A stretch of DNA of 64,000 bases. Source: a virus. Lineage: Duplodnaviria; Caudoviricetes. A program made the translations under genes and the position numbers. Below, one piece after another: positions 1 through 64,000 of this stretch (position 1 is its first letter; the number at the start of each line of letters is the position of its first letter). Location of the stretch: the IMG/VR virus record IMGVR_UViG_3300046171_000271. One strand, given 5' to 3'. Below the pieces are notes generated by a model. That model saw only the letters and a list, made by a program, of their open reading frames with translations. It was not told where the DNA came from and searched no databases.

Positions 1-85
1 TGCCAGAACTTAATGTTGGTATTACAATGTTTTTTGACAAGGAAAAATCATTCTTGTATAAATCAGAGAAGGAGTATCTATCTAA

Positions 86-730
86 ATGAAAATTTTTCTT
101 GATACTGCGGACACAGATGTGATCGCAAAGTATTTTTCTACGGGGTTAGTAGATGGTGTAACTACTAATCCAACTCTTATTATGAAGAGTGGTAAAAATC
201 CAGAGGATGTTTACCAAACAATCAAGGACATGGGTGTCAAAGACATCAGTATGGAAGTCGTTGGTTCTGATCTTGAAATGTATGATGAGGGCAAACGTCT
301 TTATGAGAAGTTTGGTGATGTATGTACTGTGAAGGTTCCTTGCACACGCGAGGGTTTATCCGTCTGTAAAGCACTTTCTGATCAAGGTGTCAAGGTTAAT
401 GTCACATTGATCTTCTGTGCGGCACAGGGCGTTCTGGCTGCCAAAGCGGGTGCCGCTTATGTTTCGCCATTTGTAGGACGCTTGGATGATCAGTCAGTTG
501 CGGGACTTGAAGTTGTTCGTTCTATTTCTGAGTTGTATCGCATTCATGGAATGAAGACTCAGGTTCTTTCTGCGTCTATTCGTAGTGTTCAAAGAGCAAT
601 CCGTTCATGGTATAATGGTGCTGAGATTTGCACAATGCCACCAAAGGTATTTGATCAAATGTATGATCACATTCTCACTGACAAAGGTTTAGAAATTTTC
701 GATAAAGATTGGGAGTCTGTTAAAAAATGA
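86..730 (+). CDS. talC: Phage transaldolase (TalC/FSA family), auxiliary metabolic gene
   Basis: 214 aa; MKIFLDTAD, GVTTNPTLI, catalytic Lys in TVKVP, VNVTLIF, YVSPFVGRLDD, VLSASIR. Confidence 0.97.
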   Translation: MKIFLDTADTDVIAKYFSTGLVDGVTTNPTLIMKSGKNPEDVYQTIKDMGVKDISMEVVGSDLEMYDEGKRLYEKFGDVCTVKVPCTREGLSVCKALSDQGVKVNVTLIFCAAQGVLAAKAGAAYVSPFVGRLDDQSVAGLEVVRSISELYRIHGMKTQVLSASIRSVQRAIRSWYNGAEICTMPPKVFDQMYDHILTDKGLEIFDKDWESVKK

Positions 731-966
731 GAAGTTTTTCAGTTTACACAAAGATTGGTTGCCCATATTGTACTAAAGTAATTGCTGCTCTTGGACTTGC
801 AGAGCAACAATTTGTAGAGTATAAATTGGGAAGAGATTTTACAAAAACAGAATTTTATGAAAAGTTTGGTGTGGGATCAACCTTTCCCCGTGTTGTATTA
901 AATGATGAATTGATTGGAGGATGTCAAGAAACTGTAAAGTACCTAAGAGAAAACAATTTGGTTTAA
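727..966 (+). CDS. grx: Glutaredoxin
   Basis: 79 aa; CPYC active site, TFPRV and IGGC motifs. Confidence 0.9.
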   Translation: MRSFSVYTKIGCPYCTKVIAALGLAEQQFVEYKLGRDFTKTEFYEKFGVGSTFPRVVLNDELIGGCQETVKYLRENNLV

Positions 967-1319
967 TGGATCAAGAAGTCTACGGAATCGTTGAACAGTC
1001 GATTGATGATGCTTTTATGCAACAAAAATTTAGATTGAATTTCTATGATTATCTTAGAGTAATTGATGCGAAAAGAAAAGACGCTGACGAATTTATTGCC
1101 AGTAGCACCTTCAAAGAAATAAATGATCTAATCATTGAATTGGATGAATATTTAAAAGGAGGACAGGACAATGAACACAAGCAATTACGTGAAGCTTATG
1201 GACATATTCCTAAACCTCAAGCAAGAAAAATCAAACAATTTTTAGAGGGTATCCTTAAAGACGCCGAGAGGTATAGTTATGATAGAAGGCCAGGACGGAG
1301 AACCAAACGCTCTAAATAA
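966..1319 (+). CDS. Conserved cyanophage hypothetical protein
   Basis: Intact ORF; ATG overlaps grx stop (TAATG). Confidence 0.7.
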   Translation: MDQEVYGIVEQSIDDAFMQQKFRLNFYDYLRVIDAKRKDADEFIASSTFKEINDLIIELDEYLKGGQDNEHKQLREAYGHIPKPQARKIKQFLEGILKDAERYSYDRRPGRRTKRSK

Positions 1320-1482
1320 ATCAGAACCCCATCTTAATCGAGGGGTAGAGTTATTACTTAGAAATAGGAGGAGAGCAGAACCGCCCAAAACTTTCCAGGT
1401 AAGGTTTGGAAATATGGTTTCTCTCTTCAAGAGAGACTTTGTTTTCCACTTCAATTTTTATTTGGACATTAGGAAAAGATAG
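1279..1482 (+). CDS. Small hypothetical protein
   Basis: 67-aa ORF in co-directional gene run; start uncertain. Confidence 0.55.
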   Translation: MIEGQDGEPNALNKSEPHLNRGVELLLRNRRRAEPPKTFQVRFGNMVSLFKRDFVFHFNFYLDIRKR

Positions 1483-1501
1483 ACTCTAGGAGGACGGGAA
1501 A

Positions 1502-1726
1502 ATGTTAGCAGTAACATTAACGATCGGAACATTGGTATCAATCATGTTCTTTTTTGTTGGAGGTATGGTAGGATGGTTAGCGAAAGAACATGTTTACGCT
1601 ACACAACCAGTGTATACACATCCCGAAATGTTTGATGAAAATGGGAATATTCTTCCCGATGAAATAGTAGCAGTACGATTTGAAAACGATTATGGCGACT
1701 ACGACGAAGACGAAGAAGAAGGTTGA
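1502..1726 (+). CDS. Small membrane protein, hypothetical
   Basis: N-terminal hydrophobic helix, acidic C-terminus. Confidence 0.7.
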   Translation: MLAVTLTIGTLVSIMFFFVGGMVGWLAKEHVYATQPVYTHPEMFDENGNILPDEIVAVRFENDYGDYDEDEEEG

Positions 1727-2246
1727 ACTTCCACCCAATCCTTTTCTTTTTGAAATTTTAGAACTTGCAAGTAAGCAACGTGCTAAGGCAAAGAAAGTTG
1801 AAGTTCTTCAGCAATATGAAACTGATGCTCTCAAAACTATCTTGATTTGGAACTTTGATGAGACTGTCATTAGTTTAGTTCCAGAAGGTGAAGTGCCATA
1901 TGCAGATGGTAACGATCAATCTGTTTATTCTGGAACTCTATCTGAAAATCTAGCACGGGAAGCAAGAGGTGGAGAGTCTGCAACTGGACAAGATTTAGAC
2001 GGCAGAGGTAAGACTTCACTGCGTAGAGAATATAAAAATCTTTATAACTTTGTGAAAGGTGGTAATGATTCTCTCAGCAATATTCGTAGAGAAATGATGT
2101 TTATCAACCTTCTTCGCGGTTTGCATCCACTGGAAGCTGAGGTTCTTTGTTTGGTAAAGGACAAAAAACTTGCAGATAAGTACAAAATCACTTATGATGT
2201 AGTCAAACAGGCATATCCTGACATTCAGTGGGGTGGACGCAGTTGA
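1680..2246 (+). CDS. Conserved T4-like cyanophage hypothetical protein
   Basis: 188-aa ORF; true start may be 1692. Confidence 0.7.
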   Translation: MKTIMATTTKTKKKVELPPNPFLFEILELASKQRAKAKKVEVLQQYETDALKTILIWNFDETVISLVPEGEVPYADGNDQSVYSGTLSENLAREARGGESATGQDLDGRGKTSLRREYKNLYNFVKGGNDSLSNIRREMMFINLLRGLHPLEAEVLCLVKDKKLADKYKITYDVVKQAYPDIQWGGRS

Positions 2247-2497
2247 AGATTATTAAAGAAGATTGTGATCCTAATGTTGATAACAAAACGGATCTTCCTA
2301 ATAATTGCTATCTTGTAACATACAAGATTGATGATGTAGAGCACTATGATTTAGTATCTGCAGCAAAACAATCAAAAATTTTTGATGCTTACTACGATAA
2401 GTATAAAAGTGATTTCGTAACCATGGTGCAGTCTGAAGGTAGGATCAATCCCAAACTTTGGGGTAATCCTCCTCCAAAAGATAAAAAGAAAAAGTAA
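2228..2497 (+). CDS. Hypothetical protein
   Basis: 89-aa ORF overlapping neighbours. Confidence 0.65.
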   Translation: MGWTQLKIIKEDCDPNVDNKTDLPNNCYLVTYKIDDVEHYDLVSAAKQSKIFDAYYDKYKSDFVTMVQSEGRINPKLWGNPPPKDKKKK

Positions 2498-2712
2498 TGA
2501 GTGGATTCAAAGGATTCATCAATAATCCAGATAAAGACGGAAACGTTAGGTTTGAAATAGATACTGATGAAGTTAGAAAACTTATCAAAAAATACAAAAA
2601 ATTAAAGAAATTTCAAAAATCAAATATCGCTGAATTGTCTAAACTTTCTGGTGTTGAAACAGAGGTTGATCGCTTGATTAACGAAATATGGCATCGACCT
2701 CAGAAGCACTAG
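2497..2712 (+). CDS. Hypothetical protein
   Basis: 71-aa ORF, TAATG coupling; C-terminus may be frameshifted. Confidence 0.6.
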   Translation: MSGFKGFINNPDKDGNVRFEIDTDEVRKLIKKYKKLKKFQKSNIAELSKLSGVETEVDRLINEIWHRPQKH

Positions 2713-2716
2713 AATA

Positions 2717-3044
2717 ATGGGTAAGCATTACCTTCTTAATCTTTATGGATGTGACTTTTATGTTCTCAATAATGAAATATATTTGAGAAACCTTATCAAA
2801 CTTGCTGCAGAAACATCTGGAGCAACAGTGCTTGAAACGATTTCAAATAATTTTGCTCCTCATGGGAGTGACTGCAATCTGTCTTCTTGCTGAAAGTCAT
2901 ATTAGTATTCATACTTGGCCTGAAAAGGGCGAAGCAGCTGTGGATATTTTTACTTGTGGTGATGCAGAACCTAAGATTGGTTGTGATATAATTACTTTAC
3001 AAATCAAACCAAAAAATCACACTCTTAGTTTCATCGAGCGATAA
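2717..3044 (+). CDS. speD: S-adenosylmethionine decarboxylase proenzyme (frameshifted as read)
   Basis: MGKHYLLNLYGC from ATG 2717 joins, after a frameshift near 2860, GVTAICLLAESHISIHTWPE...DIFTCG (pyruvoyl cleavage motif ES-H). Confidence 0.9.
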
Positions 3045-3057
3045 TAAATATCCGTAT

Positions 3058-3264
3058 ATGATCTTTATTATGAATTACAAACCTTACAGTCCTGAGTGGC
3101 ATAGATATCGCTACCTCAAGGAAGCAGTCTATCAGTATCTTGATGATTACGTGGAAAATGAAGTAATCGTGAAAGATATTTTAAGCATTGTGTGTGAGCG
3201 TCAAGAACGAGCACATGCAGAATATCACAAATTAGAAGACTTAGAACTAAAACTCAGAGACTAA
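3058..3264 (+). CDS. Hypothetical protein
   Basis: 68-aa ORF preceded by ATAAATA late-promoter-like box. Confidence 0.65.
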   Translation: MIFIMNYKPYSPEWHRYRYLKEAVYQYLDDYVENEVIVKDILSIVCERQERAHAEYHKLEDLELKLRD

Positions 3265-3265
3265 T

Positions 3266-3585
3266 ATGTTATCTACCGCATACCGTCTTCGTCTGGAGTC
3301 TATCTGTCGTTGCATTGCCAACAAAGAAGACGTTCCACTAGGAGGATATGATTTGGGCAGAAAAACTTGCCAAGGCACATACCCTTGCTAGGGATTGGTT
3401 GAATAAAAGCACGTCGTCAAGCTGCTCATGATATAGAGGAGGGAAGTGTTGATGATTTTATGAATAGGATGGGGTTAGGTGATCCCGATCCCATCCAATT
3501 ATAAAACGGGATTCGATGGTGCAGATGAAATTGTAGACTGGTTTAAAACAAGGACAAACCTGATGATTGGAGGCAACGTGACTAA
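3266..3585 (+). CDS. Conserved cyanophage hypothetical protein (frameshifted as read)
   Basis: MLSTAYRLRLESICRCIANK...DFMNRMGLGDPDP...DEIVDWF...DDWRQRD reconstructed across frames. Confidence 0.55.
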
Positions 3586-3908
3586 CATTATTACTAAAAA
3601 TGGACATTACACTTTCTAGTGAAGAAGCAGAACTTCTATTAAACTTGATGATCAATTCGCATATGGATGATAAAGATGATACTTTCCTTGAATATGATTG
3701 TTTTGGAGAGTTAATGAATAAACTTCTGAAGACATGTAGAAAATTTGATGAGGAGAAAGGTGACTGAAGAAGAAAGAAAATTTATCATAAATCTACAACT
3801 AAATAATATTTGTGAAATATTAGATGGGAAACTTAACCATCAACAGGTTATAGACTCTAAAGGTAAATGCTTCAAGAAGAATTATAATCGAATATCAGGA
3901 GAAAAGTA

Positions 3909-4170
3909 ATGCAGGCCTGGATCTACAGTAACGGAAACCAAGAATGTGAAAGAGCTGCTATGCTTTTAAAAAGTATCCATAATTGATTTTCATGAATATC
4001 TTTTAGATAAAGATTTTACAGAGTCTCAGTTCAAAGCAGAATTTGGTGAAAGTGCAGAATATCCACAAATTGCTATTGGTGTAAAGCATCGCGGTAGTCT
4101 CAAAGAACTTTGAATTATCTAAACAAAATAAATTACAAATGTTCATGTTGATACCAACACATTTGACTAA
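3909..4170 (+). CDS. Glutaredoxin-like protein (frameshifted as read)
   Basis: MQAWIYSNGNQECERAAMLL...FKAEFGESAEYPQIAIG; end approximate. Confidence 0.5.
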
Positions 4171-4173
4171 ATA
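4167..4173 (+). promoter_or_regulatory. T4-type late promoter-like box upstream of riboswitch locus
   Basis: CTAAATA, variant of TATAAATA. Confidence 0.4.
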
Positions 4174-4199
4174 GAATTGAAAGTGTATCCTACACTTGT

Positions 4200-4448
4200 C
4201 GTTCATCTCATGCTCAGTATCCTTACTGGCATTGACCCTTGCCTCATCATAATGACGCGTCACTCCTTACGGGTGGCACATGTCTTGTGAAAGGTTCTCT
4301 ACAGACGATCGAGTTGAAATTCCAATGCAGATCCCAATCTCGAGCGCTTCGGTCTAAGTATGAATCTGATAGGTTACCTTAGAGTCGAAAGTTGACGGGC
4401 GAATGTGAAGGGAGCATTCACATGAGACGCAAGTAAGTCGCGGAACGG
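4200..4448 (+). ncRNA. Glutamine riboswitch-like unit 1 with ~210-nt insert in P2 loop
   Basis: P1 CGTTC (4200) / GAACG (4443-4447); P2 CTCATG (4207) / CATGAG (4421); 3' core ACGCAAGTAAGTCGCGGAACG. Confidence 0.6.
4210..4425 (+). CDS. Small protein nested in riboswitch unit 1 (several indels as read)
   Basis: ATG in 5' P2 strand, TGA in 3' P2 strand; fragments HHNDAS, PYGWHMSCERF, DPNL, LIGYL, GECE in shifting frames. Confidence 0.4.
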
Positions 4449-4450
4449 AG

Positions 4451-4630
4451 CGTTCATCCCGTGTTTGAATTTTTACTTTACTCTGGTATTCATTGCACCG
4501 ATGCTAAGGATATGATCCGACGTATCGAAGCAAGTAACAGTGTAAGTAAAATTACTAAGGCTGAGGTTGTTGAGACCGTAAAGGAAGCAACACCTGAGTG
4601 CAAATGGGACGCAAACGACTGAAGGAACGG
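4451..4630 (+). ncRNA. Glutamine riboswitch (Downstream-peptide/glutamine-II type) unit 2 with ~145-nt insert
   Basis: 5' CGTTCATCCC and 3' GGGACGCAAACGACTGAAGGAACGG match the motif as I recall it; lies upstream of a DUF4278-type gene. Confidence 0.75.
4461..4622 (+). CDS. 53-aa protein nested in riboswitch unit 2
   Basis: Intact GTG..TGA ORF MFEFLLYSGIHCTDAKDMIRRIE...TVKEATPECKWDAND; last codons are the aptamer core. Confidence 0.7.
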   Translation: MFEFLLYSGIHCTDAKDMIRRIEASNSVSKITKAEVVETVKEATPECKWDAND

Positions 4631-4663
4631 ACCTAAAAATCCAACTACTTCAGGAGAAAACCA

Positions 4664-4828
4664 ATGAACACACTTACTATCATCAAAAAGCAAATCAACA
4701 AGGCAGCAGCTCTGCATGACGCACAGATTACTCACACCGCATATCGTGGTGTAAAGTCTGAAGTTCGTAAGGTAGGACAGGAGTCTCACGGCACCTTCTG
4801 CTACCGTGGTCGTATCTATACCAAGTAA
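4664..4828 (+). CDS. DUF4278-like small protein
   Basis: 54 aa with AYRGV and CYRGR motifs, SD AGGAG, directly downstream of riboswitch. Confidence 0.75.
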   Translation: MNTLTIIKKQINKAAALHDAQITHTAYRGVKSEVRKVGQESHGTFCYRGRIYTK

Positions 4829-4834
4829 GGAACT

Positions 4835-4930
4835 ATGGAAGCACTACAGTTAACTGGGCTCTTATCCTTAGGTTGTTTTGTTGCTATATCGGTATTTTAC
4901 GGTGAACTCGTCCTTCTTTACAAACACTGA
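4835..4930 (+). CDS. 31-aa hydrophobic peptide
   Basis: MEALQLTGLLSLGCFVAISVFYGELVLLYKH, SD-like AAGGA. Confidence 0.5.
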   Translation: MEALQLTGLLSLGCFVAISVFYGELVLLYKH

Positions 4931-4941
4931 GGGAAAAACAA

Positions 4942-5100
4942 ATGCTGAAGATCAAACTTTATTATGATCTTCCAGAATATAATCCAGAAGTTCACGATCC
5001 TGATAGGGTTTTCAGACTTCTAACATATCGTGGAGTAACTTATGCTAAGTGGATTAATTTAAAATCTCTAGGCATATCAAACTGGAAAGTATTTAAATGA
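4942..5100 (+). CDS. Second DUF4278-like small protein
   Basis: 52 aa with LTYRGVTY motif, SD GAGG. Confidence 0.6.
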   Translation: MLKIKLYYDLPEYNPEVHDPDRVFRLLTYRGVTYAKWINLKSLGISNWKVFK

Positions 5101-5124
5101 GGACCTTGACGGGTCCTCTTTTTT
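5099..5124 (+). terminator. Rho-independent terminator closing the riboswitch operon
   Basis: GAGGACC-TTGACG-GGTCCTC hairpin followed by T-run. Confidence 0.75.
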
Positions 5125-5137
5125 TGTCTATAATTAG

Positions 5138-5341
5138 TTGAAACTATACTATCTTATGGAAAGAGACAAACTTAAATTGATAGTACGGAATCTAAAACTT
5201 CTTGTTGAAGCATTGGAGTCTGAAGTTTATTCGGATATTGATGCTTATACAACACGGCAAGAGAATTATGATGATCCTGCTGCAAATTACATAACTGATT
5301 ACGACGAAGTATTTAATGACGATGATGGATACCCAGACTGA
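5138..5341 (+). CDS. Hypothetical protein
   Basis: 67-aa ORF; TTGACG..TATAAT upstream. Confidence 0.65.
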   Translation: MKLYYLMERDKLKLIVRNLKLLVEALESEVYSDIDAYTTRQENYDDPAANYITDYDEVFNDDDGYPD

Positions 5342-5973
5342 TTAGTAAAACTTATCTCTGTTACTCCTGATGCAGAGAAGCACATGGCCTATTGTGCTCG
5401 CGTAAGTAATCCAAACAATCAGGAGAATGAAAAGTTTGCAGGTCTCCTCAGATATTGTATCAAGCATCAACATTGGAGCATCTTTGAGCAGGCAACAATG
5501 ACTCTAGAGTTGAATACTACAAGGGGAATTGCGGCCCAAGTGCTTCGGCATAGGTCTTTCACATATCAAGAATTTTCACAACGTTATGCTGATTCCTCCT
5601 TATTGGGTGAGACGATCCCGCTCCCCGAACTCCGCCGCCAAGACACCAAGAATCGTCAGAATTCTATTGATGATGTTGACCCGTTTGTTCGTCAAGAGTT
5701 CCAGATTAAAATTACGAAGCACTTTGAAGAAGGTATGAAACTTTATCAGCAGATGCTTGATGCTAACATCGCAAAGGAATGTGCCCGCTTTGTTCTCCCC
5801 CTTGCCGTCCCACCAGACTTTACATGACGGGTTCTAGTCGTCATGGATCCATTATATCGATTTGCGCTCTGCAAACGGCACACAGAAGGAGCACATGGAC
5901 ATTGCTAAGGATGCTAAGACAGTATCTTCTGTGAACAGTTCCCTGCTGTTGCAGAAGCCATTGAGTGGGTTAA
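5325..5973 (+). CDS. thyX: FAD-dependent thymidylate synthase (frameshifted at both ends as read)
   Basis: VKLISVTPDAEK, YCARVSN, HQHWSIFE, QVLRHRSFTYQEFSQRY, KECARFVLP; ends approximate. Confidence 0.93.
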
Positions 5974-5996
5974 TAAATATTCATCTAAGTTAATTT

Positions 5997-6241
5997 ATGG
6001 CAACATATCCTGTTATTAATAAAGAAACTGGTGAGCAAAAAGAAGTAAACTAGTGTACATGAATGGACTCAGTGGTGTAAGACAATCCTGAATGGGAAAG
6101 AGACTGGAGTGATCCAGCTACCGCATCCTGCTTGTGGTGAAATTGGTGAAGTGTACGATAAACTCGAAAAAGACATCCTGGATGGAATGATGTCCTGTCA
6201 TAGTGCATCAAGTCCCGGTTCTTCAGTAAGAACTCTTAATT
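5997..6241 (+). CDS. Conserved cyanophage hypothetical protein (multiple frameshifts as read)
   Basis: MATYPVINKETGEQKEV...NPEWERDWSDP...GWNDVL fragments. Confidence 0.45.
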
Positions 6242-6996
6242 ATGCCAGCAAAAAGAAAAAGCGATCAACCAGTTGGATGTCGGTTTAACCGCAAAGCAAA
6301 TGAAGCGTCGTAAACCAATCAATAGTGAATTAATGAGGAGTATTGATCCTCTCACCGACAATCAACAAAAACTTTTTGATGCATATTCTGACAATAAAAA
6401 CTTAGTTGCATATGGTGCGGCCGGAACAGGTAAAACATTCATCACCCTTTATAACGCACTTAGAGAAGTTCTTGATGAAAGATCTCCATATGATAAAATT
6501 TACATAGTCAGATCATTAGTAGCAACTAGAGAAATTGGATTTTTACCTGGAGATCATGAGGATAAATCTGATATTTACCAGATCCCATATAAGAATATGG
6601 TAAAGTATATGTTCTCTCTTCCTTCAGAGACAGATTTTGAAATGCTTTACGGCAACCTTAAAACACAGGGAACAATCAGTTTTTGGAGCACCTCATTTAT
6701 TAGAGGAACAACTTTAGATAGAGCGATCATTATTGTTGATGAATATCAAAACTTGAATTTTCATGAACTTGATAGTATTATTACAAGTGTGGGTGAGAGT
6801 AGTAAAATTATGTTCTGCGGTGATGCTCGTCAGTCTGACTTGAATAAGGCAAATGAAAGGAAATGGTATTGTAGACTTTCTTTCTATTCTTAGGACTATG
6901 GACTCCTTTGAATGTATTGAATTTGGTATTGAAGATGTTGTAAGATCTGGTCTAGTTAAAGAGTATCTCACCGCAAAAATGGAACTTAATCTGTAA
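6242..6996 (+). CDS. phoH: PhoH-family ATPase (frameshifted as read)
   Basis: GAAGTGKT, IVRS, IGFLPG, FIRGTT, IIVDEYQNL, CGDARQSDL; C-terminal EDVVRSGLVKEY in another frame. Confidence 0.93.
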
Positions 6997-7001
6997 TCAT
7001 T

Positions 7002-7687
7002 ATGAAATTTAATTATGTAAATCATCTCGGTGATCTTGAACTTGAAGCCAAAGCATACTGGTGACATCCGTCTCTATAATCTCCCAAATGGAGAGTGGGT
7101 GCCATCTATTACTTCTGTAACTTCATTTTATAACCGTGAGATTTTTACGAAGTGGCGTAAGAGAGTTGGTATTGAAGAAGCAAATCGTATTACTAAAAGA
7201 GCAACTAGTCGTGGGACAGACTTTCATGAAGGCTGTAGAAGTTTACATGAAGAATGATGAGATTGATTGGAATAAATTTAAACCTCTCACCAAGTTTATG
7301 TTTCATCATGCCAAACCATATCTTGATAAGATAAATAATGTACATGCCATAGAAAGAACTCTATATTCAGAGTACCTTGGGTTAGCTGGTAGAGTTGACT
7401 GTATCGGAGAGTATGAAGGAGAACTCGCAGTCATAGATTTTAAAACATCTGAAAAGATTAAACCTGAAAAATGGTTAGAAAACTATTTTGTCCAAGAGAC
7501 ATTTTATGCATGTGCTTACTATGAGATGACTGGTATTCCAGTTAAAAAACTAATTACTCTCATGGTAACTCCAAGTGGTGAGGTAGAAGTATTTGACAAA
7601 AGGAACAAAAACGACTATATTAAACTTCTAGTTCGTTACATTAAAGAATTTGTACATCACAATACTAGGACAGAGAATGGAGAATGA
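7002..7687 (+). CDS. PD-(D/E)XK exonuclease, Cas4-like, conserved in T4-like cyanophages (frameshifted as read)
   Basis: PSITSVTS, RGTDFH, LAGRVDCI, VIDFKTS, YFVQETFYA. Confidence 0.85.
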
Positions 7688-7934
7688 ACTAGAAAAAGCA
7701 CTAGAAAAAAAATTCTTCTGCCCGTCAAAATTCGCGCAAGATATAGAAAAACTTGTACTTGAAAATCAAGACATGAGTTATATCGATGCAATTGTTCACT
7801 TCTGTGACATGAATTCAATTGATGTGGAGTCCGTACCTAAACTAATATCTAAACCTCTAAAAGAGAAGTTAAAGTACGAAGCAATGGAACTTAACTTTCT
7901 TAAGAGAACATCTCGTGCCAAGTTGCCCCTCTAA
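7677..7934 (+). CDS. gp33: Late transcription coactivator gp33
   Basis: FAQDIEKL, SYIDAIVHFC, KLISKPLKEKLKYEAMELNFL; adjacent to gp59. Confidence 0.88.
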   Translation: MENELEKALEKKFFCPSKFAQDIEKLVLENQDMSYIDAIVHFCDMNSIDVESVPKLISKPLKEKLKYEAMELNFLKRTSRAKLPL

Positions 7935-8007
7935 CCAAAATTAGCTTTTAATTTCAAAAAAGGGGTAAAAAAAATTTCGGCAAAATTTTCGTCTATAGGG
8001 TTTTTCA

Positions 8008-8607
8008 GTGATGCCGTTCGATGCATATAAATCATATCTCTCTTTGAAGAATCACTTCACTAAAGAGAAATATGATTATCATAAGTATTGTGGTAAAAGT
8101 CGTGCCACAGTAAAGTCTTTCTATAAACGTAAAGATCGCTTCTGGTTTGAGAAGTTAGCACGTAACAAATCAGACAAAGAAGTAATCGAATTTTTTGTAT
8201 CTAACTTTATTGATTGCACTGATCCTGCAAAACTTTGGATTGGTGAGATGATTCGAGAAGGTGAAGGTAGATACATGTCATGGAAGAAACGCACTCAATC
8301 TCTCTCTTATCTTTTTAAGGAAGAAACTAGTAAAGTATTCGTTGATAACAACATAGATTCAATGTTTGCCTTAGATGGATCAAAACATCCGCAAATTCTT
8401 AAAGAATATCTTAAAGGCAATATCTCTATTGAAACTATGGTAATCTTGGATCTTATCCTTGGTTATAAAAATAAATGGGACAATCAATTGACAGATCCGG
8501 TATGGACATCTGTTAGTTTAAAATTAAGAAAGTACACACCTTTTCTAAATATAGATGTATTTCGTTACAAAAAAATATTGAAAGAAGTAGTTTTAGGAGA
8601 AACATGA
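8008..8607 (+). CDS. gp59: Helicase loader gp59
   Basis: YLSLKNHFTKEKYDYHKY, FYKRKDRFWFEKL, ISIETMVIL; T4 synteny 33-59-32. Confidence 0.88.
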   Translation: MMPFDAYKSYLSLKNHFTKEKYDYHKYCGKSRATVKSFYKRKDRFWFEKLARNKSDKEVIEFFVSNFIDCTDPAKLWIGEMIREGEGRYMSWKKRTQSLSYLFKEETSKVFVDNNIDSMFALDGSKHPQILKEYLKGNISIETMVILDLILGYKNKWDNQLTDPVWTSVSLKLRKYTPFLNIDVFRYKKILKEVVLGET

Positions 8608-8948
8608 GTTTTTTTGAATCTGAAGTAGTCCGAGCAGAAATGACGGAAATTCAAGAACTTCAGGAAGAAGTTTATAGTAGTGTTTTCAAGTTTCCCTCTA
8701 TGAATATAGAGGAGAAAAAGTTTCATGTGTCTCTTTTGGAAAAATTACTGGATAAACAGAAAGTTCTCTATACGAGACTTAGTTTGTCCGATGATCCTGA
8801 AGCAAAGATGATGAAATCACGTATTGTAGAATCTGCTACAATGATGGGGCTTCCGAAAGACGTTGACATTAGTGTCGTATTTTCTAATATGGGAAATATG
8901 CTTGACGCCATGAAGAAGCAGATTGACATTCAGGGTTCAGACATGTAG
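8604..8948 (+). CDS. Conserved cyanophage protein (DUF1825-like)
   Basis: 114 aa; KLLDKQKVLYTRLSLSDDPEAK. Confidence 0.65.
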   Translation: MSFFESEVVRAEMTEIQELQEEVYSSVFKFPSMNIEEKKFHVSLLEKLLDKQKVLYTRLSLSDDPEAKMMKSRIVESATMMGLPKDVDISVVFSNMGNMLDAMKKQIDIQGSDM

Positions 8949-8951
8949 AAT
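8923..8951 (+). promoter_or_regulatory. Sigma70-type promoter of gp32
   Basis: TTGACA-N17-TAGAAT. Confidence 0.65.
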
Positions 8952-8993
8952 GACGAAGTACCCAAAAGCCAAATCTCACAAATACAAAAAACA

Positions 8994-9937
8994 ATGTCCT
9001 TTTCTGATCTCAAAAAGCAATCTTCTATTGGTTCTCTGACTTCTAAACTTGTCAAAGAAGTAGAGAAGATGAACAACAGCGGTGGTGGAGGTGATGATCG
9101 CCTCTGGAAACCTGAAGTAGATAAAGTTGGTAACGGGTTCGCTGTCCTCCGTTTCCTTCCTGCCCCAGAAGGAGAAGATCTTCCTTGGGCAAAGATGTAC
9201 TCTCATGCCTTTCAAGGCCCTGGTGGTTGGTACATTGAGAATTCTCTCACAACTCTGGGACAAAAGATCCCGTATCAGAGCACAATCGTGAACTGTGGAA
9301 CAGTGGTATCGAATCTAATAAAGATACTGTTCGTAAGCAGAAGCGCAAACTGTCTTACTATGCAAATGTTTATGTCGTGAAGGATCCCACTAATCCTCAC
9401 AACGAAGGTAGTGTCTTCCTTTATAAGTTTGGTAAGAAGATCTTTGACAAGATCATGGAAGCAATGCAACCTGAGTTTGAAGATGAAACTCCTATTAACC
9501 CTTTTGACTTCTGGCAGGGTGCAAACTTTAAACTGAAAATCGTTAAGAAAGACGGTTATTGGAACTATGATAAGTCTGAGTTTGAAGCACCTTCTCCACT
9601 TCTTTCAGATGATGATGCTATGGAAGCAATTTGGAAGAAGCAGTATTCTCTCGCAGGATTGACTGATGCAGATCAATTCAAGTCTTATGAGGATCTTGAG
9701 CGTCGTCTGAAGTATGTTTTGGGACAGAAGTCCCGTACTCCTTCCCCTGCAGATGAAGAGACTGAATATGATGATTATGCAGCAAAAGAGTCTGCAGAAC
9801 GTCAGATTCAAGAGTCATTGACACGTTCTAAGCCTGACTTTAACTCTCCTGATATCACTGCACCTACACCAGTTGTATCTAAAGATGAAGATGAAGATGA
9901 TGCACTCTCGTACTTCCAGAAACTGGCAGAGAGTTAA
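8994..9937 (+). CDS. gp32: Single-stranded DNA-binding protein gp32 (frameshifted as read)
   Basis: DDRLWKP, AVLRFLPAP, GGWYIENSLTT, FGKKIFDKI, NPFDFWQGANFKLKI, acidic tail. Confidence 0.95.
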
Positions 9938-10602
9938 TTAAACAATCTAATATCTTCTCCTCTCTTTAAGGTTCTACTCACATACTGAGTAGAACCTTTT
10001 CTATATTGCATCAATCTTTGAGTATCTTCAAGAATGATTTCAATATATTCTGGTTTCAATAGATAGATATTTCTCTTTGCTTCTTCTTTACGAACTTCAT
10101 AAACATAGTTTGTAACTGCATCTACTTCATTCGTTCTTATAACATATTGATTCCTCTGTCTATCAAAGTATTCAACTTTATAATTTTTAGGAACAGTCAA
10201 ACCTTTAGGCGTTACAATCTCCCCAGAATCATTCTTCAGTTCTCTGGTTTCATAATGATGAATATTATTTGTTTTTTCAATACTTCCATATTTTTTTATT
10301 AAAAACTCATTGAATGCCGACTGGTTCATCGGCCACTCATTTTGAATATTTACAATATTATTTGATAAAAGAACTAACCAATCAAATGTTTCATCACCAT
10401 AAATTTTAAAAGCAATATTGTCAGGACGATCATCACCAACAATTTGATATTTAGTAAAATATGCTAAGTTATCAAGAATATCTTGACGAAGTTTTACTCT
10501 TTTAAATAAGTTTTTTACAACTTGATAATCACCAATGCTCTTGCCATCAGAGTCTCTGTTGACATAATCGAAATTTGGTACTTGTCTAAAATAACTTGCC
10601 AT
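9934..10602 (-). CDS. gp53: Baseplate wedge protein gp53
   Basis: YF..VPNFDY, GDDRPDNIA..IYGD, WLVLLSNNI, WP, HHYET. Confidence 0.88.
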   Translation of the reverse strand: MASYFRQVPNFDYVNRDSDGKSIGDYQVVKNLFKRVKLRQDILDNLAYFTKYQIVGDDRPDNIAFKIYGDETFDWLVLLSNNIVNIQNEWPMNQSAFNEFLIKKYGSIEKTNNIHHYETRELKNDSGEIVTPKGLTVPKNYKVEYFDRQRNQYVIRTNEVDAVTNYVYEVRKEEAKRNIYLLKPEYIEIILEDTQRLMQYRKGSTQYVSRTLKRGEDIRLFN

Positions 10603-11996
10603 TAGTAACCTATATTTGTATCTTCATCATCATAATTATCGCTAGTGATTGGATCAAGTTCATTGAATAACATATCAATTTTATAAGTCGTCATCGTTCT
10701 TGCCGGATCATCAAATGTCATATATGTCGATCCATCACCATATGATGTATTTAGACTAACTAATGCACAATCAAGAATTTTTCCAATAGAAGGATGATCT
10801 TCGCCTTCACCTGTTTTATATTTTATTTCAAATAAATTTGGAGTTACTAAAAACAATTTTTGACTGGATGTTTTAACGGACATTCCTTGTTTAAAAAATC
10901 GTATAATTTTTTTAATTTGAGTTGCCTCCCCTCTACTTCTTGCAGACATTGTGAATGAAAACTTAAAAGTTCTCATTCCTGGTGCTTGGAAAAGCAATTC
11001 CATATTCGGGTTAAGAATACCGCCACCAAGCCTGGAAAGCATTCCTCTTTTTCCCATACCCGTTTCAGCAAGTTTTACTCTAAGTGCTGATATTATATTA
11101 CCACCTTCGTTTGATCCAATAATGTCTCTCAATTGTTCGGGAGTCGCCTTCAATAAATCCGACATTGAATTTATTGCTCCTCCAATCACTTTTCCTGGAT
11201 TTAATAAAAATCCAAAACCTGCTGCATCAATTGCATTAAGTGAATCTGTATTAAAATCTACGTTATTGGTATCATATATTCCTCCGGGAATTGGAAGTGT
11301 TACTGATCCTTCAATTATACCTTTTTCTGTTTTTCTTTTTCCTACGACTAGAGGATCATTTTGTTCAAAATTAAACTCAAAATCTCTTGCCTCTGCAATA
11401 TATTTCATTGTAAATATTATTCTATCTTGCTTTGAAGTAGCAATGGTTTCTGGATAATATAGATTATCATATTTTTGCCGTCGATTTTTTGCTTCTAACA
11501 ATAATGGAACTCCTTCAGGAGATAAACTTTCTTCATTAAAACCGATATTGGAGACTACATCCTTTAAATCCTCTACAAAACTAATATCTACATCCATTTC
11601 TTCTTGTCGCATCCAAAAAAAAGGATCGTGTGTTTGGGGATTTAATCCGAGTTCTTTAGATTTTTTTGCAATCGCATCACCACTGGCATCTGCTAGGTTT
11701 CTTTTTAATGATAATTTACCACTTTCTTGTAATTCTTTTTGTAACTCTTCATCTGCAAATTCTGTAAAATTATCTCCATCTTTGATTAATCTATAATACG
11801 TATTTCCATCTTTTAAATAATATTTATCCCCTTGACTATCCACATCATCGTTGTCTGACTTTTTGTCTTCATATACGTCTTCATCAATTAACTCATATAT
11901 TCTTACATTTCTTAGTTTTTCCCCTTCAATTAACGAGCGTGTCCTAAGATTCTTTTTCTTCTTTGTTGTTACAGTTATTGATTCTATATATGACAT
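10602..11996 (-). CDS. gp48: Baseplate tail-tube cap gp48
   Basis: ILNPNMELLFQAPGMRTFKFSFTMSARS, P..FEIKY; synteny with gp53. Confidence 0.8.
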   Translation of the reverse strand: MSYIESITVTTKKKKNLRTRSLIEGEKLRNVRIYELIDEDVYEDKKSDNDDVDSQGDKYYLKDGNTYYRLIKDGDNFTEFADEELQKELQESGKLSLKRNLADASGDAIAKKSKELGLNPQTHDPFFWMRQEEMDVDISFVEDLKDVVSNIGFNEESLSPEGVPLLLEAKNRRQKYDNLYYPETIATSKQDRIIFTMKYIAEARDFEFNFEQNDPLVVGKRKTEKGIIEGSVTLPIPGGIYDTNNVDFNTDSLNAIDAAGFGFLLNPGKVIGGAINSMSDLLKATPEQLRDIIGSNEGGNIISALRVKLAETGMGKRGMLSRLGGGILNPNMELLFQAPGMRTFKFSFTMSARSRGEATQIKKIIRFFKQGMSVKTSSQKLFLVTPNLFEIKYKTGEGEDHPSIGKILDCALVSLNTSYGDGSTYMTFDDPARTMTTYKIDMLFNELDPITSDNYDDEDTNIGY

Positions 11997-12015
11997 TAGT
12001 CAGACTTTTTTCTAT

Positions 12016-12510
12016 TTATGGGTTTGTGAGATAATATGCATAGGGAATATCAAGCAATGATTGAAGTTCACTTGTTCTAACAAGATGCAAACTTCCTGGT
12101 ATCTCATTCCAGGTATAGTTTCTTACTTTATTCCAGTGAAAGTTTAGTCCAGTGAATCCCCAACGATTTACGCTAGTCACAGCGACTAGCGGATGTTGAT
12201 CATATTTAAGTTTGGGAGTTTTTGCATTGTAGATATACGTATATACTTCACCGAGATCTGGAATAACCACAGTTTCATTCAATATTGCCATTATCTCAAG
12301 CATCATTTCTTCAGGATCTCCTAAGTCTCTGATAGAGTCTTTTTCGGGTTCAATGCGATTATCACCAACTTGTTCTTCAAATTGATGTTCATCTGCGGTT
12401 TGTCCTTCTTCACGTTTTAGACGCTTTTCTTCTTCTCTTGCATCAATTTGTGCCTTCACTTCTTCATAGGAAGGCCCACCTGCTCTTCTTCGTTTAGCCC
12501 TTCTTGCCAT
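12016..12510 (-). CDS. DNA end protector gp2-like protein
   Basis: YTYIYNAKT..YDQHPLV, GFTGLNFHW; position between gp48 and gp4. Confidence 0.6.
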   Translation of the reverse strand: MARRAKRRRAGGPSYEEVKAQIDAREEEKRLKREEGQTADEHQFEEQVGDNRIEPEKDSIRDLGDPEEMMLEIMAILNETVVIPDLGEVYTYIYNAKTPKLKYDQHPLVAVTSVNRWGFTGLNFHWNKVRNYTWNEIPGSLHLVRTSELQSLLDIPYAYYLTNP

Positions 12511-12936
12511 AATTGATACCTAACTCGTCTTCTGTGATGATTTTAAATTCGATCAATCTATCAGCACACCATTCACGAGCTGCATTCCACTTTGCTTGAT
12601 TAATAGCATAGGTTTTGCATTCAAACAAAGAAGACTTACTGGTTGGTTTTTTAGTTTGCTTCTTTGGTTTAACTTCAATAACATATGTCTTCACTTGTCC
12701 TGTACTTTCCTTAACTTTTATGATAAAATCGGGGAAGTATCTGTGAACTCTTTTATCAACTGGTGACAAGTATGGGATAAGAATTCTTCACTACCCCACT
12801 CAAGGATATTTTCAGTTAAGTCGCACCACTTACAGAAACGTCTTTCCCAGTTGCTTCTGCATATAATATTATTCGCATTTCCTTTATATTTTTTAGGATT
12901 GGAAGGATTGTAGATACTTTTCTTACTAACTCCCAT
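12494..12936 (-). CDS. gp4: Head completion nuclease gp4 (frameshifted as read)
   Basis: NPKKYKGN..NIICRSNWERRFCKWCD, WGSEE, HRYFPDF, IEVKP, AINQAKW.AA. Confidence 0.9.
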
Positions 12937-12965
12937 ACATAATATATACGGTAACAACTATTTAG

Positions 12966-13820
12966 ATGGCAACGGCAAAACCGACTAAAAAAACAGTTGC
13001 TGATTTAAAAACAAATATATTAAATCCAGCACTTACATCTACTTATGAATGTTCCTTTGCTTTTCCTGGTGCAGTCACAAAGTGGGCTAATAATAAAACG
13101 ACTGGAATCGGCAATGGTATAGATGTAATTAAATCACAAAATTTAACGATAGCATGTAGAGAGGCATCACTTCCTGGAACCTTCTTTAGCAACTCATGAG
13201 ATGTTAAATGACTTTCACTGGTATTAGAGAAAGACACGTATATAGAAGACAATATGATGACACTGCATCATTTACATTTTATGTTGATGTAAATTATGAC
13301 TTGATTTTTATTTTTGAAAACTGGTTAAATTTTATTGTCAATCAAGATTCATCTGATCCCACTGTAAATAATCCAAATTATTCTTATAGGGTAAATTTTC
13401 CTAATGAGTATAAATCTCAAATTTTTATAAGAAAATTCGAGAGAGATTATGCTGGAAGAAATTTGGAATATACATTTTTTGATGCATATCCAAGTTCAAT
13501 TAATTCGATGCCAGTCACTTATGATGAATCTCAGGTTCTTCAGATGTACGGTAAACTTTAATTTCTCTCGTTATGTAATCAATGCTCCTAGTGGATTCAC
13601 TCCATATTCAGAATTACTTGCTCCAGAAACTACTACTAACCTCCCTGAAGAACAACAAAAATCATCTGTAATCAATGATGCAACTCCTATAGGAACTTTG
13701 GGAGGCACAGAAAATAATCGCGGTGTGGAAAGAGATACCGGATCAGGGGCCCCCCTAGATGGATCAACCGATCCAGAACCCATTACCACAAGACAGGCGC
13801 TTGGATTAGATCCTCTTTAA
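12966..13820 (+). CDS. Tail-tube/baseplate protein, gp54/gp19-like (frameshifted as read)
   Basis: CREASLPG, RQYDDT..FTFYVD, YTFFDAYP.SI..MP..Y, VNFNFSRY. Confidence 0.6.
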
Positions 13821-13825
13821 GGATA

Positions 13826-13832
13826 ATAAATA
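13826..13832 (+). promoter_or_regulatory. T4-type late promoter box
   Basis: ATAAATA ~20 nt before gp26. Confidence 0.55.
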
Positions 13833-13852
13833 CACATACTGAATAACATATC

Positions 13853-14540
13853 ATGCCTTTACCAAAAATTTCTACACCAACTTATGAGTTGGAATTGCCT
13901 TCAACTGGAAAAACAATCAAGTTTCGTCCCTTTCTTGTCAAAGAAGAAAAGTTATTAGTTCTTGCCTTAGAAAGTAACGATACGAAAGAAATCACCAACG
14001 CTATTAAGGCAGTATTAAAGGATTGTATTCAAACAAGAGGTATCAAAGTAGAGAGTCTTCCTACTTTTGACATTGAATATTTGTTCCTTAATATTCGTGG
14101 CAAATCTGTTGGTGAAGAAATTGAGGTAAGTATTCTCTGTCCTGATGATGGGGAAACTTATGCTGAAGTACAAATTAATATTGATGATATAAATGTTTTA
14201 AAAGATAGTAAACACTCTAACAAAATTAAAATTGATGATGACGTTGATGATGGAAATGAGATATCCCTCATTAAATGAGTTCATTAAGAATAATTTTGAT
14301 TTTGAAACCACTAATCAAGTAGATCAGTCATTTGATCTTATTGCATCTTGTGTAGATAAAATTTATTCTGAAGATGAAGTATGGGCATCTGATGATTTCT
14401 CTAAAAAAGAAATCATGGAATTTTTGGAGCAAATGAATTCTTCTCAATTTAAAGAAATTGAAAAGTTCTTTTCTACTATGCCCAAGTTAAGTCATGAGAT
14501 TGAGGTTTTAAATCCAAAGACTAATAAAAAGGAACAGTAG
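13853..14540 (+). CDS. gp26: Baseplate hub subunit gp26 (frameshifted as read)
   Basis: MPLPKISTPTYELELPSTGK, FRPFLVKEEK, DIEYLFLNIRGKSVGE, FFSTMPKL. Confidence 0.9.
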
Positions 14541-14583
14541 TTCTAGAGGGACTTTCAAGTTTTTTCGCATAGCACTCTCCCAT

Positions 14584-14754
14584 ATGAATTTGGAGAGTTT
14601 CTTTAAATTAAATTTTTCTTTGATTCAGTTTCATAAATACTCATTAACAGAGATTGAAAATATGATACCTTGGGAGAGAGATGTGTATGTCGAACTTCTG
14701 AGATCCCATTTAGAGGAAGAGAAACTTAAGATGCAACAGCAGCAAGGGAAATGA
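14584..14754 (+). CDS. gp51: Baseplate hub assembly catalyst gp51
   Basis: 56 aa; NFSLIQFHKYSLTEIENMIPWERDVYV (my translation; below ORF-track cutoff). Confidence 0.85.
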   Translation: MNLESFFKLNFSLIQFHKYSLTEIENMIPWERDVYVELLRSHLEEEKLKMQQQQGK

Positions 14755-17380
14755 TTATTGACATCCCATCAAATTTAAAACTTCCACCAAATTTCCTCTA
14801 TAGTAAAGGAGTATCTGGAAGATTCAGTGTCGAATTTGATTCTGATTTTGATGCTGTAATATATTTCGCTGGCAAATCTCCTTCTCCTAAAGGTAAAACT
14901 CAAAAACCTTTGATGGATTGGTTGATGAGTCTTGGAATTACTTTTGATGATATTAGGGATCATCGCAATAAAATACTTGATGTGATAAGGCAACTAACAG
15001 ATGTTGCCATGGATTCAAATTATGTTACAGTACCTCCTATACCTCAAAGTTTTACTGTAGAAAATGAAGAAGAAAGTGAGTCTGAAAATAATGAAAATTT
15101 AGATGCTCTTCTTGCATCTATTAGATCAAAAAAGATGAGTCTGCCAGTGAGAGAGATTTGGATGCACTTCTTGCATCTGTCAGATCTGAGGAGACATCTA
15201 CTACAATTAATCCTGCTAAATTTTTCGATAATGATGAATATGACGATTACTACAAAGAATTAGTTGATGAAGGTTCTATTGACGATCAAAATCTTTCATC
15301 AAATGAAAGACAAAGAGGAATTGCTGCCTTTAGAAGTAATAAATTAGATTTCAAAAAATTTGTTACTGATATACAATCATTAAAACCTGAAGTTGAACAA
15401 CTTAATCAAGAACCTCTAACAATTAAAGAGCAGTTTTTTACTGCACCAAAGATTGAACCAGATAAGTTAATACCTTCTAAAGATAAAGAAGCACTTAAAA
15501 TTGAACCAGATAAGTTAATACCTTCTAAAAATTCAGAAATAAGTGAGGAATTTAACGAAAAACTTGATGAGCTCATTGCAGTTATCAAGGATGATAATAA
15601 GTTAGAAGAAGAAAGTCAAAAATTTGAAAATAGAGAAAAACAAAGAGAGAAAAGAAAAAATAGAGAAAATAGAATAGAAAATAAAAAACGAACGAAATTA
15701 TTTTCAATAGATCTGAAAAAAGGCACTGGAAAAGTCAGTAACTTTTTTGACGATTTGATGAACTTTTTAACATTTGCTGTATTAGGTGGTTTAGTATCTG
15801 GGTTATATAATTTTATTATGGATCCCGAAAATAATGAAAAGATTGAAGCAACCCAGAAATTTTTAAAAAATAATTGGCCTTTACTTTTAGGCGCTGCGGC
15901 ATATTTTTTAACACCTTTAGGCGGACTTGTTAATTTTTTAGTGAAAACTATTGGGAGTTTTGCTATAAGACTTGGTGCTTTGATTCTTAAACATCCTTTA
16001 TTAGCAGCTGCATTGGTTGGTGCAAGTGCCCTTGTCTTGGCAACAGCCGATGAGGCTGCTGGTGGTATTGTAAAAGAGATGGATGCAGAAGGAAGACTTC
16101 CAGGTGATCCAGGGTATGATGAACGCACTAAAGGAAAGATAACACTAGACAAATTGAAAGAAGTAAGGCCAGATTTAGTACAAGAAGCAGAAAAAGAGGG
16201 TACTACTAGCGAAGAGGAGATAGAAGCAGAAAAAACAATTATCGGAGATGGTTTAGCTGGATTTAGTCTTGGTGGTATGAATATGGGAACAGACACTGTT
16301 CCTGCTTTATTAACTCCAGGTGAAGTTGTTATGAACAAACCTGCTGTTGATGCAATTGGTGCAGAATCTCTCTTAGCACTTAATAGACAATTTGGCGGGC
16401 CTAATGCTAATCGCCCAAAATTTGGAAAAGTGCCAGGTTATGCTCTTGGTGGATATATTGGTGACAACCCTCCTAAATCCAGAGATCAATCTCTTTTAGC
16501 TTCTAATGTTAGTTTTGGTGGAAATGTTAATGTAAGTTATGGTGCTAATCCTGCACAAGCAACATATCAATCATTAAGAGATGCTATTAATAATGCAATT
16601 AGTAATCCAGGACAAGCACAGTCAGCATCTTCAGAGATGGGTGAAACGCGGACTACAATAAGTGGCAACTTAAATTTAAGTGGTACATTTGGTGGTGGAA
16701 ATGATGTACAGAGAGAAAAGAAAAAGAAGAAGAAAAAAGAAGAAGAAAGTCAGTATGATCCCGATAATCCTAAGCATAGACTTAAATCAGAGGTATTAAA
16801 AATAAGAGAAGAAAGACAAGCAGAACTTCGCAAAGAGAACAAATTCGAGACAAAAACTATGTTTGCAGTTCCTACTGGAACTGGTGGAAGATTTAACACT
16901 AGTCAAGCATCAGGATCCAATAAAGTGTCTCCATTTAAACCAGTAGGAACAAATATAACTGGCGGCACAAATTTTAGTAGACTGAAAATTATTGGAGATC
17001 CTACTGGCCCTGGATCAACTGGACGTGTAATTAGTGAAAAAAGATATGATAGACTCTTTGGATCCGGAGGAGTATATGCACCTGATGCTACCGGAACTAG
17101 AAAAACAGTGCCAAGTACTATTGGAAAACCATATGCGGGCAGTAAAATGGAGATGACAATACAAAATTTCGGTTTTCAAAGTTCTAGTAAAAATGCTCGT
17201 CCTGTAAATACTCCTAATATACCCACAGAAACAAGAAACTTCATGTTACCTCCAGTCGAAGTTTCAAGCAGTAAACCGAACATGGGTAGTAATCAAATGT
17301 AGATGTTCCATCATTTAATATTTCATCATCAAACACGATGAGAGATTTTGTTTCTCGTGGTATTGGTATTCATGATCTGG
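14751..17380 (+). CDS. Large tail/baseplate protein, tape-measure-like (frameshifted as read)
   Basis: ORFs 14751-15263 and 15158-17302 join; charged coiled region, hydrophobic segments, GTDTVPALLTPGEVVM motif; end approximate. Confidence 0.6.
15452..15529 (+). repeat. 30-bp direct repeat with 48-nt period (IEPDKLIPSK x2)
   Basis: ATTGAACCAGATAAGTTAATACCTTCTAAA at 15452 and 15500. Confidence 0.9.
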
Positions 17381-17387
17381 TAGGTGC

Positions 17388-20113
17388 ATGATGAAATTAA
17401 CTAATTTTAGTTCAGTTGTCAGTACATATAAAGAAAATTTTCTTTTAAGAAAGAAAAGGTTTTTTGATGAAAAAAAACAAATAGGGGATGAAAAGAGAAA
17501 AGAAAGAGAAGAAAATATAGAAACCGTTAAGGCAGTAGAACCTCTTATAAAAACCAGCACGGGTAAAAGAACTAAACCAAATAATTTTCTTGATGGCATA
17601 TACAGGTTTTTGGGTTTGCTTTAGCTGGATTAGTATTGAGTAATCTTGATAGTATAATTTCTATAGCATCTGAAATTTATAAAAAAATAAAAGAACTTAA
17701 AGAAGGAATTGAAAATTTTGTAACTAGTATTCAAGATACAATTGATTCATTTTATAGTGGTTTTGAATCCTTCAAACAAGACTTAGACGACTTATTATCT
17801 CCTATTACAAATGCAGATTTGTCTGTAATTGAACCATTTAAAGAGCAACTTGAAGCAGTTTTATTTGCTACATTAGGAGTTGTTGATAATCTTTTTAAAA
17901 AAATTCCGGATGGATCACCATCGCCCAAACCATCACCTTCAACGCCACAGCCACCAACACCACGTCCTATCTCAAGATTTAGAGCTCCTGGACAATCTCT
18001 TGCTGGGGGTACATTTCAAGAAAATTTAAACAGACAACAACTAACAAGACAAAGAATGCTGTCGCCAAGAGGCCAGACAGGCCCTCTTGGTAGACTTAAC
18101 ATGATGAGAAGAGGATTTGGAGCTCGTCTTGAAACTGGAACTGCATTTAGGGGGGTGGGAAGTGGTGCTCAAAGGGGTGCTGTAAGGACATTTAGACAAA
18201 TAAAAAATCTTAAAAATATTGGTAGAATTGGTGGACGTGGACTTGGAGGAAGAATTCCTATTATTGGCCCTCTTCTTTTAGGTTATGATGCTTATATGGA
18301 GGATTTAGATGGTGATGGAAATCCAGATAGAAATATTGATAAGTCATTATTTGTTGCAGGTGGAGCTGCTATCGGAGGTTTTTTAGGAACATTCATTCCA
18401 ATTCCAGTACTGGGTTCAATTTTAGGAACATCAATTGGTGGATACGTTGGAGATTTATTTTATACCTTACTTAAAGGTGGTGGAGCAAAAGAAGTAGGAC
18501 GAAAACTAAAACAAGATGTTTTAAAAATTATTGATGCTGGAAATTTAGTTAAAGATTGGATATTAAGAGGTATTGGTAATATACAAAATCAAGACGGTGG
18601 AATACTTGGCAATATTCCAATTGGTATACCATTTACTAATATGAAGTTTAAACTTGGTGGATGGGCAGAAATATTAAATCCACTTGGTGATCCTTTTAAA
18701 AAATTATCTATTCTTAAAAAATCATTCTTCTCAGGACAGAATGTAGGAGATTCAACAGTCACAGCATTTATAGGAGATGATTCTTCCGATGATGATTCTC
18801 CTGATGATGATTTTCCTGATGGTGGAAGAAATATAGGATCTCAAAATATAATTCCAAACAGCGCCGAGGAGATAAGAATTGCTGCAGCTTTATATACTGA
18901 AGGAGGTAGGGGAAAATCAGCCACAGACGTTTTACAAGTAGTAGCAAATAGAAAAGCAAGTGGGTACAAGGGTTATAAAGGAGACAATTCTTTTACTGGT
19001 TTATTGGCAGCGGATAATCAGTTTCAAGGTGTATATGACAGAGGACAAGATGCGTTTGTAAAAATACAAACCCTTGCTGATGCTGCAAGATGGGCTGGGA
19101 CTACAGAGCAAGTAATTAAGGGTTATATTGCTGATATGCGAGATCGAGGTTATAGATCAGATTCTGCAAGATTTGTTAAGGGAGCAGTCGAATTTAGAGG
19201 ATCTCCCGCAACTGTTTTAAAAGTGAATAGTGACAATAATCCAAATAATAATATACCTGCAGATGCAAAAGGAAGAATACGAAACAGTGCATGGCGTGGT
19301 GGATCTGGTGATAATCAATTCTTTACAACGCCTGATGATCAGGGGGCTGGAACTAAGGCTTCTCCTATACTTTATAAGGGGGTTACTACTACTCTTAATA
19401 GGAAAAATGAAAATAATACAAAAACAACTTATGCTATTCTTTGCTATGGAACAAATGATTTTAGCTTGAGTGAATCTGAGATTAAGAAGAGAGCCACTAG
19501 AATGATTAGGGACTTGAAGTCAAAGGGGTATAATGTTGTCGTTGTTCCACCAAGTCCTCAACTTTATATTAGCAGAACTAAACAATCATACAAAGCACCA
19601 TATAGAGGTGTTCTTTCTGCAGCTGCTGAGACAGGAGTTGATATAGAATTTGGAGTATATGCACCAACAGATCAACTGGGAAAATATGTACACCTTACAC
19701 AGCGTGAAGCCGATAGAATCCGTAAAGATTATCAACCAGCAATTTATGTTGGTGATAGCAATGCGGTGAAAATTGCAGGTAAACTTAAAGAAGCAAAAGC
19801 GCAAATAAAGGGTAAATCCATCACCACATCTGTGGATGGTTATGGCGGAGATAAAATCCAAGCATTGATTAATAACATAATTTCATCATCACCAACTATA
19901 ACACCAACCAGACTAACAGTACCATTAGAAGAAATATCAAGAAATTTAGACAGTCCTGAGGGAAGAGAATATTTTAGACGTTTAGATGCAGGAGAACTTA
20001 CGGGCACTCTTGTTAGTAGTGCGGGATTAAATCAACCTACTACATATTCTATGAACGGTATACAAACTAGAGAAATAATTAACAATATCATATTACCTAT
20101 AAGCGTTGCCTAA
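17388..20113 (+). CDS. Large tail-associated protein with SleB-like cell-wall hydrolase and SGNH-like domains (frameshift near 17620)
   Basis: AAALYTEG..DVLQVVANR..NQFQGV; CYGTND, D..VH, YVGDS motifs. Confidence 0.65.
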
Positions 20114-20114
20114 G

Positions 20115-21410
20115 ATGAAAGGAAACAAACCTGTAAATTATAGAAAATTAGAAGTATTTTCTAATGAAAATGATGACTCTGTAGATATCAGAGGTGGTGT
20201 TCCTGTGCTTGAATATCGTGAGAGTGTCCTCAGTCCTTATATTACAATTGATTTAAGTATCATTGATGCTGGAACAGCATCACCAGCAAAAGATGGTTCT
20301 AGAGGAACCATAGGAATCTTAGAATCAATCAAACTTCAAGGGACAGAAAAATTTAAATTAAAGTTAGAGGATCAGTTTGGTAATCAAATTGATCTCTCCG
20401 GAGAAGATGATCTACGACTCGCTAAGACAATGTTTGCCGGTAAGGGAGTTAATCAATCATCCTGCTCTGTAAGAATTGTGTCAAAAGAAGCTTATGACAA
20501 CACTCTCTTAAAAAATAGAATGATAAATTCTTATCTCGGAAAAGGTGATGTTATCATAAGAGAAGCACTTAAGTCACTAAAGACTGAAAAAGATTTATTT
20601 GCAGATACAACACAGAATGACATACAATTTAATGGTGATGATAGATATCCTTTTGAGATGTGTTTGGATGTTCAAAAAGTATCAATTCCTGTAGGAATAA
20701 AGAGTGCTGGGTTTTTATTTTGGGAAACATCAAAGGGATATAACTTTAAATCTCTTGATAAGATGTTTGATACGACTGGAAAGACTATCAAAAAATTTGA
20801 AGAGACAGGATTTGCAGATAGTCGTGTTAGTCCTGGTTATGATGGAAAAATTCTTAAATCAAGTTTTCTTCTTATCACTGATATGCTCAAACAGTTTGAA
20901 GAAGGAGCACATAACACTGAATTAGATCTTTTCAATCCTTTCAATAAAACGTTAGTATTTCAAACTCTTGAAACATCAGAAGATGATTATGAAAAAAATA
21001 CCATACAAGCTGGGGTTGATACTCCAGTATTAAGTGATGAATATAGAAATGAAGCAACTAATAGTTTACATAGAACAAAAGATGTTGGACAGAAGATTAA
21101 TCCAGGAGGAGGATTAGCAGATATTGATGACACAAAATTCGATATTGTCAAGACTTCCGCACAATCATTGCAGAATTATAGGCGAAAATTTGGTTTATCC
21201 CTTAATATAGTAATTGATGCAGATCTTTCATTGAGTGCTGGTGATCTTATCTTCTGCAAATTCCCTGAAACTTCTCAAAAGAAGAGTCAGTCTGGAAGTC
21301 CAAAAGATAGTGGCATATATATGATAGCGGATTTGTGTCATTATAGTACGCCAACACAGGCGTTTACTGGATTAAATTTAGTACGAGATTCTTACGGAGT
21401 TAAAAGTTAA
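20115..21410 (+). CDS. Putative baseplate hub protein
   Basis: ~430-aa intact ORF; EYRESVLSP, FLFWET..GYNFKSLD, C-terminal SG.YMIADLCH beta-barrel-like segment; position before gp5-like gene. Confidence 0.5.
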   Translation: MKGNKPVNYRKLEVFSNENDDSVDIRGGVPVLEYRESVLSPYITIDLSIIDAGTASPAKDGSRGTIGILESIKLQGTEKFKLKLEDQFGNQIDLSGEDDLRLAKTMFAGKGVNQSSCSVRIVSKEAYDNTLLKNRMINSYLGKGDVIIREALKSLKTEKDLFADTTQNDIQFNGDDRYPFEMCLDVQKVSIPVGIKSAGFLFWETSKGYNFKSLDKMFDTTGKTIKKFEETGFADSRVSPGYDGKILKSSFLLITDMLKQFEEGAHNTELDLFNPFNKTLVFQTLETSEDDYEKNTIQAGVDTPVLSDEYRNEATNSLHRTKDVGQKINPGGGLADIDDTKFDIVKTSAQSLQNYRRKFGLSLNIVIDADLSLSAGDLIFCKFPETSQKKSQSGSPKDSGIYMIADLCHYSTPTQAFTGLNLVRDSYGVKS

Positions 21411-21637
21411 TGGAAAGCGTCGAAAAGCACATCCAAAAAGACAAAGAGATCCTTCAAGATCCTACAACGTCTCCACAACAGCGCCGCCACATCGAAGGAG
21501 AACTACATGAGCTTGAAGTTTATGTAGAGAACCACAAAGAAGAAATTGAAGCAGGGGATCATCATGATCCAACTGCATTAGAACTTTTTTGCGAAGTTGA
21601 ACCAGACGCTGATGAGTGCAGAATTTACGAAGATTGA
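21410..21637 (+). CDS. cp12: CP12 Calvin-cycle inhibitor, phage type
   Basis: 75 aa; C-terminal LELFCEVEPDADECRIYED (C-x8-C-x2-Y-E-D). Confidence 0.92.
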   Translation: MESVEKHIQKDKEILQDPTTSPQQRRHIEGELHELEVYVENHKEEIEAGDHHDPTALELFCEVEPDADECRIYED

Positions 21638-21642
21638 TATAA

Positions 21643-24600
21643 ATGTCAGGACTTTCGGATAAGTACAACTACAAATTAACCTCTGAATACCTCTGGCAAC
21701 TAACTCATATGCCTGCGGTGATTGTTGGTGTCGAAGCACAAGACACAACACAATTCTCTGAAAAGTATGGAGATACCCCACCTGATGTAGTTGCTCAGCG
21801 TTATAGGATCAGACTTTTAGGTATTGATCCTCCCGACAAACCCGAAAATTTACTGCCGCTTGCATATCCTCTTCAACTTACGAGTGGATTGGGTGCTCAA
21901 GATTCCGGGATCATTAGATATACGCCCAATACATATGTCTATGTTTCAAAAGATCCAAACAGTGAGGCATATTATATTGAAAGAGTCATTCCTAATGCTA
22001 TTGCCAAACTTTTTAAATCTGACTCAGCTGACTTATCAGGAACAGGAATACTCCCTTATAGTGGTTTTATTCCTGGGGTAACTGTCGTTCCTGATCCATT
22101 TATTAATGATTTAAAAACAGATTTAAATTCTGCTGAACTTTTTAATACTCAACTACCGTCTCTTGCGGATGTAAATCACGATTATAAAACAAAACTTCCA
22201 AAAATTAAGAGTGCTTGTGATACTGTAAATGTAGATGGTGTCAATGATGCCATCGAGGGCATGATTAAAGATGTTGAATCTCTGAGGACTGGAATTATCG
22301 GTGATGATAGTTTCCTTGCTACTACTCAGAATTTTTTATCAGATGCACAAAATTTCGTTAGTAATACTATACCAAACACATCATTAGGTGTAGGAATTGG
22401 AGAAGATAGTTTTGACATAAGTATTGGAAATGCTGCGGGTGATATCGCAAGAATAATGGCAGCATTAGTTCAAAAAGTTAGAAAATGGATACTTAGAAAA
22501 ATAACAACTGTTGCGAATGTAGTTATAGGTAAAGTTCCATTATCCGCAAGATATCTTGCAAATGAAGTGGGGGACAAAGCACTAACCGCCGCATCTTGTG
22601 CGATTGCAAAAGTTCTAGCAAATCTTGAGGAAACAATTGCTAATATTCTCAAGACTATTGTTAATAAAATTTTAAATGCTGCTGAATGTTTAGTTGAGAA
22701 TGTTATTGGTGGTATTATAGGAAATATTCTTGGAAATATTACTGGGGTTATCAATAGTATATTAAGTAAACTTAGTAGTGTACTCGGTGGACTTGGAGCT
22801 TCTGTAGGGGCAATTATTGATCTAGCAGGAGATATGCTTGATTTTGTGATTAGTATTCTAGATATATTCACTTGTAAAGCAGAAAATCTCTGTCCCGATT
22901 CTAGCACCTGGGATTTTCTTCAAGGTTCAAAACCAAAAAAGAATGAAACTCTAGACTTTGATAGAATATTTGAAAAAGCAAAAGGTGTGACTGCCACCGT
23001 GGCAGACACAGTAGGTAATGTAAGTACTGAGGTTTTACAATCTTTTGATGAAGTTACACGAGAGGGATTTAAAGAAGTTATATTTACAAAAGACGATGGA
23101 ACTGAATTTAATCCACTTGATGAAATAGATTCTGGAATAATTTGGCAAAATATAATTGATGGCGGGTGTAATACAGATGCTGTTAGTTGTGGCCCTCCCT
23201 AATGTTGTATTTTTTGGTGGTGATGGTGACGGAGCAACAGGAAATCCCGTCGTTAATTTAGCAGGAGAACTAATTGGTGTTGATATTATAACTCCTGGAC
23301 AGTATGTTAAACCTCCCTTAGTTTCATTTGAGGATGATTGTGGAAATGGTAAAGGTGCGATTGGTAAGGCAATATTAGGGAGAGTTAAAAATAAAATCGT
23401 TTATGAATGGAAAGAGAGAGTTATCAATGCTGAAGAAGGATCGTTTGCTAATTTTACTATAGTTAGATCTGGACGCACTGATGTTAAATCTAGAGTTAAA
23501 GTCAAAACTCTTAGAAGTAAGGGAAGTGCCATTGCTAAGAAAGATTTTAAATTTTTAAAAGAAAAACTTACATTTAAACCTGGAGAAACAGAAATAAATT
23601 TCAGGGTTAAAGTGAGAGCAAAAGGTAAAGGTGGTGAAGGATTCCAAAACACTGAAGAAGAAGGAAAAGAAAAATTCTATGTTAGTATTACAGCACTTAA
23701 ATTAAAAAAAGAAAAGAATAAAAATATTAAATTAAAAATTAAAAAGAAAAACAAATATGCAAAATGTATAATTACTGACTCTTTTGATGATGAAGATTTA
23801 AGGGAGGATGACATCATCGATGATGATGATGATCTGGATGATGAGGAGGTTGATGATAATATTGATGATCCTGATGATGATAAGGATGATGATATTATAG
23901 GAGTAACAGATGTCGTCATGGATGATTCTGGATATAACTATTTGCAAAATCCGACAGGAGAAAAAGGTGGTGGCGGAAGAGTTTGGGCTAATAGATGTCA
24001 AACTACAGTTCAGAGAGCCAATTTTAATTGGGATACACCTTATAATAAAGATGATGAAATAACAGCATATTATGGAGATACTATTACTTTACCCGGTAAA
24101 AAACCTGTTTTAATAGATCAAAACTTTACTGCTGATATGATTCCAGGTTGTATTGTTAAAGGTACAAATCCTAAAATCAAAGACATGACTAAATTTGATT
24201 ATAAGGTTGGAAAAGTTTATGAAGAGGGTAAATCATATAAATTTGGAGCGGCTTCAGATTATAAACTTGCCAAGGAACAAGGATTTTCTGATCAAGACAT
24301 TAGATTTTACTTAGAAAATAAATTCTTCATTAGAATTGGTGGAGTGATGAGAGAAAAATTATTAGATCCCAATTTTGGTAAAATTCCTGAATTTAGCGTT
24401 ACAGTAACTGCACCAGGATGTCCTCCCGGAACGCCTGAGGATCCAAATGAACGTCCATCACCACCAACACTACCATCATCACTACCAACAGCAAGTCTTA
24501 TAGCAACAGCATCTGCTGGAGGATCTTATACGTTGAGATGGAGTTCTACTGGTGGATCAACCTATACTTTGACTGGCGAACCTAATCCAGGAGCTTCTGG

Positions 24601-25627
24601 TAGTAAGATTGTTTCTCCAAAATCATCAACATCTTATACTTATACTGTTACAGACGCATCTGGTAAATCTACATCTGCTAATGCAACAGTTGTAGTTCCA
24701 GAGGCTTCCGTAGCACCACCACCATCAGCAAGTCTTATAGCAACAGCATCTGCTGGAGGATCTCATACGTTGACATGGACTTCTACTGGTGGATCAACTT
24801 ATACGTTAACAGGTGAACCTAATCCAGGATCTTCTGGTAATAAAAAAGTTTCTCCAAAATCATCAACATCTTATACTTATACTGTTAAAGGGCCTGGTGG
24901 AACTACATCTGTATCTGCAACAGTCATAGTTACAGAGACAACTAAATCACCAACACCACCGACAGCACCAACCGCGCCACCAACCGCGCCAACAGCAAGT
25001 CTTACAGCAACGAAAATTTCTGGAGGATCATCCACCTTGACATGGAGTTCAACTGGCGGATCAAAGTATACTTTAACTGGTGAACCTGATCCCGGATCTA
25101 CTGGTAGTAAGAGTGTTTCTCCAACATCAACAACAACTTATACTTATGTTGTAGAAGATGCATCTGGTAATACTGCATCTGCTAGTGCAATAGTTGTAGT
25201 TTCAGCGGCTGCTACACCATCAGCACCGCCGCCACCACCGACACCACCGACACCACCAACTCCAGATGACGATGATGATGGTGATAGCGGTAGTAATAAA
25301 GAAGTCGTCGCAATATTAGATAATAAAGTTTTTATTGAAAATGGAGGATTTAAATATTGCGAAGACGATGAATTAATTATTGGTGATGGAAATAATGGAT
25401 CTGGTAGATTGATTGTCGATAGAAGAGGTACAATCAGAGGAGTTGTAATTACTAATCCTGGTATTGGTTTTACAAGCATTCCAGAAATGAGAATAAATAC
25501 GAAGTGTGGTGGATTTAATGCTAATTTGAAACCAATATTGAAATTTATTAATGTTAATGATTCTGGATTTGTTGTTCCACCAGGAACTCCAACTATAAAA
25601 GTTATCGATTGTGTAGGTAAGGTATAA
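21643..25627 (+). CDS. Baseplate hub/spike protein, gp5-like N-terminus, with Calx-beta and three Ig-like repeats (frameshift near 23195)
   Basis: RYRIRLLG OB-fold-like start; ORFs 21643-23202 and 23156-25627 join; terminal VIDCVG. Confidence 0.6.
24480..25205 (+). repeat. Three ~75-aa intragenic repeats with Pro-rich linkers
   Basis: ASL.AT...GGS.TL.W.STGGS.YTLTGEP.PG.SG.K.VSP.S.T.YTY.V three times; CAGCAAGTCTTA at ~24489, 24726, 24991. Confidence 0.9.
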
Positions 25628-26233
25628 TGGGTGCAGCAAAGTGTCCTGATTTTAAAAGTATCGGTAATACCGTTGGCGAAGTTGCATTTGAACAGGTAGA
25701 TAGTCAAAATAATAAACAAGCGGTGATGATACGCCGTATTTTTCCCAATCCTGGATTTAGAAGAAGTCAATATATTGGACTTCAAATGAGTGGAGCACTC
25801 AATGGATCTATTAACGTATCAGCACCAGCATGTTACAATGTTCGTTGTGGAGAAAAACCAGTAGATGGCATCGCTGGCGTAACATACGCTGAAAACGGTG
25901 ATTTAATTTTATATGCCCCTAGAGGAAGAATAAGAATCGTAGCGCAAGATATTGATCTTATTGCAGAAGGTAATGGTGACACTACTGGGTTCATAAACAT
26001 TCATTCAAATGCTGCCATTGATATGGACACTGCTGAAATGAGTGTGCAGGCAGATGATTCTGTTGGTATTGCTGCAGAAAGAAGTGTAAATATTAATTGT
26101 ATGCAAAAAGTAAAGTGAGTGCAGCAAACTTTAAAGTAGTTGAAACTGCTGATGTTGCTTCATTGCTAGGCACTGGATCCAATACTGTTTTCCAGACAAT
26201 TGAAGGAGTTAAAAAACTTATAAGGAGTTTAGT
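25627..26233 (+). CDS. Baseplate-associated hypothetical protein (probable frameshift near 26110)
   Basis: 163-aa ORF with ENGDLILYAPRGRIRI; end approximate. Confidence 0.55.
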
Positions 26234-26238
26234 ATAAC

Positions 26239-27264
26239 ATGGAAGTAGGAGATATTCATGTAGGAAAACAACTATCTTGTGTTTTCACACCCCAAGGATT
26301 AAATCCAACTACAGCAATTAATCCATTTGGTTTTGGAGAAAAAGCTGTTTGCGGAACAGGACATTTTAATGGTGGTGTGTTAGTTGGAAGTGGTAAATAT
26401 TTCCCAGTGCCTCACCCAACGGCATCATTGATGGTAACTCGTCCATCTCTTGATGAAAATCCATTAGCTATTGCTCCATCAATTGTCCATATTAGAGGTG
26501 CTTTACCCATACCACCAACACCAATTGATGTAATTGTTGGTGATGAAGCATTTGGGCCTGTTGGTGTTAAGATGTTTTGCTCAACTTTAAATATAGTTAC
26601 CGCATCTCTTACAGTTGAAATAGCACCTCTTAAGAAAAAGACTATCGCCCTAGAAAAGGCAACAGGTGCTGAAGTAACAACAGGTGCTCAAGTTGAAACT
26701 GGTGTTCAAGCACAAGCAGGTGCAGAAGTAAGAGCATCTGCTAAGTCAATTATGGGCCCTACAGCTTTTAGTGGAAACGTTACTGCTCCTGTTTTTATAG
26801 GAGCTCTTAATGGTGTTGCAACTGGAAATAAAACCATAGGTGCTTTTGATATTCCTCATTGGACGAAGAAAAATACCAGAATACGTCACATCATTGCTGA
26901 AGGCCCTGAACCTGGAATATATGTTCGTGGAAAAGTAAAAGGCAATGTTATTGAACTCCCAGAATACTGGGAAGGACTTGTTGATCCAGATACAATCACA
27001 GTTACTTTAACTGCTTTTGGCAGGGCTCAGAATTTATATGTTAAAGAAATTGAAGATGGTAAGAGAGTGATTATTGCAAATGAAGATCTCTCTACGCCAA
27101 ATTGTCATTATGAAGTGTGGGTAGCAAGGTGGATTGATCCACGAGATCATGATAAAATATTACATGTAACTTATGAAGGAGAAACACCTGCAGATTATCC
27201 CGGCGATCCTAAAGATTTCTTAGTAGGTGGTTGGGATTATGATCGAAGAGAAACAGAGTGGTAA
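26239..27264 (+). CDS. Virion structural protein, hypothetical
   Basis: 341 aa; beta-strand repeat AEVTTGAQVETGVQAQAG; C-terminal IELPEYWEGLVD domain. Confidence 0.7.
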   Translation: MEVGDIHVGKQLSCVFTPQGLNPTTAINPFGFGEKAVCGTGHFNGGVLVGSGKYFPVPHPTASLMVTRPSLDENPLAIAPSIVHIRGALPIPPTPIDVIVGDEAFGPVGVKMFCSTLNIVTASLTVEIAPLKKKTIALEKATGAEVTTGAQVETGVQAQAGAEVRASAKSIMGPTAFSGNVTAPVFIGALNGVATGNKTIGAFDIPHWTKKNTRIRHIIAEGPEPGIYVRGKVKGNVIELPEYWEGLVDPDTITVTLTAFGRAQNLYVKEIEDGKRVIIANEDLSTPNCHYEVWVARWIDPRDHDKILHVTYEGETPADYPGDPKDFLVGGWDYDRRETEW

Positions 27265-27305
27265 TGAATCAAATGATAATCATTTTTTTAATGGGAGAAT
27301 AAACT

Positions 27306-28748
27306 ATGGCATCAGAGGATATTAAAAAACTTATTAAAAAATCTGTTGATGTTAAAGTTCAACAAATTGGATTTGTTCAAGATGAAATTGTCATCGCTGA
27401 TGATGATAAATCATTTTATGATGAAGCAATAGAAAAGATTGAAAGACATGTTTTTGAAGAAATTGAAGATGTAAATAGATCATTTGTTGATGTCCAGACT
27501 GCATATCAGGATCGAATTGATTCACCCTGTAGAACAGATTTATTTTGGAGATATGTTGGATCAGTGACAGTTGGTAGTGAAAGGCCAACCACCACAAATT
27601 ATTTCTTATGCACAAAATTAAAAGTTACACCTTATAGTAATAATGTTGGACTTGGATCAACAACAACAACATCTACTATGGTAAAATTGAATTCTGATGG
27701 AACCACTACTACAGTTAATCTTGAAAATGAACTTGCTTTTGATCGAAGAGATTTTTATGGATTAAAATACTATGAAGAACCATTTAATGAAGATATTGGC
27801 AATTCTTTAATCGGTTCATTTATTGGTACATGTAGTGTTGGATCAACAGAGATCACTATAATGAATCTAACGGAAAATAACACAAAATATGAACCTGGAC
27901 AGATGATTTCTCGTTGCACTAAGCCTGATGTTCTTTTAATTGATCCTGTTAAAATTACAGAAGTTGGTATTGGAACATTAACAGTAAATCTTAATCCTGT
28001 TGGTATAGATAGCACACAAGCAACAGTTAATATTCTTAAGACTAATGTTGCGATGGGGAATAGTGCAACTGCTCCAGAACCTGATAATTCACTCGTCAGT
28101 TTTAGAGTTATTGCAGATCCTGATGACTTTTTAGAAGGTACGCAAAAATATCAAATTCCATTTGAAAAAGATCCATTTAATGATCAAGTCATTAGTATTG
28201 CTACAACATCTAATATTGGTGCAGGTAAATCAGTTTATCTTGTCCAAAATGGAGTTACTACTAAACAAGATGAATGGAATACTGGAGATATATACAAAAT
28301 AAATGATAATGGAGACTTTTATGTTACCGAACCAGAAGTTGGCCCTGGAAGAATTTACTTTAAACTTGGATTTGATGAAAAACCAATTCTTTTAAATGGA
28401 GATGACGCTGAGGAAGGTGATGTTAGAACAAACATTGGCGGGATGCCAGGGCCATTTCCTTCTCCATTCTACGAATCATTAAATTCTTGCTCATCTGCAA
28501 TTAATGATGCAATAACAAATACACTTGGTATTTCATCCACAAAGGAGACTGCACTTGCTAATAATGATTCAGTAAATCAAAAATTACTTGTGGCATCTAA
28601 TGCATTACGAACACAGCGTAATATTTTTTCTCTTAAAATTTTCGGTATGCGTAAGATTTTGGGAAGTGAGAATAGTGATATAGATACTTTTAATGGACTT
28701 AATTCCATTTTAGAAGATCCTACAATTTTGGATGTTATAGATGACTGA
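27306..28748 (+). CDS. Virion structural protein, hypothetical
   Basis: 480-aa intact ORF in structural module. Confidence 0.7.
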   Translation: MASEDIKKLIKKSVDVKVQQIGFVQDEIVIADDDKSFYDEAIEKIERHVFEEIEDVNRSFVDVQTAYQDRIDSPCRTDLFWRYVGSVTVGSERPTTTNYFLCTKLKVTPYSNNVGLGSTTTTSTMVKLNSDGTTTTVNLENELAFDRRDFYGLKYYEEPFNEDIGNSLIGSFIGTCSVGSTEITIMNLTENNTKYEPGQMISRCTKPDVLLIDPVKITEVGIGTLTVNLNPVGIDSTQATVNILKTNVAMGNSATAPEPDNSLVSFRVIADPDDFLEGTQKYQIPFEKDPFNDQVISIATTSNIGAGKSVYLVQNGVTTKQDEWNTGDIYKINDNGDFYVTEPEVGPGRIYFKLGFDEKPILLNGDDAEEGDVRTNIGGMPGPFPSPFYESLNSCSSAINDAITNTLGISSTKETALANNDSVNQKLLVASNALRTQRNIFSLKIFGMRKILGSENSDIDTFNGLNSILEDPTILDVIDD

Positions 28749-28983
28749 ACCTAATTTTGAATTTCTGCACGGCAGAACAACGAAGAATATGATTGAACTT
28801 CCTAAGTCATGGGAAGATACTGTAGATATGAGTACAGTGACGATTCACCTTACTCAGGTGGGTTCTAACCAGGACTTGCGTGTGAAGCGTCACCAGGGTA
28901 CAGAGATTCACCTCTCAACCAATGGACTGCCAGTAGATTGCTATTATATGATCGTGGGTGAATTGCTTGACAAGGACGCCTGA
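28741..28983 (+). CDS. Hypothetical protein related to C-terminal domain of 26239-27264
   Basis: IELPKSWEDTVDMSTVTIHLTQVG vs IELPEYWEGLVDPDTITVTLTAFG. Confidence 0.7.
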   Translation: MTEPNFEFLHGRTTKNMIELPKSWEDTVDMSTVTIHLTQVGSNQDLRVKRHQGTEIHLSTNGLPVDCYYMIVGELLDKDA

Positions 28984-28995
28984 GTCCTCTATAAT
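28967..28995 (+). promoter_or_regulatory. Sigma70-type promoter
   Basis: TTGACA-N17-TATAAT perfect consensus. Confidence 0.75.
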
Positions 28996-29020
28996 AAGTG
29001 GGTAATCAAGGGAACACCCA

Positions 29021-29203
29021 ATGCAAGACGAGTATCTCTCCCGAGTCGTCATCGATCCTTCTGCCCGTAACTTTTATCTTTACTCTAGCGAGGGTGATGA
29101 AAAAGTTGTTGATTGTACTACTATTGACGAATTCATGAGTGTGATGTCTTTTATTCGTTCTACTGCGTCTGACGACGTTATTGCATATGCTAACCCACTC
29201 TGA
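29021..29203 (+). CDS. Small conserved cyanophage protein
   Basis: 60-aa ORF after consensus promoter. Confidence 0.65.
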   Translation: MQDEYLSRVVIDPSARNFYLYSSEGDEKVVDCTTIDEFMSVMSFIRSTASDDVIAYANPL

Positions 29204-29238
29204 ATCCCTGTATCAAGAAATCCTTAAGTGTTACGAGT

Positions 29239-29400
29239 ATGAGAGCAGAAACCCGACAATCTATGGAAATGTTATTCGAGTCGAAATGGAATTTGCCAAA
29301 AGCAGCAGAAAATTGCGGGTTGACAAATAAAGAAATGAAAATAACATTTAACGAATATTGTCGTCTTAATCCACCAACGTATGATTCTCAACAACCTTAA
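29239..29400 (+). CDS. Small hypothetical protein
   Basis: MRAETRQSMEMLFESKWNLPKAAENCGLTNKEMK (my translation). Confidence 0.5.
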   Translation: MRAETRQSMEMLFESKWNLPKAAENCGLTNKEMKITFNEYCRLNPPTYDSQQP

Positions 29401-29656
29401 AATTTATTGTCAGACTGAAGAAGATCAAGAATCAATTGTTGACTACATACTTGATGAATACCCAGATGTTAAGATTAGCACCTGGGAACCTGATGGAGAA
29501 CCAGGATCATGGGGAATGTTCGTTGATGACTTCCCTATTGAAGTTTGGGAAATGCTCTGCCGATTCCTTGATAGTGAAGATGCATTCGTGCTTGACGAAG
29601 AAGTGGAAATGGCGTTAGAATGTGATGAACCAAGGATAAACAAATACTATCCTTGA
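29381..29656 (+). CDS. Acidic hypothetical protein
   Basis: 91-aa ORF. Confidence 0.6.
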   Translation: MILNNLKIYCQTEEDQESIVDYILDEYPDVKISTWEPDGEPGSWGMFVDDFPIEVWEMLCRFLDSEDAFVLDEEVEMALECDEPRINKYYP

Positions 29657-29680
29657 TTTTTTGGGAGCAATCTCATTTTT

Positions 29681-29754
29681 GCGCGAGTAGTCCAATGGCA
29701 GGAGACACCAAACTTAAAATTTGTACAGTGCGGGTTCGAGTCCCGCCTCGCGTA
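29681..29754 (+). tRNA. trnL: tRNA-Leu(UAA)
   Basis: Acceptor GCGCGAG/CTCGCGT, anticodon loop CTTAAAA, T-loop GGTTCGAGTCC. Confidence 0.85.
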
Positions 29755-29774
29755 TTGCTAAACAGTAGACAATA

Positions 29775-29781
29775 CTAAATA
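29775..29781 (+). promoter_or_regulatory. Late promoter-like box for the HNH gene
   Basis: CTAAATA ~20 nt before ATG 29803. Confidence 0.45.
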
Positions 29782-29802
29782 ACGACAGTATAGTCTTCTG
29801 TT

Positions 29803-30264
29803 ATGGCAAAATCTAGGAATTACACTAATGAACAATTTGCGGAAGCAGTTGCGAATAGTGGTAGTATACGTCAAGTTCTGCAAAAACTGAATTTGAGAGA
29901 AGCTGGAGGAAACTACCAGTGCGCCAAAGAGCGTATTGGACAATTAAATTTAGATATTTCTCATTTTCACGGACAAGCATGGAATAAAGGTAAAAACTTA
30001 CCTAAAAGGCAACCCCTAGAAACTTATCTTGTGGAGAATAAACTAGTTCAGTCAAATAGTCTCAAAAAACGCCTAATCAGAGAAGGCATCAAACAACACA
30101 AATGTGAGATGTGCGGTATTACAGAGTGGAACGGCAAACCCACTCCCATTGAACTTGATCATATTGATGGAAACCGGTATAATAATACCATAGAGAACCT
30201 ACGCATTCTCTGCCCCAACTGTCACGCACAGACAGATACATATAGGGGCAAAAATAAAAAATAA
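29803..30264 (+). CDS. Free-standing HNH endonuclease between two tRNA genes
   Basis: CEMCG Zn knuckle, IELDHIDGNRYNN..ENLRILCPNCH. Confidence 0.88.
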   Translation: MAKSRNYTNEQFAEAVANSGSIRQVLQKLNLREAGGNYQCAKERIGQLNLDISHFHGQAWNKGKNLPKRQPLETYLVENKLVQSNSLKKRLIREGIKQHKCEMCGITEWNGKPTPIELDHIDGNRYNNTIENLRILCPNCHAQTDTYRGKNKK

Positions 30265-30268
30265 CATT

Positions 30269-30340
30269 GCCCCTGTAGCTCAATGGCAGAGCAACGCTTT
30301 TGTAAAGCGTAGGTTGTCCGTTCAAATCGGATCGGGGGCT
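30269..30340 (+). tRNA. trnT: tRNA-Thr(UGU)
   Basis: GCCCCTG acceptor, D-arm TAGCTCAATGGCAGAGC, ACGCT-TTTGTAA-AGCGT anticodon arm, GTTCAAATC T-loop. Confidence 0.92.
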
Positions 30341-30359
30341 TAACGAGAAGACAGCGGTA

Positions 30360-30366
30360 ATAAATA
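30360..30366 (+). promoter_or_regulatory. T4-type late promoter box
   Basis: ATAAATA before giant structural gene. Confidence 0.55.
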
Positions 30367-30393
30367 ACTCATACAGAATAGTGTGTTAGTAAG

Positions 30394-33300
30394 ATGCCTC
30401 TCAGTCGTCTAGATAATTTTCTAAAGAATGCGCGTGGCAACATTCTCTACGTAAACCCAAACGATTTAGATGCCACAGACTCTATTGAGAATCAAGGAAA
30501 TTCTCTAGCACGTCCATTTAAGACGATTCAAAGAGCACTTATTGAATCAGCTAGATTTTCATATCAAACTGGATTAGATAACGATAGATTTAGTAAGACA
30601 ACTATACTTTTATATCCTGGTGAGCACGTAGTTGATAATCGTCCTGGATGGATTCCGGACGGAGCAGGTACTTTTAAATTAAGAGACGGATCTACATCTA
30701 CAGATTTTCCCGATTTTTCACTGAGCACTAATTTTGATCTCACATCTGACAACAACGCATTATATAAACTTAACAGTGTTCATGGTGGAGTTATTCTACC
30801 TAGAGGAACTTCTCTGGTAGGTTTAGATCTTCGTAAGACAAAGATTCGTCCTAAGTATATTCCTGATCCTGAAAATGCAAACATTGAAAGATCCGCGTTA
30901 TTCAGAGTAACTGGCACTTGTTACACATGGCAGTTCTCCATCTTTGATGGTGATCCTAACGGAACAGTTTTCAAAGATTATTCTTCAAATATTTTTGTTC
31001 CAAACTTCTCTCACCATAAACTTACTTGCTTTGAGTATGCTGACGGAAAGAATAATGTAAAAATTAATGATGCGTTTATTTCTGATTATGATGGCGGAAG
31101 AACCTGATCTTGACATGTATTATGAAAAGGTTGGTTTAGCATATGGTGTTTCATCTGGAAGACAAATCACACCAAACTATCCTAATTCTGGAGTTGATAT
31201 TCAACCCAAGATTGATGAGTTCCGTATTGTAGGCCCTAAGAGTGGTGCAATTGGTATTTCAAGTATCAAAGGCAGGTGATGGCGTAACTGCTACAACAGA
31301 AGTTACTGTTACTCTTGAGAGTGCATTATTTGGTTTAGATGTTGATACGCCAATTAAGGTATCTGATGTTGCTACAGATGCATATAACGGACAGTTTGTT
31401 GTTAGTGATGTATTAGCATCAACAACTGAGGGAACCACACAGTTTAAGTATAGTGTATCTAATCCTCCTTCTAATGCACTTCCTACCGTCACTGGATCAA
31501 AGGTAGATCTTCAGTCTGATAGTGTCACTTCAGCATCTCCCTATATCTTCAATATCTCTCTGCGTTCCGTCTTTCGGTATGTGCGGAATGCACGCTGATG
31601 GAAGCAAAGCACTAGGATTTAAGTCCATGGTAGTTGCCCAGTTCACGGGCATTGGACTTCAAAAAGATAAGAATGCATTTGTTAAATATAATCCTACCAG
31701 CGGTGAGTATAAGGATTCAACCTTTGCTGGTAATGCAAACATCAATGAAGATAGTCGTGCTATCTTTAAACCAGATTACGAAAACTATCATATTAAAGCA
31801 TCAAATGATTCTGTAATTCAGATCGTTTCGTGTTTTGCCATTGGTTATGCTCAGCACTTTGTAACTGAAAGTGGTGGTGACTTATCAGTCACTAACTCTA
31901 ACTCAAACTTTGGTGCAAAAGCACTTGTATCTAAAGGATTCAAGAGCACTTCATTCTCAAGAGATGATGTTGGATATATCACTCACATTATTCCACCGAA
32001 AGAACTTGAGACTACAACAGGTGCAATTGAGTTTAATGCAATCGATGTTCACAAAACTGTAGTTGGTGTCGCTTCAACTAGCAGACTCTATCTTTATAAT
32101 CAAACAAATTAAGTGTTCCTCCTGACAGTGTTGTTGAGGGTTATAGAATTGGTGCTAAAGAGAATGATTCCTTAAATGTTTTAATACCTGATAGTAATGG
32201 CACTCCCACGAACTATTCAGCTCGTATTGTAATGCCAGATACTGAGTTATCATCAACTCAGGATTCGTTCCAAAAACTTCACAAGGTTGGCAGAAACTCT
32301 GGTATTAACAGTATTACATCAAATACAATTACACTTGATGCAGATCATAATATTCTTTCTGGTGAGAGTATACGTGTTGTAGCAGAAGATGGGCATCTTC
32401 CTGATGGTTTAGAAAACAATGTAATATATTTTGCTATTACATCTGGTGTGGGAGCAGATCAGATTAAGATTGCTAAAACTCTTAATGACTCTATCACTGG
32501 TGATGCTATCACTATCAATAATAAAGGTGGTATTCTTAGAGTTCAAAGTAGAGTATCTGATAAAGTTGCTGGCGACATTGGACACCCAATTCAGTTTGAT
32601 ACTGACGAATCTCAGTGGTATGTTACCTGTAGGAACTGCGTCCACAGATAATAACATCTATTCCACAATTTCAGGACTTGGAACTGCATCACTTGGATCT
32701 GCCACTCCAAGAACCTTTATTAATCGTCAACCTGACACAAGAAATGTCATTGATACGATTTATAGAGCACGTTATGTAATTCCTGCTGGTTCTGGAATCA
32801 CTTCTGCTCGTCCTCCTGTTGATGGTTACATCCTGCAGGATTCTTCAACAGTTGTTGGATCAACTGATACTGAAGTTGCATCACACTTTAGTCCTACTAC
32901 AGTTTCAATTAGCAATGTAGACGAACAGAGAAACTTTAGATTTATTGCCAATGCAAGTTGGAGTAGCAATGTTGCAAATATTTTAACAGAACTTCCTCAC
33001 GATCTTAAAGTTGGTTCGGAGGTTGAGATTAAGAATATTACCAGTGCAAATAATCCTGTTGGCACTGCAAATTCTGGATTTAATGGTAAGTTCAATGTTA
33101 CGGGAATTACTAGTGCAAGAGAATTTGCTATTTCTCTTGTAAGTTCTGCTGGCCCTGGTTCGTTCACTAATGATACATCTAGTAGAACAACCAGTCTGCC
33201 TACATTCACTCAGACAAGAACAAAGGGAACATATCAAGCATATCGTTCACAGCAGATTCAAAAGTATGTTCCTGGTGAGCAAGACGGTATTTACCATCTG

Positions 33301-36280
33301 CTGATTGTTAATAATTCTAACTCTCCTACAGTATCTCCTTTCTCTACAGAAAGGTTCTCTCAACCCATTCAACAACTATATCCACAGACTAATAGAGATA
33401 ATCCTAAGAGTGATCCTACACCATCTGTTTCATTTGCATTACCATCGCCAATTGGTGAAACTGCAATTAATGATCCTCAAAATAGTGTCACAAGAGAAAC
33501 TCTGAACTCTCAAATATTTGATTATAATATTGGTTTTGGTTTGACTGCAGTTCAGTCAAATAGCACTGGAACCGCTCATACGTTCTTCTCTACAATTGAT
33601 CACGGACTTAATCGGGTAGTCAATGTCAGTATTGCTGATAGTGGTTCTGGATATGGAAACGGTAGTGCAGGATTTATTTACAATGCAAAATTAGTTTCTG
33701 CAGGTGCAGCAAGCACTCAAGGACAACATGGAACCGCTAGATTGCAGGTTGACGCCTCTGGTGGTATTATTGGTGCAAAGATTATGGATGGCGGTAGTGC
33801 ATATGCTGTCGGGGATTCTTTACAAGTTGTTGGCGTTGGAACTACTTCCGGATACTCTGTTGGTATTCTTGAAGTAACCAAGATTCATGATAACTCTGGA
33901 GATGTCATTCAACTTTTCAATGCAAAACCAGAAGATAATAATTCATACAATACATTATACAGAATCACCAGTGTTCCTACAGGATCTTCTAAAGAAGTAC
34001 AAGTAGCATCTGCTACAACTGTTAGTAGTGCATCTGGAATTGGAGTCACTGATCTTGCTTCTGCTACTGCTTTAAATGTTGGAAGAGAATTAAACGTTAG
34101 TTCCTTTAATTATGATAAAAACACTGGTGTTGCTGTCGTTACAACAACTCAAAATCATGGATTAAGAGTTAATAATAAGATAAAAATTGCAGGTGTTGAA
34201 CAATCACTTTATCGTGGTGATTTTATCATTAAGAAGACTAATGCACTTAATACCTTTGAAATAAGTGTAGGCATCGGAACTGTTGATCCAACTGCCTCTG
34301 GAACTATAAGAGCATTCCCCTTCGGATATGCATCTGCAGGTGGTAATGTTGTTATAGAAAATGAAAATCTGAATGGAAGACAACAATCAACATATGCTGG
34401 TATTACTACTACAATTTCATCTTCTATACTAACTGCAACAACATCTGATGTTGATATTTTGAATATCACTGATACTGATATCAATATTGGCGACTATCTG
34501 ATGATTGATGAAGAAATCGTTAGAGTTAAGACTACCGTAACCGGAAATCCAGTCAAAGTATTCAGAGGAGTTCTTGGAACAAAGGCAGTTCCACATGATA
34601 TCAATTCTGTTATTAAGAGAATCGATTGCCGCCCAGTTGAATTTAGAAGAAACTCAATCATTCGTGCATCTGGACATACATTTGAGTATGTTGGATACGG
34701 CCCTGGAAACTATTCTACTGCATTACCTGAAAAGCAAGACAGAGATTTAAGCACCAAAGAAGAACTTATCTCTCAATCACTGAAGTTTGATGGTGGTGTA
34801 AATGTCTACACTGGTATGAATGATGCTGGTGATTTCTATGTTGGAAACAAAAAAGTAAGTTCTGCTACCTGGACAAGAAGAAGTATTTGATGCACCGATC
34901 CCAACAGTAACAGGGTGAAGATGTATCAACTAGCGGTATTAGTGTCGGATTTGATGTTCTCACGCCTCTTGAAGCATCTATCAGTCGTTCTTTAAGAGTT
35001 GAAGGTGGCCCAGATGGAAACATTGTTTCTGAGTTTGACGGGCCCAGTAATCTTTAATGAAAAGATTACTTCAACTTCGAGTAAAGGAATTGAGTCTAAT
35101 TCCTTATTCTTACAAGGTGATACAACTGTTTCAAGAAAGTATACAGTTGGTATCGCTACCCCATCACTTTCCGGAAACCCCGGTGATTTAGTATATAATG
35201 CAAACCCAACAAAGAGTGGTTATGTTGGTTGGATTTACACAACCGAGAATGACTGGTATCGTTTCGGTAATGTAAGTCTTGAGAAGACTTTGAGTGTTGG
35301 AATCTTTGATTCTGTTGGTATTGCTACAACAACTCCAGGTACAAATGTCCTGAAAGTTGGTAGTGGTGGAACTCAGTTTAGTGTTGATACCTCTGGTAGA
35401 GTTGGTGTTGGAACGGATGCAAATGTCTTCCAGTTCAGAGTTGAAGGTGACTCATACTTAAGCGGTAATGTTAATTCTGCTGGTATAATAACTGCCGCTC
35501 AATTTATAGGTGATGGTTCTGGCATTAACTAATCTTCAGAATGATAGTTTGTTTAGCGGCACTGCTGTTGGACTTGGAACTGGTATCTTCCCCAACAATC
35601 TTGTTCGCGTGGGTGTTGGAACTTCTGTACCTCACTTCCCACTTGATGTTGGAACAACTGGAACCGGAACAACAGATCTGAAGGTAAGAAACAACGCTAT
35701 CTTTGATGAAAGAATTGATGTAAACAATGTAAATGTTACTGGAATATTAACTGCTACATCTTACAAACTAGATAGTACAACCGGTGAGATTCGTGTTGGT
35801 ATTATTACTGCCAATAACATTGTAGTTGGAACTGCACTCTCAACAACAAGTAATCAAACTGGATTTGGTACGGCAACACCAAGAGCAAAAGTTGATATTG
35901 AAGGATCTGCTAAGTTTAAAACATATTCAGAATATGTTGAAGAACTTGACATCTCTGGCGGTAATGTAAATGTTGATCTGTCAATCGCTCAATCATTTAC
36001 ATTGACAGTTGATGAAGAAGTAACACAGTTTACACTTCTGAATCCTCCCTCAGGTGCTACCGCATTCTCAATTCTTATCACTCAGGATAGCACTGGATAT
36101 TCTGTTGGAATCGCCACATTTAAGGATAGTGGAGGATCTGCAATTCCTGTTAAGTTCCCCGCAGGTGGCGTCTTGCCCATCGTTACAACCACCGCTGCTA
36201 AATCAGATATCTATTCATTCAAGACATTTGATGGCGGATCAACACTCTTCGGTGTAGTTGGAGGACAAAACTTCGCATGA
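30394..36280 (+). CDS. Giant virion structural/tail-fibre-like protein (~1960 aa if ~7 frameshifts are corrected)
   Basis: Contiguous overlapping ORF fragments from MPLSRLDNFLKN..PFKTIQRAL to ..FGVVGGQNFA; beta-helix-like N-terminal part, repeated VG.GT motifs. Confidence 0.7.
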
Positions 36281-38290
36281 TAGGATTAGGTTTCTATAAC
36301 GCACACAATACAACTCTGGACATCAATGGGCCTTTCCTAAGGTTCACTGATGAACCAGCGGCAGCAACAGCAAATGATGGCGGTAGTGTTACTATAAGTG
36401 GCACTGCCGTTGCTGAATTTAAGCACAACCCATCAACTATTCCAGGAGAACGAGTCACAAATACTGGGACAATAAAATATCAATGGTACATTGATGGTGT
36501 CGCTGCAGTAGATGCCTACAGATAGAATAAGTGGTTCTCAGACAAATGAAATCACAATATCAAATCTTGTAAGTCCTACTGATAATGCTAAATCTGTTTT
36601 TTTGAGAGCAACATATGAAGGTTCTGCATATCAATCTGAATCTGGTGCAATTACAGCAGGTATTGCAAGATCAACAGGTAATGGTGTTAATGAACCATTA
36701 GATACAAGTGCTGCTAATTATCACAGTAAATCCAACAATTTCTATCACAACTCAACCAGTTGATGCAACTGCTGCCCAAGGATTAAACGCTACATTTCAC
36801 AGTGTTGCAGCAGCATCCGATGAAGTGATGTTTTGTATCAGTGGAATAAAGATGGAGTTGCTTTAACAGATGACAGTAATATAAGTGGTTCAAATACATC
36901 TACACTTACCATTTCTAGTCCTAACAAGGGAACATCAAATATAACAGTTACAATATCACATCCTACTGCTGGAAATTCCCCTTTGACTTCTAATACAGCA
37001 GTATTTACTGTTGTATCTTCAAGAGATATTATTTCATACGTTGAGCATGATGGTGACGGAAACTTCTTCACTGATGATGAGAAAAATTTATTTGATGGAT
37101 CACTCACTATTACAGCAAATCCAACTAATCCAGGAAGACTTATATCATTCCATTCTCCAGAGAAAGATATCACAATTAAGATGATTATGGCAGCTGGTGC
37201 TGGACAAACAAAAAATACACAAATAGGTGGTGAAGGAGGAAAATCTGAATTTGTTATTACTCTTGAACAAAATCAAGAATATGTTATTGAACTTGGATCA
37301 TCTTCCGCTCTTAGTGGTGGTGCCAATGGTGGTGGAGGAGGGGCATTTCTTTATAAAAAAGGAAGACTTCTTGTTGCATTAGGTGGTGGTGGAGGAGCTG
37401 GAAAAAATGATAAAGGTGGAAAAGGTGGTGGTATTGGATTTGCTGGAGAAAATGGATCTGGAAGAGATGCAGGATCTGGTGGTTCTTCAATAGTAGCAGG
37501 TGCGCTTCCTACTATTGGACAGAATAAAAACGGTGCTACTGGAGGAAGAGTATCTGGTTGTACTGTAGGAACTCAATATTTTGCTAATTTATATTCTCCA
37601 TGTGATGACTATGGGTTATCTAAATTCCTCAATTTTTCTGGAGTTCCTATGGCACAATCTCCTGAAATTCAGAGAGGATTTAAAGTCGGTGATGTGAATA
37701 GAAATAATGGCGGCGACGGATTTGGTGGTAATTCTTTTTATGAATATTCTAATAAAATTACAAGAACTGCTACAAGTGGATTTAATGAAAAACCATCATG
37801 TACTAGTATTCAAAATGGTTGGTATACAAGAACAGGAAGGCCAATATCGGAAACTGGAGGAGATGGATATTATGGCGCAAGAACTATAGAGATTTTGTGG
37901 GATGGTGCTTTGATAACTGGCACGACTAATGAAGATGGATATATCATTTCCGGAAATTATGCTTACACTTTTGGTGAGTATAGATCACCTAGTCACTATG
38001 GATGGAGAAATGACAATCAATGTGGATATTCAGGGCCTGAAGGATTTGGCCCTGGTGATTTTGGCAATGGTTTTGATGTAGTCAGATACGAATATGTAAT
38101 TAGAAGTGGAGATGGAAGTGGAGGTGGTGGATCAGGTGCAAATGGCGGGGACGCTGCAACTATATTAAGTGGATCAGGTGGTGGAGGTGGTAGTGGATAC
38201 TCAAGTGGTGAGGTTACTGTGCTTAGTTCTAAATTAGGTGGTAACACCTCCGAAAATGCATTTGTTACTTTTGAGTATTACACTCCATAA
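36277..38290 (+). CDS. Virion protein with Ig-like domains and glycine-rich C-terminus (frameshifted as read)
   Basis: YQWYIDG and YQWNKDG Ig strands; GAGAG, GGGGG.G repeats. Confidence 0.65.
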
Positions 38291-38324
38291 ATAGTAAAAA
38301 ACTAACGGGGGATAGTGAACCCAA

Positions 38325-39953
38325 ATGGCAGTAGATAAGAATTTTGTCGTCAAGAATGGAATTGAAGTAAATTCCAATCTTATCATTGCAAACGCTAACA
38401 CTAAAAAAGTAGGTATCGGTAGTACGAATCCTCGCGTTACTCTTGATGTTCGTGGTGGTATTGCCGCTACAGATGGACATTTTACGGGTGTTCTGACTTG
38501 CTCAACTCTTCGGGGCATTGAAAATTATGGAGTATTAAACGGAACAGGTGCAAATGTAAGTGGATTTTCTACATTTGCTAGTGGTGTAAGTATTGAACAC
38601 TTAACTGTTACTGGATTTACTACCATTGCAGACATCGCATTAGATGAAGTAAACGCAAGGAACTTAAATCTTACTGGTATTGCCACTGCTCCCACATTTG
38701 TAGGACTTACTAAATTTGATAAAATTTCTGTAAGTGGAATCAGTACGATCACTTCTCTTGATAGTACAAATGCCAGCATAAGTGGTATTACTACTGCCAC
38801 TAATAGAATTTTAATTAAAAGTGACGATTCTACTCCCGGTAGAATTGATTATTTTTGTGAAGTATCTAATGCACATTATACAAGAGTTCAGTCAGCACCA
38901 CATGCAGAATACAGCGGTAATGTAACTGCAATTCTTCCAACAATAAGTGGTGATATTCTTGTTGGTGACACTGCTACTAATATTTCACAAAGTGTAAGAA
39001 CTTCAGGTATTGTTACTGCATCAGCGTTTCATGGCGATGGTGCTAATGTTACTGGTATCTCCACACTTAATATCGTAAATTACAGTGGTGGAGCAGGAGT
39101 TGGTGATACAGGTATTTCTATTAATACTAGCGGTATAATAACTGCAGCTGCATTTTTTACTTCAGGGATTATTACTGCTTCGACATTTTCTGGTGATGGA
39201 TCGCAATTAACTGGGTTAGGTGTTGGAATTAATACCGAAACTGGATTAGTTGGATATGGATTCACACAACTTGATTTTAGAGGTTCTGGTGTTACAACAG
39301 CAAATTACAATACAAGTTTAGGAATTGCTACTTTCTTTATTGAAAGTGGTGAAGGAATTGCAAATCTCGTTGAAGATCTTACTCCTCAACTTGGTGGAAA
39401 TTTAGATCTTAATGGCAATAATATTACCGGAACGGGTGATATTCCAGCTGCTAATTTGACAGGTACACTTCCTACAATTAGTGGTGCAAATCTTACTAAT
39501 TTAAATGGTTCAAATATTGCTAGTGGAACTGTTGCAGCAGCAAGAGTAGGTGATCTTGCTGCAAGTAAAATAACAAGTGGTACATTTGATGCTGCAAGAA
39601 TCCCAACACTTAATCAAGATACCACTGGAAATGCTGCAACTGCAACAGAAGCAACAAATGTCACCGTAACTGCTAATAATTCTACAAATGAAACTGTATA
39701 TCCAGTATTTGTGGACGGTGCAACTGGAACACAAGGTGCAGAGACTGATACAGGATTAAATTATAATCCAAGCACAGGTAATCTTACAGCAACAAAATTT
39801 ACTGGAGATGGATCATCTCTTACCAATGTTACCGTGAGTAGTGCTACTTTAGCAGTTGGATCTCGCTCTGGAAGCGTAAATGTTTCAGTTTCTGCTGGAA
39901 CAATTACTGTAATTGGTAGATCGTCTAATACTACAGTAACAGTAGATTTCTAA
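38325..39953 (+). CDS. Tail fibre protein
   Basis: 542 aa; MAVDKNFVVKNGIEV, repeated GIITA and F.GDGS.LT motifs, LTPQLGGNLDLNG. Confidence 0.75.
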   Translation: MAVDKNFVVKNGIEVNSNLIIANANTKKVGIGSTNPRVTLDVRGGIAATDGHFTGVLTCSTLRGIENYGVLNGTGANVSGFSTFASGVSIEHLTVTGFTTIADIALDEVNARNLNLTGIATAPTFVGLTKFDKISVSGISTITSLDSTNASISGITTATNRILIKSDDSTPGRIDYFCEVSNAHYTRVQSAPHAEYSGNVTAILPTISGDILVGDTATNISQSVRTSGIVTASAFHGDGANVTGISTLNIVNYSGGAGVGDTGISINTSGIITAAAFFTSGIITASTFSGDGSQLTGLGVGINTETGLVGYGFTQLDFRGSGVTTANYNTSLGIATFFIESGEGIANLVEDLTPQLGGNLDLNGNNITGTGDIPAANLTGTLPTISGANLTNLNGSNIASGTVAAARVGDLAASKITSGTFDAARIPTLNQDTTGNAATATEATNVTVTANNSTNETVYPVFVDGATGTQGAETDTGLNYNPSTGNLTATKFTGDGSSLTNVTVSSATLAVGSRSGSVNVSVSAGTITVIGRSSNTTVTVDF

Positions 39954-40044
39954 TGAACTTTTTTCTTAATTAAAGTATTGAAAGAAAGAAAAATGAAAAT
40001 ATCCTGTTCAATAAATAACTCAGTAATGCCTAGTTAATACGAAG

Positions 40045-40266
40045 ATGGCTATTAAGATCTCTGGAACAACTGTCATTGATGACAGTAGAAATGGAGCAAA
40101 TTTAGGTATTGTCACGGCTACATCATTTCATGGCGATGGTTCTAACTTAAGCGGACTTAGTCGTTTTGTTGCTGTACAAACGAGAGTTGGCATAAGCACT
40201 GTGAATACATTCGTAGGAGTTGTTACAGTATTTGGAAGAGATTCCAATATTAATGTCCCTATCTAA
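40045..40266 (+). CDS. Short fibre-associated protein
   Basis: MAIKISGTTVIDDSR, FHGDGSNLSGL. Confidence 0.65.
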   Translation: MAIKISGTTVIDDSRNGANLGIVTATSFHGDGSNLSGLSRFVAVQTRVGISTVNTFVGVVTVFGRDSNINVPI

Positions 40267-40307
40267 ATATAAAAAAGTACATTAAATAACCTCACCCCAC
40301 AATACCC

Positions 40308-40832
40308 ATGGCTAACAGATTTCCATTAATCGTCGATTCTTCAAGTCAACAACTAAAAGAACTTCCGGCAAGCGATAATATAGATTTAACAAATAGTGGC
40401 ATTGTTAAAGCCACAAGCATTGGTTCTACAACTATAACTGCTTCAACAAGTGTTGGCGTCAATACTGATCCTGAGCATGTTCCAACTAATCTTTATGTTC
40501 TGGGGACTGCAGCTGGTAGCGTTGTATCACTTGGAACAACTGATGCAAACACAACATTAGATTTAAGCACCTCAAATAATTTTGCCATAACTCTTGGCGC
40601 AAGCATCACCCTTAATAATCCCACTGGATTACAAACAGGACAATCTGGCATCATTATGATGACTCAAGATGGAACAGGAAGTCGTACTGTAGCTTATGGC
40701 TCCAACTGGAAATTCCCAGCTTCAACAGCACCAACACTTACCACAGCAGGTGGTTCGCTTGATGTATTGACATATTTTGTCAATTCTCCTACAAGTATTG
40801 TTGCAAATTCAATCCTCAATTTGGGTTCATAA
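40308..40832 (+). CDS. Fibre-associated protein
   Basis: 174 aa; LDLSTSNNF..TL..NP...TGQSG..QDGTGSRT..YGSNWKF domain. Confidence 0.7.
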   Translation: MANRFPLIVDSSSQQLKELPASDNIDLTNSGIVKATSIGSTTITASTSVGVNTDPEHVPTNLYVLGTAAGSVVSLGTTDANTTLDLSTSNNFAITLGASITLNNPTGLQTGQSGIIMMTQDGTGSRTVAYGSNWKFPASTAPTLTTAGGSLDVLTYFVNSPTSIVANSILNLGS

Positions 40833-40834
40833 TA

Positions 40835-43800
40835 ATGAGTTTACCTAACGAATTAATATCTGCTGCTCTTGGTGGGGGAGCAGCAGCGGATACTGACTAT
40901 CAGATCCAAAGAAGCCTGAGATTTAACAGTGGCGATACGGCCTATCTTTCCAGAACTCCCTCATCTGCAAGTAATCGCAGGACGTGGACTTGGAGTGGGT
41001 GGGTAAAGTTGATCAGCCTTACGGGTGAAGTTAATTTTTTTAATGGCGGCACAAGCAGCTCAAATGATTTCACTATAAAACTACGAGATGGAAGCTTGTG
41101 GGTTCAAGAATACTCTGGCCTTTGGGCATGGCGATTGAGAACTGATGGCTTGTTTAGAGATCCTTCTGCTTGGTATCACCTTGTGGTTGCATTTGACTCT
41201 ACGCAAACTACTAGCACAAATAGAATTAAAATCTATATTAACGGTATTCAAGAAACCTCTTTTACTACTGCTGAATACCCGTCGGAGAATTTTGAAAGCC
41301 TTGTAAATAAAACTGATCCTCGCTATTTTGGATATAGTCCTGCATACAACTATAGTTCTTTTTATTTAGCTGAGACACACTTTATTGACGGTCAAGCACT
41401 TGCACCGACTGACTTCGGCGAGTTTGACGACAGCAATGTGTGGCAGCCGAAAAATGTTTCAATTAGAAGTATTAACAACGGCACAAACTGGGCAAGCTCT
41501 AGTTATAACGCAGTGACTGGAACAACTGGTTCCACAGACATGACAAATGCGTTTGACGGCAGTCTTTCTACATATACATCATTAGGTTCTGGAGATGGAT
41601 CAGCCACTTCCACTGTTACTTTTACGCCACCGTCATCAATAACAGTAACCAAAAGTGTGCGTGTTTACATTGGCGTAGATAGAGGGCAGTCAATTTCAGT
41701 CAATGGATCTCAGACTAATGCTTCTGTATCAGCAGGATGGAACGATACCGGGTTTACGGGCACTCTTTCAAGTCTTGCTATCGGTCCAACCAATGCAGGC
41801 TCAAGCAGTAACATTGCTGCAATAGAAATCAACGGAGAAATTTTAATTAGTAGCTACAACAATTCCAGCGGCTATGGCACAAATGGCTTCCACCTAGATT
41901 TCAGCGACAATAGCAACGCCCCCGCATTAGGACTGAATGCAAACGAGGCAACTACTTTTAACGGTGTTGATTTTAATAATGCTTCTTATTTGCTGCACGC
42001 TTACAATGCAGATTTTAACTTTGGCACGGGTTCTTTTACAGTTGAGACGTATGTCTATCTTAAAAGCAACACTACAATAGAGGGAATATACGCTACAAGC
42101 GGTGGCGCTGGTGCTAGTCCAAAAATTGTGTTTTATATAGATAATGGAACACCAAAAATCCATCATAACGGATTTGGCAGTAGTACTTATTTGAGTGCAA
42201 CTTCAACTATATCTACCAATACGTGGACTCATCTAGCTTTTGTGAGAAATGGAAGTTCTTGGTCTTGGTACATTGATGGCACGCAAAGCGGTACAGGCTC
42301 AGACAGCACTAATTTTACTTTTACTAACCAAGGGACTGAAATAGGCCAAGGAGGCGAGTCATATTTTTCTCCTTTCGATGGTGTAATCTCAAATCTTAGA
42401 GTAGTTAAGGATGCTGTTTACACATCTGGTTTTACTGCACCTTCTACCCCTCTCAGCAATATCTCTAATACTGTATTGCTGTGTTGTCAATCTAGCAGTA
42501 GTGCTACAGCCGCGACTGTGATACCTAGTAATTTTACCACGTCTGGTACTCCAATCGCTGGTACATTTGGAAATACTAGTTGGACTGTTGGTAACCTGTC
42601 AGCTCCTCCGAGCAACACTGGTGTGTATGCCTCAAACTTTGTATCAAGCAATGGATTTAATGCTTCTTATCCTTCAATAAGAGCATTTGACGGAAACACC
42701 GGAACTTATGCCCAGGCATCAACAACAGGAGGAACTTTAACTTTCACTCCGCCTAGTGCTATTTCATATTCATCATCAATAAAAATATACATGCCATCTG
42801 CAGGCGCTACTGCCACAATAAATGGTGGCAGTGCTATTTCAGTGGCAAACTCTTCGGAAACTACGATTGCTTCAGGTTCTGGAACACTTACGTCGTTAGT
42901 GTTAGCTGCGAGTAATTTGCCGGGTCTTGCGTATATCAAGATTGATGATCAAATTTTAGTTAATACAGGATTAGATTCAGGAACTGACAGCCTTGTAGAC
43001 ACGCCGACGAACTACGGCGATGACACTGGCGCGGGTGGTGAAGTCCGTGGCAACTATGCGACGTTTAACCCTCTTTCCATTAAAGCCAACCAAGGCACAA
43101 TGGAGAATGGAAATTTAACGTTGAAGGCTAGTGGCTCATACTACATTGAAGGTAAGTCAACAATTGATGTATTCAGTGTTGACAATTATTCTGAACTAAC
43201 AGTTACTTCAGTAAGTGGTATTGATTCTTTTGCCTATGGAATTGGCGATATTGACGCTTGGGTTATTACTGGCGGCGGATCATATGTTGTTTACAGAGAA
43301 AACGGTGCGATTATTTCTTACCCTGGGAATACAACTTTAGGGACAGTCAGCAGTTATACGCAAGGTGATGTTCTTGGCATGGCTGTTGATTCTACAAATG
43401 TCAAGTTCTACAAGAACGGGACATTGCAAGGTACATACGCGCATGGCAAGTCTGGAACATTTTTTGCGATGGCAATGAATGTTCCTAACACAGGAAGTGC
43501 TCAGCTAGACATTAACTTCGGTCAACGTGAGTGGGCTTTCTCGGCACCAAGTGGTTACAAGGCGTTATGCACGCAGAACCTATCTGAGCCAACGATTGCT
43601 GATGGTTCGGCTTATTTTGACACCAAGCTGTACACCGGCAATGGCAGCACACAGACAATTTCAGGTCTTTCGTTTAGCCCAGATTTAACCTGGGTAAAAG
43701 GACGTTCTGCTACCCAACATCATTTTTACGATACTGTGCGTGGTGCTGGTGAAGGAAAATCACTGCAATCAACCACTACAAACGCCGAAGGCTCTGCCTT

Positions 43801-45451
43801 GGATAATGCAACTTATGGATATCTAAGTGCTCACACGTCTGATGGCTTTACAGTAGATGCCGGAAGTTCTCCTACCTATTTGAACGTTAATAACATTAAC
43901 TACGTTGCCTGGGCATGGGACGCAGGTGCAAACAGCAGCAAGACTTATAACGTCACCGTTGTTTCAGATAGCGGCAACAAGTATCGCTTTGATGGGCATG
44001 GAACGAGTGCTGTAACGCTTGATCTTGAGGAAGGCAGCACATATACATTTGATCAATCAGATAGCAGCAATGCAGGGCATCCCATACGGTTCTCTACAAC
44101 GTCTGATGGAACGCATGGCAGTGGCAGTGAGTACACCACTGGTGTTGTAACTAGTGGAACGCCAGGATCTGCTGGTGCATACACGAAGATTACAATTGCA
44201 TCTGGTGCTCCAACGCTTTATTACTACTGCTCAGTGCATAGCGGAATGGGCGGTCAGGCAAATACAAACAGCACTGCTGGTGCGACAGTGTTGTCAGGCA
44301 GTTTGAATGATGACTTGTACGATCAAAGCCAGAATTGGACTAGCTTCGGGACTGGCACTCATTGGGGAACTAGAAGTTGGGCTAATTCATTTAATGGTGT
44401 TATAGGGACTGGCCCCAATGATCATACATTGCCTGCAGCGGGTCAGACTATGACCTGGACTCCTTCTTCAGCTATAACTGTAAATGAGTCCGTAGTTATT
44501 TACGGCAACAATGATACTGACAATTCAACTTACGGAATCAAACTGAATGGAGGTAACTTTGTACTTCCTGCCAACGCTGGGGTGTATGGAGCCCCTGTGA
44601 CTATTCTGGCTGCAGAACTTAGTGGTTCTCTGACTAGTATCGAATTAATATCTGATGCATCGCATAACGCACCATATCTGACAGCCGTTAAAGTTGACGG
44701 CAAACTCCTGGTTGACTCTAGCGTTAGTATTACTACCCCATCAATCAATTCTGTAGTCCGCGCCAATCCGGCTGCTGGGTTCTCGATTGTTTCTGTAACT
44801 GAAGCGGCAGCGTCAGGCGGTAGCACTGTGGGGCATGGATTAAACGCGAAACCTCATATGATCATAGAGAAAAGTAGAACTGGTTCTACGCCTTGGTACA
44901 TACATAATTCCGAGTTAGGTGATATGTCTGGATCATTTCTTCGTTTTGACACTGGTACCAAACAAGTTGATAACGCTTGGAATTTAGTTGAGCCCACTTC
45001 CACAACTTTTGGAATTGATCCCACTTATGTACTTGGCGACGCAAATGCTGATGTAATATATTACCTTTTCACCCCAGTGGAAGGCTATAGCGCGATTGGT
45101 TCGTACACAGCAAATGCTTTAGATGACGGGCCCTATGTATATACCGGCTTCAGGCCGAAATGGATCATGATCAAACATGCGACTGGTACTGGCAGTGCCT
45201 ATTCGAGTTGGATAATTCTTGATACAGAGAGAGATACTTACAATGTGTCTGACGCAAGCTTGCTTGCAAACAGGACTTCGGTTGAAGGCACTCGTGGTGA
45301 TGGCGCAGGAACTGCTGGGCCATGGATGGATATTCTTTCCAACGGCTTTAAAATTAGATACTCTTGGCAAGTTGTAAATGGAACAAGCGGTGATAAGTAC
45401 ATCTACATGGCCTTCGCCGAGAATCCTTTCAAAACCGCCCGTGCGCGGTAA
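40835..45451 (+). CDS. Large tail-fibre/receptor-binding protein with LamG/ConA-like, SPRY-like and cupredoxin-like domains
   Basis: 1538 aa intact; RRTWTWSGWVK..AWYHLVVAFD, WTHLAFVRNG..ISNLRVVK, GDVLGMAVD..FYKNG, YYYCSVHSGMG. Confidence 0.8.
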   Translation: MSLPNELISAALGGGAAADTDYQIQRSLRFNSGDTAYLSRTPSSASNRRTWTWSGWVKLISLTGEVNFFNGGTSSSNDFTIKLRDGSLWVQEYSGLWAWRLRTDGLFRDPSAWYHLVVAFDSTQTTSTNRIKIYINGIQETSFTTAEYPSENFESLVNKTDPRYFGYSPAYNYSSFYLAETHFIDGQALAPTDFGEFDDSNVWQPKNVSIRSINNGTNWASSSYNAVTGTTGSTDMTNAFDGSLSTYTSLGSGDGSATSTVTFTPPSSITVTKSVRVYIGVDRGQSISVNGSQTNASVSAGWNDTGFTGTLSSLAIGPTNAGSSSNIAAIEINGEILISSYNNSSGYGTNGFHLDFSDNSNAPALGLNANEATTFNGVDFNNASYLLHAYNADFNFGTGSFTVETYVYLKSNTTIEGIYATSGGAGASPKIVFYIDNGTPKIHHNGFGSSTYLSATSTISTNTWTHLAFVRNGSSWSWYIDGTQSGTGSDSTNFTFTNQGTEIGQGGESYFSPFDGVISNLRVVKDAVYTSGFTAPSTPLSNISNTVLLCCQSSSSATAATVIPSNFTTSGTPIAGTFGNTSWTVGNLSAPPSNTGVYASNFVSSNGFNASYPSIRAFDGNTGTYAQASTTGGTLTFTPPSAISYSSSIKIYMPSAGATATINGGSAISVANSSETTIASGSGTLTSLVLAASNLPGLAYIKIDDQILVNTGLDSGTDSLVDTPTNYGDDTGAGGEVRGNYATFNPLSIKANQGTMENGNLTLKASGSYYIEGKSTIDVFSVDNYSELTVTSVSGIDSFAYGIGDIDAWVITGGGSYVVYRENGAIISYPGNTTLGTVSSYTQGDVLGMAVDSTNVKFYKNGTLQGTYAHGKSGTFFAMAMNVPNTGSAQLDINFGQREWAFSAPSGYKALCTQNLSEPTIADGSAYFDTKLYTGNGSTQTISGLSFSPDLTWVKGRSATQHHFYDTVRGAGEGKSLQSTTTNAEGSALDNATYGYLSAHTSDGFTVDAGSSPTYLNVNNINYVAWAWDAGANSSKTYNVTVVSDSGNKYRFDGHGTSAVTLDLEEGSTYTFDQSDSSNAGHPIRFSTTSDGTHGSGSEYTTGVVTSGTPGSAGAYTKITIASGAPTLYYYCSVHSGMGGQANTNSTAGATVLSGSLNDDLYDQSQNWTSFGTGTHWGTRSWANSFNGVIGTGPNDHTLPAAGQTMTWTPSSAITVNESVVIYGNNDTDNSTYGIKLNGGNFVLPANAGVYGAPVTILAAELSGSLTSIELISDASHNAPYLTAVKVDGKLLVDSSVSITTPSINSVVRANPAAGFSIVSVTEAAASGGSTVGHGLNAKPHMIIEKSRTGSTPWYIHNSELGDMSGSFLRFDTGTKQVDNAWNLVEPTSTTFGIDPTYVLGDANADVIYYLFTPVEGYSAIGSYTANALDDGPYVYTGFRPKWIMIKHATGTGSAYSSWIILDTERDTYNVSDASLLANRTSVEGTRGDGAGTAGPWMDILSNGFKIRYSWQVVNGTSGDKYIYMAFAENPFKTARAR

Positions 45452-45475
45452 ACACCACCTACTATAATCACAATC

Positions 45476-46141
45476 ATGTTTACTATCAACGGCCAAACAA
45501 TTCCATACGATCGCGCATGGACACATCCAGAAACAGGTAGTCATTACCCAGCTAATTGGTTACGTTTAGCATCACCAGAAATGAAATCAGCTGCTGGTTT
45601 AGTTGAAACAACTTCATCACCTTCTTCAGTTCATGATCAACGTTTCTACTGGAATGCAACTACTCCCAAGCAGTTAAATGATGAACCAGTCCTTGATGAA
45701 GAGGGTAATGATACTGGCGAAGTTACAACTGGGTTAAAGACACTGTATAAGAATGAGCAAAATACAACTGCTAATACATTGCTCGCTCCATCTGACTGGA
45801 GAGTTGTTAAAGCACTAGAAGTTAGTGGTAGTTATGATGCTGCTCAGTCTGCGCTTCCAGATTCATGGAAAACATATCGTGCTGCTGTTCGTACAACTTG
45901 CAACACACGTCAAACTGAAATTGATGCGTGTTCTGATGTTGATGAATTAAAAGAACTTCTTTATGGTTTAGTTACTATCACTCGTCAACAAACTGACAGT
46001 GAGGGTAACGGTATTGTAGAACCTGACACTATTACAGATGAGTCAGGTAACGAAATAGATAACCCCATTGCAGGACAACCTGTAATGGAAACTGTTGCCA
46101 ACCCAAATCTTGCTACTGCCTGGCCTGATCTTCCTGCTTGA
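45476..46141 (+). CDS. Tail-fibre assembly/chaperone-like protein
   Basis: YPANWL, LLAPSDWRVVK..WKTYRAAVR motif, follows fibre gene. Confidence 0.6.
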   Translation: MFTINGQTIPYDRAWTHPETGSHYPANWLRLASPEMKSAAGLVETTSSPSSVHDQRFYWNATTPKQLNDEPVLDEEGNDTGEVTTGLKTLYKNEQNTTANTLLAPSDWRVVKALEVSGSYDAAQSALPDSWKTYRAAVRTTCNTRQTEIDACSDVDELKELLYGLVTITRQQTDSEGNGIVEPDTITDESGNEIDNPIAGQPVMETVANPNLATAWPDLPA

Positions 46142-46236
46142 TAAAAAATAATTTATAGGACACTTTTTAAAGTGGCACACACCCGTCAGGTTTTCGCTTG
46201 ACGGGTTTTATAATATGTGCATCCACACAGAACAGG

Positions 46237-46698
46237 ATGACTGCACTCGGAACAAAAAGCAGAAATTTTAATCCCATTGGAATTTTCGAGGATTGCAAAA
46301 AAAGGCATAATGTAGTGGACAAATCTATTCAACTCGCACAATTTATTTTTACTAAAAAGGGATACACCTGTTTTGTTCCAAACAATCCAGATACAGACTG
46401 TGATTGCGATTTCATTGCATTAAAAGGTTCTGTCACCGAACTAGTTTCAGTCAAATCAACGACACAAATGACAAGAAACTCTTCTGATCCAAAACCAGAA
46501 ATAAACATTAGAACTAATAGCAAATCAAAAGATAATTGTGGAGAGGTTACAATCCCAAAAAATTATGACAAAATGATTGGCATCTCTCATCTTGGAACAT
46601 ATTGCATTTGGAGTAAAGAAGATCTCAAAGATGTTAAAAGTACAAGAGCTTTTGGTGTTAAAGAACATCAAGAATGTGGAGAAATTAAATTAGTATGA
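46237..46698 (+). CDS. Putative PD-(D/E)XK endonuclease
   Basis: AQFIFTKKGY..FVP....CDFIAL....LVSVKST pattern. Confidence 0.5.
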   Translation: MTALGTKSRNFNPIGIFEDCKKRHNVVDKSIQLAQFIFTKKGYTCFVPNNPDTDCDCDFIALKGSVTELVSVKSTTQMTRNSSDPKPEINIRTNSKSKDNCGEVTIPKNYDKMIGISHLGTYCIWSKEDLKDVKSTRAFGVKEHQECGEIKLV

Positions 46699-46779
46699 CT
46701 GTCACTGAAAAACTTGTCTTCATTGCATCATTTTTCTGGTTGATGAACTGGGGAACCCGTGTAACTTCTGCTGCGATCA

Positions 46780-47244
46780 ATGCTTTATCTTGACATCACT
46801 GGAAAAGCACCTAAAAGGCGCTGTAAGAAGATTGTAGAGTGGTTCAAGGCAAAGTATATGCCTAACCACCACTTAGACATTACAGTAGCTCACAGAGGAC
46901 TTAAGAGGGAACATGCTCAAGGGTTCTGCACTGTTATGGACTGCGATCATCGCCCCCGTGAGTTTTTGATTGAAATGGAAACTACTCTTAAGGAGCAAGA
47001 TTACATCACTGTTCTTCTACATGAACTCTGGCATGTTTATCAGCATGTTAATGGTTCACTTCGTGATAAGCGTGGTGTGAGACATTGGAAAAATGTTGAT
47101 TCTGATACTCTTGCCTATAAAGATCAACCTTGGGAGCATGAAGCAGTAGAGATGGAGAAGAAACTCTATAGTTGCTACATGGGACTAGGCCCCGAATCTT
47201 ACGGAAAGGGAACACCATTTCCAAACCGCTTGACAAATTACTAA
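46780..47244 (+). CDS. Putative zinc metallopeptidase
   Basis: LLHELWHVYQ (HExxH) and PWEHEA. Confidence 0.7.
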   Translation: MLYLDITGKAPKRRCKKIVEWFKAKYMPNHHLDITVAHRGLKREHAQGFCTVMDCDHRPREFLIEMETTLKEQDYITVLLHELWHVYQHVNGSLRDKRGVRHWKNVDSDTLAYKDQPWEHEAVEMEKKLYSCYMGLGPESYGKGTPFPNRLTNY

Positions 47245-47257
47245 ATTCTCCTATAAT
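47230..47257 (+). promoter_or_regulatory. Sigma70-type promoter
   Basis: TTGACA-N16-TATAAT. Confidence 0.6.
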
Positions 47258-47281
47258 ACCTTTGTGAAGGTTGATCAAACT

Positions 47282-47476
47282 ATGAAAAACGAGTTCATCT
47301 GTGTCAAACCAAAGTCTTCTAAGGCTAAAAACCGCTTTGCAAATGAGATGGATCTCTTACATTCTTGTAGGGTTGAGAAACGAGAGAATGGCAAGGTTTT
47401 TCTAGCATCAATCAGTGGTAAATACTTCTTTTGGATGAATGAATTATCCGATGATCATTGGGAGGTTATCACATGA
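47282..47476 (+). CDS. Hypothetical protein (paralog of 59436-59615)
   Basis: VKPKSSKAKNRFAN..C....VFLAS..GK..FW. Confidence 0.65.
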   Translation: MKNEFICVKPKSSKAKNRFANEMDLLHSCRVEKRENGKVFLASISGKYFFWMNELSDDHWEVIT

Positions 47477-47646
47477 TAGAATTTTTTCTTAGTTCATCAT
47501 TATCATGTGGTGATGCTAGGATTTTAATTAATAAACTAGAAAAGCGTCGTACTGACATGGGTGATCATGTTGTCAACGAGCTCATCTATGAAGTAAAAAA
47601 CCATGTACCGGAGTGTTTTAATGAAAGATCAGTACAGCATCGATGA
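47473..47646 (+). CDS. Small protein resembling the riboswitch-nested 4461-4622 protein
   Basis: MIEFFLSSSLSCGDA...EVKNHVPEC. Confidence 0.6.
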   Translation: MIEFFLSSSLSCGDARILINKLEKRRTDMGDHVVNELIYEVKNHVPECFNERSVQHR

Positions 47647-47818
47647 CGGAGAATCAAAACAAGAAAAATGGAACAGAGGATTAGATTTATTCATTGAATC
47701 TGTGTTAAAACCAGATCCTGCATTACGTCAATGTGCTCACAATCAACGTTGTTATCATGAACTAATGGATGTCAGGAATGACATTCTCGAACATCTTAAA
47801 TCAAAACGCTGGAACTAA
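47621..47818 (+). CDS. Conserved cyanophage hypothetical protein
   Basis: KWNRGLDLFIESVLKPD..LRQCAHNQRCYHELM. Confidence 0.65.
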   Translation: MKDQYSIDDGESKQEKWNRGLDLFIESVLKPDPALRQCAHNQRCYHELMDVRNDILEHLKSKRWN

Positions 47819-48030
47819 TGACTGCACTAATTGAACCATCAGATTCTCAGTATTTTACTGAATCGTCTGATAAATTATATGATCGACACACCTACAAAAT
47901 TGTTAGTAAGTCAGGTGAATCAACGATAGTTGATAATTGGATGCAAGTCAGAGAAATCTGGTGGAACAGTAAAAAGTTTTTATCTCATGTTGAAGTTCTT
48001 GATGTAAAAAAATTAAAGGGATTCAAATGA
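47818..48030 (+). CDS. Hypothetical protein
   Basis: 70-aa ORF, TAATG coupling. Confidence 0.6.
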   Translation: MTALIEPSDSQYFTESSDKLYDRHTYKIVSKSGESTIVDNWMQVREIWWNSKKFLSHVEVLDVKKLKGFK

Positions 48031-48179
48031 AAACCACATTAACAGTTAGCAATGATGGTATTCTAACATTTCCAGATGAAGTGCTTGAAGAATTTGGATG
48101 GAAAGAGGGAGATGTGTTAGAATGGATTGATAACAAAGATGGTTCATTTTCTCTCGTTAAATCTGACGATCATGGTTAA
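48027..48179 (+). CDS. AbrB/SpoVT-like small protein
   Basis: ILTFPDEVLEEFGWKEGDVLEW pattern (my translation). Confidence 0.55.
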   Translation: MKTTLTVSNDGILTFPDEVLEEFGWKEGDVLEWIDNKDGSFSLVKSDDHG

Positions 48180-48315
48180 ACATACAAATGAAAAAATACC
48201 TCTAGTTCTATCATTTTTAGCATGTTTGTTGTTTGCTGTTAGTATTATTATTGCCGGATACTTTCATAGCAATATGCATCTTTTTACATTACTAAAAAAC
48301 ACTTCTAATTCTTAG
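48172..48315 (+). CDS. Small membrane protein
   Basis: Single hydrophobic helix IPLVLSFLACLLFAVSIIIAG. Confidence 0.5.
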   Translation: MVKHTNEKIPLVLSFLACLLFAVSIIIAGYFHSNMHLFTLLKNTSNS

Positions 48316-48316
48316 T

Positions 48317-48790
48317 ATGAGTTTTGTTCAATATAAAAAACATCGAGTCTTTCGTGAAACAGAAGATGTAACTTTCTATGATATTTCAGTAGAAGATTCT
48401 AATGCGTCTGACTTAGTTGTTCATAATGGCCCAGCAATATCGCCACCTGATGACATTGTAGGTGCAAAACAGTTCTATATTCACTATCATCAAATCGATC
48501 ATAATCGTGTTCTTTCTGGAACAAGGATATTTGAGTTAGTTAATCTTGATTGGAAATTTCCATATCATATTGTTCATTTAAATCGTCAAAGTGGAGCATT
48601 GATTATTCCTACTAAAACATATCATAGAAGTATTTCAGGAGAGGACGGATCAATCGTTATCAATCAAGCAATTCGAGATGATGATTTTGATTCTGAAAAG
48701 GAGTTCATTCCAGTATCCTCTGGACAAAATAAAGAACTTTATAATATACTGGTTAATGAAAAGCCTGTAATTCATAATATAGGTGAGTGA
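48317..48790 (+). CDS. Cupin-like (RmlC fold) conserved cyanophage protein
   Basis: FYIHYHQIDHN, ALIIPTKTYHRS His pattern. Confidence 0.6.
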   Translation: MSFVQYKKHRVFRETEDVTFYDISVEDSNASDLVVHNGPAISPPDDIVGAKQFYIHYHQIDHNRVLSGTRIFELVNLDWKFPYHIVHLNRQSGALIIPTKTYHRSISGEDGSIVINQAIRDDDFDSEKEFIPVSSGQNKELYNILVNEKPVIHNIGE

Positions 48791-48939
48791 CAAAGAAAAA
48801 ATGAACTTTACCTCAGAAGAATTGAAGTATCTGCATCATGTTCTATCTACTACCAGTTCTTATACTATTGCTAGAGGTGAGCAAATCGATCATCCAACAG
48901 TAAAGCATCAAAAATTACAACAAAAAATTCAAGAACAAC

Positions 48940-49218
48940 TTGACAAAATCCACTGGAAATAAATTTGGTTTCAATATGCTATTGGCAACTACAAAAATGA
49001 AACGTCCTAGTTTACTTGATTCAACAGGTTCAGTTCAATTTCCTTTTGAAACATTTCCCTGGAGACTTGAACTAAAAGACGTAGTGTGTCACTTTGAGTG
49101 TAAAGAACACATGATAAAGTATCTGAACAGATACGAATTTAAACCAAAAGATGTGAAAATTTCTAATCGTTATGGCGAAAAGTATCAGTACAGAGGTAAA
49201 AAAAAGAAATCTACATAG
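48940..49218 (+). CDS. Hypothetical protein
   Basis: 92-aa ORF; start uncertain. Confidence 0.5.
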   Translation: MTKSTGNKFGFNMLLATTKMKRPSLLDSTGSVQFPFETFPWRLELKDVVCHFECKEHMIKYLNRYEFKPKDVKISNRYGEKYQYRGKKKKST

Positions 49219-49237
49219 TGGTAGATGCGAAACAGGT

Positions 49238-49717
49238 ATGAGTGATGAATTGCCTATTAAACCGCACACACAAATCTTAGTTCTCAACAATAGTTACGAA
49301 CCAATTAATGTTACAAATTGGAAACGTGCTATTGTTCTTCTTCTTAAGGAAAAAGCACAAGCATTATCAAAACGAGTCATCAGATTAGTTAATTATATTC
49401 GTATCCCTTTTGCAAAAATCATCGCTCATACACCATCAAGAGCGATGATTTACAAGAGGGACAATAATAAGTGTCAGTATTGTGGGGCTACAAGATCACT
49501 TACTATTGATCATGTTATCCCCAGAAGTCGTGGAGGTGGGGACACTTGGGATAATTTAGTTATTGCATGTTCATCATGTAATGTCAAGAAAGGAGATAAA
49601 TTTCTTGAACAAACTAACATGAAACTTGCAAGAAAACCTTTTACCCCCTATAATAAGGTACAATTTTCATTATCTGGTACTCAAGTGCCTGAATGGCAGG
49701 AGTTTTTATTTGTATGA
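49238..49717 (+). CDS. HNH endonuclease (McrA-like family)
   Basis: LVLNNSYEP, RDNNKCQYCG, TIDHVIPRSRGG..TWDNLV.AC..CN..KG. Confidence 0.9.
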   Translation: MSDELPIKPHTQILVLNNSYEPINVTNWKRAIVLLLKEKAQALSKRVIRLVNYIRIPFAKIIAHTPSRAMIYKRDNNKCQYCGATRSLTIDHVIPRSRGGGDTWDNLVIACSSCNVKKGDKFLEQTNMKLARKPFTPYNKVQFSLSGTQVPEWQEFLFV

Positions 49718-49914
49718 AAGAAAAAGTTAGAGCACAAGTAAAGAGTCGCTGGTATTATATTTTCTGGGGACTTGCAACAATTTTTGTAGTATGGGGGCAG
49801 ATTTATGTTGGAACTGGTTACCGTATTGTGGCAAATAAAATGATTGAACTATTAAATAAGGTAGACGGTGTTTTATTGTATAAAAGTGAAGAATCGCTTA
49901 AAGATTACTTTTAA
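49714..49914 (+). CDS. Small membrane protein
   Basis: RWYYIFWGLATIFVVWGQIYVG. Confidence 0.6.
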   Translation: MKEKVRAQVKSRWYYIFWGLATIFVVWGQIYVGTGYRIVANKMIELLNKVDGVLLYKSEESLKDYF

Positions 49915-49985
49915 TGTAAAGAAATATAAATTAAGTTAGTATATCACCATAATAGTGATATAATACTGTTAATTAAGAAACTCTC

Positions 49986-50249
49986 ATGACTCTTCCAAAG
50001 GATAAAAAACCAAAAAAAGAGGAAATTGATAGCATGAAAATTGCAGTAAAAGAGGTTGATATCAGAGCAATTCATCCAGATAAAATGGAAGATTTCGCTG
50101 CACATATGGTAGAACAATTAAAAGAAGAAACACAAAGTTTTTATGATAAACTATGGGAACTTTTGGAAACTGAACTTGGTGATACTGTTTTCTGTGATCA
50201 GATGGCAGATAGAATCTATGATTTGGTAAAGGAACACTACAATGACTGA
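49986..50249 (+). CDS. Hypothetical protein
   Basis: 87-aa ORF. Confidence 0.55.
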   Translation: MTLPKDKKPKKEEIDSMKIAVKEVDIRAIHPDKMEDFAAHMVEQLKEETQSFYDKLWELLETELGDTVFCDQMADRIYDLVKEHYND

Positions 50250-50276
50250 AAAAGAAGGACAACTAAAAGAATCTCA

Positions 50277-51128
50277 ATGAATCAAATTTTGTTATCTGAT
50301 TGTGTGTCGGGGATGAAGACACTTGGTAGTGAATCTATTGACTTATGCGTCACATCCCCTCCTTATGATGATCTTCGTTCATATAATGATAGTTCATCAT
50401 GGAACTTTGATACATTTAAGAATGTCGCCACTGAACTTTATCGTGTGATGAAGATTGGCGGTGTTGTTGTATGGGTGATTGGAGATGCTACAGTCAAAGG
50501 TAGTGAAACTGGTTCTAGTTTCCGTCAGGTTCTACACTTTATGGATCTTGGGTTTCTATTACATGACACCATGATCTATGAGAAAAATGGTAGTCCTTTT
50601 CCAGCAAAGAGGACAGGTAACAGATATTCACAAATCTTTGAGTATATGTTTGTCTTCTCAAAGAAAACTAAACCAAAGACTGCACATTTGCTGTGTGATA
50701 AACCAAATCGATGGGCAGGATATACACACTTTGGCAAGGGAACTATCAGGACTAAAGATGGACAACTAAAAGATAGGCAAATTAAACCCATCCCGGAATT
50801 TAGTCCAAGAAATAACATCTGGAAATATAATACAGGCAAAGGATACTCAACTAAAGATGATGTTGCCTTTGAACATCCCGCAATCTTTCCCGAAAAGTTA
50901 GCTAAAGATCATATTCTTACATGGAGTGATGAGGGAGATATAGTTTTAGATCCTTTTATGGGTTCAGGAACTACTGCTGTTTGTTGTTTAGAAACGAAGA
51001 GAAAGTTTATAGGATTTGAGATTGATAAAACTTATCATGACATCTGCACTAGGAGATTAGAACAGCATGTGACAGTTGAAGAAGCGTCACTACCGGAGTC
51101 GAACCCTCTGGAGGATGCTCTATATTGA
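50277..51128 (+). CDS. Beta-class amino-methyltransferase (N4-cytosine/N6-adenine DNA MTase)
   Basis: Motif IV TSPPY near N-terminus, HPAIFP, motif I VLDPFMGSGTT, FIGFEI. Confidence 0.92.
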   Translation: MNQILLSDCVSGMKTLGSESIDLCVTSPPYDDLRSYNDSSSWNFDTFKNVATELYRVMKIGGVVVWVIGDATVKGSETGSSFRQVLHFMDLGFLLHDTMIYEKNGSPFPAKRTGNRYSQIFEYMFVFSKKTKPKTAHLLCDKPNRWAGYTHFGKGTIRTKDGQLKDRQIKPIPEFSPRNNIWKYNTGKGYSTKDDVAFEHPAIFPEKLAKDHILTWSDEGDIVLDPFMGSGTTAVCCLETKRKFIGFEIDKTYHDICTRRLEQHVTVEEASLPESNPLEDALY

Positions 51129-51149
51129 TTGTGTTAAAGCAATTTACAC

Positions 51150-51803
51150 ATGACTGCAACAACAATCCGCGACTACTTCAGCGATTCTAATATCGTTGCT
51201 GAAATTGTCCGCGAACTCAACACGGAGATCGGGTTCTGTCCCATTCTTCGCAATCTCAAACGAGAGAAGGATTATGGCGTCATTGATAACGACAGCATCA
51301 CATTCCGTGAACTAGGGGCCGAAGATCGGAATGAGGTGTTTGTCTATCTGGGACGTATCCTTGAGTCTGTTCTTACCTGCCAACTGGCAAAGTGCGATTC
51401 TTTCGATGTAAAGAAGGATCGCAGTTCTTCTGGTGATGTTACCATCAACGGACGCATCTGGGAGATCAAAGGAACATCTGGTAAGAACTCTTGGACTGGT
51501 TCTACACATGCCACCAAGAAAGAAGACGACAAGATGGACTTCATCGGTATCAAGTATGGACTGAATGAAGACATCAACGTCTTTGATATCTTTACTGGTG
51601 ACTCTAAACTGATTGAAGAAATCTTCATCGGTGTATTCGATCAGATCGAATTGATCCGCCGGGGTAGTGCTACTCAGTCCAATTCTCGCACTTCTCTTCT
51701 CATCGGTATTGATGAGTATGAGACAGTTAAGGAGCAAATTGCATGGGGTTGGCTCAAGAAACCACAACGCAATGGTAAGTATCTTCAACTATGTGCCGCC
51801 TGA
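51150..51803 (+). CDS. Putative PD-(D/E)XK (restriction-like) endonuclease
   Basis: RILESVL helix, then GDVTINGRIWEIK; directly downstream of MTase. Confidence 0.5.
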   Translation: MTATTIRDYFSDSNIVAEIVRELNTEIGFCPILRNLKREKDYGVIDNDSITFRELGAEDRNEVFVYLGRILESVLTCQLAKCDSFDVKKDRSSSGDVTINGRIWEIKGTSGKNSWTGSTHATKKEDDKMDFIGIKYGLNEDINVFDIFTGDSKLIEEIFIGVFDQIELIRRGSATQSNSRTSLLIGIDEYETVKEQIAWGWLKKPQRNGKYLQLCAA

Positions 51804-51861
51804 GGTAGTGGCACACGGGGGGTTTCGCACCTCCCTTTTTCATGTATTATTAAAGAGTCAA
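51792..51861 (+). promoter_or_regulatory. Palindrome + -10 early promoter unit (representative copy)
   Basis: TGTGCC-N12-GGCACA, 29 nt, TATTAT, AAAGAGTCAAAGG. Confidence 0.7.
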
Positions 51862-51872
51862 AGGAACACACC

Positions 51873-52307
51873 ATGGCAACCCGCTCACGCATCGGCATCG
51901 AACTCAAAGATGGTTCTATTCTGTCTGCCTATCATCACTGGGATGGTTATCCGCAGTGGTTGGGACGTATTCTGAACACACATTACACCTCCCGTGAACA
52001 GGCAGCAGATCTGATTGACGGTGGCGATATGTCATCTTGCTGGAGTAATGAGTGCTGGACTGGTAAAGAAATTGCTCCTTATGTGAGAGAGATTAAAGAA
52101 ACCGCAGAATATGGTCCCCAGTATTATTCTCAACGTGGTGAGAATTGCCCTCCTCGTTATGATCAAACCCGTGAAGAGTTTCTGTCTAATGGCGAAGAGT
52201 ATTCTTATATTTTTACGAGTGCAGGATGGATATGCTATAATATGAATGAGTTCAATGACAATGATCCCGAAATCGTTGAAATTCCCTCTGGAGCACTTGC
52301 AGTATGA
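51873..52307 (+). CDS. Conserved phage hypothetical protein
   Basis: MATRSRIG..YHHWDGYP..LG..L. Confidence 0.7.
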   Translation: MATRSRIGIELKDGSILSAYHHWDGYPQWLGRILNTHYTSREQAADLIDGGDMSSCWSNECWTGKEIAPYVREIKETAEYGPQYYSQRGENCPPRYDQTREEFLSNGEEYSYIFTSAGWICYNMNEFNDNDPEIVEIPSGALAV

Positions 52308-52486
52308 ACGGAGCACCATTGATTGTGGATTTGGAAGAACTGGAGGTGCTGCAAACCGCCCTCCAGAAGTTACCTAAATCTGATAGCAAAAGTCCAAAAG
52401 TCTCTTTGCTTTATAATAAAATTGTTTCTGTTAAAGAAGCGATTGAACTTCAAGAACTCTACCTTACAGATCCGCGCAATGACTGA
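52304..52486 (+). CDS. Hypothetical protein
   Basis: 60-aa ORF with ATGA overlap. Confidence 0.5.
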   Translation: MNGAPLIVDLEELEVLQTALQKLPKSDSKSPKVSLLYNKIVSVKEAIELQELYLTDPRND

Positions 52487-52764
52487 CACCGAAAAGCAGT
52501 ATTGGCAAGAAATAGCCATCGATTTCTGGAAAGAAATTGAAAAAGAAGCAGAAGAACTTGAGGTAACTGTTGATTATTACATCGAGGAGTTTTTTACATC
52601 ATGACTGAAGAACAAAAGTTTAAAGTTATCATCGAGGAAACTAATGGTTGGTTTCTCTATGATAAAAATGCACAAAATCTGACTCGCGCTGATGGTATTA
52701 AGTGGGTTGATGATGCCATGAGAGATGGTATCTCACCCGATAGATTGCGCGTTGTTCGACAGGA

Positions 52765-53196
52765 GTGGGGACAATGAACGGAAATCTTGAACCTGAAGAA
52801 TCTGTAATGAATGACAAAGTTATTGCTTCTCGTAAGTCAGCGTCTGTAATGAAAACTGTATCAGGAAAATTGTCTGATATTATTGCTGCTCTGGGGTGGG
52901 ATTGCTATGATGATGTTGTAGTTGAAATTGGTGGTACTCAGGTTTCTGGTATTCATCAACCCGAAAATTACAATAAAAAATGGGCAGCACCTTATGGTGC
53001 TCGCAAGTACAATAAAGATGCGTTCATTGTTATCAAGAATCGCACACGTTCTCCATTTGAGCCATCAAAACCAAACCCTGATCTTGTAGCACATCATCTT
53101 AAACCAGAAGTTGTTGAAGAGAAAAGTGAAAAAGAAATCGCTGCTGAAATGAAGAAAGCAGATGATGAAAAGGGATATGACACTTACAGTAAATGA
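52765..53196 (+). CDS. Hypothetical protein
   Basis: 143-aa ORF. Confidence 0.6.
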   Translation: MGTMNGNLEPEESVMNDKVIASRKSASVMKTVSGKLSDIIAALGWDCYDDVVVEIGGTQVSGIHQPENYNKKWAAPYGARKYNKDAFIVIKNRTRSPFEPSKPNPDLVAHHLKPEVVEEKSEKEIAAEMKKADDEKGYDTYSK

Positions 53197-53205
53197 GGGA
53201 GAAAA

Positions 53206-53457
53206 TTGATGAAACCTGACATGATTGTGACATGGAAAGATCATCTTAAAAAAGGATGGATCTGGAAAGCAAATGTTGAACTTGCAATGGAAGATGTTGG
53301 AGAATCCAGTTTTTATTCTGTCGATGTTTATGTTGTAGCACCAAATCAAAGTCTTGCTCAATACATTGTGACTACGATGTATCCAGAGTTTGAGAGTTTG
53401 TGTATTGATGATGAACCTATGACATCAGAGACTTATGGTAAAGTCACTACACAATGA
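53206..53457 (+). CDS. Hypothetical protein
   Basis: 83-aa ORF. Confidence 0.55.
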   Translation: MMKPDMIVTWKDHLKKGWIWKANVELAMEDVGESSFYSVDVYVVAPNQSLAQYIVTTMYPEFESLCIDDEPMTSETYGKVTTQ

Positions 53458-53744
53458 TTGAACTTCCGCCTGATTTTATTCATGAACCACCAAAAGGATA
53501 CCACTACGAAGTTGAACAATTTCGACACAATCTTCATCGCATTTGCATTGTCAATGATGGTGAGTTCTCCTATACTGATGTGGCACCTAAGTCCGTCTGG
53601 GGATTCTACAATTCAAAAAAGAGAGTCTATTTCGCGCCTATTAACTTCTCCAAGTGCGGAAATCAGGTAGACATTACTAAAACTCGCCCCTATACTGCAA
53701 TGCAGTTGAACTTAAATCCACTTGAATATGTCTTATATTCCTAA
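53454..53744 (+). CDS. Conserved cyanophage hypothetical protein
   Basis: PPKGYHYEV, VWGFY, TRPYTAMQL. Confidence 0.65.
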   Translation: MIELPPDFIHEPPKGYHYEVEQFRHNLHRICIVNDGEFSYTDVAPKSVWGFYNSKKRVYFAPINFSKCGNQVDITKTRPYTAMQLNLNPLEYVLYS

Positions 53745-53952
53745 GGTTAATGACTATGTAAAATGGAGAAACCACGAAGGTTGGGTGTATTTCAAGTGCA
53801 ATGAAACAATCAGCATTGAAATAGCTGTTAAGGACAAGTATTCCCGAGCAGGTGGAACACATCATAAAAAAGATCATGTCCTGTTAGTGTGTCAACGCTT
53901 TCAATGGGGTGAATTAGAGTACATTAAATCCAGAAAAAGTATCCATGATTAA
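53722..53952 (+). CDS. Hypothetical protein
   Basis: 76-aa ORF. Confidence 0.55.
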   Translation: MNMSYIPKVNDYVKWRNHEGWVYFKCNETISIEIAVKDKYSRAGGTHHKKDHVLLVCQRFQWGELEYIKSRKSIHD

Positions 53953-54151
53953 GTATCAAGTTTCATACAAAAAAGCGAAGAAGAAAGGTTATGCTTGTCA
54001 TAAAGCAGTTTTCTATAAGATTGAAGATGCAATGTTCTGGGAAGAACATGTAAAGAATAACCTTGAGGGCAGGGACGTTCAACTAACTGTCCACTGATCC
54101 AACTACTGCCACCTAATCCCTGTATATTAAAAAAGTCAAACAAACGACATC

Positions 54152-54298
54152 ATGAACAACGATTTCACCGACACCCCTCAAATTGAAGAAGTTCTTTACA
54201 TGAACGATGAATCTATCGATCAATTCCTTGATGAGCAAGGTGACATCATTGGTATGAATGTTGAATGTGATGAGTTTGATACAAATATGACTGTGTAA
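54152..54298 (+). CDS. Small acidic protein
   Basis: 48 aa, downstream of palindrome promoter copy (my translation). Confidence 0.5.
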   Translation: MNNDFTDTPQIEEVLYMNDESIDQFLDEQGDIIGMNVECDEFDTNMTV

Positions 54299-54607
54299 TT
54301 ATCAACTCACATAGATACCTTTGTATCGGTTGTTGAGGAAACTTTAACAACTTCTAAAGAACATTAAAGGCATCCTAAATAAGGGTGCCTTATTTCTTTT
54401 TATGACACCTCACAAATACGATCACATACTAATCCATAGAAATCCATACAATAACAAACCAATCACAATCGAATACAGAGATCCTAAATTCATACAAACA
54501 CGAATCTATTTTCAGTGTGAGAGTGATTATTTCAGGAGTAAAAAGACAAAAGTATAACTGTCACAGTGGGGGTTGCTAAACCCCTTTTTTAATGCAATAA
54601 TATATTC

Positions 54608-55490
54608 ATGAAAAACATTCATCTCCAACACCCCGAAGATTCTATTCTCTCGGGTGATCTTTCCGTTCTCGATTGGTTCCTGACTCCTTCACATCTTTCT
54701 GTAAAGATGGACGGATCACCAGCTATTGTGTGGGGTAAAAATCCTGCCACTGGTAATCATTTTGTCGGAACTAAATCTGTCTTCAATAAAGTTAAAATCA
54801 AGATCAATGAATCGCATGATGACATCGACAGGAATCATGAAGATGCAGTCGCTGAGATCCTTCATGCTTGCTTCGATTATCTTCCTTTCACGGATCACGT
54901 CATCCAAGGTGATTTTATTGGTTTCGGAGGGAGTGATACTTTCACTCCTAATACACTCACTTATGTCTTCGACGAGACTGTAACTGAAAATATCATCGTA
55001 GCACCTCATACTTTCTATGAATGTGAGAATGATCTGCGCGATGCTATTGCACATCCGATGGAGTATTTCAACATTCCAAGCACCGAGCATGTGAAAATGG
55101 TGCAACCAAAGTGTTGGGAAGTTGATGAAGATTTTGATGAAATTGTTGGTTTCGCTCGTCAGATGGCACAACTGGTGAAGTTTGTTGACGAGAAAGAAGC
55201 AGCTAAACTTAGAATCGAACTGAACAAATGTATCCGCAGAAGGTGTCGATGTGGTGCCAGATACATTCGACAATTCTATGCTGATTTCATTCTGGTTCTT
55301 GATCAAATCTATCAAGGATGATGTGTTGTTTATGTGTCGCAACAATGGTGCTAAAGCATACATTGGCAACAAACAATGTGAGGGTGAAGGTTATGTTCGC
55401 AGCAATGAGTTTGGCATCTATAAGTTAGTCAATCGCTATGAGTTTTCTCGCGCAAACTTCAACAATATGAAGGCATGGGGACAGTCCTGA
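54608..55490 (+). CDS. Conserved protein with ligase-like nucleotidyltransferase motifs (frameshift near 55240)
   Basis: HLQHPED, VKMDGSPA, QGDF, EGEGYV, YKLVNR. Confidence 0.65.
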
Positions 55491-55557
55491 TAGTGTCCAC
55501 AGAGGTGCCCAGAAGCGCCTGTAGCGTGTATTATTAAAGAGTCAAAGGGATTTCACC

Positions 55558-55920
55558 ATGACTACTGAATTTGCTGATTTCGTTGCAACTCAAGACGCTC
55601 GCAATCAAATTCAACTTAACATCAGAAAGTATTGCCTGATGTTGTGTGATTGCCTGCTGCAGGACATGCAAAGCAAGCATCCCAATTGTAATTATGATTT
55701 TTATATTAAAGAAGGTGGGCGAAAGTATCACAAAATTGTGATGAATACTGGTAATCAACGTTCTGTCCATGCTTTCGTTGATAAGAAGACTGGTGAAGTT
55801 TACAAGGCAGCATCATGGAAAGCACCTGCAAAGCACGTTCGTTTTAACTTGCTAGAGATCAATTCCCGTGAGGAATGTTTTGTTCGTGCAGATTGGGCAG
55901 GAGATTATCTCTACATGTGA
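55558..55920 (+). CDS. Conserved phage hypothetical protein
   Basis: KYHKIV, SVHAFVDKKTGEVYKAASWKAPAK. Confidence 0.7.
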   Translation: MTTEFADFVATQDARNQIQLNIRKYCLMLCDCLLQDMQSKHPNCNYDFYIKEGGRKYHKIVMNTGNQRSVHAFVDKKTGEVYKAASWKAPAKHVRFNLLEINSREECFVRADWAGDYLYM

Positions 55921-55993
55921 CAATGATCAAGGTGTCCACTGCATTGCCAGGGACACCTTTTTCGTGTAAACTGTTATCAACAACAAAGGTTCA

Positions 55994-57165
55994 ATGTTTT
56001 CCCTCCGTCCACATCAGCAGCGTGCATGTGAATCAATGCGGAAATATGAGAAGGGAACTGTCATCATCCCCGACAGGTGGTGGCAAGACGATGTGCATGA
56101 TTCAGGATACATTGACTGCGTTCGATGATAGTGTGAATCGCACAGTTGTTGTAGTTGCACCGCGTATTTTGTTGGCGGAGCAGTTATGTTCTGAGTTCTT
56201 AGAACATATCACAAACGTCAGTGTTCTTCATGTTCACTCAGGGGAGACACATTTCTTCAGCACAACTAAAACAAAGCAGATTAAGTTGTGGAGTAAGTAC
56301 ACTCGTGGGAGAAAACTTATCTTCACGACTTACAACAGTTTGCAGAAGATTGTTGATGCTGAGATTGACATTCACACCGCTTACTTTGACGAAGCACATA
56401 ACAGTGTGAAGCGTAACTTCTTCGCTCCGACAGAACAACTTAGTCAATCTAATTCACGGGCGTTCTTTTTCACTGCGACACCAAAGTACAGCAGCACAGT
56501 GTTCAAACCTGGCATGAATATGCCTGAGATTTATGGTAACACAATCTGCAATGTGCCTGCTCCTGAGTTAGTCGAAGGTGGATACATCTTGCCGCCCAAA
56601 GTTGTAGTGAAAGAGATGGAAATGGCAGAGAAAGGTTTGAACTATGATCGTGATGCAAATTATATGCTTCATGCGATCAATGATGAGAATGTTGATAAGA
56701 TCTTGATTGCTGCTCGTACTACCAAACAGATCATCGGGTTGGTATCACAAACTGATTTTTGTGTTCAGTTACAAGCAGCGTGGTTATTCTTGGATGATGA
56801 TCACATCGAAGACTGGTGCAATTATCGACGGTGAGAAGGTTGATCGTGAGACATTCTTCGAGACATTGAATACATGGGGCAAGACAAAAGGCAAGCGGTT
56901 TGTTGTCATTCACCATAGCATTTTGTCGAAGGTATCAATGTCAATGGATTGGAAGCAGTTCTTTTCATGCGAAACATGGACTACATTGGTATCAGTCAAA
57001 CTATCGGACGTGTTATCAGATTGGGTGACAAGTCTAAGCAGTTTGGTTTAGTTGTTGTCCCTGTATTTGACAAGGTTGGTATCACTACCAGTCGCAAAGT
57101 TCAAGCAGTTGTTGATACCGTATTTCAACAAGGTGAACCCGCCTATTTCTACCATCAAACGCTAA
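55994..57165 (+). CDS. SF2 (DExD/H, ResIII-like) helicase (frameshifted as read)
   Basis: LRPHQ, PTGGGKT, VVAPRILL, FTTYNS, DEAH, FTATP, Q.IGRVIR. Confidence 0.85.
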
Positions 57166-57169
57166 TCTC

Positions 57170-57697
57170 ATGCTTAATTTCAAAACTTTTGAACTGAATT
57201 GTTTAGCACATCTTATTCCAAATCTTGTGGAATATACTGACAACAACCTACGCTTTCCTAAAGCAGGAGAAATGATTGAAAAAGCGTATGAAGTTTATAG
57301 TAACGGACAACTGAAAAGAGTTAATTAACCTGGTGTTGATCTTATCACTCCCGATGGTGTAACTTATGAGTCAAAAGTAACACAATTCAGGAACAAATCT
57401 CAGATGGCAGTGAGAAGTTTAATTCTTAAGAATCGTAGAGCAGCAACACCTCATGAAGACAAATTAGCAGATTATTTTATCATCACTGACATTAAAAAGG
57501 GACAGCATGTTGTATTCCATCATCGAAACTTTTTAATTTCAAAGACAATGGTGCAACACTTACTGCAAGTGCTAATCCTACCTATCGATGACTTTTTCTT
57601 GACTGGATGTAAATCAAAAGATACAAGTTCTGATGATTATTTTGCAGAATCTGAACAATTTGATTATGAGTATATCAGAAGTTTTCGCAGTGCATGA
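57170..57697 (+). CDS. Putative PD-(D/E)XK nuclease, interrupted by in-frame TAA at 57326
   Basis: GEMIEKA..PGVDLITPDGVTYESK; halves are in the same frame. Confidence 0.45.
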
Positions 57698-57832
57698 TTA
57701 TGTTAGATTATGACATTGAAAAGTCTATCCTTGAGTTATCATTAAGGAAGACAAGTTTGCAGAAAGAAATAGAAGAAATTGATTTGCAGATTGCGTTCTT
57801 GATTGAACAGAAGGAGGAGCAAGAGAAAATGT

Positions 57833-57864
57833 AAACAATATGTGCCAAAAGTATTGGTGGCACA
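57833..57864 (+). repeat. 32-bp exact direct repeat, copy 1
   Basis: AAACAATATGTGCCAAAAGTATTGGTGGCACA, identical at 59024-59055. Confidence 0.9.
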
Positions 57865-57922
57865 AACATTTACCAAACACACTTATTTCCTGTATATTAA
57901 AAGAGTCAAAGGGATTCTTCCT

Positions 57923-58210
57923 ATGAACTACACTCTCCAACAACTGAAAGATCGAGTCAACACTCTCATCGAACAACAGGGAGAAACTGCATACTGTGCA
58001 GCATGGATTTACACTGCCGAAGATTGTGTTGTGTACGATGAAAATGATGAACCACAATATCCTGCTCATACAGATCAGGAGTTGAGTGAAAGAATCTTTA
58101 ATGATGTTGGGAACATTGATTACATCTATCAGGTGATTCAAGAATGTGTTGATGAGGTTGTAGAAGAGCAAGTTATGCTTCAACAACAAGAATTGGCGGA
58201 GGTTGAATGA
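57923..58210 (+). CDS. Hypothetical protein
   Basis: ORF downstream of promoter repeat. Confidence 0.6.
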   Translation: MNYTLQQLKDRVNTLIEQQGETAYCAAWIYTAEDCVVYDENDEPQYPAHTDQELSERIFNDVGNIDYIYQVIQECVDEVVEEQVMLQQQELAEVE

Positions 58211-58452
58211 ACACTCTCGCACAACTTCGCAAACTTTCTATCTACAAACCAATGCAAGAATCTAAGTTCAATCTCTACGGCGAACTTATCCGCCCTAATG
58301 GTTTTCAAAAGTATGACATTCTGAGTTACATTGCCGAGACAAGAGAGGAAGCAATCGCTACATGTAGGAAGAACAATCCTTACTTCAATATCATCACAAT
58401 TCAGGTAGATGATACTGTACCTGAAGTCGTCAAAGTTCAATCTATCGCCTAA
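58207..58452 (+). CDS. Hypothetical protein
   Basis: 81-aa ORF. Confidence 0.55.
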   Translation: MNTLAQLRKLSIYKPMQESKFNLYGELIRPNGFQKYDILSYIAETREEAIATCRKNNPYFNIITIQVDDTVPEVVKVQSIA

Positions 58453-58455
58453 CTG

Positions 58456-58653
58456 ATGCAAACAACGACTGCAACTTATCAGATTCAGGTAACAACTGAT
58501 GAAGGTTCGATGTCATTTTACAAGTCAATGCCCACCAAACCAAAGACATCGAAGGGGATCAAATCACAGAACAATAAATTATCAAAATGGGTAGAAAAAA
58601 CCTATCCTAATTTCATCTCTTACGAAATTATTCCCACTGACTTAATCTTCTGA
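58456..58653 (+). CDS. Hypothetical protein
   Basis: 65-aa ORF. Confidence 0.55.
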   Translation: MQTTTATYQIQVTTDEGSMSFYKSMPTKPKTSKGIKSQNNKLSKWVEKTYPNFISYEIIPTDLIF

Positions 58654-58814
58654 TGAAAGTAACTAAATCCACAAGAGCACCAAGAATGGGCAGGCAAATT
58701 GTCTGTCCTGAGTGTAACACAGTCGCAACAGTTTATCACTTTGCATGGAGTGGATTACAGTGTCAACATTGTGAACAAATGATTGATAAGTATGATTGGG
58801 GTGTAAAACAATGA
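58653..58814 (+). CDS. Small zinc-ribbon protein
   Basis: CPEC..CQHC, 53 aa (my translation). Confidence 0.6.
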   Translation: MKVTKSTRAPRMGRQIVCPECNTVATVYHFAWSGLQCQHCEQMIDKYDWGVKQ

Positions 58815-59023
58815 CAAATAATAATATCAAAGATGTCACAAATTCACCAAAAGATTGGGAAGATTTTTGGTACTCTCCTGAGAAGTTTGGTGTGTGGGCT
58901 TACTATGACTCAGAAAGTGAGGGACGAGAGTATAAGAAACCGGACAAGGTTAGTAGATATGTCGAGGACGTATTGAACGGAAGAAATATAATGTGCAAAC
59001 GTGAATCACCATTATCAGAGTGA
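58811..59023 (+). CDS. Hypothetical protein
   Basis: DVTNSPKDWEDFW. Confidence 0.5.
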   Translation: MTNNNIKDVTNSPKDWEDFWYSPEKFGVWAYYDSESEGREYKKPDKVSRYVEDVLNGRNIMCKRESPLSE

Positions 59024-59055
59024 AAACAATATGTGCCAAAAGTATTGGTGGCACA
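59024..59055 (+). repeat. 32-bp exact direct repeat, copy 2
   Basis: Identical to 57833-57864. Confidence 0.9.
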
Positions 59056-59115
59056 TAACATCACCAAACACGATCAAATCGTGTATTGTATACACAAGTC
59101 AAGGGATTCACCCAA

Positions 59116-59439
59116 ATGTCACTCTTCACACAAGGTTGGAAAGCGGAAACTACTTTCGGTGATGATGTTACTGCACATCACATGAACACCCGTTCAGTGT
59201 ATCGTTTCAAGGAGAATAGTGACTTCGCTATCACTCATTCTGCGCGATATGTTGGTGACGAGAGTGTTGATCAATTCGCACTAACTTTCACTGAGGTTAC
59301 TGCATACCATGACAGTGGAAATGTGTTATCTCAAGTCACAAAAACACTGGGAGTTTATGACACTTGGTTAGAGGCATTTTACCATGCCATTGATCTCATT
59401 CTTCAAAAGTCCGGTAAAATCACTGCACCTACATCATGA
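59116..59439 (+). CDS. Hypothetical protein
   Basis: ORF downstream of promoter repeat. Confidence 0.6.
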   Translation: MSLFTQGWKAETTFGDDVTAHHMNTRSVYRFKENSDFAITHSARYVGDESVDQFALTFTEVTAYHDSGNVLSQVTKTLGVYDTWLEAFYHAIDLILQKSGKITAPTS

Positions 59440-59615
59440 CTGCTTTTGTAACACCCAAGTCCAAAAAAGCAAAAAACAGATTCTCTAATCTGATGCAAAA
59501 TCAACCAGAATGTTTCATCGAGCAGGATAAAGGTGATCGGGTGTTTCTAACATCTGCCAATGGTAAAAATCACTTTTGGGTGTCACTTATTGATGATAAA
59601 GATTGGGAGCATTGA
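59436..59615 (+). CDS. Hypothetical protein (paralog of 47282-47476)
   Basis: VTPKSKKAKNRFSN..C....VFLTS.NGK..FW (my translation). Confidence 0.6.
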   Translation: MTAFVTPKSKKAKNRFSNLMQNQPECFIEQDKGDRVFLTSANGKNHFWVSLIDDKDWEH

Positions 59616-59770
59616 AATGTGATGATCAAAACTAAAAAGGAGTGGGCAAAATCCTACTCCTTGTTTTACACTTTTCTGCTGTTACTTTTCCTCTAAGATG
59701 TTATTTGTCTCTGGCGAATCACCATTCAAAAGTATCACCCATGATGTCTATGAGTTCTTTACATCACTGT

Positions 59771-60031
59771 ATGAAATCTGCATCTGATGTTGAAGTATTT
59801 CACACAGACTTGAGTGATGATAATGCCTTAGGATTTACAGAGGTTAATGGTGATGAACAGTTTGTTCAGATTCATAATGATCTGAGTGAGAAAGACTTTA
59901 CCATCACATTATTGCATGAACTTGTGCATGTGTTTCAGAATGAATGGGGTGTAAATGATGAGATTGAGAGAGAAGATGAAGCCTATAGATTGGAGGGGAT
60001 TCTATACAATAACTGGTGCATGACAAAATGA
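59771..60031 (+). CDS. HExxH protein (paralog of 46780-47244)
   Basis: TLLHELVHVFQ..EDEAY; start uncertain. Confidence 0.6.
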   Translation: MKSASDVEVFHTDLSDDNALGFTEVNGDEQFVQIHNDLSEKDFTITLLHELVHVFQNEWGVNDEIEREDEAYRLEGILYNNWCMTK

Positions 60032-60126
60032 TAAGAATATGTGTCACAAATACAAGTGGCACATAATATCACCAAACAGGATTAAAACCTGTATTGTATA
60101 AGAGTCAAAGAGATTCAATCAATCCG

Positions 60127-60369
60127 ATGAAATTCGCAACCATCAACTTCTGTATTTCCGGCAGCAACACTTCTCGTTGTCATCACACTTGTTCTGTCAC
60201 TGACATTATGGGGACAGCAATCCAGAATCTGATTGATACCAATGGACACAACACATTTAAGTTGAATGATGGCACAATCTTGAGCAATGTTGTTATCTGT
60301 TCAATGACAGATCGTCCCGTCGCAACTATGAACCACTTCGGATTTTTGACACGCTTGCTTGGTATCTGA
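60127..60369 (+). CDS. Hypothetical protein
   Basis: ORF downstream of palindrome promoter. Confidence 0.55.
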   Translation: MKFATINFCISGSNTSRCHHTCSVTDIMGTAIQNLIDTNGHNTFKLNDGTILSNVVICSMTDRPVATMNHFGFLTRLLGI

Positions 60370-61194
60370 TTCTGTTCCTTATCTAACACAAACTTCCTTT
60401 TCTTCATTATCATGCAAGTCACCAATTCTGCCACCATTGTTGATTATTTCCCTGAGGCATTTATTGCTGAAGCAGATGACACCAAAGGGATGAAAGTAAC
60501 AATCAAAAGGTTCATCAAACGAGTGTATTTCCGCGCTAATGGTATGAAATCGTATTCAGTGAGTTGTTGCAACTGATGCCAAGAATGAGTGGCAATCTCG
60601 TATCGCTAAGGGTGCAATAGTTACTGACTTCAATACAGACAAAATGGATCGTTCTGAGTACATGCCTATGAGTTGCTGATAACATTCACTCTGTTCATTC
60701 TTACCCTACGGGTATGTCTTTTCTCTCCAACTTTACCTACTCAAAACTAATGCAAACTACTGTCACCTTAAATGATACTCAATGGGATATAATCCTAGAA
60801 GCAGTAGAAGATTATGCTGTGTTGGTAAGTGAAGATGTATCAGATAAATGTGGTGAGATTCTAGACATTATAGAGGCAGAAAGAACCAATTAGACTAATA
60901 CCTAGGATGTTTATGTTTATGGGTAAAATGTAAGTAATTCTACTTATGTTTTACCCTAAAATGTATTAAAAAACGTTTTAAAATGCCTTTATAAATATAC
61001 CTCGCTATTTTATCTTATTGAGAGTTATTCTCTGGATACTACCCATTAATACCCTTTTAAATGTGCTGAGTCTTGTGATCTTGGCGTCCATTCTATCAGC
61101 AACTCCCAGAAAAGTCAACACCCCTCGATATAATTTTCCCAGCGTCAGTGTTTGCTAATTTCTGAGATTTGTGCCTATAAATATGTTCGGCGCG

Positions 61195-61223
61195 TTGACA
61201 ATAATACTCCGATAGATTAGACT
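61195..61223 (+). promoter_or_regulatory. Sigma70-type promoter
   Basis: TTGACA-N17-TAGACT. Confidence 0.6.
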
Positions 61224-61252
61224 CTAAAAGCATCACCAACTGGAGCAGATTC

Positions 61253-61429
61253 ATGTCGGTTTCTTACAACCAATCACAGAAGCAACGTTACAGAATCACC
61301 CTGGATATAGAGGTGTACGATGACTTCAATCCCCATCAAATTGACTTCGAGGAGTTATTTGGAATGGAAGGAACCGAGCGGGTTGTTGATAGTTACGTAG
61401 AGGATTTAAGTAACCCTATCAGTTGGTGA
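61253..61429 (+). CDS. Small acidic hypothetical protein
   Basis: 58 aa, SD GGAG (my translation). Confidence 0.55.
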   Translation: MSVSYNQSQKQRYRITLDIEVYDDFNPHQIDFEELFGMEGTERVVDSYVEDLSNPISW

Positions 61430-61592
61430 TTAACAGGCCTATCATATTTTGCGTGGAATGACAGTGTTATGTGCCAGTCTTATTTGCGGCACACGATATA
61501 AGCACGGGGGTGTAGATGCCTTATATTAGGTACATCGGAGGGGGATCACACTCAACCCTCCACTAACACTCTCCACCCACACTTTCTTTACC

Positions 61593-61943
61593 ATGCGTAA
61601 GATCGAAACCCAGATGATTTCCGCAATCAAAAATGGTATCGATTGGAAATCTGCAAACACTGAGGTAGTTTCTCAGCAGAATGGTGTCTCTATTGTTTAC
61701 CTCTACGGTTCTAAGATTGCTGAGATTGGTGATGATTATCTGACTCTGTTTGATGGTGGTGAACAGACCAAAACTACAAAGTCACGATTGAATGCAATTC
61801 TTGGTGAGTTTGGTTATACTTGCGGAACCAAACGTGAGTATGTTTTCCAGAAGCAATTTGAATGGTTTGTTAATTTCTTCAACATGAAATCTAATCAGAT
61901 TGAAGTTGTTCCTTTTGTTGATGGAATGGTTCTTGCTGCCTGA
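61593..61943 (+). CDS. Conserved phage hypothetical protein
   Basis: MRKIETQM..W.S.NT, TTKSRLNAIL, VFQKQFEWF. Confidence 0.7.
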   Translation: MRKIETQMISAIKNGIDWKSANTEVVSQQNGVSIVYLYGSKIAEIGDDYLTLFDGGEQTKTTKSRLNAILGEFGYTCGTKREYVFQKQFEWFVNFFNMKSNQIEVVPFVDGMVLAA

Positions 61944-61990
61944 AACTTACTGTTAGTTCGTTACACTTTCCACCTCACATTCTTTTCGTT

Positions 61991-62152
61991 ATGAACACCA
62001 CCAACACTTATAGTCTCTCTAACTTAACTGAAGAGCAGTTAGATGCTATCAGTTCCGCTCTAAAAGATTACGCGGATTATGGTGAAGAAGAGGCGACAAT
62101 CGCTGACGAGATTGATGCTAAAATCAACAGCATCTTTCGTATCACTGAGTGA
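61991..62152 (+). CDS. Small acidic hypothetical protein
   Basis: 53 aa (my translation). Confidence 0.5.
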   Translation: MNTTNTYSLSNLTEEQLDAISSALKDYADYGEEEATIADEIDAKINSIFRITE

Positions 62153-62211
62153 TATAAACCTAGGGTAATCGTTCGCCAGTTCTTTACACTCTCCACCTCA
62201 CAATCGTCACC

Positions 62212-62427
62212 ATGTATCAACTCCAACGTGTTCCGGGTAATGATTACGCAACCGATCTTATTAACGCACGAAAGTATTACGGAGAGATGCTAGATGCGTA
62301 TGCGAAAGTAGATTCTCCAGATGACGATTATCTGCTCAAACTATCAGAAACTGTTGGGGAGATTGAAACACTTTGGCAGCAGTATTTGAGAATGATTGAC
62401 AACAAGCGTCAAGGATGTGCGTGGTGA
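62212..62427 (+). CDS. Hypothetical protein
   Basis: 71-aa ORF. Confidence 0.55.
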   Translation: MYQLQRVPGNDYATDLINARKYYGEMLDAYAKVDSPDDDYLLKLSETVGEIETLWQQYLRMIDNKRQGCAW

Positions 62428-62505
62428 GTGTTGCTAACCGTGGGGACAGTAAGTGTTACATAGTCCCCACACCAGTTCTTTACACAACCAACGAAATGTG
62501 CTAAT

Positions 62506-62595
62506 CTATTACTAATTCAAACTCAATCGTCTATCTATTACTAATGCTTACTCCAGTTACTATTACTAACACACAGTGAGTTTCTATTAGTAATA
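62506..62595. repeat. TATTACTAA cluster: three direct copies and one inverted, in non-coding DNA
   Basis: CTATTACTAA at 62506, 62535, 62560; TTAGTAATA at 62587. Confidence 0.8.
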
Positions 62596-62760
62596 ACGAA
62601 AAAGTATGATTGCAGGATATTCGTGTTAGGCAGTTATTTTATTTGTGGTTAATTATAATAAGCGAAGCGATGCCCCCCGTTATAAAAACGCCTAACTACC
62701 CTAACCTACAGAGGTGACAAAACGCGAGAGTGATTTCGCTTTTATAAAAAAAATTTTCGG

Positions 62761-62902
62761 TATGAAAAAAACGCCCTATTGGAATTTTTGGAGAGTTGTA
62801 TTTGCAGGCTGGATGATCAGATATCCTGGAAAGTTTATGCGCCCCTTTGCATTTGTCGGAGGGTTTCTTATTGTGCTGATATATAATGCGCTTACAAATT
62901 AA
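62761..62902 (+). CDS. Small membrane protein
   Basis: MKKTPYWNFWRVVFAGWMIRYP..hydrophobic tail. Confidence 0.55.
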
Positions 62903-62937
62903 AAGTAAGCAAAAAAATTTTCGGAGGAAAAAATTGC

Positions 62938-63147
62938 ATGTCCAGGATTTATCACATTTATGCGAAAGGAGAGTGTTTATATCACAGTTTAAATGAGCAA
63001 CAGTTTCAAGATACATGGAAACAATTGCAAGGTATGGTAGGATTAATGAAGACAGAGTATAATGTAGAAGATCTCTCATATGAAACTGTGCAATTACTCA
63101 CAGAACATCGCGTGTACGGTGAACCGTCAGGAAGTGATTCCTATTGA
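62938..63147 (+). CDS. Conserved cyanophage hypothetical protein
   Basis: YHIYAKGECLYHSL. Confidence 0.65.
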   Translation: MSRIYHIYAKGECLYHSLNEQQFQDTWKQLQGMVGLMKTEYNVEDLSYETVQLLTEHRVYGEPSGSDSY

Positions 63148-63195
63148 CAACTACATATCACTGAACTATAATTGAACTGAAGTTAATTCCAACTC

Positions 63196-63976
63196 ATGGC
63201 AAAAGGATTTACTGTTAAGACTGTTCCACCGAAGAAAAAAGAATCTGATACCGGATGGGACATTGATGCGATTAAGCAACGTATGCAAGGTAAGAAGATT
63301 GTATTCTGTCTTCCTGGGCGCGGTTGCTCGTATGTATTTTTAAAGAACTTTGTACAACTTTGTTTTGATCTTGTACAAAATGGAATGAGTATTCAAATTA
63401 GTCAAGATTACTCATCAATGGTTAATTTTGCACGATGCAAATGTCTTGGTGCAAATGTATTGCGCGGCCCTGATCAATTACCTTGGGACGGGAAGCTCGA
63501 ATATGATTATCAACTATGGATTGATAGTGATATTGTATTCACTACTGAAAAGTTTTGGCAACTATGTGACTTAGCAATTAATGCTGAGGGCGAAGAGAAA
63601 GCAAATTGTTGCTGGATGGTATTCCACAGAAGATGGACAGACTACTTCCGTTGCACACTGGTTGGAAGAAGATGACTTCCGTAAGAACGGTGGTGTGATG
63701 AATCATGAAACCATTGAATCTATTTCCAAGCGTAAGAAACCATTTACTGTTGACTACACAGGTTTTGGATGGGTAATGATTCAGAATGGTGTCTTCGAGA
63801 ATGAAGAGATGAAGTATCCATGGTTTGCTCCTAAGATGCAAATCTTTGAAAGTGGTGCAGTTCAGGACATGTGTGGCGAAGATGTGTCATTCTGTCTGGA
63901 TGCTATTGAAGCAGGATATGAGATCTGGTGTGATCCTCGTATTCGTGTAGGCCACGAAAAAACTCGCGTTATTTGA
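63196..63976 (+). CDS. GT-A glycosyltransferase-like protein (frameshift near 63600)
   Basis: FCLPGR, LWIDSD.VF (DxD), VDYTGFGWV, GEDVSFC, RVGH. Confidence 0.75.
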
Positions 63977-64000
63977 GGACTTAAATTATGGCAGTACGTG

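What the first reader, a model, noticed from the sequence alone, without database searches (positions are those of the whole stretch)
1..64000. Apparent window-wide avoidance of GGWCC (GGACC/GGTCC)
Seen: Gly is mostly GGT/GGA here, yet more than 20 Gly-Pro dipeptides I checked use GGC/GGG-CCN (e.g. 9216, 17006, 18080, 18266, 26902, 28341, 34699, 48428, 63466). A non-exhaustive manual scan found only five GGWCC sites: 4629 and 5101/5112 in structured non-coding RNA, 41783 in the compositionally foreign fibre gene, and 52113 in the early region. Established: GGWCC is the AvaII/SinI-type restriction site. Inference: this reflects long-term selection by a host GGWCC restriction system, or self-avoidance of a phage-encoded nuclease such as those at 51150 or 57170.
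Basis: partly seen in the sequence, partly recalled or inferred. Interest (0 to 1): 0.65.

Follow-up and report, generated by a model that had tools for sequence, protein, structure and literature searches.

The report
Cyanophage purged of its own nuclease's site
This marine cyanobacterial virus has removed almost every copy of the four-letter word GACC/GGTC from its DNA, most likely so that a restriction-type nuclease it carries can cut host or rival DNA but not its own; a cultured relative with the same nuclease has none of the 465 copies expected.

Summary
But GGWCC is only a subset. The purged word is the asymmetric tetramer GACC/GGTC: 23 observed against 167±9 expected (z −15.5). It is removed by synonymous choice in all six codon phases. 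Between 8 and 40 kb there are none, against ~121 expected.

Survivors cluster in two islands that look imported: a hypervariable segment with broken genes (3.6–6.0 kb) and a fibre-gene segment whose relatives all lie in non-avoiding phages.

Across about 290 related loci the purge is bimodal. It tracks a mobile two-gene module present in the window:
- an SPPY (m4C-type) methyltransferase (50277–51128);
- a 217-aa protein (51150–51803) with a confident restriction-endonuclease fold.

All 49 loci carrying this nuclease family are GACC-depleted. Ten complete non-avoiding phage genomes lack it. Cultured Synechococcus phage DSL-LC02 has the nuclease, no methyltransferase of four families searched, and 0 GACC/GGTC against 465 expected.

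Best reading (about 0.6): the phage avoids the site of its own nuclease. A host GACC restriction system is the main rival.

Unresolved: the nuclease is predicted to be a symmetric dimer, yet the word is asymmetric.

Earlier notes of this scan report the same principle for CATG, CTAG and GATC on other DNA.

The parts
1..64000 (.). Window-wide purge of the tetramer GACC/GGTC in both orientations. There are 23 sites (8 GACC, 15 GGTC), and only 3 lie outside the two islands (2696, 52113, 61766).
   Evidence: Markov expectation 216, zero-order 267, codon-shuffle 167±9 (z −15.5). 8001–40000: 0 observed against ~121 expected. 46001–64000: 2 against ~78.
50277..51128 (+). Beta-class DNA methyltransferase, 283 aa, motif IV SPPY (N4-cytosine type). 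It is an accessory gene within its clade.
   Evidence: Pfam PF01555, E 1.1e-45. The best solved relatives are cytosine-N4 MTases 8s9m/8s9n, and VTSPPYDDL is aligned. It is absent from the slot in the collinear relatives L167, L168, L170, L171 and L175. The purged word follows the MTase clade.
51150..51803 (+). ORF217: a PD-(D/E)XK restriction-endonuclease-fold protein (invariant E72, D96, E105, K107), predicted to be a homodimer. It is the proposed GACC/GGTC-directed nuclease.
   Evidence: No Pfam, PHROG or NCBIfam match. Family alignment A1. AF2 model pLDDT 88.7, pTM 0.86. Fold matches are nearly all Type II REases: 3ndh Z 9.1, NaeI 8.0, EcoRV Foldseek probability 0.97. The profile HMM finds it in 49 loci, all GACC-depleted. 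Dimer ipSAE 0.80 against 0.00 for the best control.
51817..51835 (+). Terminator-like hairpin plus T-run, 14 nt after the ORF217 stop codon. It is the likely end of the MTase–nuclease transcription unit.
   Evidence: consensus scan only.
3587..5971 (+). Island 1: a hypervariable or replaced segment with a full density of sites (4234, 4351, 4574, 4630, 4808, 5102, 5112, 5441, 5553, 5678). Its genes are broken relative to their homologues: nrdC is split and thyX has in-frame stops. The neighbouring phoH is frameshifted near 6850.
   Evidence: Bin 4001–6000 has 10 observed against 10.1 expected. There is no collinear match to clade relatives between 3587 and 5345, while the flanks are 78–88% identical. 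Broken frames. The closest relatives L081 and L082 have 0 sites in the same block.
5099..5125 (+).
   Evidence: Sequence read.
41390..44452 (+). Island 2: nine sites (8 GGTC, 1 GACC) inside the 1538-aa fibre gene (40835–45451). GC is 0.41–0.445 here, against 0.377 for the window.
   Evidence: All nine viral contigs with a related fibre C-terminal region are non-avoiders (O/E 0.84–1.13), one of them 91% identical over the last 131 residues.
49172..49717 (+). HNH endonuclease, about 560 bp upstream of the MTase (context only). It is present in clade relatives with and without the MTase, so it is not the correlate of the purge.
   Evidence: Pfam PF01844, E 3.6e-17; phrog_16726; distribution.

Best explanation
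The phage carries a restriction-modification-like module: an m4C-type methyltransferase (50277–51128) and a restriction-fold nuclease (ORF217, 51150–51803). The nuclease's target is, or contains, GACC/GGTC. Because the phage expresses this nuclease in every infected cell, each GACC/GGTC in its own fast-replicating DNA is a liability. Selection has therefore removed the word through synonymous and other neutral changes. The result is immunity by absence: host chromosomes and rival phages carry a site every 100–400 bp and can be cut, while the phage cannot. The methyltransferase acts as a back-up. It covers the few sites that remain or that arrive with imported DNA (the two islands), and it can be lost once the genome has no sites.

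Shown here: the purge, its codon-level signature, its clade distribution, the fold of ORF217, the gene linkage, and the association of the module with the purge.

Inferred: that ORF217 cuts at GACC/GGTC, that methylation blocks it, and that its biological targets are host and/or competitor DNA.
For: (1) GACC/GGTC is the most depleted 4-mer by Markov and codon-shuffle tests. It is removed in all six codon phases: GGT|C 1/474, GAC|C 0/186 against GAT|C 136/760, NGG|TCN 0/289. Both orientations are affected, so the pressure acts on DNA, not on RNA or translation.
(2) At aligned positions avoiders keep GACC in 1.7% of cases, against 24–37% for control words. The replacements are diverse (GTCC 19%, GATC 17%, GGCC 3.5%), which indicates selection and not one mutational route.
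(3) ORF217 has a confident REase fold with an invariant E…D…ExK.
(4) The nuclease HMM hits 49 loci, all GACC-depleted. In contigs that share no other gene with the window (L229, L230, L232, L234–236) the nuclease abuts the MTase start.
(5) All 62 viral loci whose MTase is at least 64% identical are depleted (O/E 0.00–0.63), including both avoider clades of the tail-protein tree.
(6) The purged word follows the MTase phylogeny: GACC in the large clade and GATC 0.00–0.02 in a giant-virus-like clade. Syn9 and P-TIM40 sit on a long branch with a different partner ORF and purge GAAC/GTTC instead.
(7) The complete genome of cultured phage DSL-LC02 has the nuclease (E 6e-118), none of the MTase families PF01555, PF02086, PF00145 or PF05869, and 0 GACC/GGTC against 465 expected.
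(8) Ten complete non-avoiding cyanophage genomes lack the nuclease, with a positive control.
(9) Slot-spanning relatives without the MTase have 0 sites against 158 expected. MTase-bearing relatives have 15 against 225, and the window has 23.
(10) P-TIM40 shows extreme purges although its isolation host NATL2A has no detectable DNA methylation (PMC8518828).
Against: The specificity of the nuclease and of the MTase is unmeasured.

The nuclease is predicted to be a symmetric homodimer, which normally reads a palindrome, whereas GACC/GGTC is asymmetric. Details: ipSAE 0.80 in three runs against 0.00 for the best of 3 controls; in the calibration 20 of 30 true pairs and 1 of 23 single chains reached the mark; contact agreement at least 91%; partner pLDDT at least 85; the pass may reflect likeness to solved REase dimers. 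The degenerate palindrome GRYC would reconcile this, but GATC and GGCC are normal in the window and in MTase-free DSL-LC02.

The association could partly reflect shared hosts.

Most loci are partial contigs. 24 avoider loci show neither gene in the stretch held, and some MTase-bearing avoiders (L214–222, L244–255) show no detectable nuclease.

A protective MTase makes a purge less obviously necessary.

Island 1 could be an assembly chimera. This could not be checked with reads.
Confidence: 0.62

Rival explanations
1. A host-encoded restriction system with GACC specificity drives the purge, for example a Type III system like H. pylori ModH5 (G-m6A-CC), or a Type IIS system. On this view the phage methyltransferase is an acquired counter-defence against the same system, and ORF217 is unrelated or a captured passenger.
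For: Four-base GACC recognition by a Type III Mod exists, and GACC is under-represented in H. pylori chromosomes (PMC5700931). Every cyanophage lineage sampled has its own purged words (CCGG, CTAG, CATG, GTAC), the classic signature of host restriction. Some Prochlorococcus strains methylate their DNA. Some avoiders show an MTase but no detectable nuclease. Shared hosts could produce the gene–purge association.
Against: This view does not explain why a restriction-fold nuclease is linked to the MTase in about 40 loci, or why that nuclease family occurs only in purged DNA. It does not explain DSL-LC02, which has the nuclease, no MTase and 0 of 465 sites. Nor does it explain why the purged word changes with the phage's own MTase clade. 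Avoidance of Type III sites by phages is reported as very rare (PMC6286503). No host genome could be examined.
Confidence: 0.22
2. An inverse system: the phage MTase marks GACC in host DNA and ORF217 is a methylation-dependent (DpnI-like) nuclease that cuts the marked DNA. The phage must then lack the word entirely.
For: It would explain why an MTase and the absence of its own site occur together. DpnI is among the fold matches (Z 6.7).
Against: DSL-LC02 has the nuclease but no MTase of four families. The window and L183, L192, L196, L207 and L226 keep 10–23 sites while carrying both genes, which would be lethal under this model.
Confidence: 0.05
3. Host GGWCC (AvaII/SinI-type) restriction.
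For: GGWCC is depleted (5 against 35.5). AvaII-type enzymes are known in cyanobacteria (own knowledge).
Against: GACC/GGTC outside the GGWCC context is depleted to the same degree (18 against 130). GGWCC shows no depletion beyond its 4-mer content. Of the 23 surviving GACC/GGTC sites, 5 are GGWCC, close to the roughly 4 expected from base composition.
Confidence: 0.02
4. A mutational process causes the depletion, not selection. Candidates are deamination of methylated cytosine in GACC, or very-short-patch repair converting GGTC to GGCC.
For: GGTC and GGCT are single-deamination products of GGCC. GATC is one of the two commonest replacements.
Against: The replacements are diverse and the commonest is a transversion (GTCC 19%). 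GGCC is only 3.5% of replacements. GGCC is not enriched in the window (O/E 0.96). O/E of 0.00 over 168 kb is far beyond known mutational depletions (own knowledge: CpG about 0.2 in vertebrates).
Confidence: 0.02

Closest known systems
Restriction-site avoidance in virulent dsDNA phages (Rusinov et al. 2018, PMC6286503)
   Same: A short word is eliminated far beyond what composition and codon usage predict. The purge is lineage-specific and achieved by synonymous substitutions.
   Different: Published avoidance concerns almost only palindromic sites of orthodox Type II host systems. Here the word is an asymmetric tetramer, and the best correlate is a nuclease gene in the phage itself, not a host system.
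Virus-borne R-M systems of chloroviruses and clade A Marseilleviridae (Jeudy et al. 2020, PMC7253447)
   Same: An adjacent MTase and REase of prokaryotic type are carried by a virus. Their proposed roles are host-DNA degradation (chloroviruses) or exclusion of competing viruses (marseilleviruses). The module is present in some clades and absent in others.
   Different: Those viruses keep their sites and methylate them; melbournevirus DNA would be cut into 387 GATC fragments if unmethylated. Here the sites are gone, the MTase is dispensable, and a cultured relative has the nuclease alone.
H. pylori ModH5, a Type III methyltransferase (G-m6A-CC; PMC5700931), and EcoP1I (AGACC; own knowledge)
   Same: The same four-base asymmetric word is recognised. 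GACC is under-represented in H. pylori chromosomes.
   Different: Those are Type III systems with a large Mod (DPPY motif, m6A) and a helicase-nuclease Res. The phage MTase is a 283-aa SPPY enzyme, and its partner is a 217-aa EcoRV/NaeI-like fold protein.
EcoRV / NaeI / ThaI(3ndh) / SfiI branch of PD-(D/E)XK Type II endonucleases
   Same: Fold (VIA-align Z 9.1–6.2 over about 147 residues), the E…D…ExK arrangement, and a predicted symmetric homodimer.
   Different: Sequence identity is only 8–14% and there is no Pfam family. Those enzymes read palindromes, whereas the word associated with ORF217 is asymmetric.
Earlier notes of this scan (unchecked): lone PvuII-fold nuclease with CATG-free cyanophages, MjaI-family nuclease with CTAG-free phages, MutH/Sau3AI-type nuclease with a GATC-free giant virus
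   Same: The same principle: a virus-encoded restriction-type nuclease and a genome purged of the presumed site, often without an MTase.
   Different: A different nuclease family and a non-palindromic word. Here the MTase is variably present, which allows a with/without comparison.

Membership tests
Restriction-site avoidance (phage genomic signature) | The word is depleted beyond base, dinucleotide and trinucleotide composition and beyond codon usage. | tested here: met
   23 against 216 (Markov); 23 against 167±9 (codon shuffle, z −15.5).
Restriction-site avoidance (phage genomic signature) | The depletion affects both strands and all reading phases (a DNA-level target). | tested here: met
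   8 GACC and 15 GGTC remain. All six codon-phase contexts are purged.
Restriction-site avoidance (phage genomic signature) | A cognate restriction enzyme exists in the host. | not testable with these tools
   The host is unknown. The genome-contig scan returned only phage contigs mis-binned in MAGs, and no host handle could be obtained.
Type II restriction-modification system | A DNA methyltransferase with SAM-binding and catalytic motifs. | tested here: met
   PF01555, E 1.1e-45. SPPY at residue 27 and DPFMGSGTT aligned to N4-cytosine MTases.
Type II restriction-modification system | An adjacent endonuclease gene with a nuclease fold and catalytic residues. | tested here: met
   The gap is 21 nt. 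Model pLDDT 88.7. REase fold matches reach Z 9.1. E72, D96, E105 and K107 are invariant in 20 sequences. The two genes are adjacent, in either order, in about 40 loci.
Type II restriction-modification system | Both enzymes act on the same sequence, and methylation blocks cleavage. | not testable with these tools
   This needs biochemistry. Only indirect support exists: the purged word follows the MTase clade and the presence of the nuclease.
Type III restriction-modification system (EcoP1I / ModH5 type) | A large Mod subunit (m6A, DPPY motif, central target-recognition domain) together with a Res helicase-nuclease subunit. | tested here: not met
   The MTase is 283 aa with SPPY. Its partner is a 217-aa single-domain PD-(D/E)XK protein. 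The only ResIII-domain protein (55875–56834, 319 aa) lies 4 kb away and matches phage DNA helicases.
AvaII/SinI-type GGWCC systems | The depletion is confined to GGACC/GGTCC. | tested here: not met
   HGACC plus GGTCD is 18 against 130, the same O/E (0.14) as GGWCC.
Chlorovirus / marseillevirus-type virus-borne R-M | The viral genome retains the sites and is protected by methylation. | tested here: not met
   The sites are purged (O/E 0.11 in the window; 0/465 in DSL-LC02, which has no MTase). The methylation state itself could not be tested.

The most novel reading that the evidence does not exclude
ORF217 founds a new family of restriction endonucleases with a four-base, non-palindromic specificity (GACC/GGTC). 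T4-like cyanophages and other aquatic viruses use it offensively, to shred host chromosomes and rival phages. Self-protection comes from having no sites ('immunity by absence') and not from DNA modification. This would answer how cyanophages that lack hydroxymethylcytosine tell their own DNA from the host's. Sister modules with other words (GAAC/GTTC in Syn9 and P-TIM40, GATC in giant-virus-like contigs) would make it a general, swappable strategy.
Probability: 0.45. Interest if true: 0.88.

Novelty: new variant of a known kind. Interest (0 to 1): 0.78.

Why it matters
If this reading is right, a genome-wide compositional oddity reveals the specificity of an uncharacterised nuclease family.

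It also points to a way of telling self from non-self that needs no DNA modification. T4 protects itself from its own host-degrading nucleases with modified cytosine, but T4-like cyanophages have ordinary cytosine, and how they spare their own DNA is not understood.

Other consequences:
- A phage-borne cutter of a 4-bp word would shape competition between co-infecting cyanophages and the recycling of host nucleotides in the ocean.
- The residual-site islands become a built-in marker of recently imported DNA, for example host-range fibre modules.
- A 4-bp asymmetric restriction specificity would be a useful reagent.
- A cultured system (DSL-LC02) makes all of this directly testable.

Tried and rejected
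1. GGWCC as the unit. Rejected: the depletion is equal outside the GGWCC context.

2. 'Structured RNA' at 4629–5112. There is no Rfam family. The 5101/5112 pair is a terminator hairpin.

3. Deamination or VSP-repair origin. Rejected on the replacement spectrum and the GGCC level.

4. GRYC degenerate palindrome, proposed to reconcile the predicted dimer with the word. GGCC and GATC are depleted more often among avoiders. But both are normal in the window and in MTase-free DSL-LC02, so it is rejected as the target there.

5. Syn9 gp61 as a relative of ORF217. hhalign probability is 1% and there is no Pfam match, so no relation was detected.

6. A host survey was not possible. No whole genome is held for the window. 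The single genome-contig scan returned cyanophage contigs mis-binned in archaeal and planctomycete MAGs. A taxon name is not accepted as a search centre.

8. It occurs once, against 0.34 expected by chance, and 28% of shuffles reach one, so it is not supported as a recurring element.

9. The sigma-70 promoter scan around the module gave no more matches than shuffles did.

10. Motif IV does not differ between MTase clades; all have SPPY.

Full report
**Observation.** The window is a T4-like cyanomyovirus. It carries CP12, thyX, phoH, a gp48-like baseplate protein and tail fibres. Its nearest isolates are only about 35% identical in protein.

After shuffling synonymous codons within 94 ORFs, GGWCC is 5 observed against 35.5±3.9 expected (z −7.8). 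The control CCWGG is unaffected, and GGSCC is over-represented at 34 against 12.8.

**The real unit.** An unbiased k-mer scan shows that the depleted word is the asymmetric tetramer GACC/GGTC. There are 23 occurrences against 216 (maximal-order Markov), 267 (zero-order) or 167±9 (codon shuffle; z −15.5; minimum of 300 shuffles 142). This is the strongest outlier of all 4-mers. GGWCC is not depleted beyond its 4-mer content. GACC/GGTC outside the GGWCC context has the same O/E of 0.14.

The related words GGAC/GTCC are normal.

The purge is achieved by synonymous choice in all six codon phases:
- GGT|C 1/474, against 13–16% for the other Gly codons
- GGA|CCN 0/482 and AGA|CCN 0/316
- GAC|C 0/186, against GAT|C 136/760
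- NGG|TCN 0/289 (Trp-Ser is always TGG-AGT)
- ACC after a G-ending codon 1/147
- GTC after a G-ending codon 0/98

Both orientations are purged, so the pressure acts on double-stranded DNA.

**Where the survivors are.** Of the 23 sites, 13 lie between 2696 and 6949 and 9 between 41390 and 44452. From 8 to 40 kb there are none against ~121 expected. From 46 to 64 kb there are 2 against ~78.

*Island 1.* Its core (bin 4001–6000) has 10 sites against 10.1 expected, that is, unpurged DNA.
- Clade relatives are collinear with the window at 78–88% identity on both sides but have no match to 3587–5345.
- The genes here are broken relative to their S-SM2 homologues: nrdC is split, thyX has in-frame stops, and phoH is frameshifted.
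- The closest relatives have no sites in the same block.

*Island 2* lies in the GC-richer part of the 1538-aa fibre gene. All nine contigs with a related fibre C-terminal region are non-avoiders, one of them 91% identical over the last 131 residues.

Both islands therefore look like imports from non-avoiding phages. An assembly chimera cannot be excluded for island 1.

**Distribution among relatives.** In 69 IMG/VR loci anchored on a tail protein, GACC O/E is bimodal: 0.00–0.23 in some lineages and about 0.75–1.1 in others. A tree gives two separate, well-supported avoider clades with non-avoiders between them. One mosaic non-avoider is nested inside the window's clade.

In 80 phoH-anchored loci, the six closest (91–96% identical) are all avoiders and the other 74 are not.

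Eleven isolate or single-virus genomes show no GACC avoidance.

Each lineage has its own purged words: CCGG, CTAG, CATG, GTAC, GATC and AGCC/GGCT.

At aligned positions avoiders keep GACC in 1.7% of cases, against 24–37% for control words. The replacements are diverse, led by a transversion. This argues for selection and against deamination or VSP repair.

**The module.** The non-structural part of the window encodes a PF01555 methyltransferase (50277–51128). Its motif IV is SPPY and its best solved relatives are cytosine-N4 enzymes.

Twenty-one nucleotides downstream lies ORF217 (51150–51803), which has no family match. What is known about it:
- It has about 100 homologues, all 'hypothetical'.
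- E72, D96, E105 and K107 are invariant.
- A confident model (pLDDT 88.7, pTM 0.86) matches Type II restriction endonucleases almost exclusively: 3ndh Z 9.1, NaeI 8.0, SfiI and DpnI 6.7, EcoRV Foldseek probability 0.97.

A terminator-like hairpin follows it.

**Association with the purge.**
- All 62 viral loci whose MTase is at least 64% identical are GACC-depleted (O/E 0.00–0.63). They include contigs of both avoider clades.
- A profile HMM finds the nuclease family in 49 loci, every one of them depleted. In contigs that share no other gene with the window, the nuclease abuts the MTase start.
- The purged word follows the MTase tree: GACC in the large clade, and GATC 0.00–0.02 in a giant-virus-like clade. 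Syn9 and P-TIM40 sit on a long branch, have an unrelated partner ORF, and purge GAAC/GTTC instead (Syn9 whole genome: 258 against 1317, its most depleted 4-mer).
- Within the window's clade the MTase is accessory. Slot-spanning relatives that lack it have 0 sites against 158 expected. MTase-bearing relatives have 15 against 225, and the window has 23. These contigs are partial and related, so this comparison is only suggestive.

**The decisive case.** Cultured Synechococcus phage DSL-LC02 (OR032571.1) is the only isolate with the nuclease (66.5% identity; profile E 6e-118). Its complete 167,928-bp genome has zero GACC/GGTC against 465 expected (z −18).

GATC and GGCC are normal in it. It has no member of PF01555, PF02086, PF00145 or PF05869.

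Ten complete non-avoiding cyanophage genomes lack the nuclease.

**Interpretation.** The most economical reading is that ORF217 is a GACC/GGTC-directed nuclease carried by the phage, and that the genome has been purged of its site. The MTase then acts as an optional back-up for residual or newly imported sites.

It parallels virus-borne R-M systems in chloroviruses and marseilleviruses, which however keep and methylate their sites (PMC7253447).

The main rival is a host GACC system. Such specificity exists (ModH5, PMC5700931). But that view does not explain the nuclease linkage or DSL-LC02, and avoidance of Type III sites is reported as rare (PMC6286503).

**Unresolved.** ORF217 is predicted to be a symmetric homodimer: ipSAE 0.80 against 0.00 for the best control. 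In the calibration, 20 of 30 true pairs and 1 of 23 single chains reached the mark. Contact agreement is at least 91% and pLDDT at least 85. The pass may reflect likeness to solved REase dimers.

A symmetric dimer should read a palindrome. The degenerate palindrome GRYC would fit, but it is excluded for the window and for DSL-LC02.

A two-site mechanism or an unusual reading of the central base step remains possible. Specificity, methylation and biological targets are all inferred, not shown.

**Relation to earlier notes.** I reached this reading. After that I found that earlier notes of this scan flag the same gene pair in this window, and that they report the same principle for CATG, CTAG and GATC on other DNA. 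Those are unchecked leads, not support.

Noticed in passing
window 3909-6984: A run of genes is broken relative to the S-SM2 homologues. nrdC is split across two frames (3909–3980 and 4009–4107). thyX has in-frame stops from about 5826. An SSM2_274-like ORF is split. phoH is frameshifted near 6850. The rest of the window has long intact ORFs.
   Followed up: partly
window 4140-4450: An ORF-poor stretch of about 300 nt just upstream of small conserved ORFs. Part of it matches Synechococcus phages at the nucleotide level (from about 4171 in S-8S55). No Rfam family matches.
   Followed up: no
L281-L289 (Syn9 whole genome), L259 (P-TIM40): The model cyanophage Syn9 is strongly purged of the asymmetric tetramer GAAC/GTTC (258 against 1317). 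It is also purged of the whole degenerate palindrome RGCY (AGCT, AGCC/GGCT, GGCC), of GTAC, and of CCGG (2 against 277). P-TIM40 is even more extreme (GAAC 1/62, GTAC 0/61, AGCT 0/41). In both, the MTase homologue is preceded by an overlapping ORF of about 210 aa and unknown family (Syn9 gp61, PTIM40_59).
   Followed up: partly
L071, L072, L073 (P-SSM2, P-HM1, P-TIM68): Prochlorococcus myoviruses almost lack AGCC/GGCT (2/26, 1/19, 0/15) and GGCC, while AGCT is spared in P-HM1. This is a second 'asymmetric' purge with an unknown cause.
   Followed up: no
L233, L238, L242, L246, L256, L257 (IMG/VR, some named GVMAG): Giant-virus-like contigs carry a 60–62% identical SPPY methyltransferase. They have 0–2 GATC where 61–129 are expected, and normal GACC.
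   Followed up: no
L070 (S-SM2 140001-190000); L020-L059: S-SM2 has 0 CTAG in 50 kb (155 expected). A large clade of uncultured relatives has 0 CCGG.
   Followed up: no
window, whole: Several 6-bp palindromes are absent or nearly so: TTCGAA 0 (19–43 expected), GTGCAC 0, GACGTC 0, TCGCGA 0, GCATGC 0, GTTAAC 4 against 23 (two sites, counted on both strands). AGCT (O/E 0.39–0.48), AGCC/GGCT (0.45) and GTAC (0.56) are also depleted.
   Followed up: no
L161-L166 (genome contigs): Cyanophage contigs with CP12 (71–87% identical to the window's) are binned in public MAGs labelled Methanobacteriota, Verrucomicrobiales, Pirellulaceae and Rhodopirellula. This is probably mis-binning.
   Followed up: no
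L011 (IMG/VR 3300030103_004489): A non-avoider nested inside the avoider clade looks mosaic. It has about 2 sites per kb in the 4 kb around the tail gene, against about 5.6 per kb in the rest.
   Followed up: partly
window 49172-49717: An HNH endonuclease whose best NCBIfam matches are the HNH domains of IscB/Cas9 (E 1e-18). It sits upstream of the MTase slot in clade relatives whether or not the MTase is present.
   Followed up: partly

Follow-up and report, generated by a model that had tools for sequence, protein, structure and literature searches.

Riboswitch aptamers are usually seen as compact non-coding domains located 5' of the genes they control. Positions 4200-4630 of the window (the whole stretch of viral DNA that was analysed, 64,000 nt) contain two consecutive units that resemble glutamine riboswitches and have open reading frames within their hairpins. 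This raises the question of whether the units constitute two sensors or one, and whether the reading frames are genes tied to sensing.

Layout of the leader and its relatives

A sequence-only reading had described this region as tandem glutamine riboswitches in a phage. The letters it cited are all present at the places it gave, and the composite two-unit architecture, read directly from the letters, spans positions 4200-4630:

4163-4191, plus strand: sigma-70-like early promoter, TTGACT, 17 nt, TATCCT
4200-4204 (CGTTC), 4206-4212 (TCTCATG, ATG at 4210) and 4421-4427 (CATGAGA, TGA at 4423), plus strand: unit 1, first part
4428-4435 (CGCAAGTA) and 4442-4447 (GGAACG), plus strand: unit 1, second part
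4451-4455 (CGTTC), 4457-4460 (TCCC) and ORF2 from GTG at 4461 to TGA at 4620-4622, plus strand: unit 2, first part
4606-4609 (GGGA), 4610-4614 (CGCAA) and 4624-4629 (GGAACG), plus strand: unit 2, second part

The promoter, found by consensus scan, places the predicted transcript start 1-3 nt 5' of P1. The homologous promoter of phage Syn9 reads TTGACT-17-TATAAT, and in the relatives the -10 box is located 7-8 nt upstream of CGTTCA. Metatranscriptome contigs cover the region from about 4200 onward and none covers 3900-4181; this is weak evidence, as contigs attest to presence in RNA libraries and indicate neither starts nor expression levels. In agreement with the earlier placement of the element in a phage, the genome is that of a T4-like cyanophage. 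A total of 355 unique homologous arrays on cyanomyovirus (viral) contigs share this architecture, which far exceeds chance. Each of the two hairpins in these arrays is either a short tetraloop stem or contains an ORF. All four combinations were found, and the presence or absence of an ORF differs even between near-identical relatives. A pattern scan of 185,579 prokaryote genomes gave 36 matches where about 35 are expected by chance, and the cyanobacterial matches were on phage-sized or short contigs. The nested array described below is hence essentially limited to phage DNA.

Resemblance to glutamine riboswitches

The claim that the elements are relatives of glutamine riboswitches was borne out by matches to the Rfam model RF01739 in relatives with short loops and by the ligand-contact nucleotides present in both cores. 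Covariance-model searches, which had been proposed as a check, gave a divided result. Homologous loop-short arrays scored above the RF01739 gathering cut-off of 35 bits (41.0 bits for locus L080 and 38.6 bits for L096), with one alignment spanning both units, but the window itself gave no RF01739 match, neither at the gathering threshold nor, for positions 4100-4750, at an E-value of 10; two tRNAs and noise were all that these scans returned. This is expected because inserts of about 150 and 210 nt occupy the hairpins. Scans of the whole Syn9 and S-8S55 genomes with RF01739 and RF01704 likewise returned nothing relevant. Outside the hairpins and the inner loop, the core of the array in the window is identical, letter for letter, to that of such loop-short relatives. 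Single units scored lower: unit 2 alone reached 30.9-34.5 bits on RF01739 in other loci, short forms of unit 1 reached 22-29.5 bits on RF01704 and 22-27 bits on RF01739, and the best RF01704 score was 31.1 bits, under the cut-off of 33 bits.

A crystal-structure paper names the glutamine contacts as C1:G40, the G2:C39 pair with G18, and C19:G41. At the sequence level all of these are invariant in both cores, and the pair at position 19:41 is C:G, as in type 2. Both cores are putative glutamine-binding sites.

The two units pair with each other in a nested fold

The sequence-only reading had each unit close its own CGTTC/GAACG P1 helix. Covariation shows a nested pairing instead: CGTTC of unit 1 pairs with GAACG of unit 2, the strands in between form a helix of their own, and P3 arises from the two linkers. 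The elements of this fold are as follows.

4200-4204, plus strand: outer P1 5' strand CGUUC, partner 4625-4629 (from RF01739 alignments of loop-short relatives and RNAalifold)
4206-4212, plus strand: outer P2 5' strand UCUCAUG, 7 bp with 4421-4427; holds the ORF1 start (4210-4212)
4421-4427, plus strand: outer P2 3' strand CAUGAGA; holds the ORF1 stop TGA (4423-4425)
4428-4435, plus strand: outer-core J2/3; CGC is the triple and linchpin strand, AAGUA (4431-4435) is half of the E-loop
4436-4440, plus strand: P3 5' strand AGUCG, partner CGACU (4616-4620)
4442-4455, plus strand: inner P1', with GAACG (4443-4447), loop GAG (4448-4450) and CGUUC (4451-4455)
4457-4462, plus strand: inner P2' 5' strand UCCCGU, 6 bp with 4604-4609 including one G-U; overlaps the ORF2 GTG (4461-4463)
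4604-4615, plus strand: inner P2' 3' strand AUGGGA (4604-4609), then inner-core J2/3 CGCAAA (4610-4615)
4616-4624, plus strand: P3 3' strand CGACU (4616-4620) and J3/1 GAAG (4621-4624), the other half of the E-loop
4625-4630, plus strand: outer P1 3' strand GAACG and G4630, the expected linchpin partner of C4430

The nucleotides of the outer core are strongly conserved. Its J2/3 agrees with the RF01739 consensus CGGAAGUA at seven of eight positions and is invariant in every protein-selected locus, and the G directly after GGAACG is invariant in the arrays. The E-loop strands AAGUA and GAAG flank P3; about 40% of the relatives have AAAG instead of GAAG. The far end of P3 would open into a second junction in which the core nucleotides occur in a circularly permuted order (GGAACG-G, loop, CGUUC-A, hairpin 2, CGCA); the CGCA is invariant in all arrays.

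Several lines of covariation support the nested pairing. At the inner junction the combination G..C was present in 348 arrays and C..G in seven, and mixed combinations were not found. In locus L246 all four P1 strands have changed such that they pair only if nested, including a compensatory CGUUU/AAACG in outer P1. More than 30 types of linker pairs (for instance AGUUG/CAACU and AGUCA/UGACU) hold the antiparallel register of P3, the distal pair of which is U-A in 15 arrays and A-U in 12 without exception. Outer P2 covaries both in short hairpins and across ORF inserts, with four pair types at its first pair, and stem closure across the ORF inserts was better than in all 2000 shuffles. Overall, 95.0% of cells pair in the nested structure, compared to 89.3% in shuffles and no more than 57.9% after sliding the partners, and its covariation score of 0.154 (versus 0.062) was reached by none of 500 shuffles. 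RNAalifold and single-sequence folds recovered outer P1, P3 and the two inner hairpins. The main P1/P1' covariation reflects few evolutionary events, namely the single C..G lineage and locus L246, and for outer P1 a single event. An abundant lineage with the linker AGCCGAC retains two C-A mismatches in P3, which counts against the nested fold.

The alternative that two independent aptamers stand side by side and sense separately, pairing 4200-4204 with 4443-4447 and 4451-4455 with 4625-4629, draws on the resemblance of single units to the Rfam models and on the 2010 alignment, which, in the part available, files such arrays as tandem. All the single-unit scores given above are under the cut-offs, though, and the alignment that exceeds its cut-off spans both units. 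Moreover, the E-loop halves AAGUA and GAAG would fall in different units, the covariation between the linkers in P3 would have no role, and the seven C..G arrays and L246 would have a mismatch in both P1 helices. The tandem model was rejected on the junction and L246 covariation, and we consider such an arrangement quite unlikely; an alternative side-by-side conformation may occur as well, given that unit 2 alone aligns at 30.9-34.5 bits.

The hairpins contain coding genes

4210-4425, plus strand: ORF1, phrog_6471 family, 65-68 aa in relatives, frame-broken here
4461-4622, plus strand: ORF2, 53 aa, phrog_504 family (E 3.6e-22)

In hairpin 1 the ATG and the TGA of ORF1 are located in the two strands of the closing stem and, as had been noticed, the frame is interrupted by indels, with 26 aa preceding the frameshift. 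Unit 1 is 248 nt long in the window and 233 nt in relatives, and alignment with these revealed about 15 extra bases in the ORF1 of the window as scattered insertions. An apparent frameshift is likewise present in thyX of this record. ORF1 is intact (about 66 codons) in 102 of 113 unique arrays and its dN/dS of 0.17 among relatives reflects purifying selection. The homologous protein of Syn9, gp196, matches phrog_6471 with an E-value of 2.4e-38; the set of homologous genes in Syn9 comprises gp196, gp197 and gp198.

The loop of unit 2 is an intact frame of 53 codons that begins directly after the 5' stem strand, as previously described, and this frame is intact in all 238 arrays that have it and in 75/75 protein-selected loci, with indels in multiples of three. 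ORF2 is likewise under purifying selection (dN/dS 0.29). Its end, W-D-A-N-D-stop, is indeed encoded by the 3' core of the aptamer, that is P2', J2/3' and the P3 3' strand, and the stop TGA at 4620-4622 straddles the P3 3' strand and J3/1. The last five codons show no third-position or synonymous variation because they encode the aptamer core; in an AF2 model of ORF2, which has three helices and a disordered tail, these frozen codons correspond to the tail. An ORF2-type stop is present 13 or 16 nt beyond the hairpin in 227 of 238 arrays.

Start and stop codons are located in the closing stems, as the sequence-only reading had it, and in almost every array the start lies 3-5 nt inside the stem. 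The identity of the ORF1 stop codon covaries with the P2 5' strand (UCUCA/UGAGA, UCUUA/UAAGA, UCC/(U)AGGA). The sequence GGAG (4447-4450) is the likely Shine-Dalgarno site of ORF2: the inner loop is GAG in 163 of the 238 arrays whose hairpin 2 contains an ORF but in only 2 of the 117 that lack one (Fisher p 8e-39, kinship ignored). For ORF1 there is no Shine-Dalgarno site, and its start codon is about 10 nt away from the predicted 5' end; both points count against the overall explanation given below.

The small size of the ORFs (53-68 aa) would fit with non-coding hairpin expansions in which open frames are incidental, as would the lack of a Shine-Dalgarno site for ORF1 and its closed frame in the window. 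Against this, the frame is held in 238/238 and 102/113 unique arrays, lengths change in threes, third codon positions vary most in both families (dN/dS 0.17-0.29), and the unconstrained fold of the full-length leader (4195-4635) is no more stable than that of shuffled sequence (z -1.28). Non-coding expansions are in our view highly improbable. These results support that the hairpin inserts are real coding genes, and the alignment across cyanomyoviruses that had been suggested shows joint conservation of frame and stem covariation.

Neither protein family was found outside these hairpins: in searches with the proteins alone, all 75 loci found with ORF2 and 79/79 complete loci found with ORF1 carry the composite architecture. 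A first comparison of the ORF1 and ORF2 profiles was not significant (P 0.07). With wider alignments the families align Cys to Cys (hhalign probability 83%, P 9e-6), and they are probably paralogs.

The downstream gene and its expression platform

4648-4656, plus strand: CUUCAG (4648-4653), able to pair with 4619-4624; overlaps the ORF3 Shine-Dalgarno site GGAG (4653-4656)
4664-4828, plus strand: ORF3, 54 aa, two YRG motifs, phrog_545 (E 4.7e-30)
4835-4930, plus strand: hydrophobic ORF, 31 aa, first element of the remainder of the operon (4835-5128)
4942-5100, plus strand: ORF with LTYRGVTY, 52 aa, phrog_6192
5099-5128, plus strand: intrinsic-terminator-like hairpin and T run

No Pfam match to DUF4278 was obtained for ORF3 or the window. 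Genes at the place of ORF3 in relatives match DUF4278 with 26.6-38.8 bits (cut-off 25.3) and cross-match phrog_545. Without ligand, CUGAAG, which consists of the end of P3 and J3/1 GAAG, would pair with CUUCAG and thereby cover the Shine-Dalgarno site of ORF3, and a glutamine-folded aptamer would free this site, constituting an ON switch. The two strands covary: CUGAAG/CUUCAG occurs 78 times, CUAAAG/CUUUAG 75 times, a G-U combination 63 times and A-C not once. The same kind of mechanism has been proposed for the gifB leader of Synechocystis.

The units that come and go are bordered by conserved repeats, and together with the absence of a covariance-model match in the window this might suggest that ORF-bearing arrays are no longer sensors, their halves being recombination repeats for cassettes, or signals for RNA processing or stability. 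We regard this as very unlikely. ORF-bearing arrays retain every core nucleotide, their stems covary across inserts, synonymous sites in the core are frozen and the anti-Shine-Dalgarno platform is kept. This conservation points to a constraint on RNA structure beyond repeat identity.

The explanation that we favour as a whole, and which we judge to be likely, combines four elements. The region would be the 5' leader of an early cyanomyovirus transcript; it would contain a single type-1 aptamer whose P3 encloses a second core of permuted appearance; ORF1 and ORF2 would belong to one family of small helical proteins with two cysteines; and the covarying anti-Shine-Dalgarno helix would gate the YRG/DUF4278-like ORF3.

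Translation of the nested genes and folding of the sensor

In the folded state, P2, P2' and the loop of P1' would sequester the start codons and the Shine-Dalgarno site of ORF2, and a ribosome on ORF1 or ORF2 would have to unfold the sensor. This conflict follows from the geometry of start, Shine-Dalgarno site and stop within the aptamer: with start codons in a stem, GGAG in a loop and stops that reuse core triplets, translation and folding would be physically exclusive, whatever the origin of the inserts. As the direction of any translational coupling we infer a reciprocal control in which the nested genes would be favoured in the unfolded state (low glutamine) and ORF3 in the folded state. 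Ribosomes can load during transcription, ahead of the 3' stem strands, which counts against the favoured explanation. We put forward more tentatively, as a possibility, that one sensor has two opposite outputs: glutamine would shut the hairpin-resident genes and release the ribosome-binding site of the IF17-like gene, and ribosomes on the resident genes would reset the sensor.

The nested fold could also be real with the ORFs as passive cargo, the loops being the sole places that tolerate insertions and the genes having no regulatory tie to glutamine sensing. Hairpin 1 of locus L061 contains an antisense HNH endonuclease gene with the stem preserved, from which it follows that the loops tolerate unrelated cargo, and this makes a dedicated regulatory link less convincing. 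The annotation of phage Sf-CH5 places a homing endonuclease in this region, the hairpin-2 insert of locus L341 has its own Shine-Dalgarno site within the loop, and ORFs are gained and lost among near-identical relatives. Passive carriage is nevertheless unlikely, given that both protein families, probably paralogs, are confined to the hairpins, that starts are 3-5 nt into the stem, that the inner loop turns into GGAG when ORF2 is present, and that the stop codons reuse conserved core triplets.

Relation to known RNAs

The outer core shares with type-1 glutamine riboswitches (glnA, RF01739, for instance gifB of Synechocystis) the three-way junction with P1 CGUUC/GAACG, a variable P2, J2/3 CG(N)AAGUA, P3 and J3/1 GAAG. 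It also shares a 3' aptamer segment able to pair near the ribosome-binding site, with an ON switch expected, and probably the place in a 5' UTR before a DUF4278/YRG peptide gene. The arrays differ from type 1 in having C at position 19 with the G after P1 as partner, a type-2 trait, in a P3 that opens into a second core-like junction instead of ending in a simple hairpin, and in a P2 and inner hairpin that can house protein-coding genes. The inner core shares CGUUCA, a hairpin, CGCA, GGAACGG, C19:G41 and the lack of an E-loop with type 2 (Downstream-peptide, RF01704). Unlike type 2, it has no H-type pseudoknot: GGAACG precedes CGUUC, capped as an ordinary hairpin in permuted order, and its scores of 22-31 bits are below 33.

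Weinberg et al. 2010 (PMC2864571) reported 'tandem' glnA RNAs from marine metagenomes and took tandem copies as a means of more digital regulation. The part of their alignment available contains the arrays described here; unit 2 is aligned, unit 1 falls in the flank, and none of the listed rows bears ORF2. Nested pairing, a shared P3 and resident genes are undescribed in PMC2864571 and the searchable literature, which did not include Ames and Breaker 2011, where nested pairing might be mentioned. A single nested double core with pseudo-symmetry is a better reading of the 'tandem' phage glnA RNAs.

Hundreds of variants of these arrays occur in marine cyanophages. They form a family, widespread in nature, of what looks like a working glutamine sensor with ORFs in its hairpins, in which the same nucleotides serve as stem, ligand-pocket strand, Shine-Dalgarno site, codon and stop. 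If the proposal of two opposite outputs is true, no earlier riboswitch would have had an aptamer domain that doubles as a translated and regulated polycistronic mRNA, and cyanophages would have a toggle between two sets of small effectors that responds to nitrogen status. Arrays with and without each gene provide natural controls for translation versus ligand-dependent folding. The uncharacterised small-protein family and the IF17-like peptides offer a lead to proteins that cyanophages possibly deploy according to the nitrogen status of the host.

As an analogy only, group I introns with homing-endonuclease ORFs are likewise structured RNAs that have a gene in a peripheral loop and are closed by long-range pairing, and one array here also has an HNH endonuclease gene. 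Those introns are ribozymes, whereas the RNA described here is a putative ligand sensor. The usual cargo of the arrays is a dedicated small-protein family encoded on the sense strand, with start, Shine-Dalgarno site and stop built from aptamer helices and core nucleotides.

Locus, transcript and record quality

Window positions 4100-4900 matched 434 phage records, nearly throughout from Synechococcus or Prochlorococcus phages, and the source of the window is, judging from sequence, a T4-like cyanomyovirus. All sequence letters given for this locus in the sequence-only reading were found at their positions. The features are:

4163-4191, sigma-70-like promoter, predicted transcript start 1-3 nt ahead of the first CGTTC
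4200-4204 (CGTTC) to 4442-4447 (GGAACG), unit 1, the first glutamine-aptamer-like repeat
4206-4212 (TCTCATG) with 4421-4427 (CATGAGA), unit 1 stem
4451-4455 (CGTTC) to 4624-4629 (GGAACG), unit 2, the second repeat
4461-4622, ORF2, 53 codons inside unit 2; its end, W-D-A-N-D-stop, is conserved RNA core
4619-4624 (CUGAAG) with 4648-4653 (CUUCAG), anti-SD helix, overlapping the GGAG of the downstream gene ORF3
5099-5128, terminator-like hairpin

Contigs of four marine metatranscriptome runs covered 4200-5100 and left 3900-4181 uncovered, which is compatible with a promoter-to-terminator transcript, the start site itself being beyond proof by contigs. ORF1, the gene in the unit 1 hairpin (hairpin 1), has a broken frame in the window, with ~15 scattered extra bases. 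These bases are missing from natural relatives in RNA libraries, and thyX (thymidylate synthase, 5384-5993) changes frame at least twice in ~200 nt (0 to 2 to 1). Poor sequence quality is therefore as plausible a cause of the ORF1 damage as a real pseudogene; taken together, the thyX frame changes and the extra ORF1 bases suggest local indel errors of the record rather than real pseudogenes. Of 238 arrays, only this one starts ORF2 with GTG (4461); metatranscriptome contigs aligned at that position all have an A (ATG). tRNA genes are present at 29681-29754 and 30269-30340 (Rfam tRNA, 56.1 and 66.4 bits).

Relatives point to a probable glutamine riboswitch

An Rfam search of the window gave no riboswitch match, even at E 10, as expected because the hairpin inserts measure ~210 and ~150 nt. 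Among 73 IMG/VR loci collected by the ORF2 protein alone, the unit 1 position takes two forms: a canonical one of 38-73 nt, with a short hairpin and strong covariation, and one of ~230 nt with an ORF. Pattern scans also revealed a short form of unit 2, and all four combinations of the two hairpins were found among 355 unique arrays (hairpin 1/hairpin 2: short/ORF, 155; short/short, 81; ORF/ORF, 79; ORF/short, 34). Short/short arrays scored 41.0 and 38.6 bits on the type-1 glutamine model RF01739 (cut-off 35 bits). Single units all remained below cut-off: they reached 22-34.5 bits with RF01739, and their best score with the type-2 model, RF01704 (cut-off 33 bits), was 31.1 bits. The nucleotides that contact glutamine in crystal structures (C1:G40, the G2:C39 pair together with G18, and the 19:41 pair, which is long-range) are present in both cores and invariant across arrays. 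The kinship with glutamine riboswitches proposed from the sequence is supported by the short-loop relatives and the contact nucleotides; the window itself lacks an Rfam match. The gene that follows the array in relatives scores above the Pfam cut-off for DUF4278. A Pfam search did not recognise ORF3 of the window, which belongs to phrog_545 and has two YRG motifs; by sequence it appears to be a divergent relative.

The two units form one nested structure

The units had been read as two side-by-side aptamers. This is contradicted by the RF01739 alignments above cut-off, which extend over both units: the first CGUUC and the last GAACG form P1, hairpin 1 serves as P2, CGCAAGUA is J2/3, P3 pairs the unit 1 linker with the unit 2 linker, and J3/1 is GAAG. 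Each "unit" thus contributes one half of the E-loop, AAGUA and GAAG respectively. The nested structure was also obtained with RNAalifold (49 short/short arrays) and in single-sequence folds. Covariation points the same way. The inner strands (unit 1 3′ and unit 2 5′) are GGAACG/CGTTCA in 348 arrays and GCAACG/CGTTGA in 7, and mixed in none. Antiparallel pairing of the linkers is kept in over 30 sequence types (e.g. AGUCG/CGACU, AGUUG/CAACU, AGUCA/UGACU and AGUAAC/GUUUACU), and one distal pair occurs as U-A (15 arrays) or A-U (12), with no exceptions. One array, L246, has in order CGUUU, GCAACG, CGUUG and GAAACG, which gives U-A and C-G pairs if nested and two mismatches if side by side. Few evolutionary events lie behind the inner-strand and L246 covariation, and in one common linker lineage P3 retains two C-A mismatches. 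Overall, 95.0% of cells pair on the nested structure, versus 89.3% when shuffled and at most 57.9% with slid partners. On this covariation the side-by-side model was rejected in favour of the nested one.

The elements of the inner junction follow one another as GGAACG-G, loop, CGUUC-A, hairpin 2, CGCA. This order indicates that every conserved core nucleotide is present there, circularly permuted, with P3 common to the inner and outer cores. Array L365 (plus strand) has three units, with a short hairpin, an ORF1-type insert and a short hairpin; since CGCAAGUA recurs in the middle unit, nesting may there be three levels deep.

The hairpin inserts are genes that share letters with the RNA

The proposal that the loops enclose protein-coding genes held, and frame conservation and stem covariation were both positive across relatives. 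ORF2 is open in 75/75 protein-selected loci and in all 238 unique arrays with a hairpin 2 insert, with length differences in multiples of three only; the ORF1 frame is intact in 102 of 113 arrays. Third codon positions are the most variable in both genes, and median dN/dS is 0.17 for ORF1 (phrog_6471) and 0.29 for ORF2 (phrog_504). The families are probably paralogs, judged from 40 columns aligned Cys to Cys (hhalign with wide alignments: probability 83%, P 9e-6). Protein-only searches found them inside aptamer hairpins only (75/75 loci and 79/79 complete loci). An AlphaFold2 model of ORF2 has three short helices (pLDDT 74) and a disordered C-terminal tail.

Stem closure over the ORF inserts beats all 2000 shuffles, with mean consecutive pairs of 4.57 versus 3.39 for hairpin 1 and 5.69 versus 4.49 for hairpin 2. 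In ORF1, the stop codon belongs to the 3′ strand of P2, and its identity changes together with the partner strand (UGA with UCUCA, UAA with UCUUA, UAG with UCC); in another ORF1 clade it is the UAA of AAGUAAG. ORF2-type stops, U(G/A)A, lie astride the P3 end and J3/1, and the last five ORF2 codons show zero synonymous changes among 53 distinct sequences. A GAG in the loop of the inner helix P1′ provides a GGAG 10 nt ahead of the ORF2 start, and is found in 163/238 arrays with ORF2 versus 2/117 without (raw counts, ignoring phylogeny). Fold, coding status and RNA/protein overlaps are shown by the comparative data. Within ORF1, TGTGAAAGG (4280-4300, C-E-R codons) lacks synonymous variation among 24 distinct relatives while adjoining codons vary; a further constraint on the RNA, or the context of an internal start, may be responsible.

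Previous descriptions and distribution

Tandem glnA RNAs were reported from marine metagenomes in 2010 (PMC2864571), in an alignment that included the present arrays, and later genome papers mention glutamine riboswitches in T4-like cyanophages. In the searchable literature, including the 2010 paper, no account of the nested pairing or of aptamer-resident genes was found. Cellular genomes essentially lack the nested array: a pattern search across the genomes of 185,579 species returned 36 hits where chance alone would give ~35 (our own calculation), and the contigs with cyanobacterial hits were phage-sized or short and came from single-cell or metagenome assemblies.

Expression platform and loop cargo

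A covarying pair of the anti-SD helix is G-C in 78 arrays, A-U in 75, G-U in 63 and A-C in none. The helix resembles the Synechocystis gifB leader model, in which glutamine melts a helix blocking the ribosome-binding site. In the most likely mechanism, glutamine would fold the double core, freeing the ORF3 ribosome-binding site and burying the start sites of ORF1 and ORF2. Ribosomes translating ORF1 or ORF2 would open P1, P2 and P3. A ribosome stopping at the end of ORF2 (4620-4622) would disrupt the anti-SD helix as well, and therefore ORF2 translation could bypass the sensor.

The main alternative to such glutamine/translation coupling is that the hairpin loops just tolerate cargo. In its favour, the hairpin 1 loop of array L061 harbors an antisense HNH_3 homing-endonuclease gene (757-1197, minus strand; Pfam E 7e-11), with the closing stem intact. 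A homing endonuclease is annotated at the same region of phage Sf-CH5. In L341 (~2105-2330), hairpin 2 contains a different, longer insert with an AGGAGG Shine-Dalgarno within the loop; its protein ends in KYPECFVENS and the stem UCCUA/UAGGA is kept. In phage contig L104, the glutamine array is preceded, at a distance of ~85 nt, by a manA RNA (1351-1540; RF01745, 173 bits).
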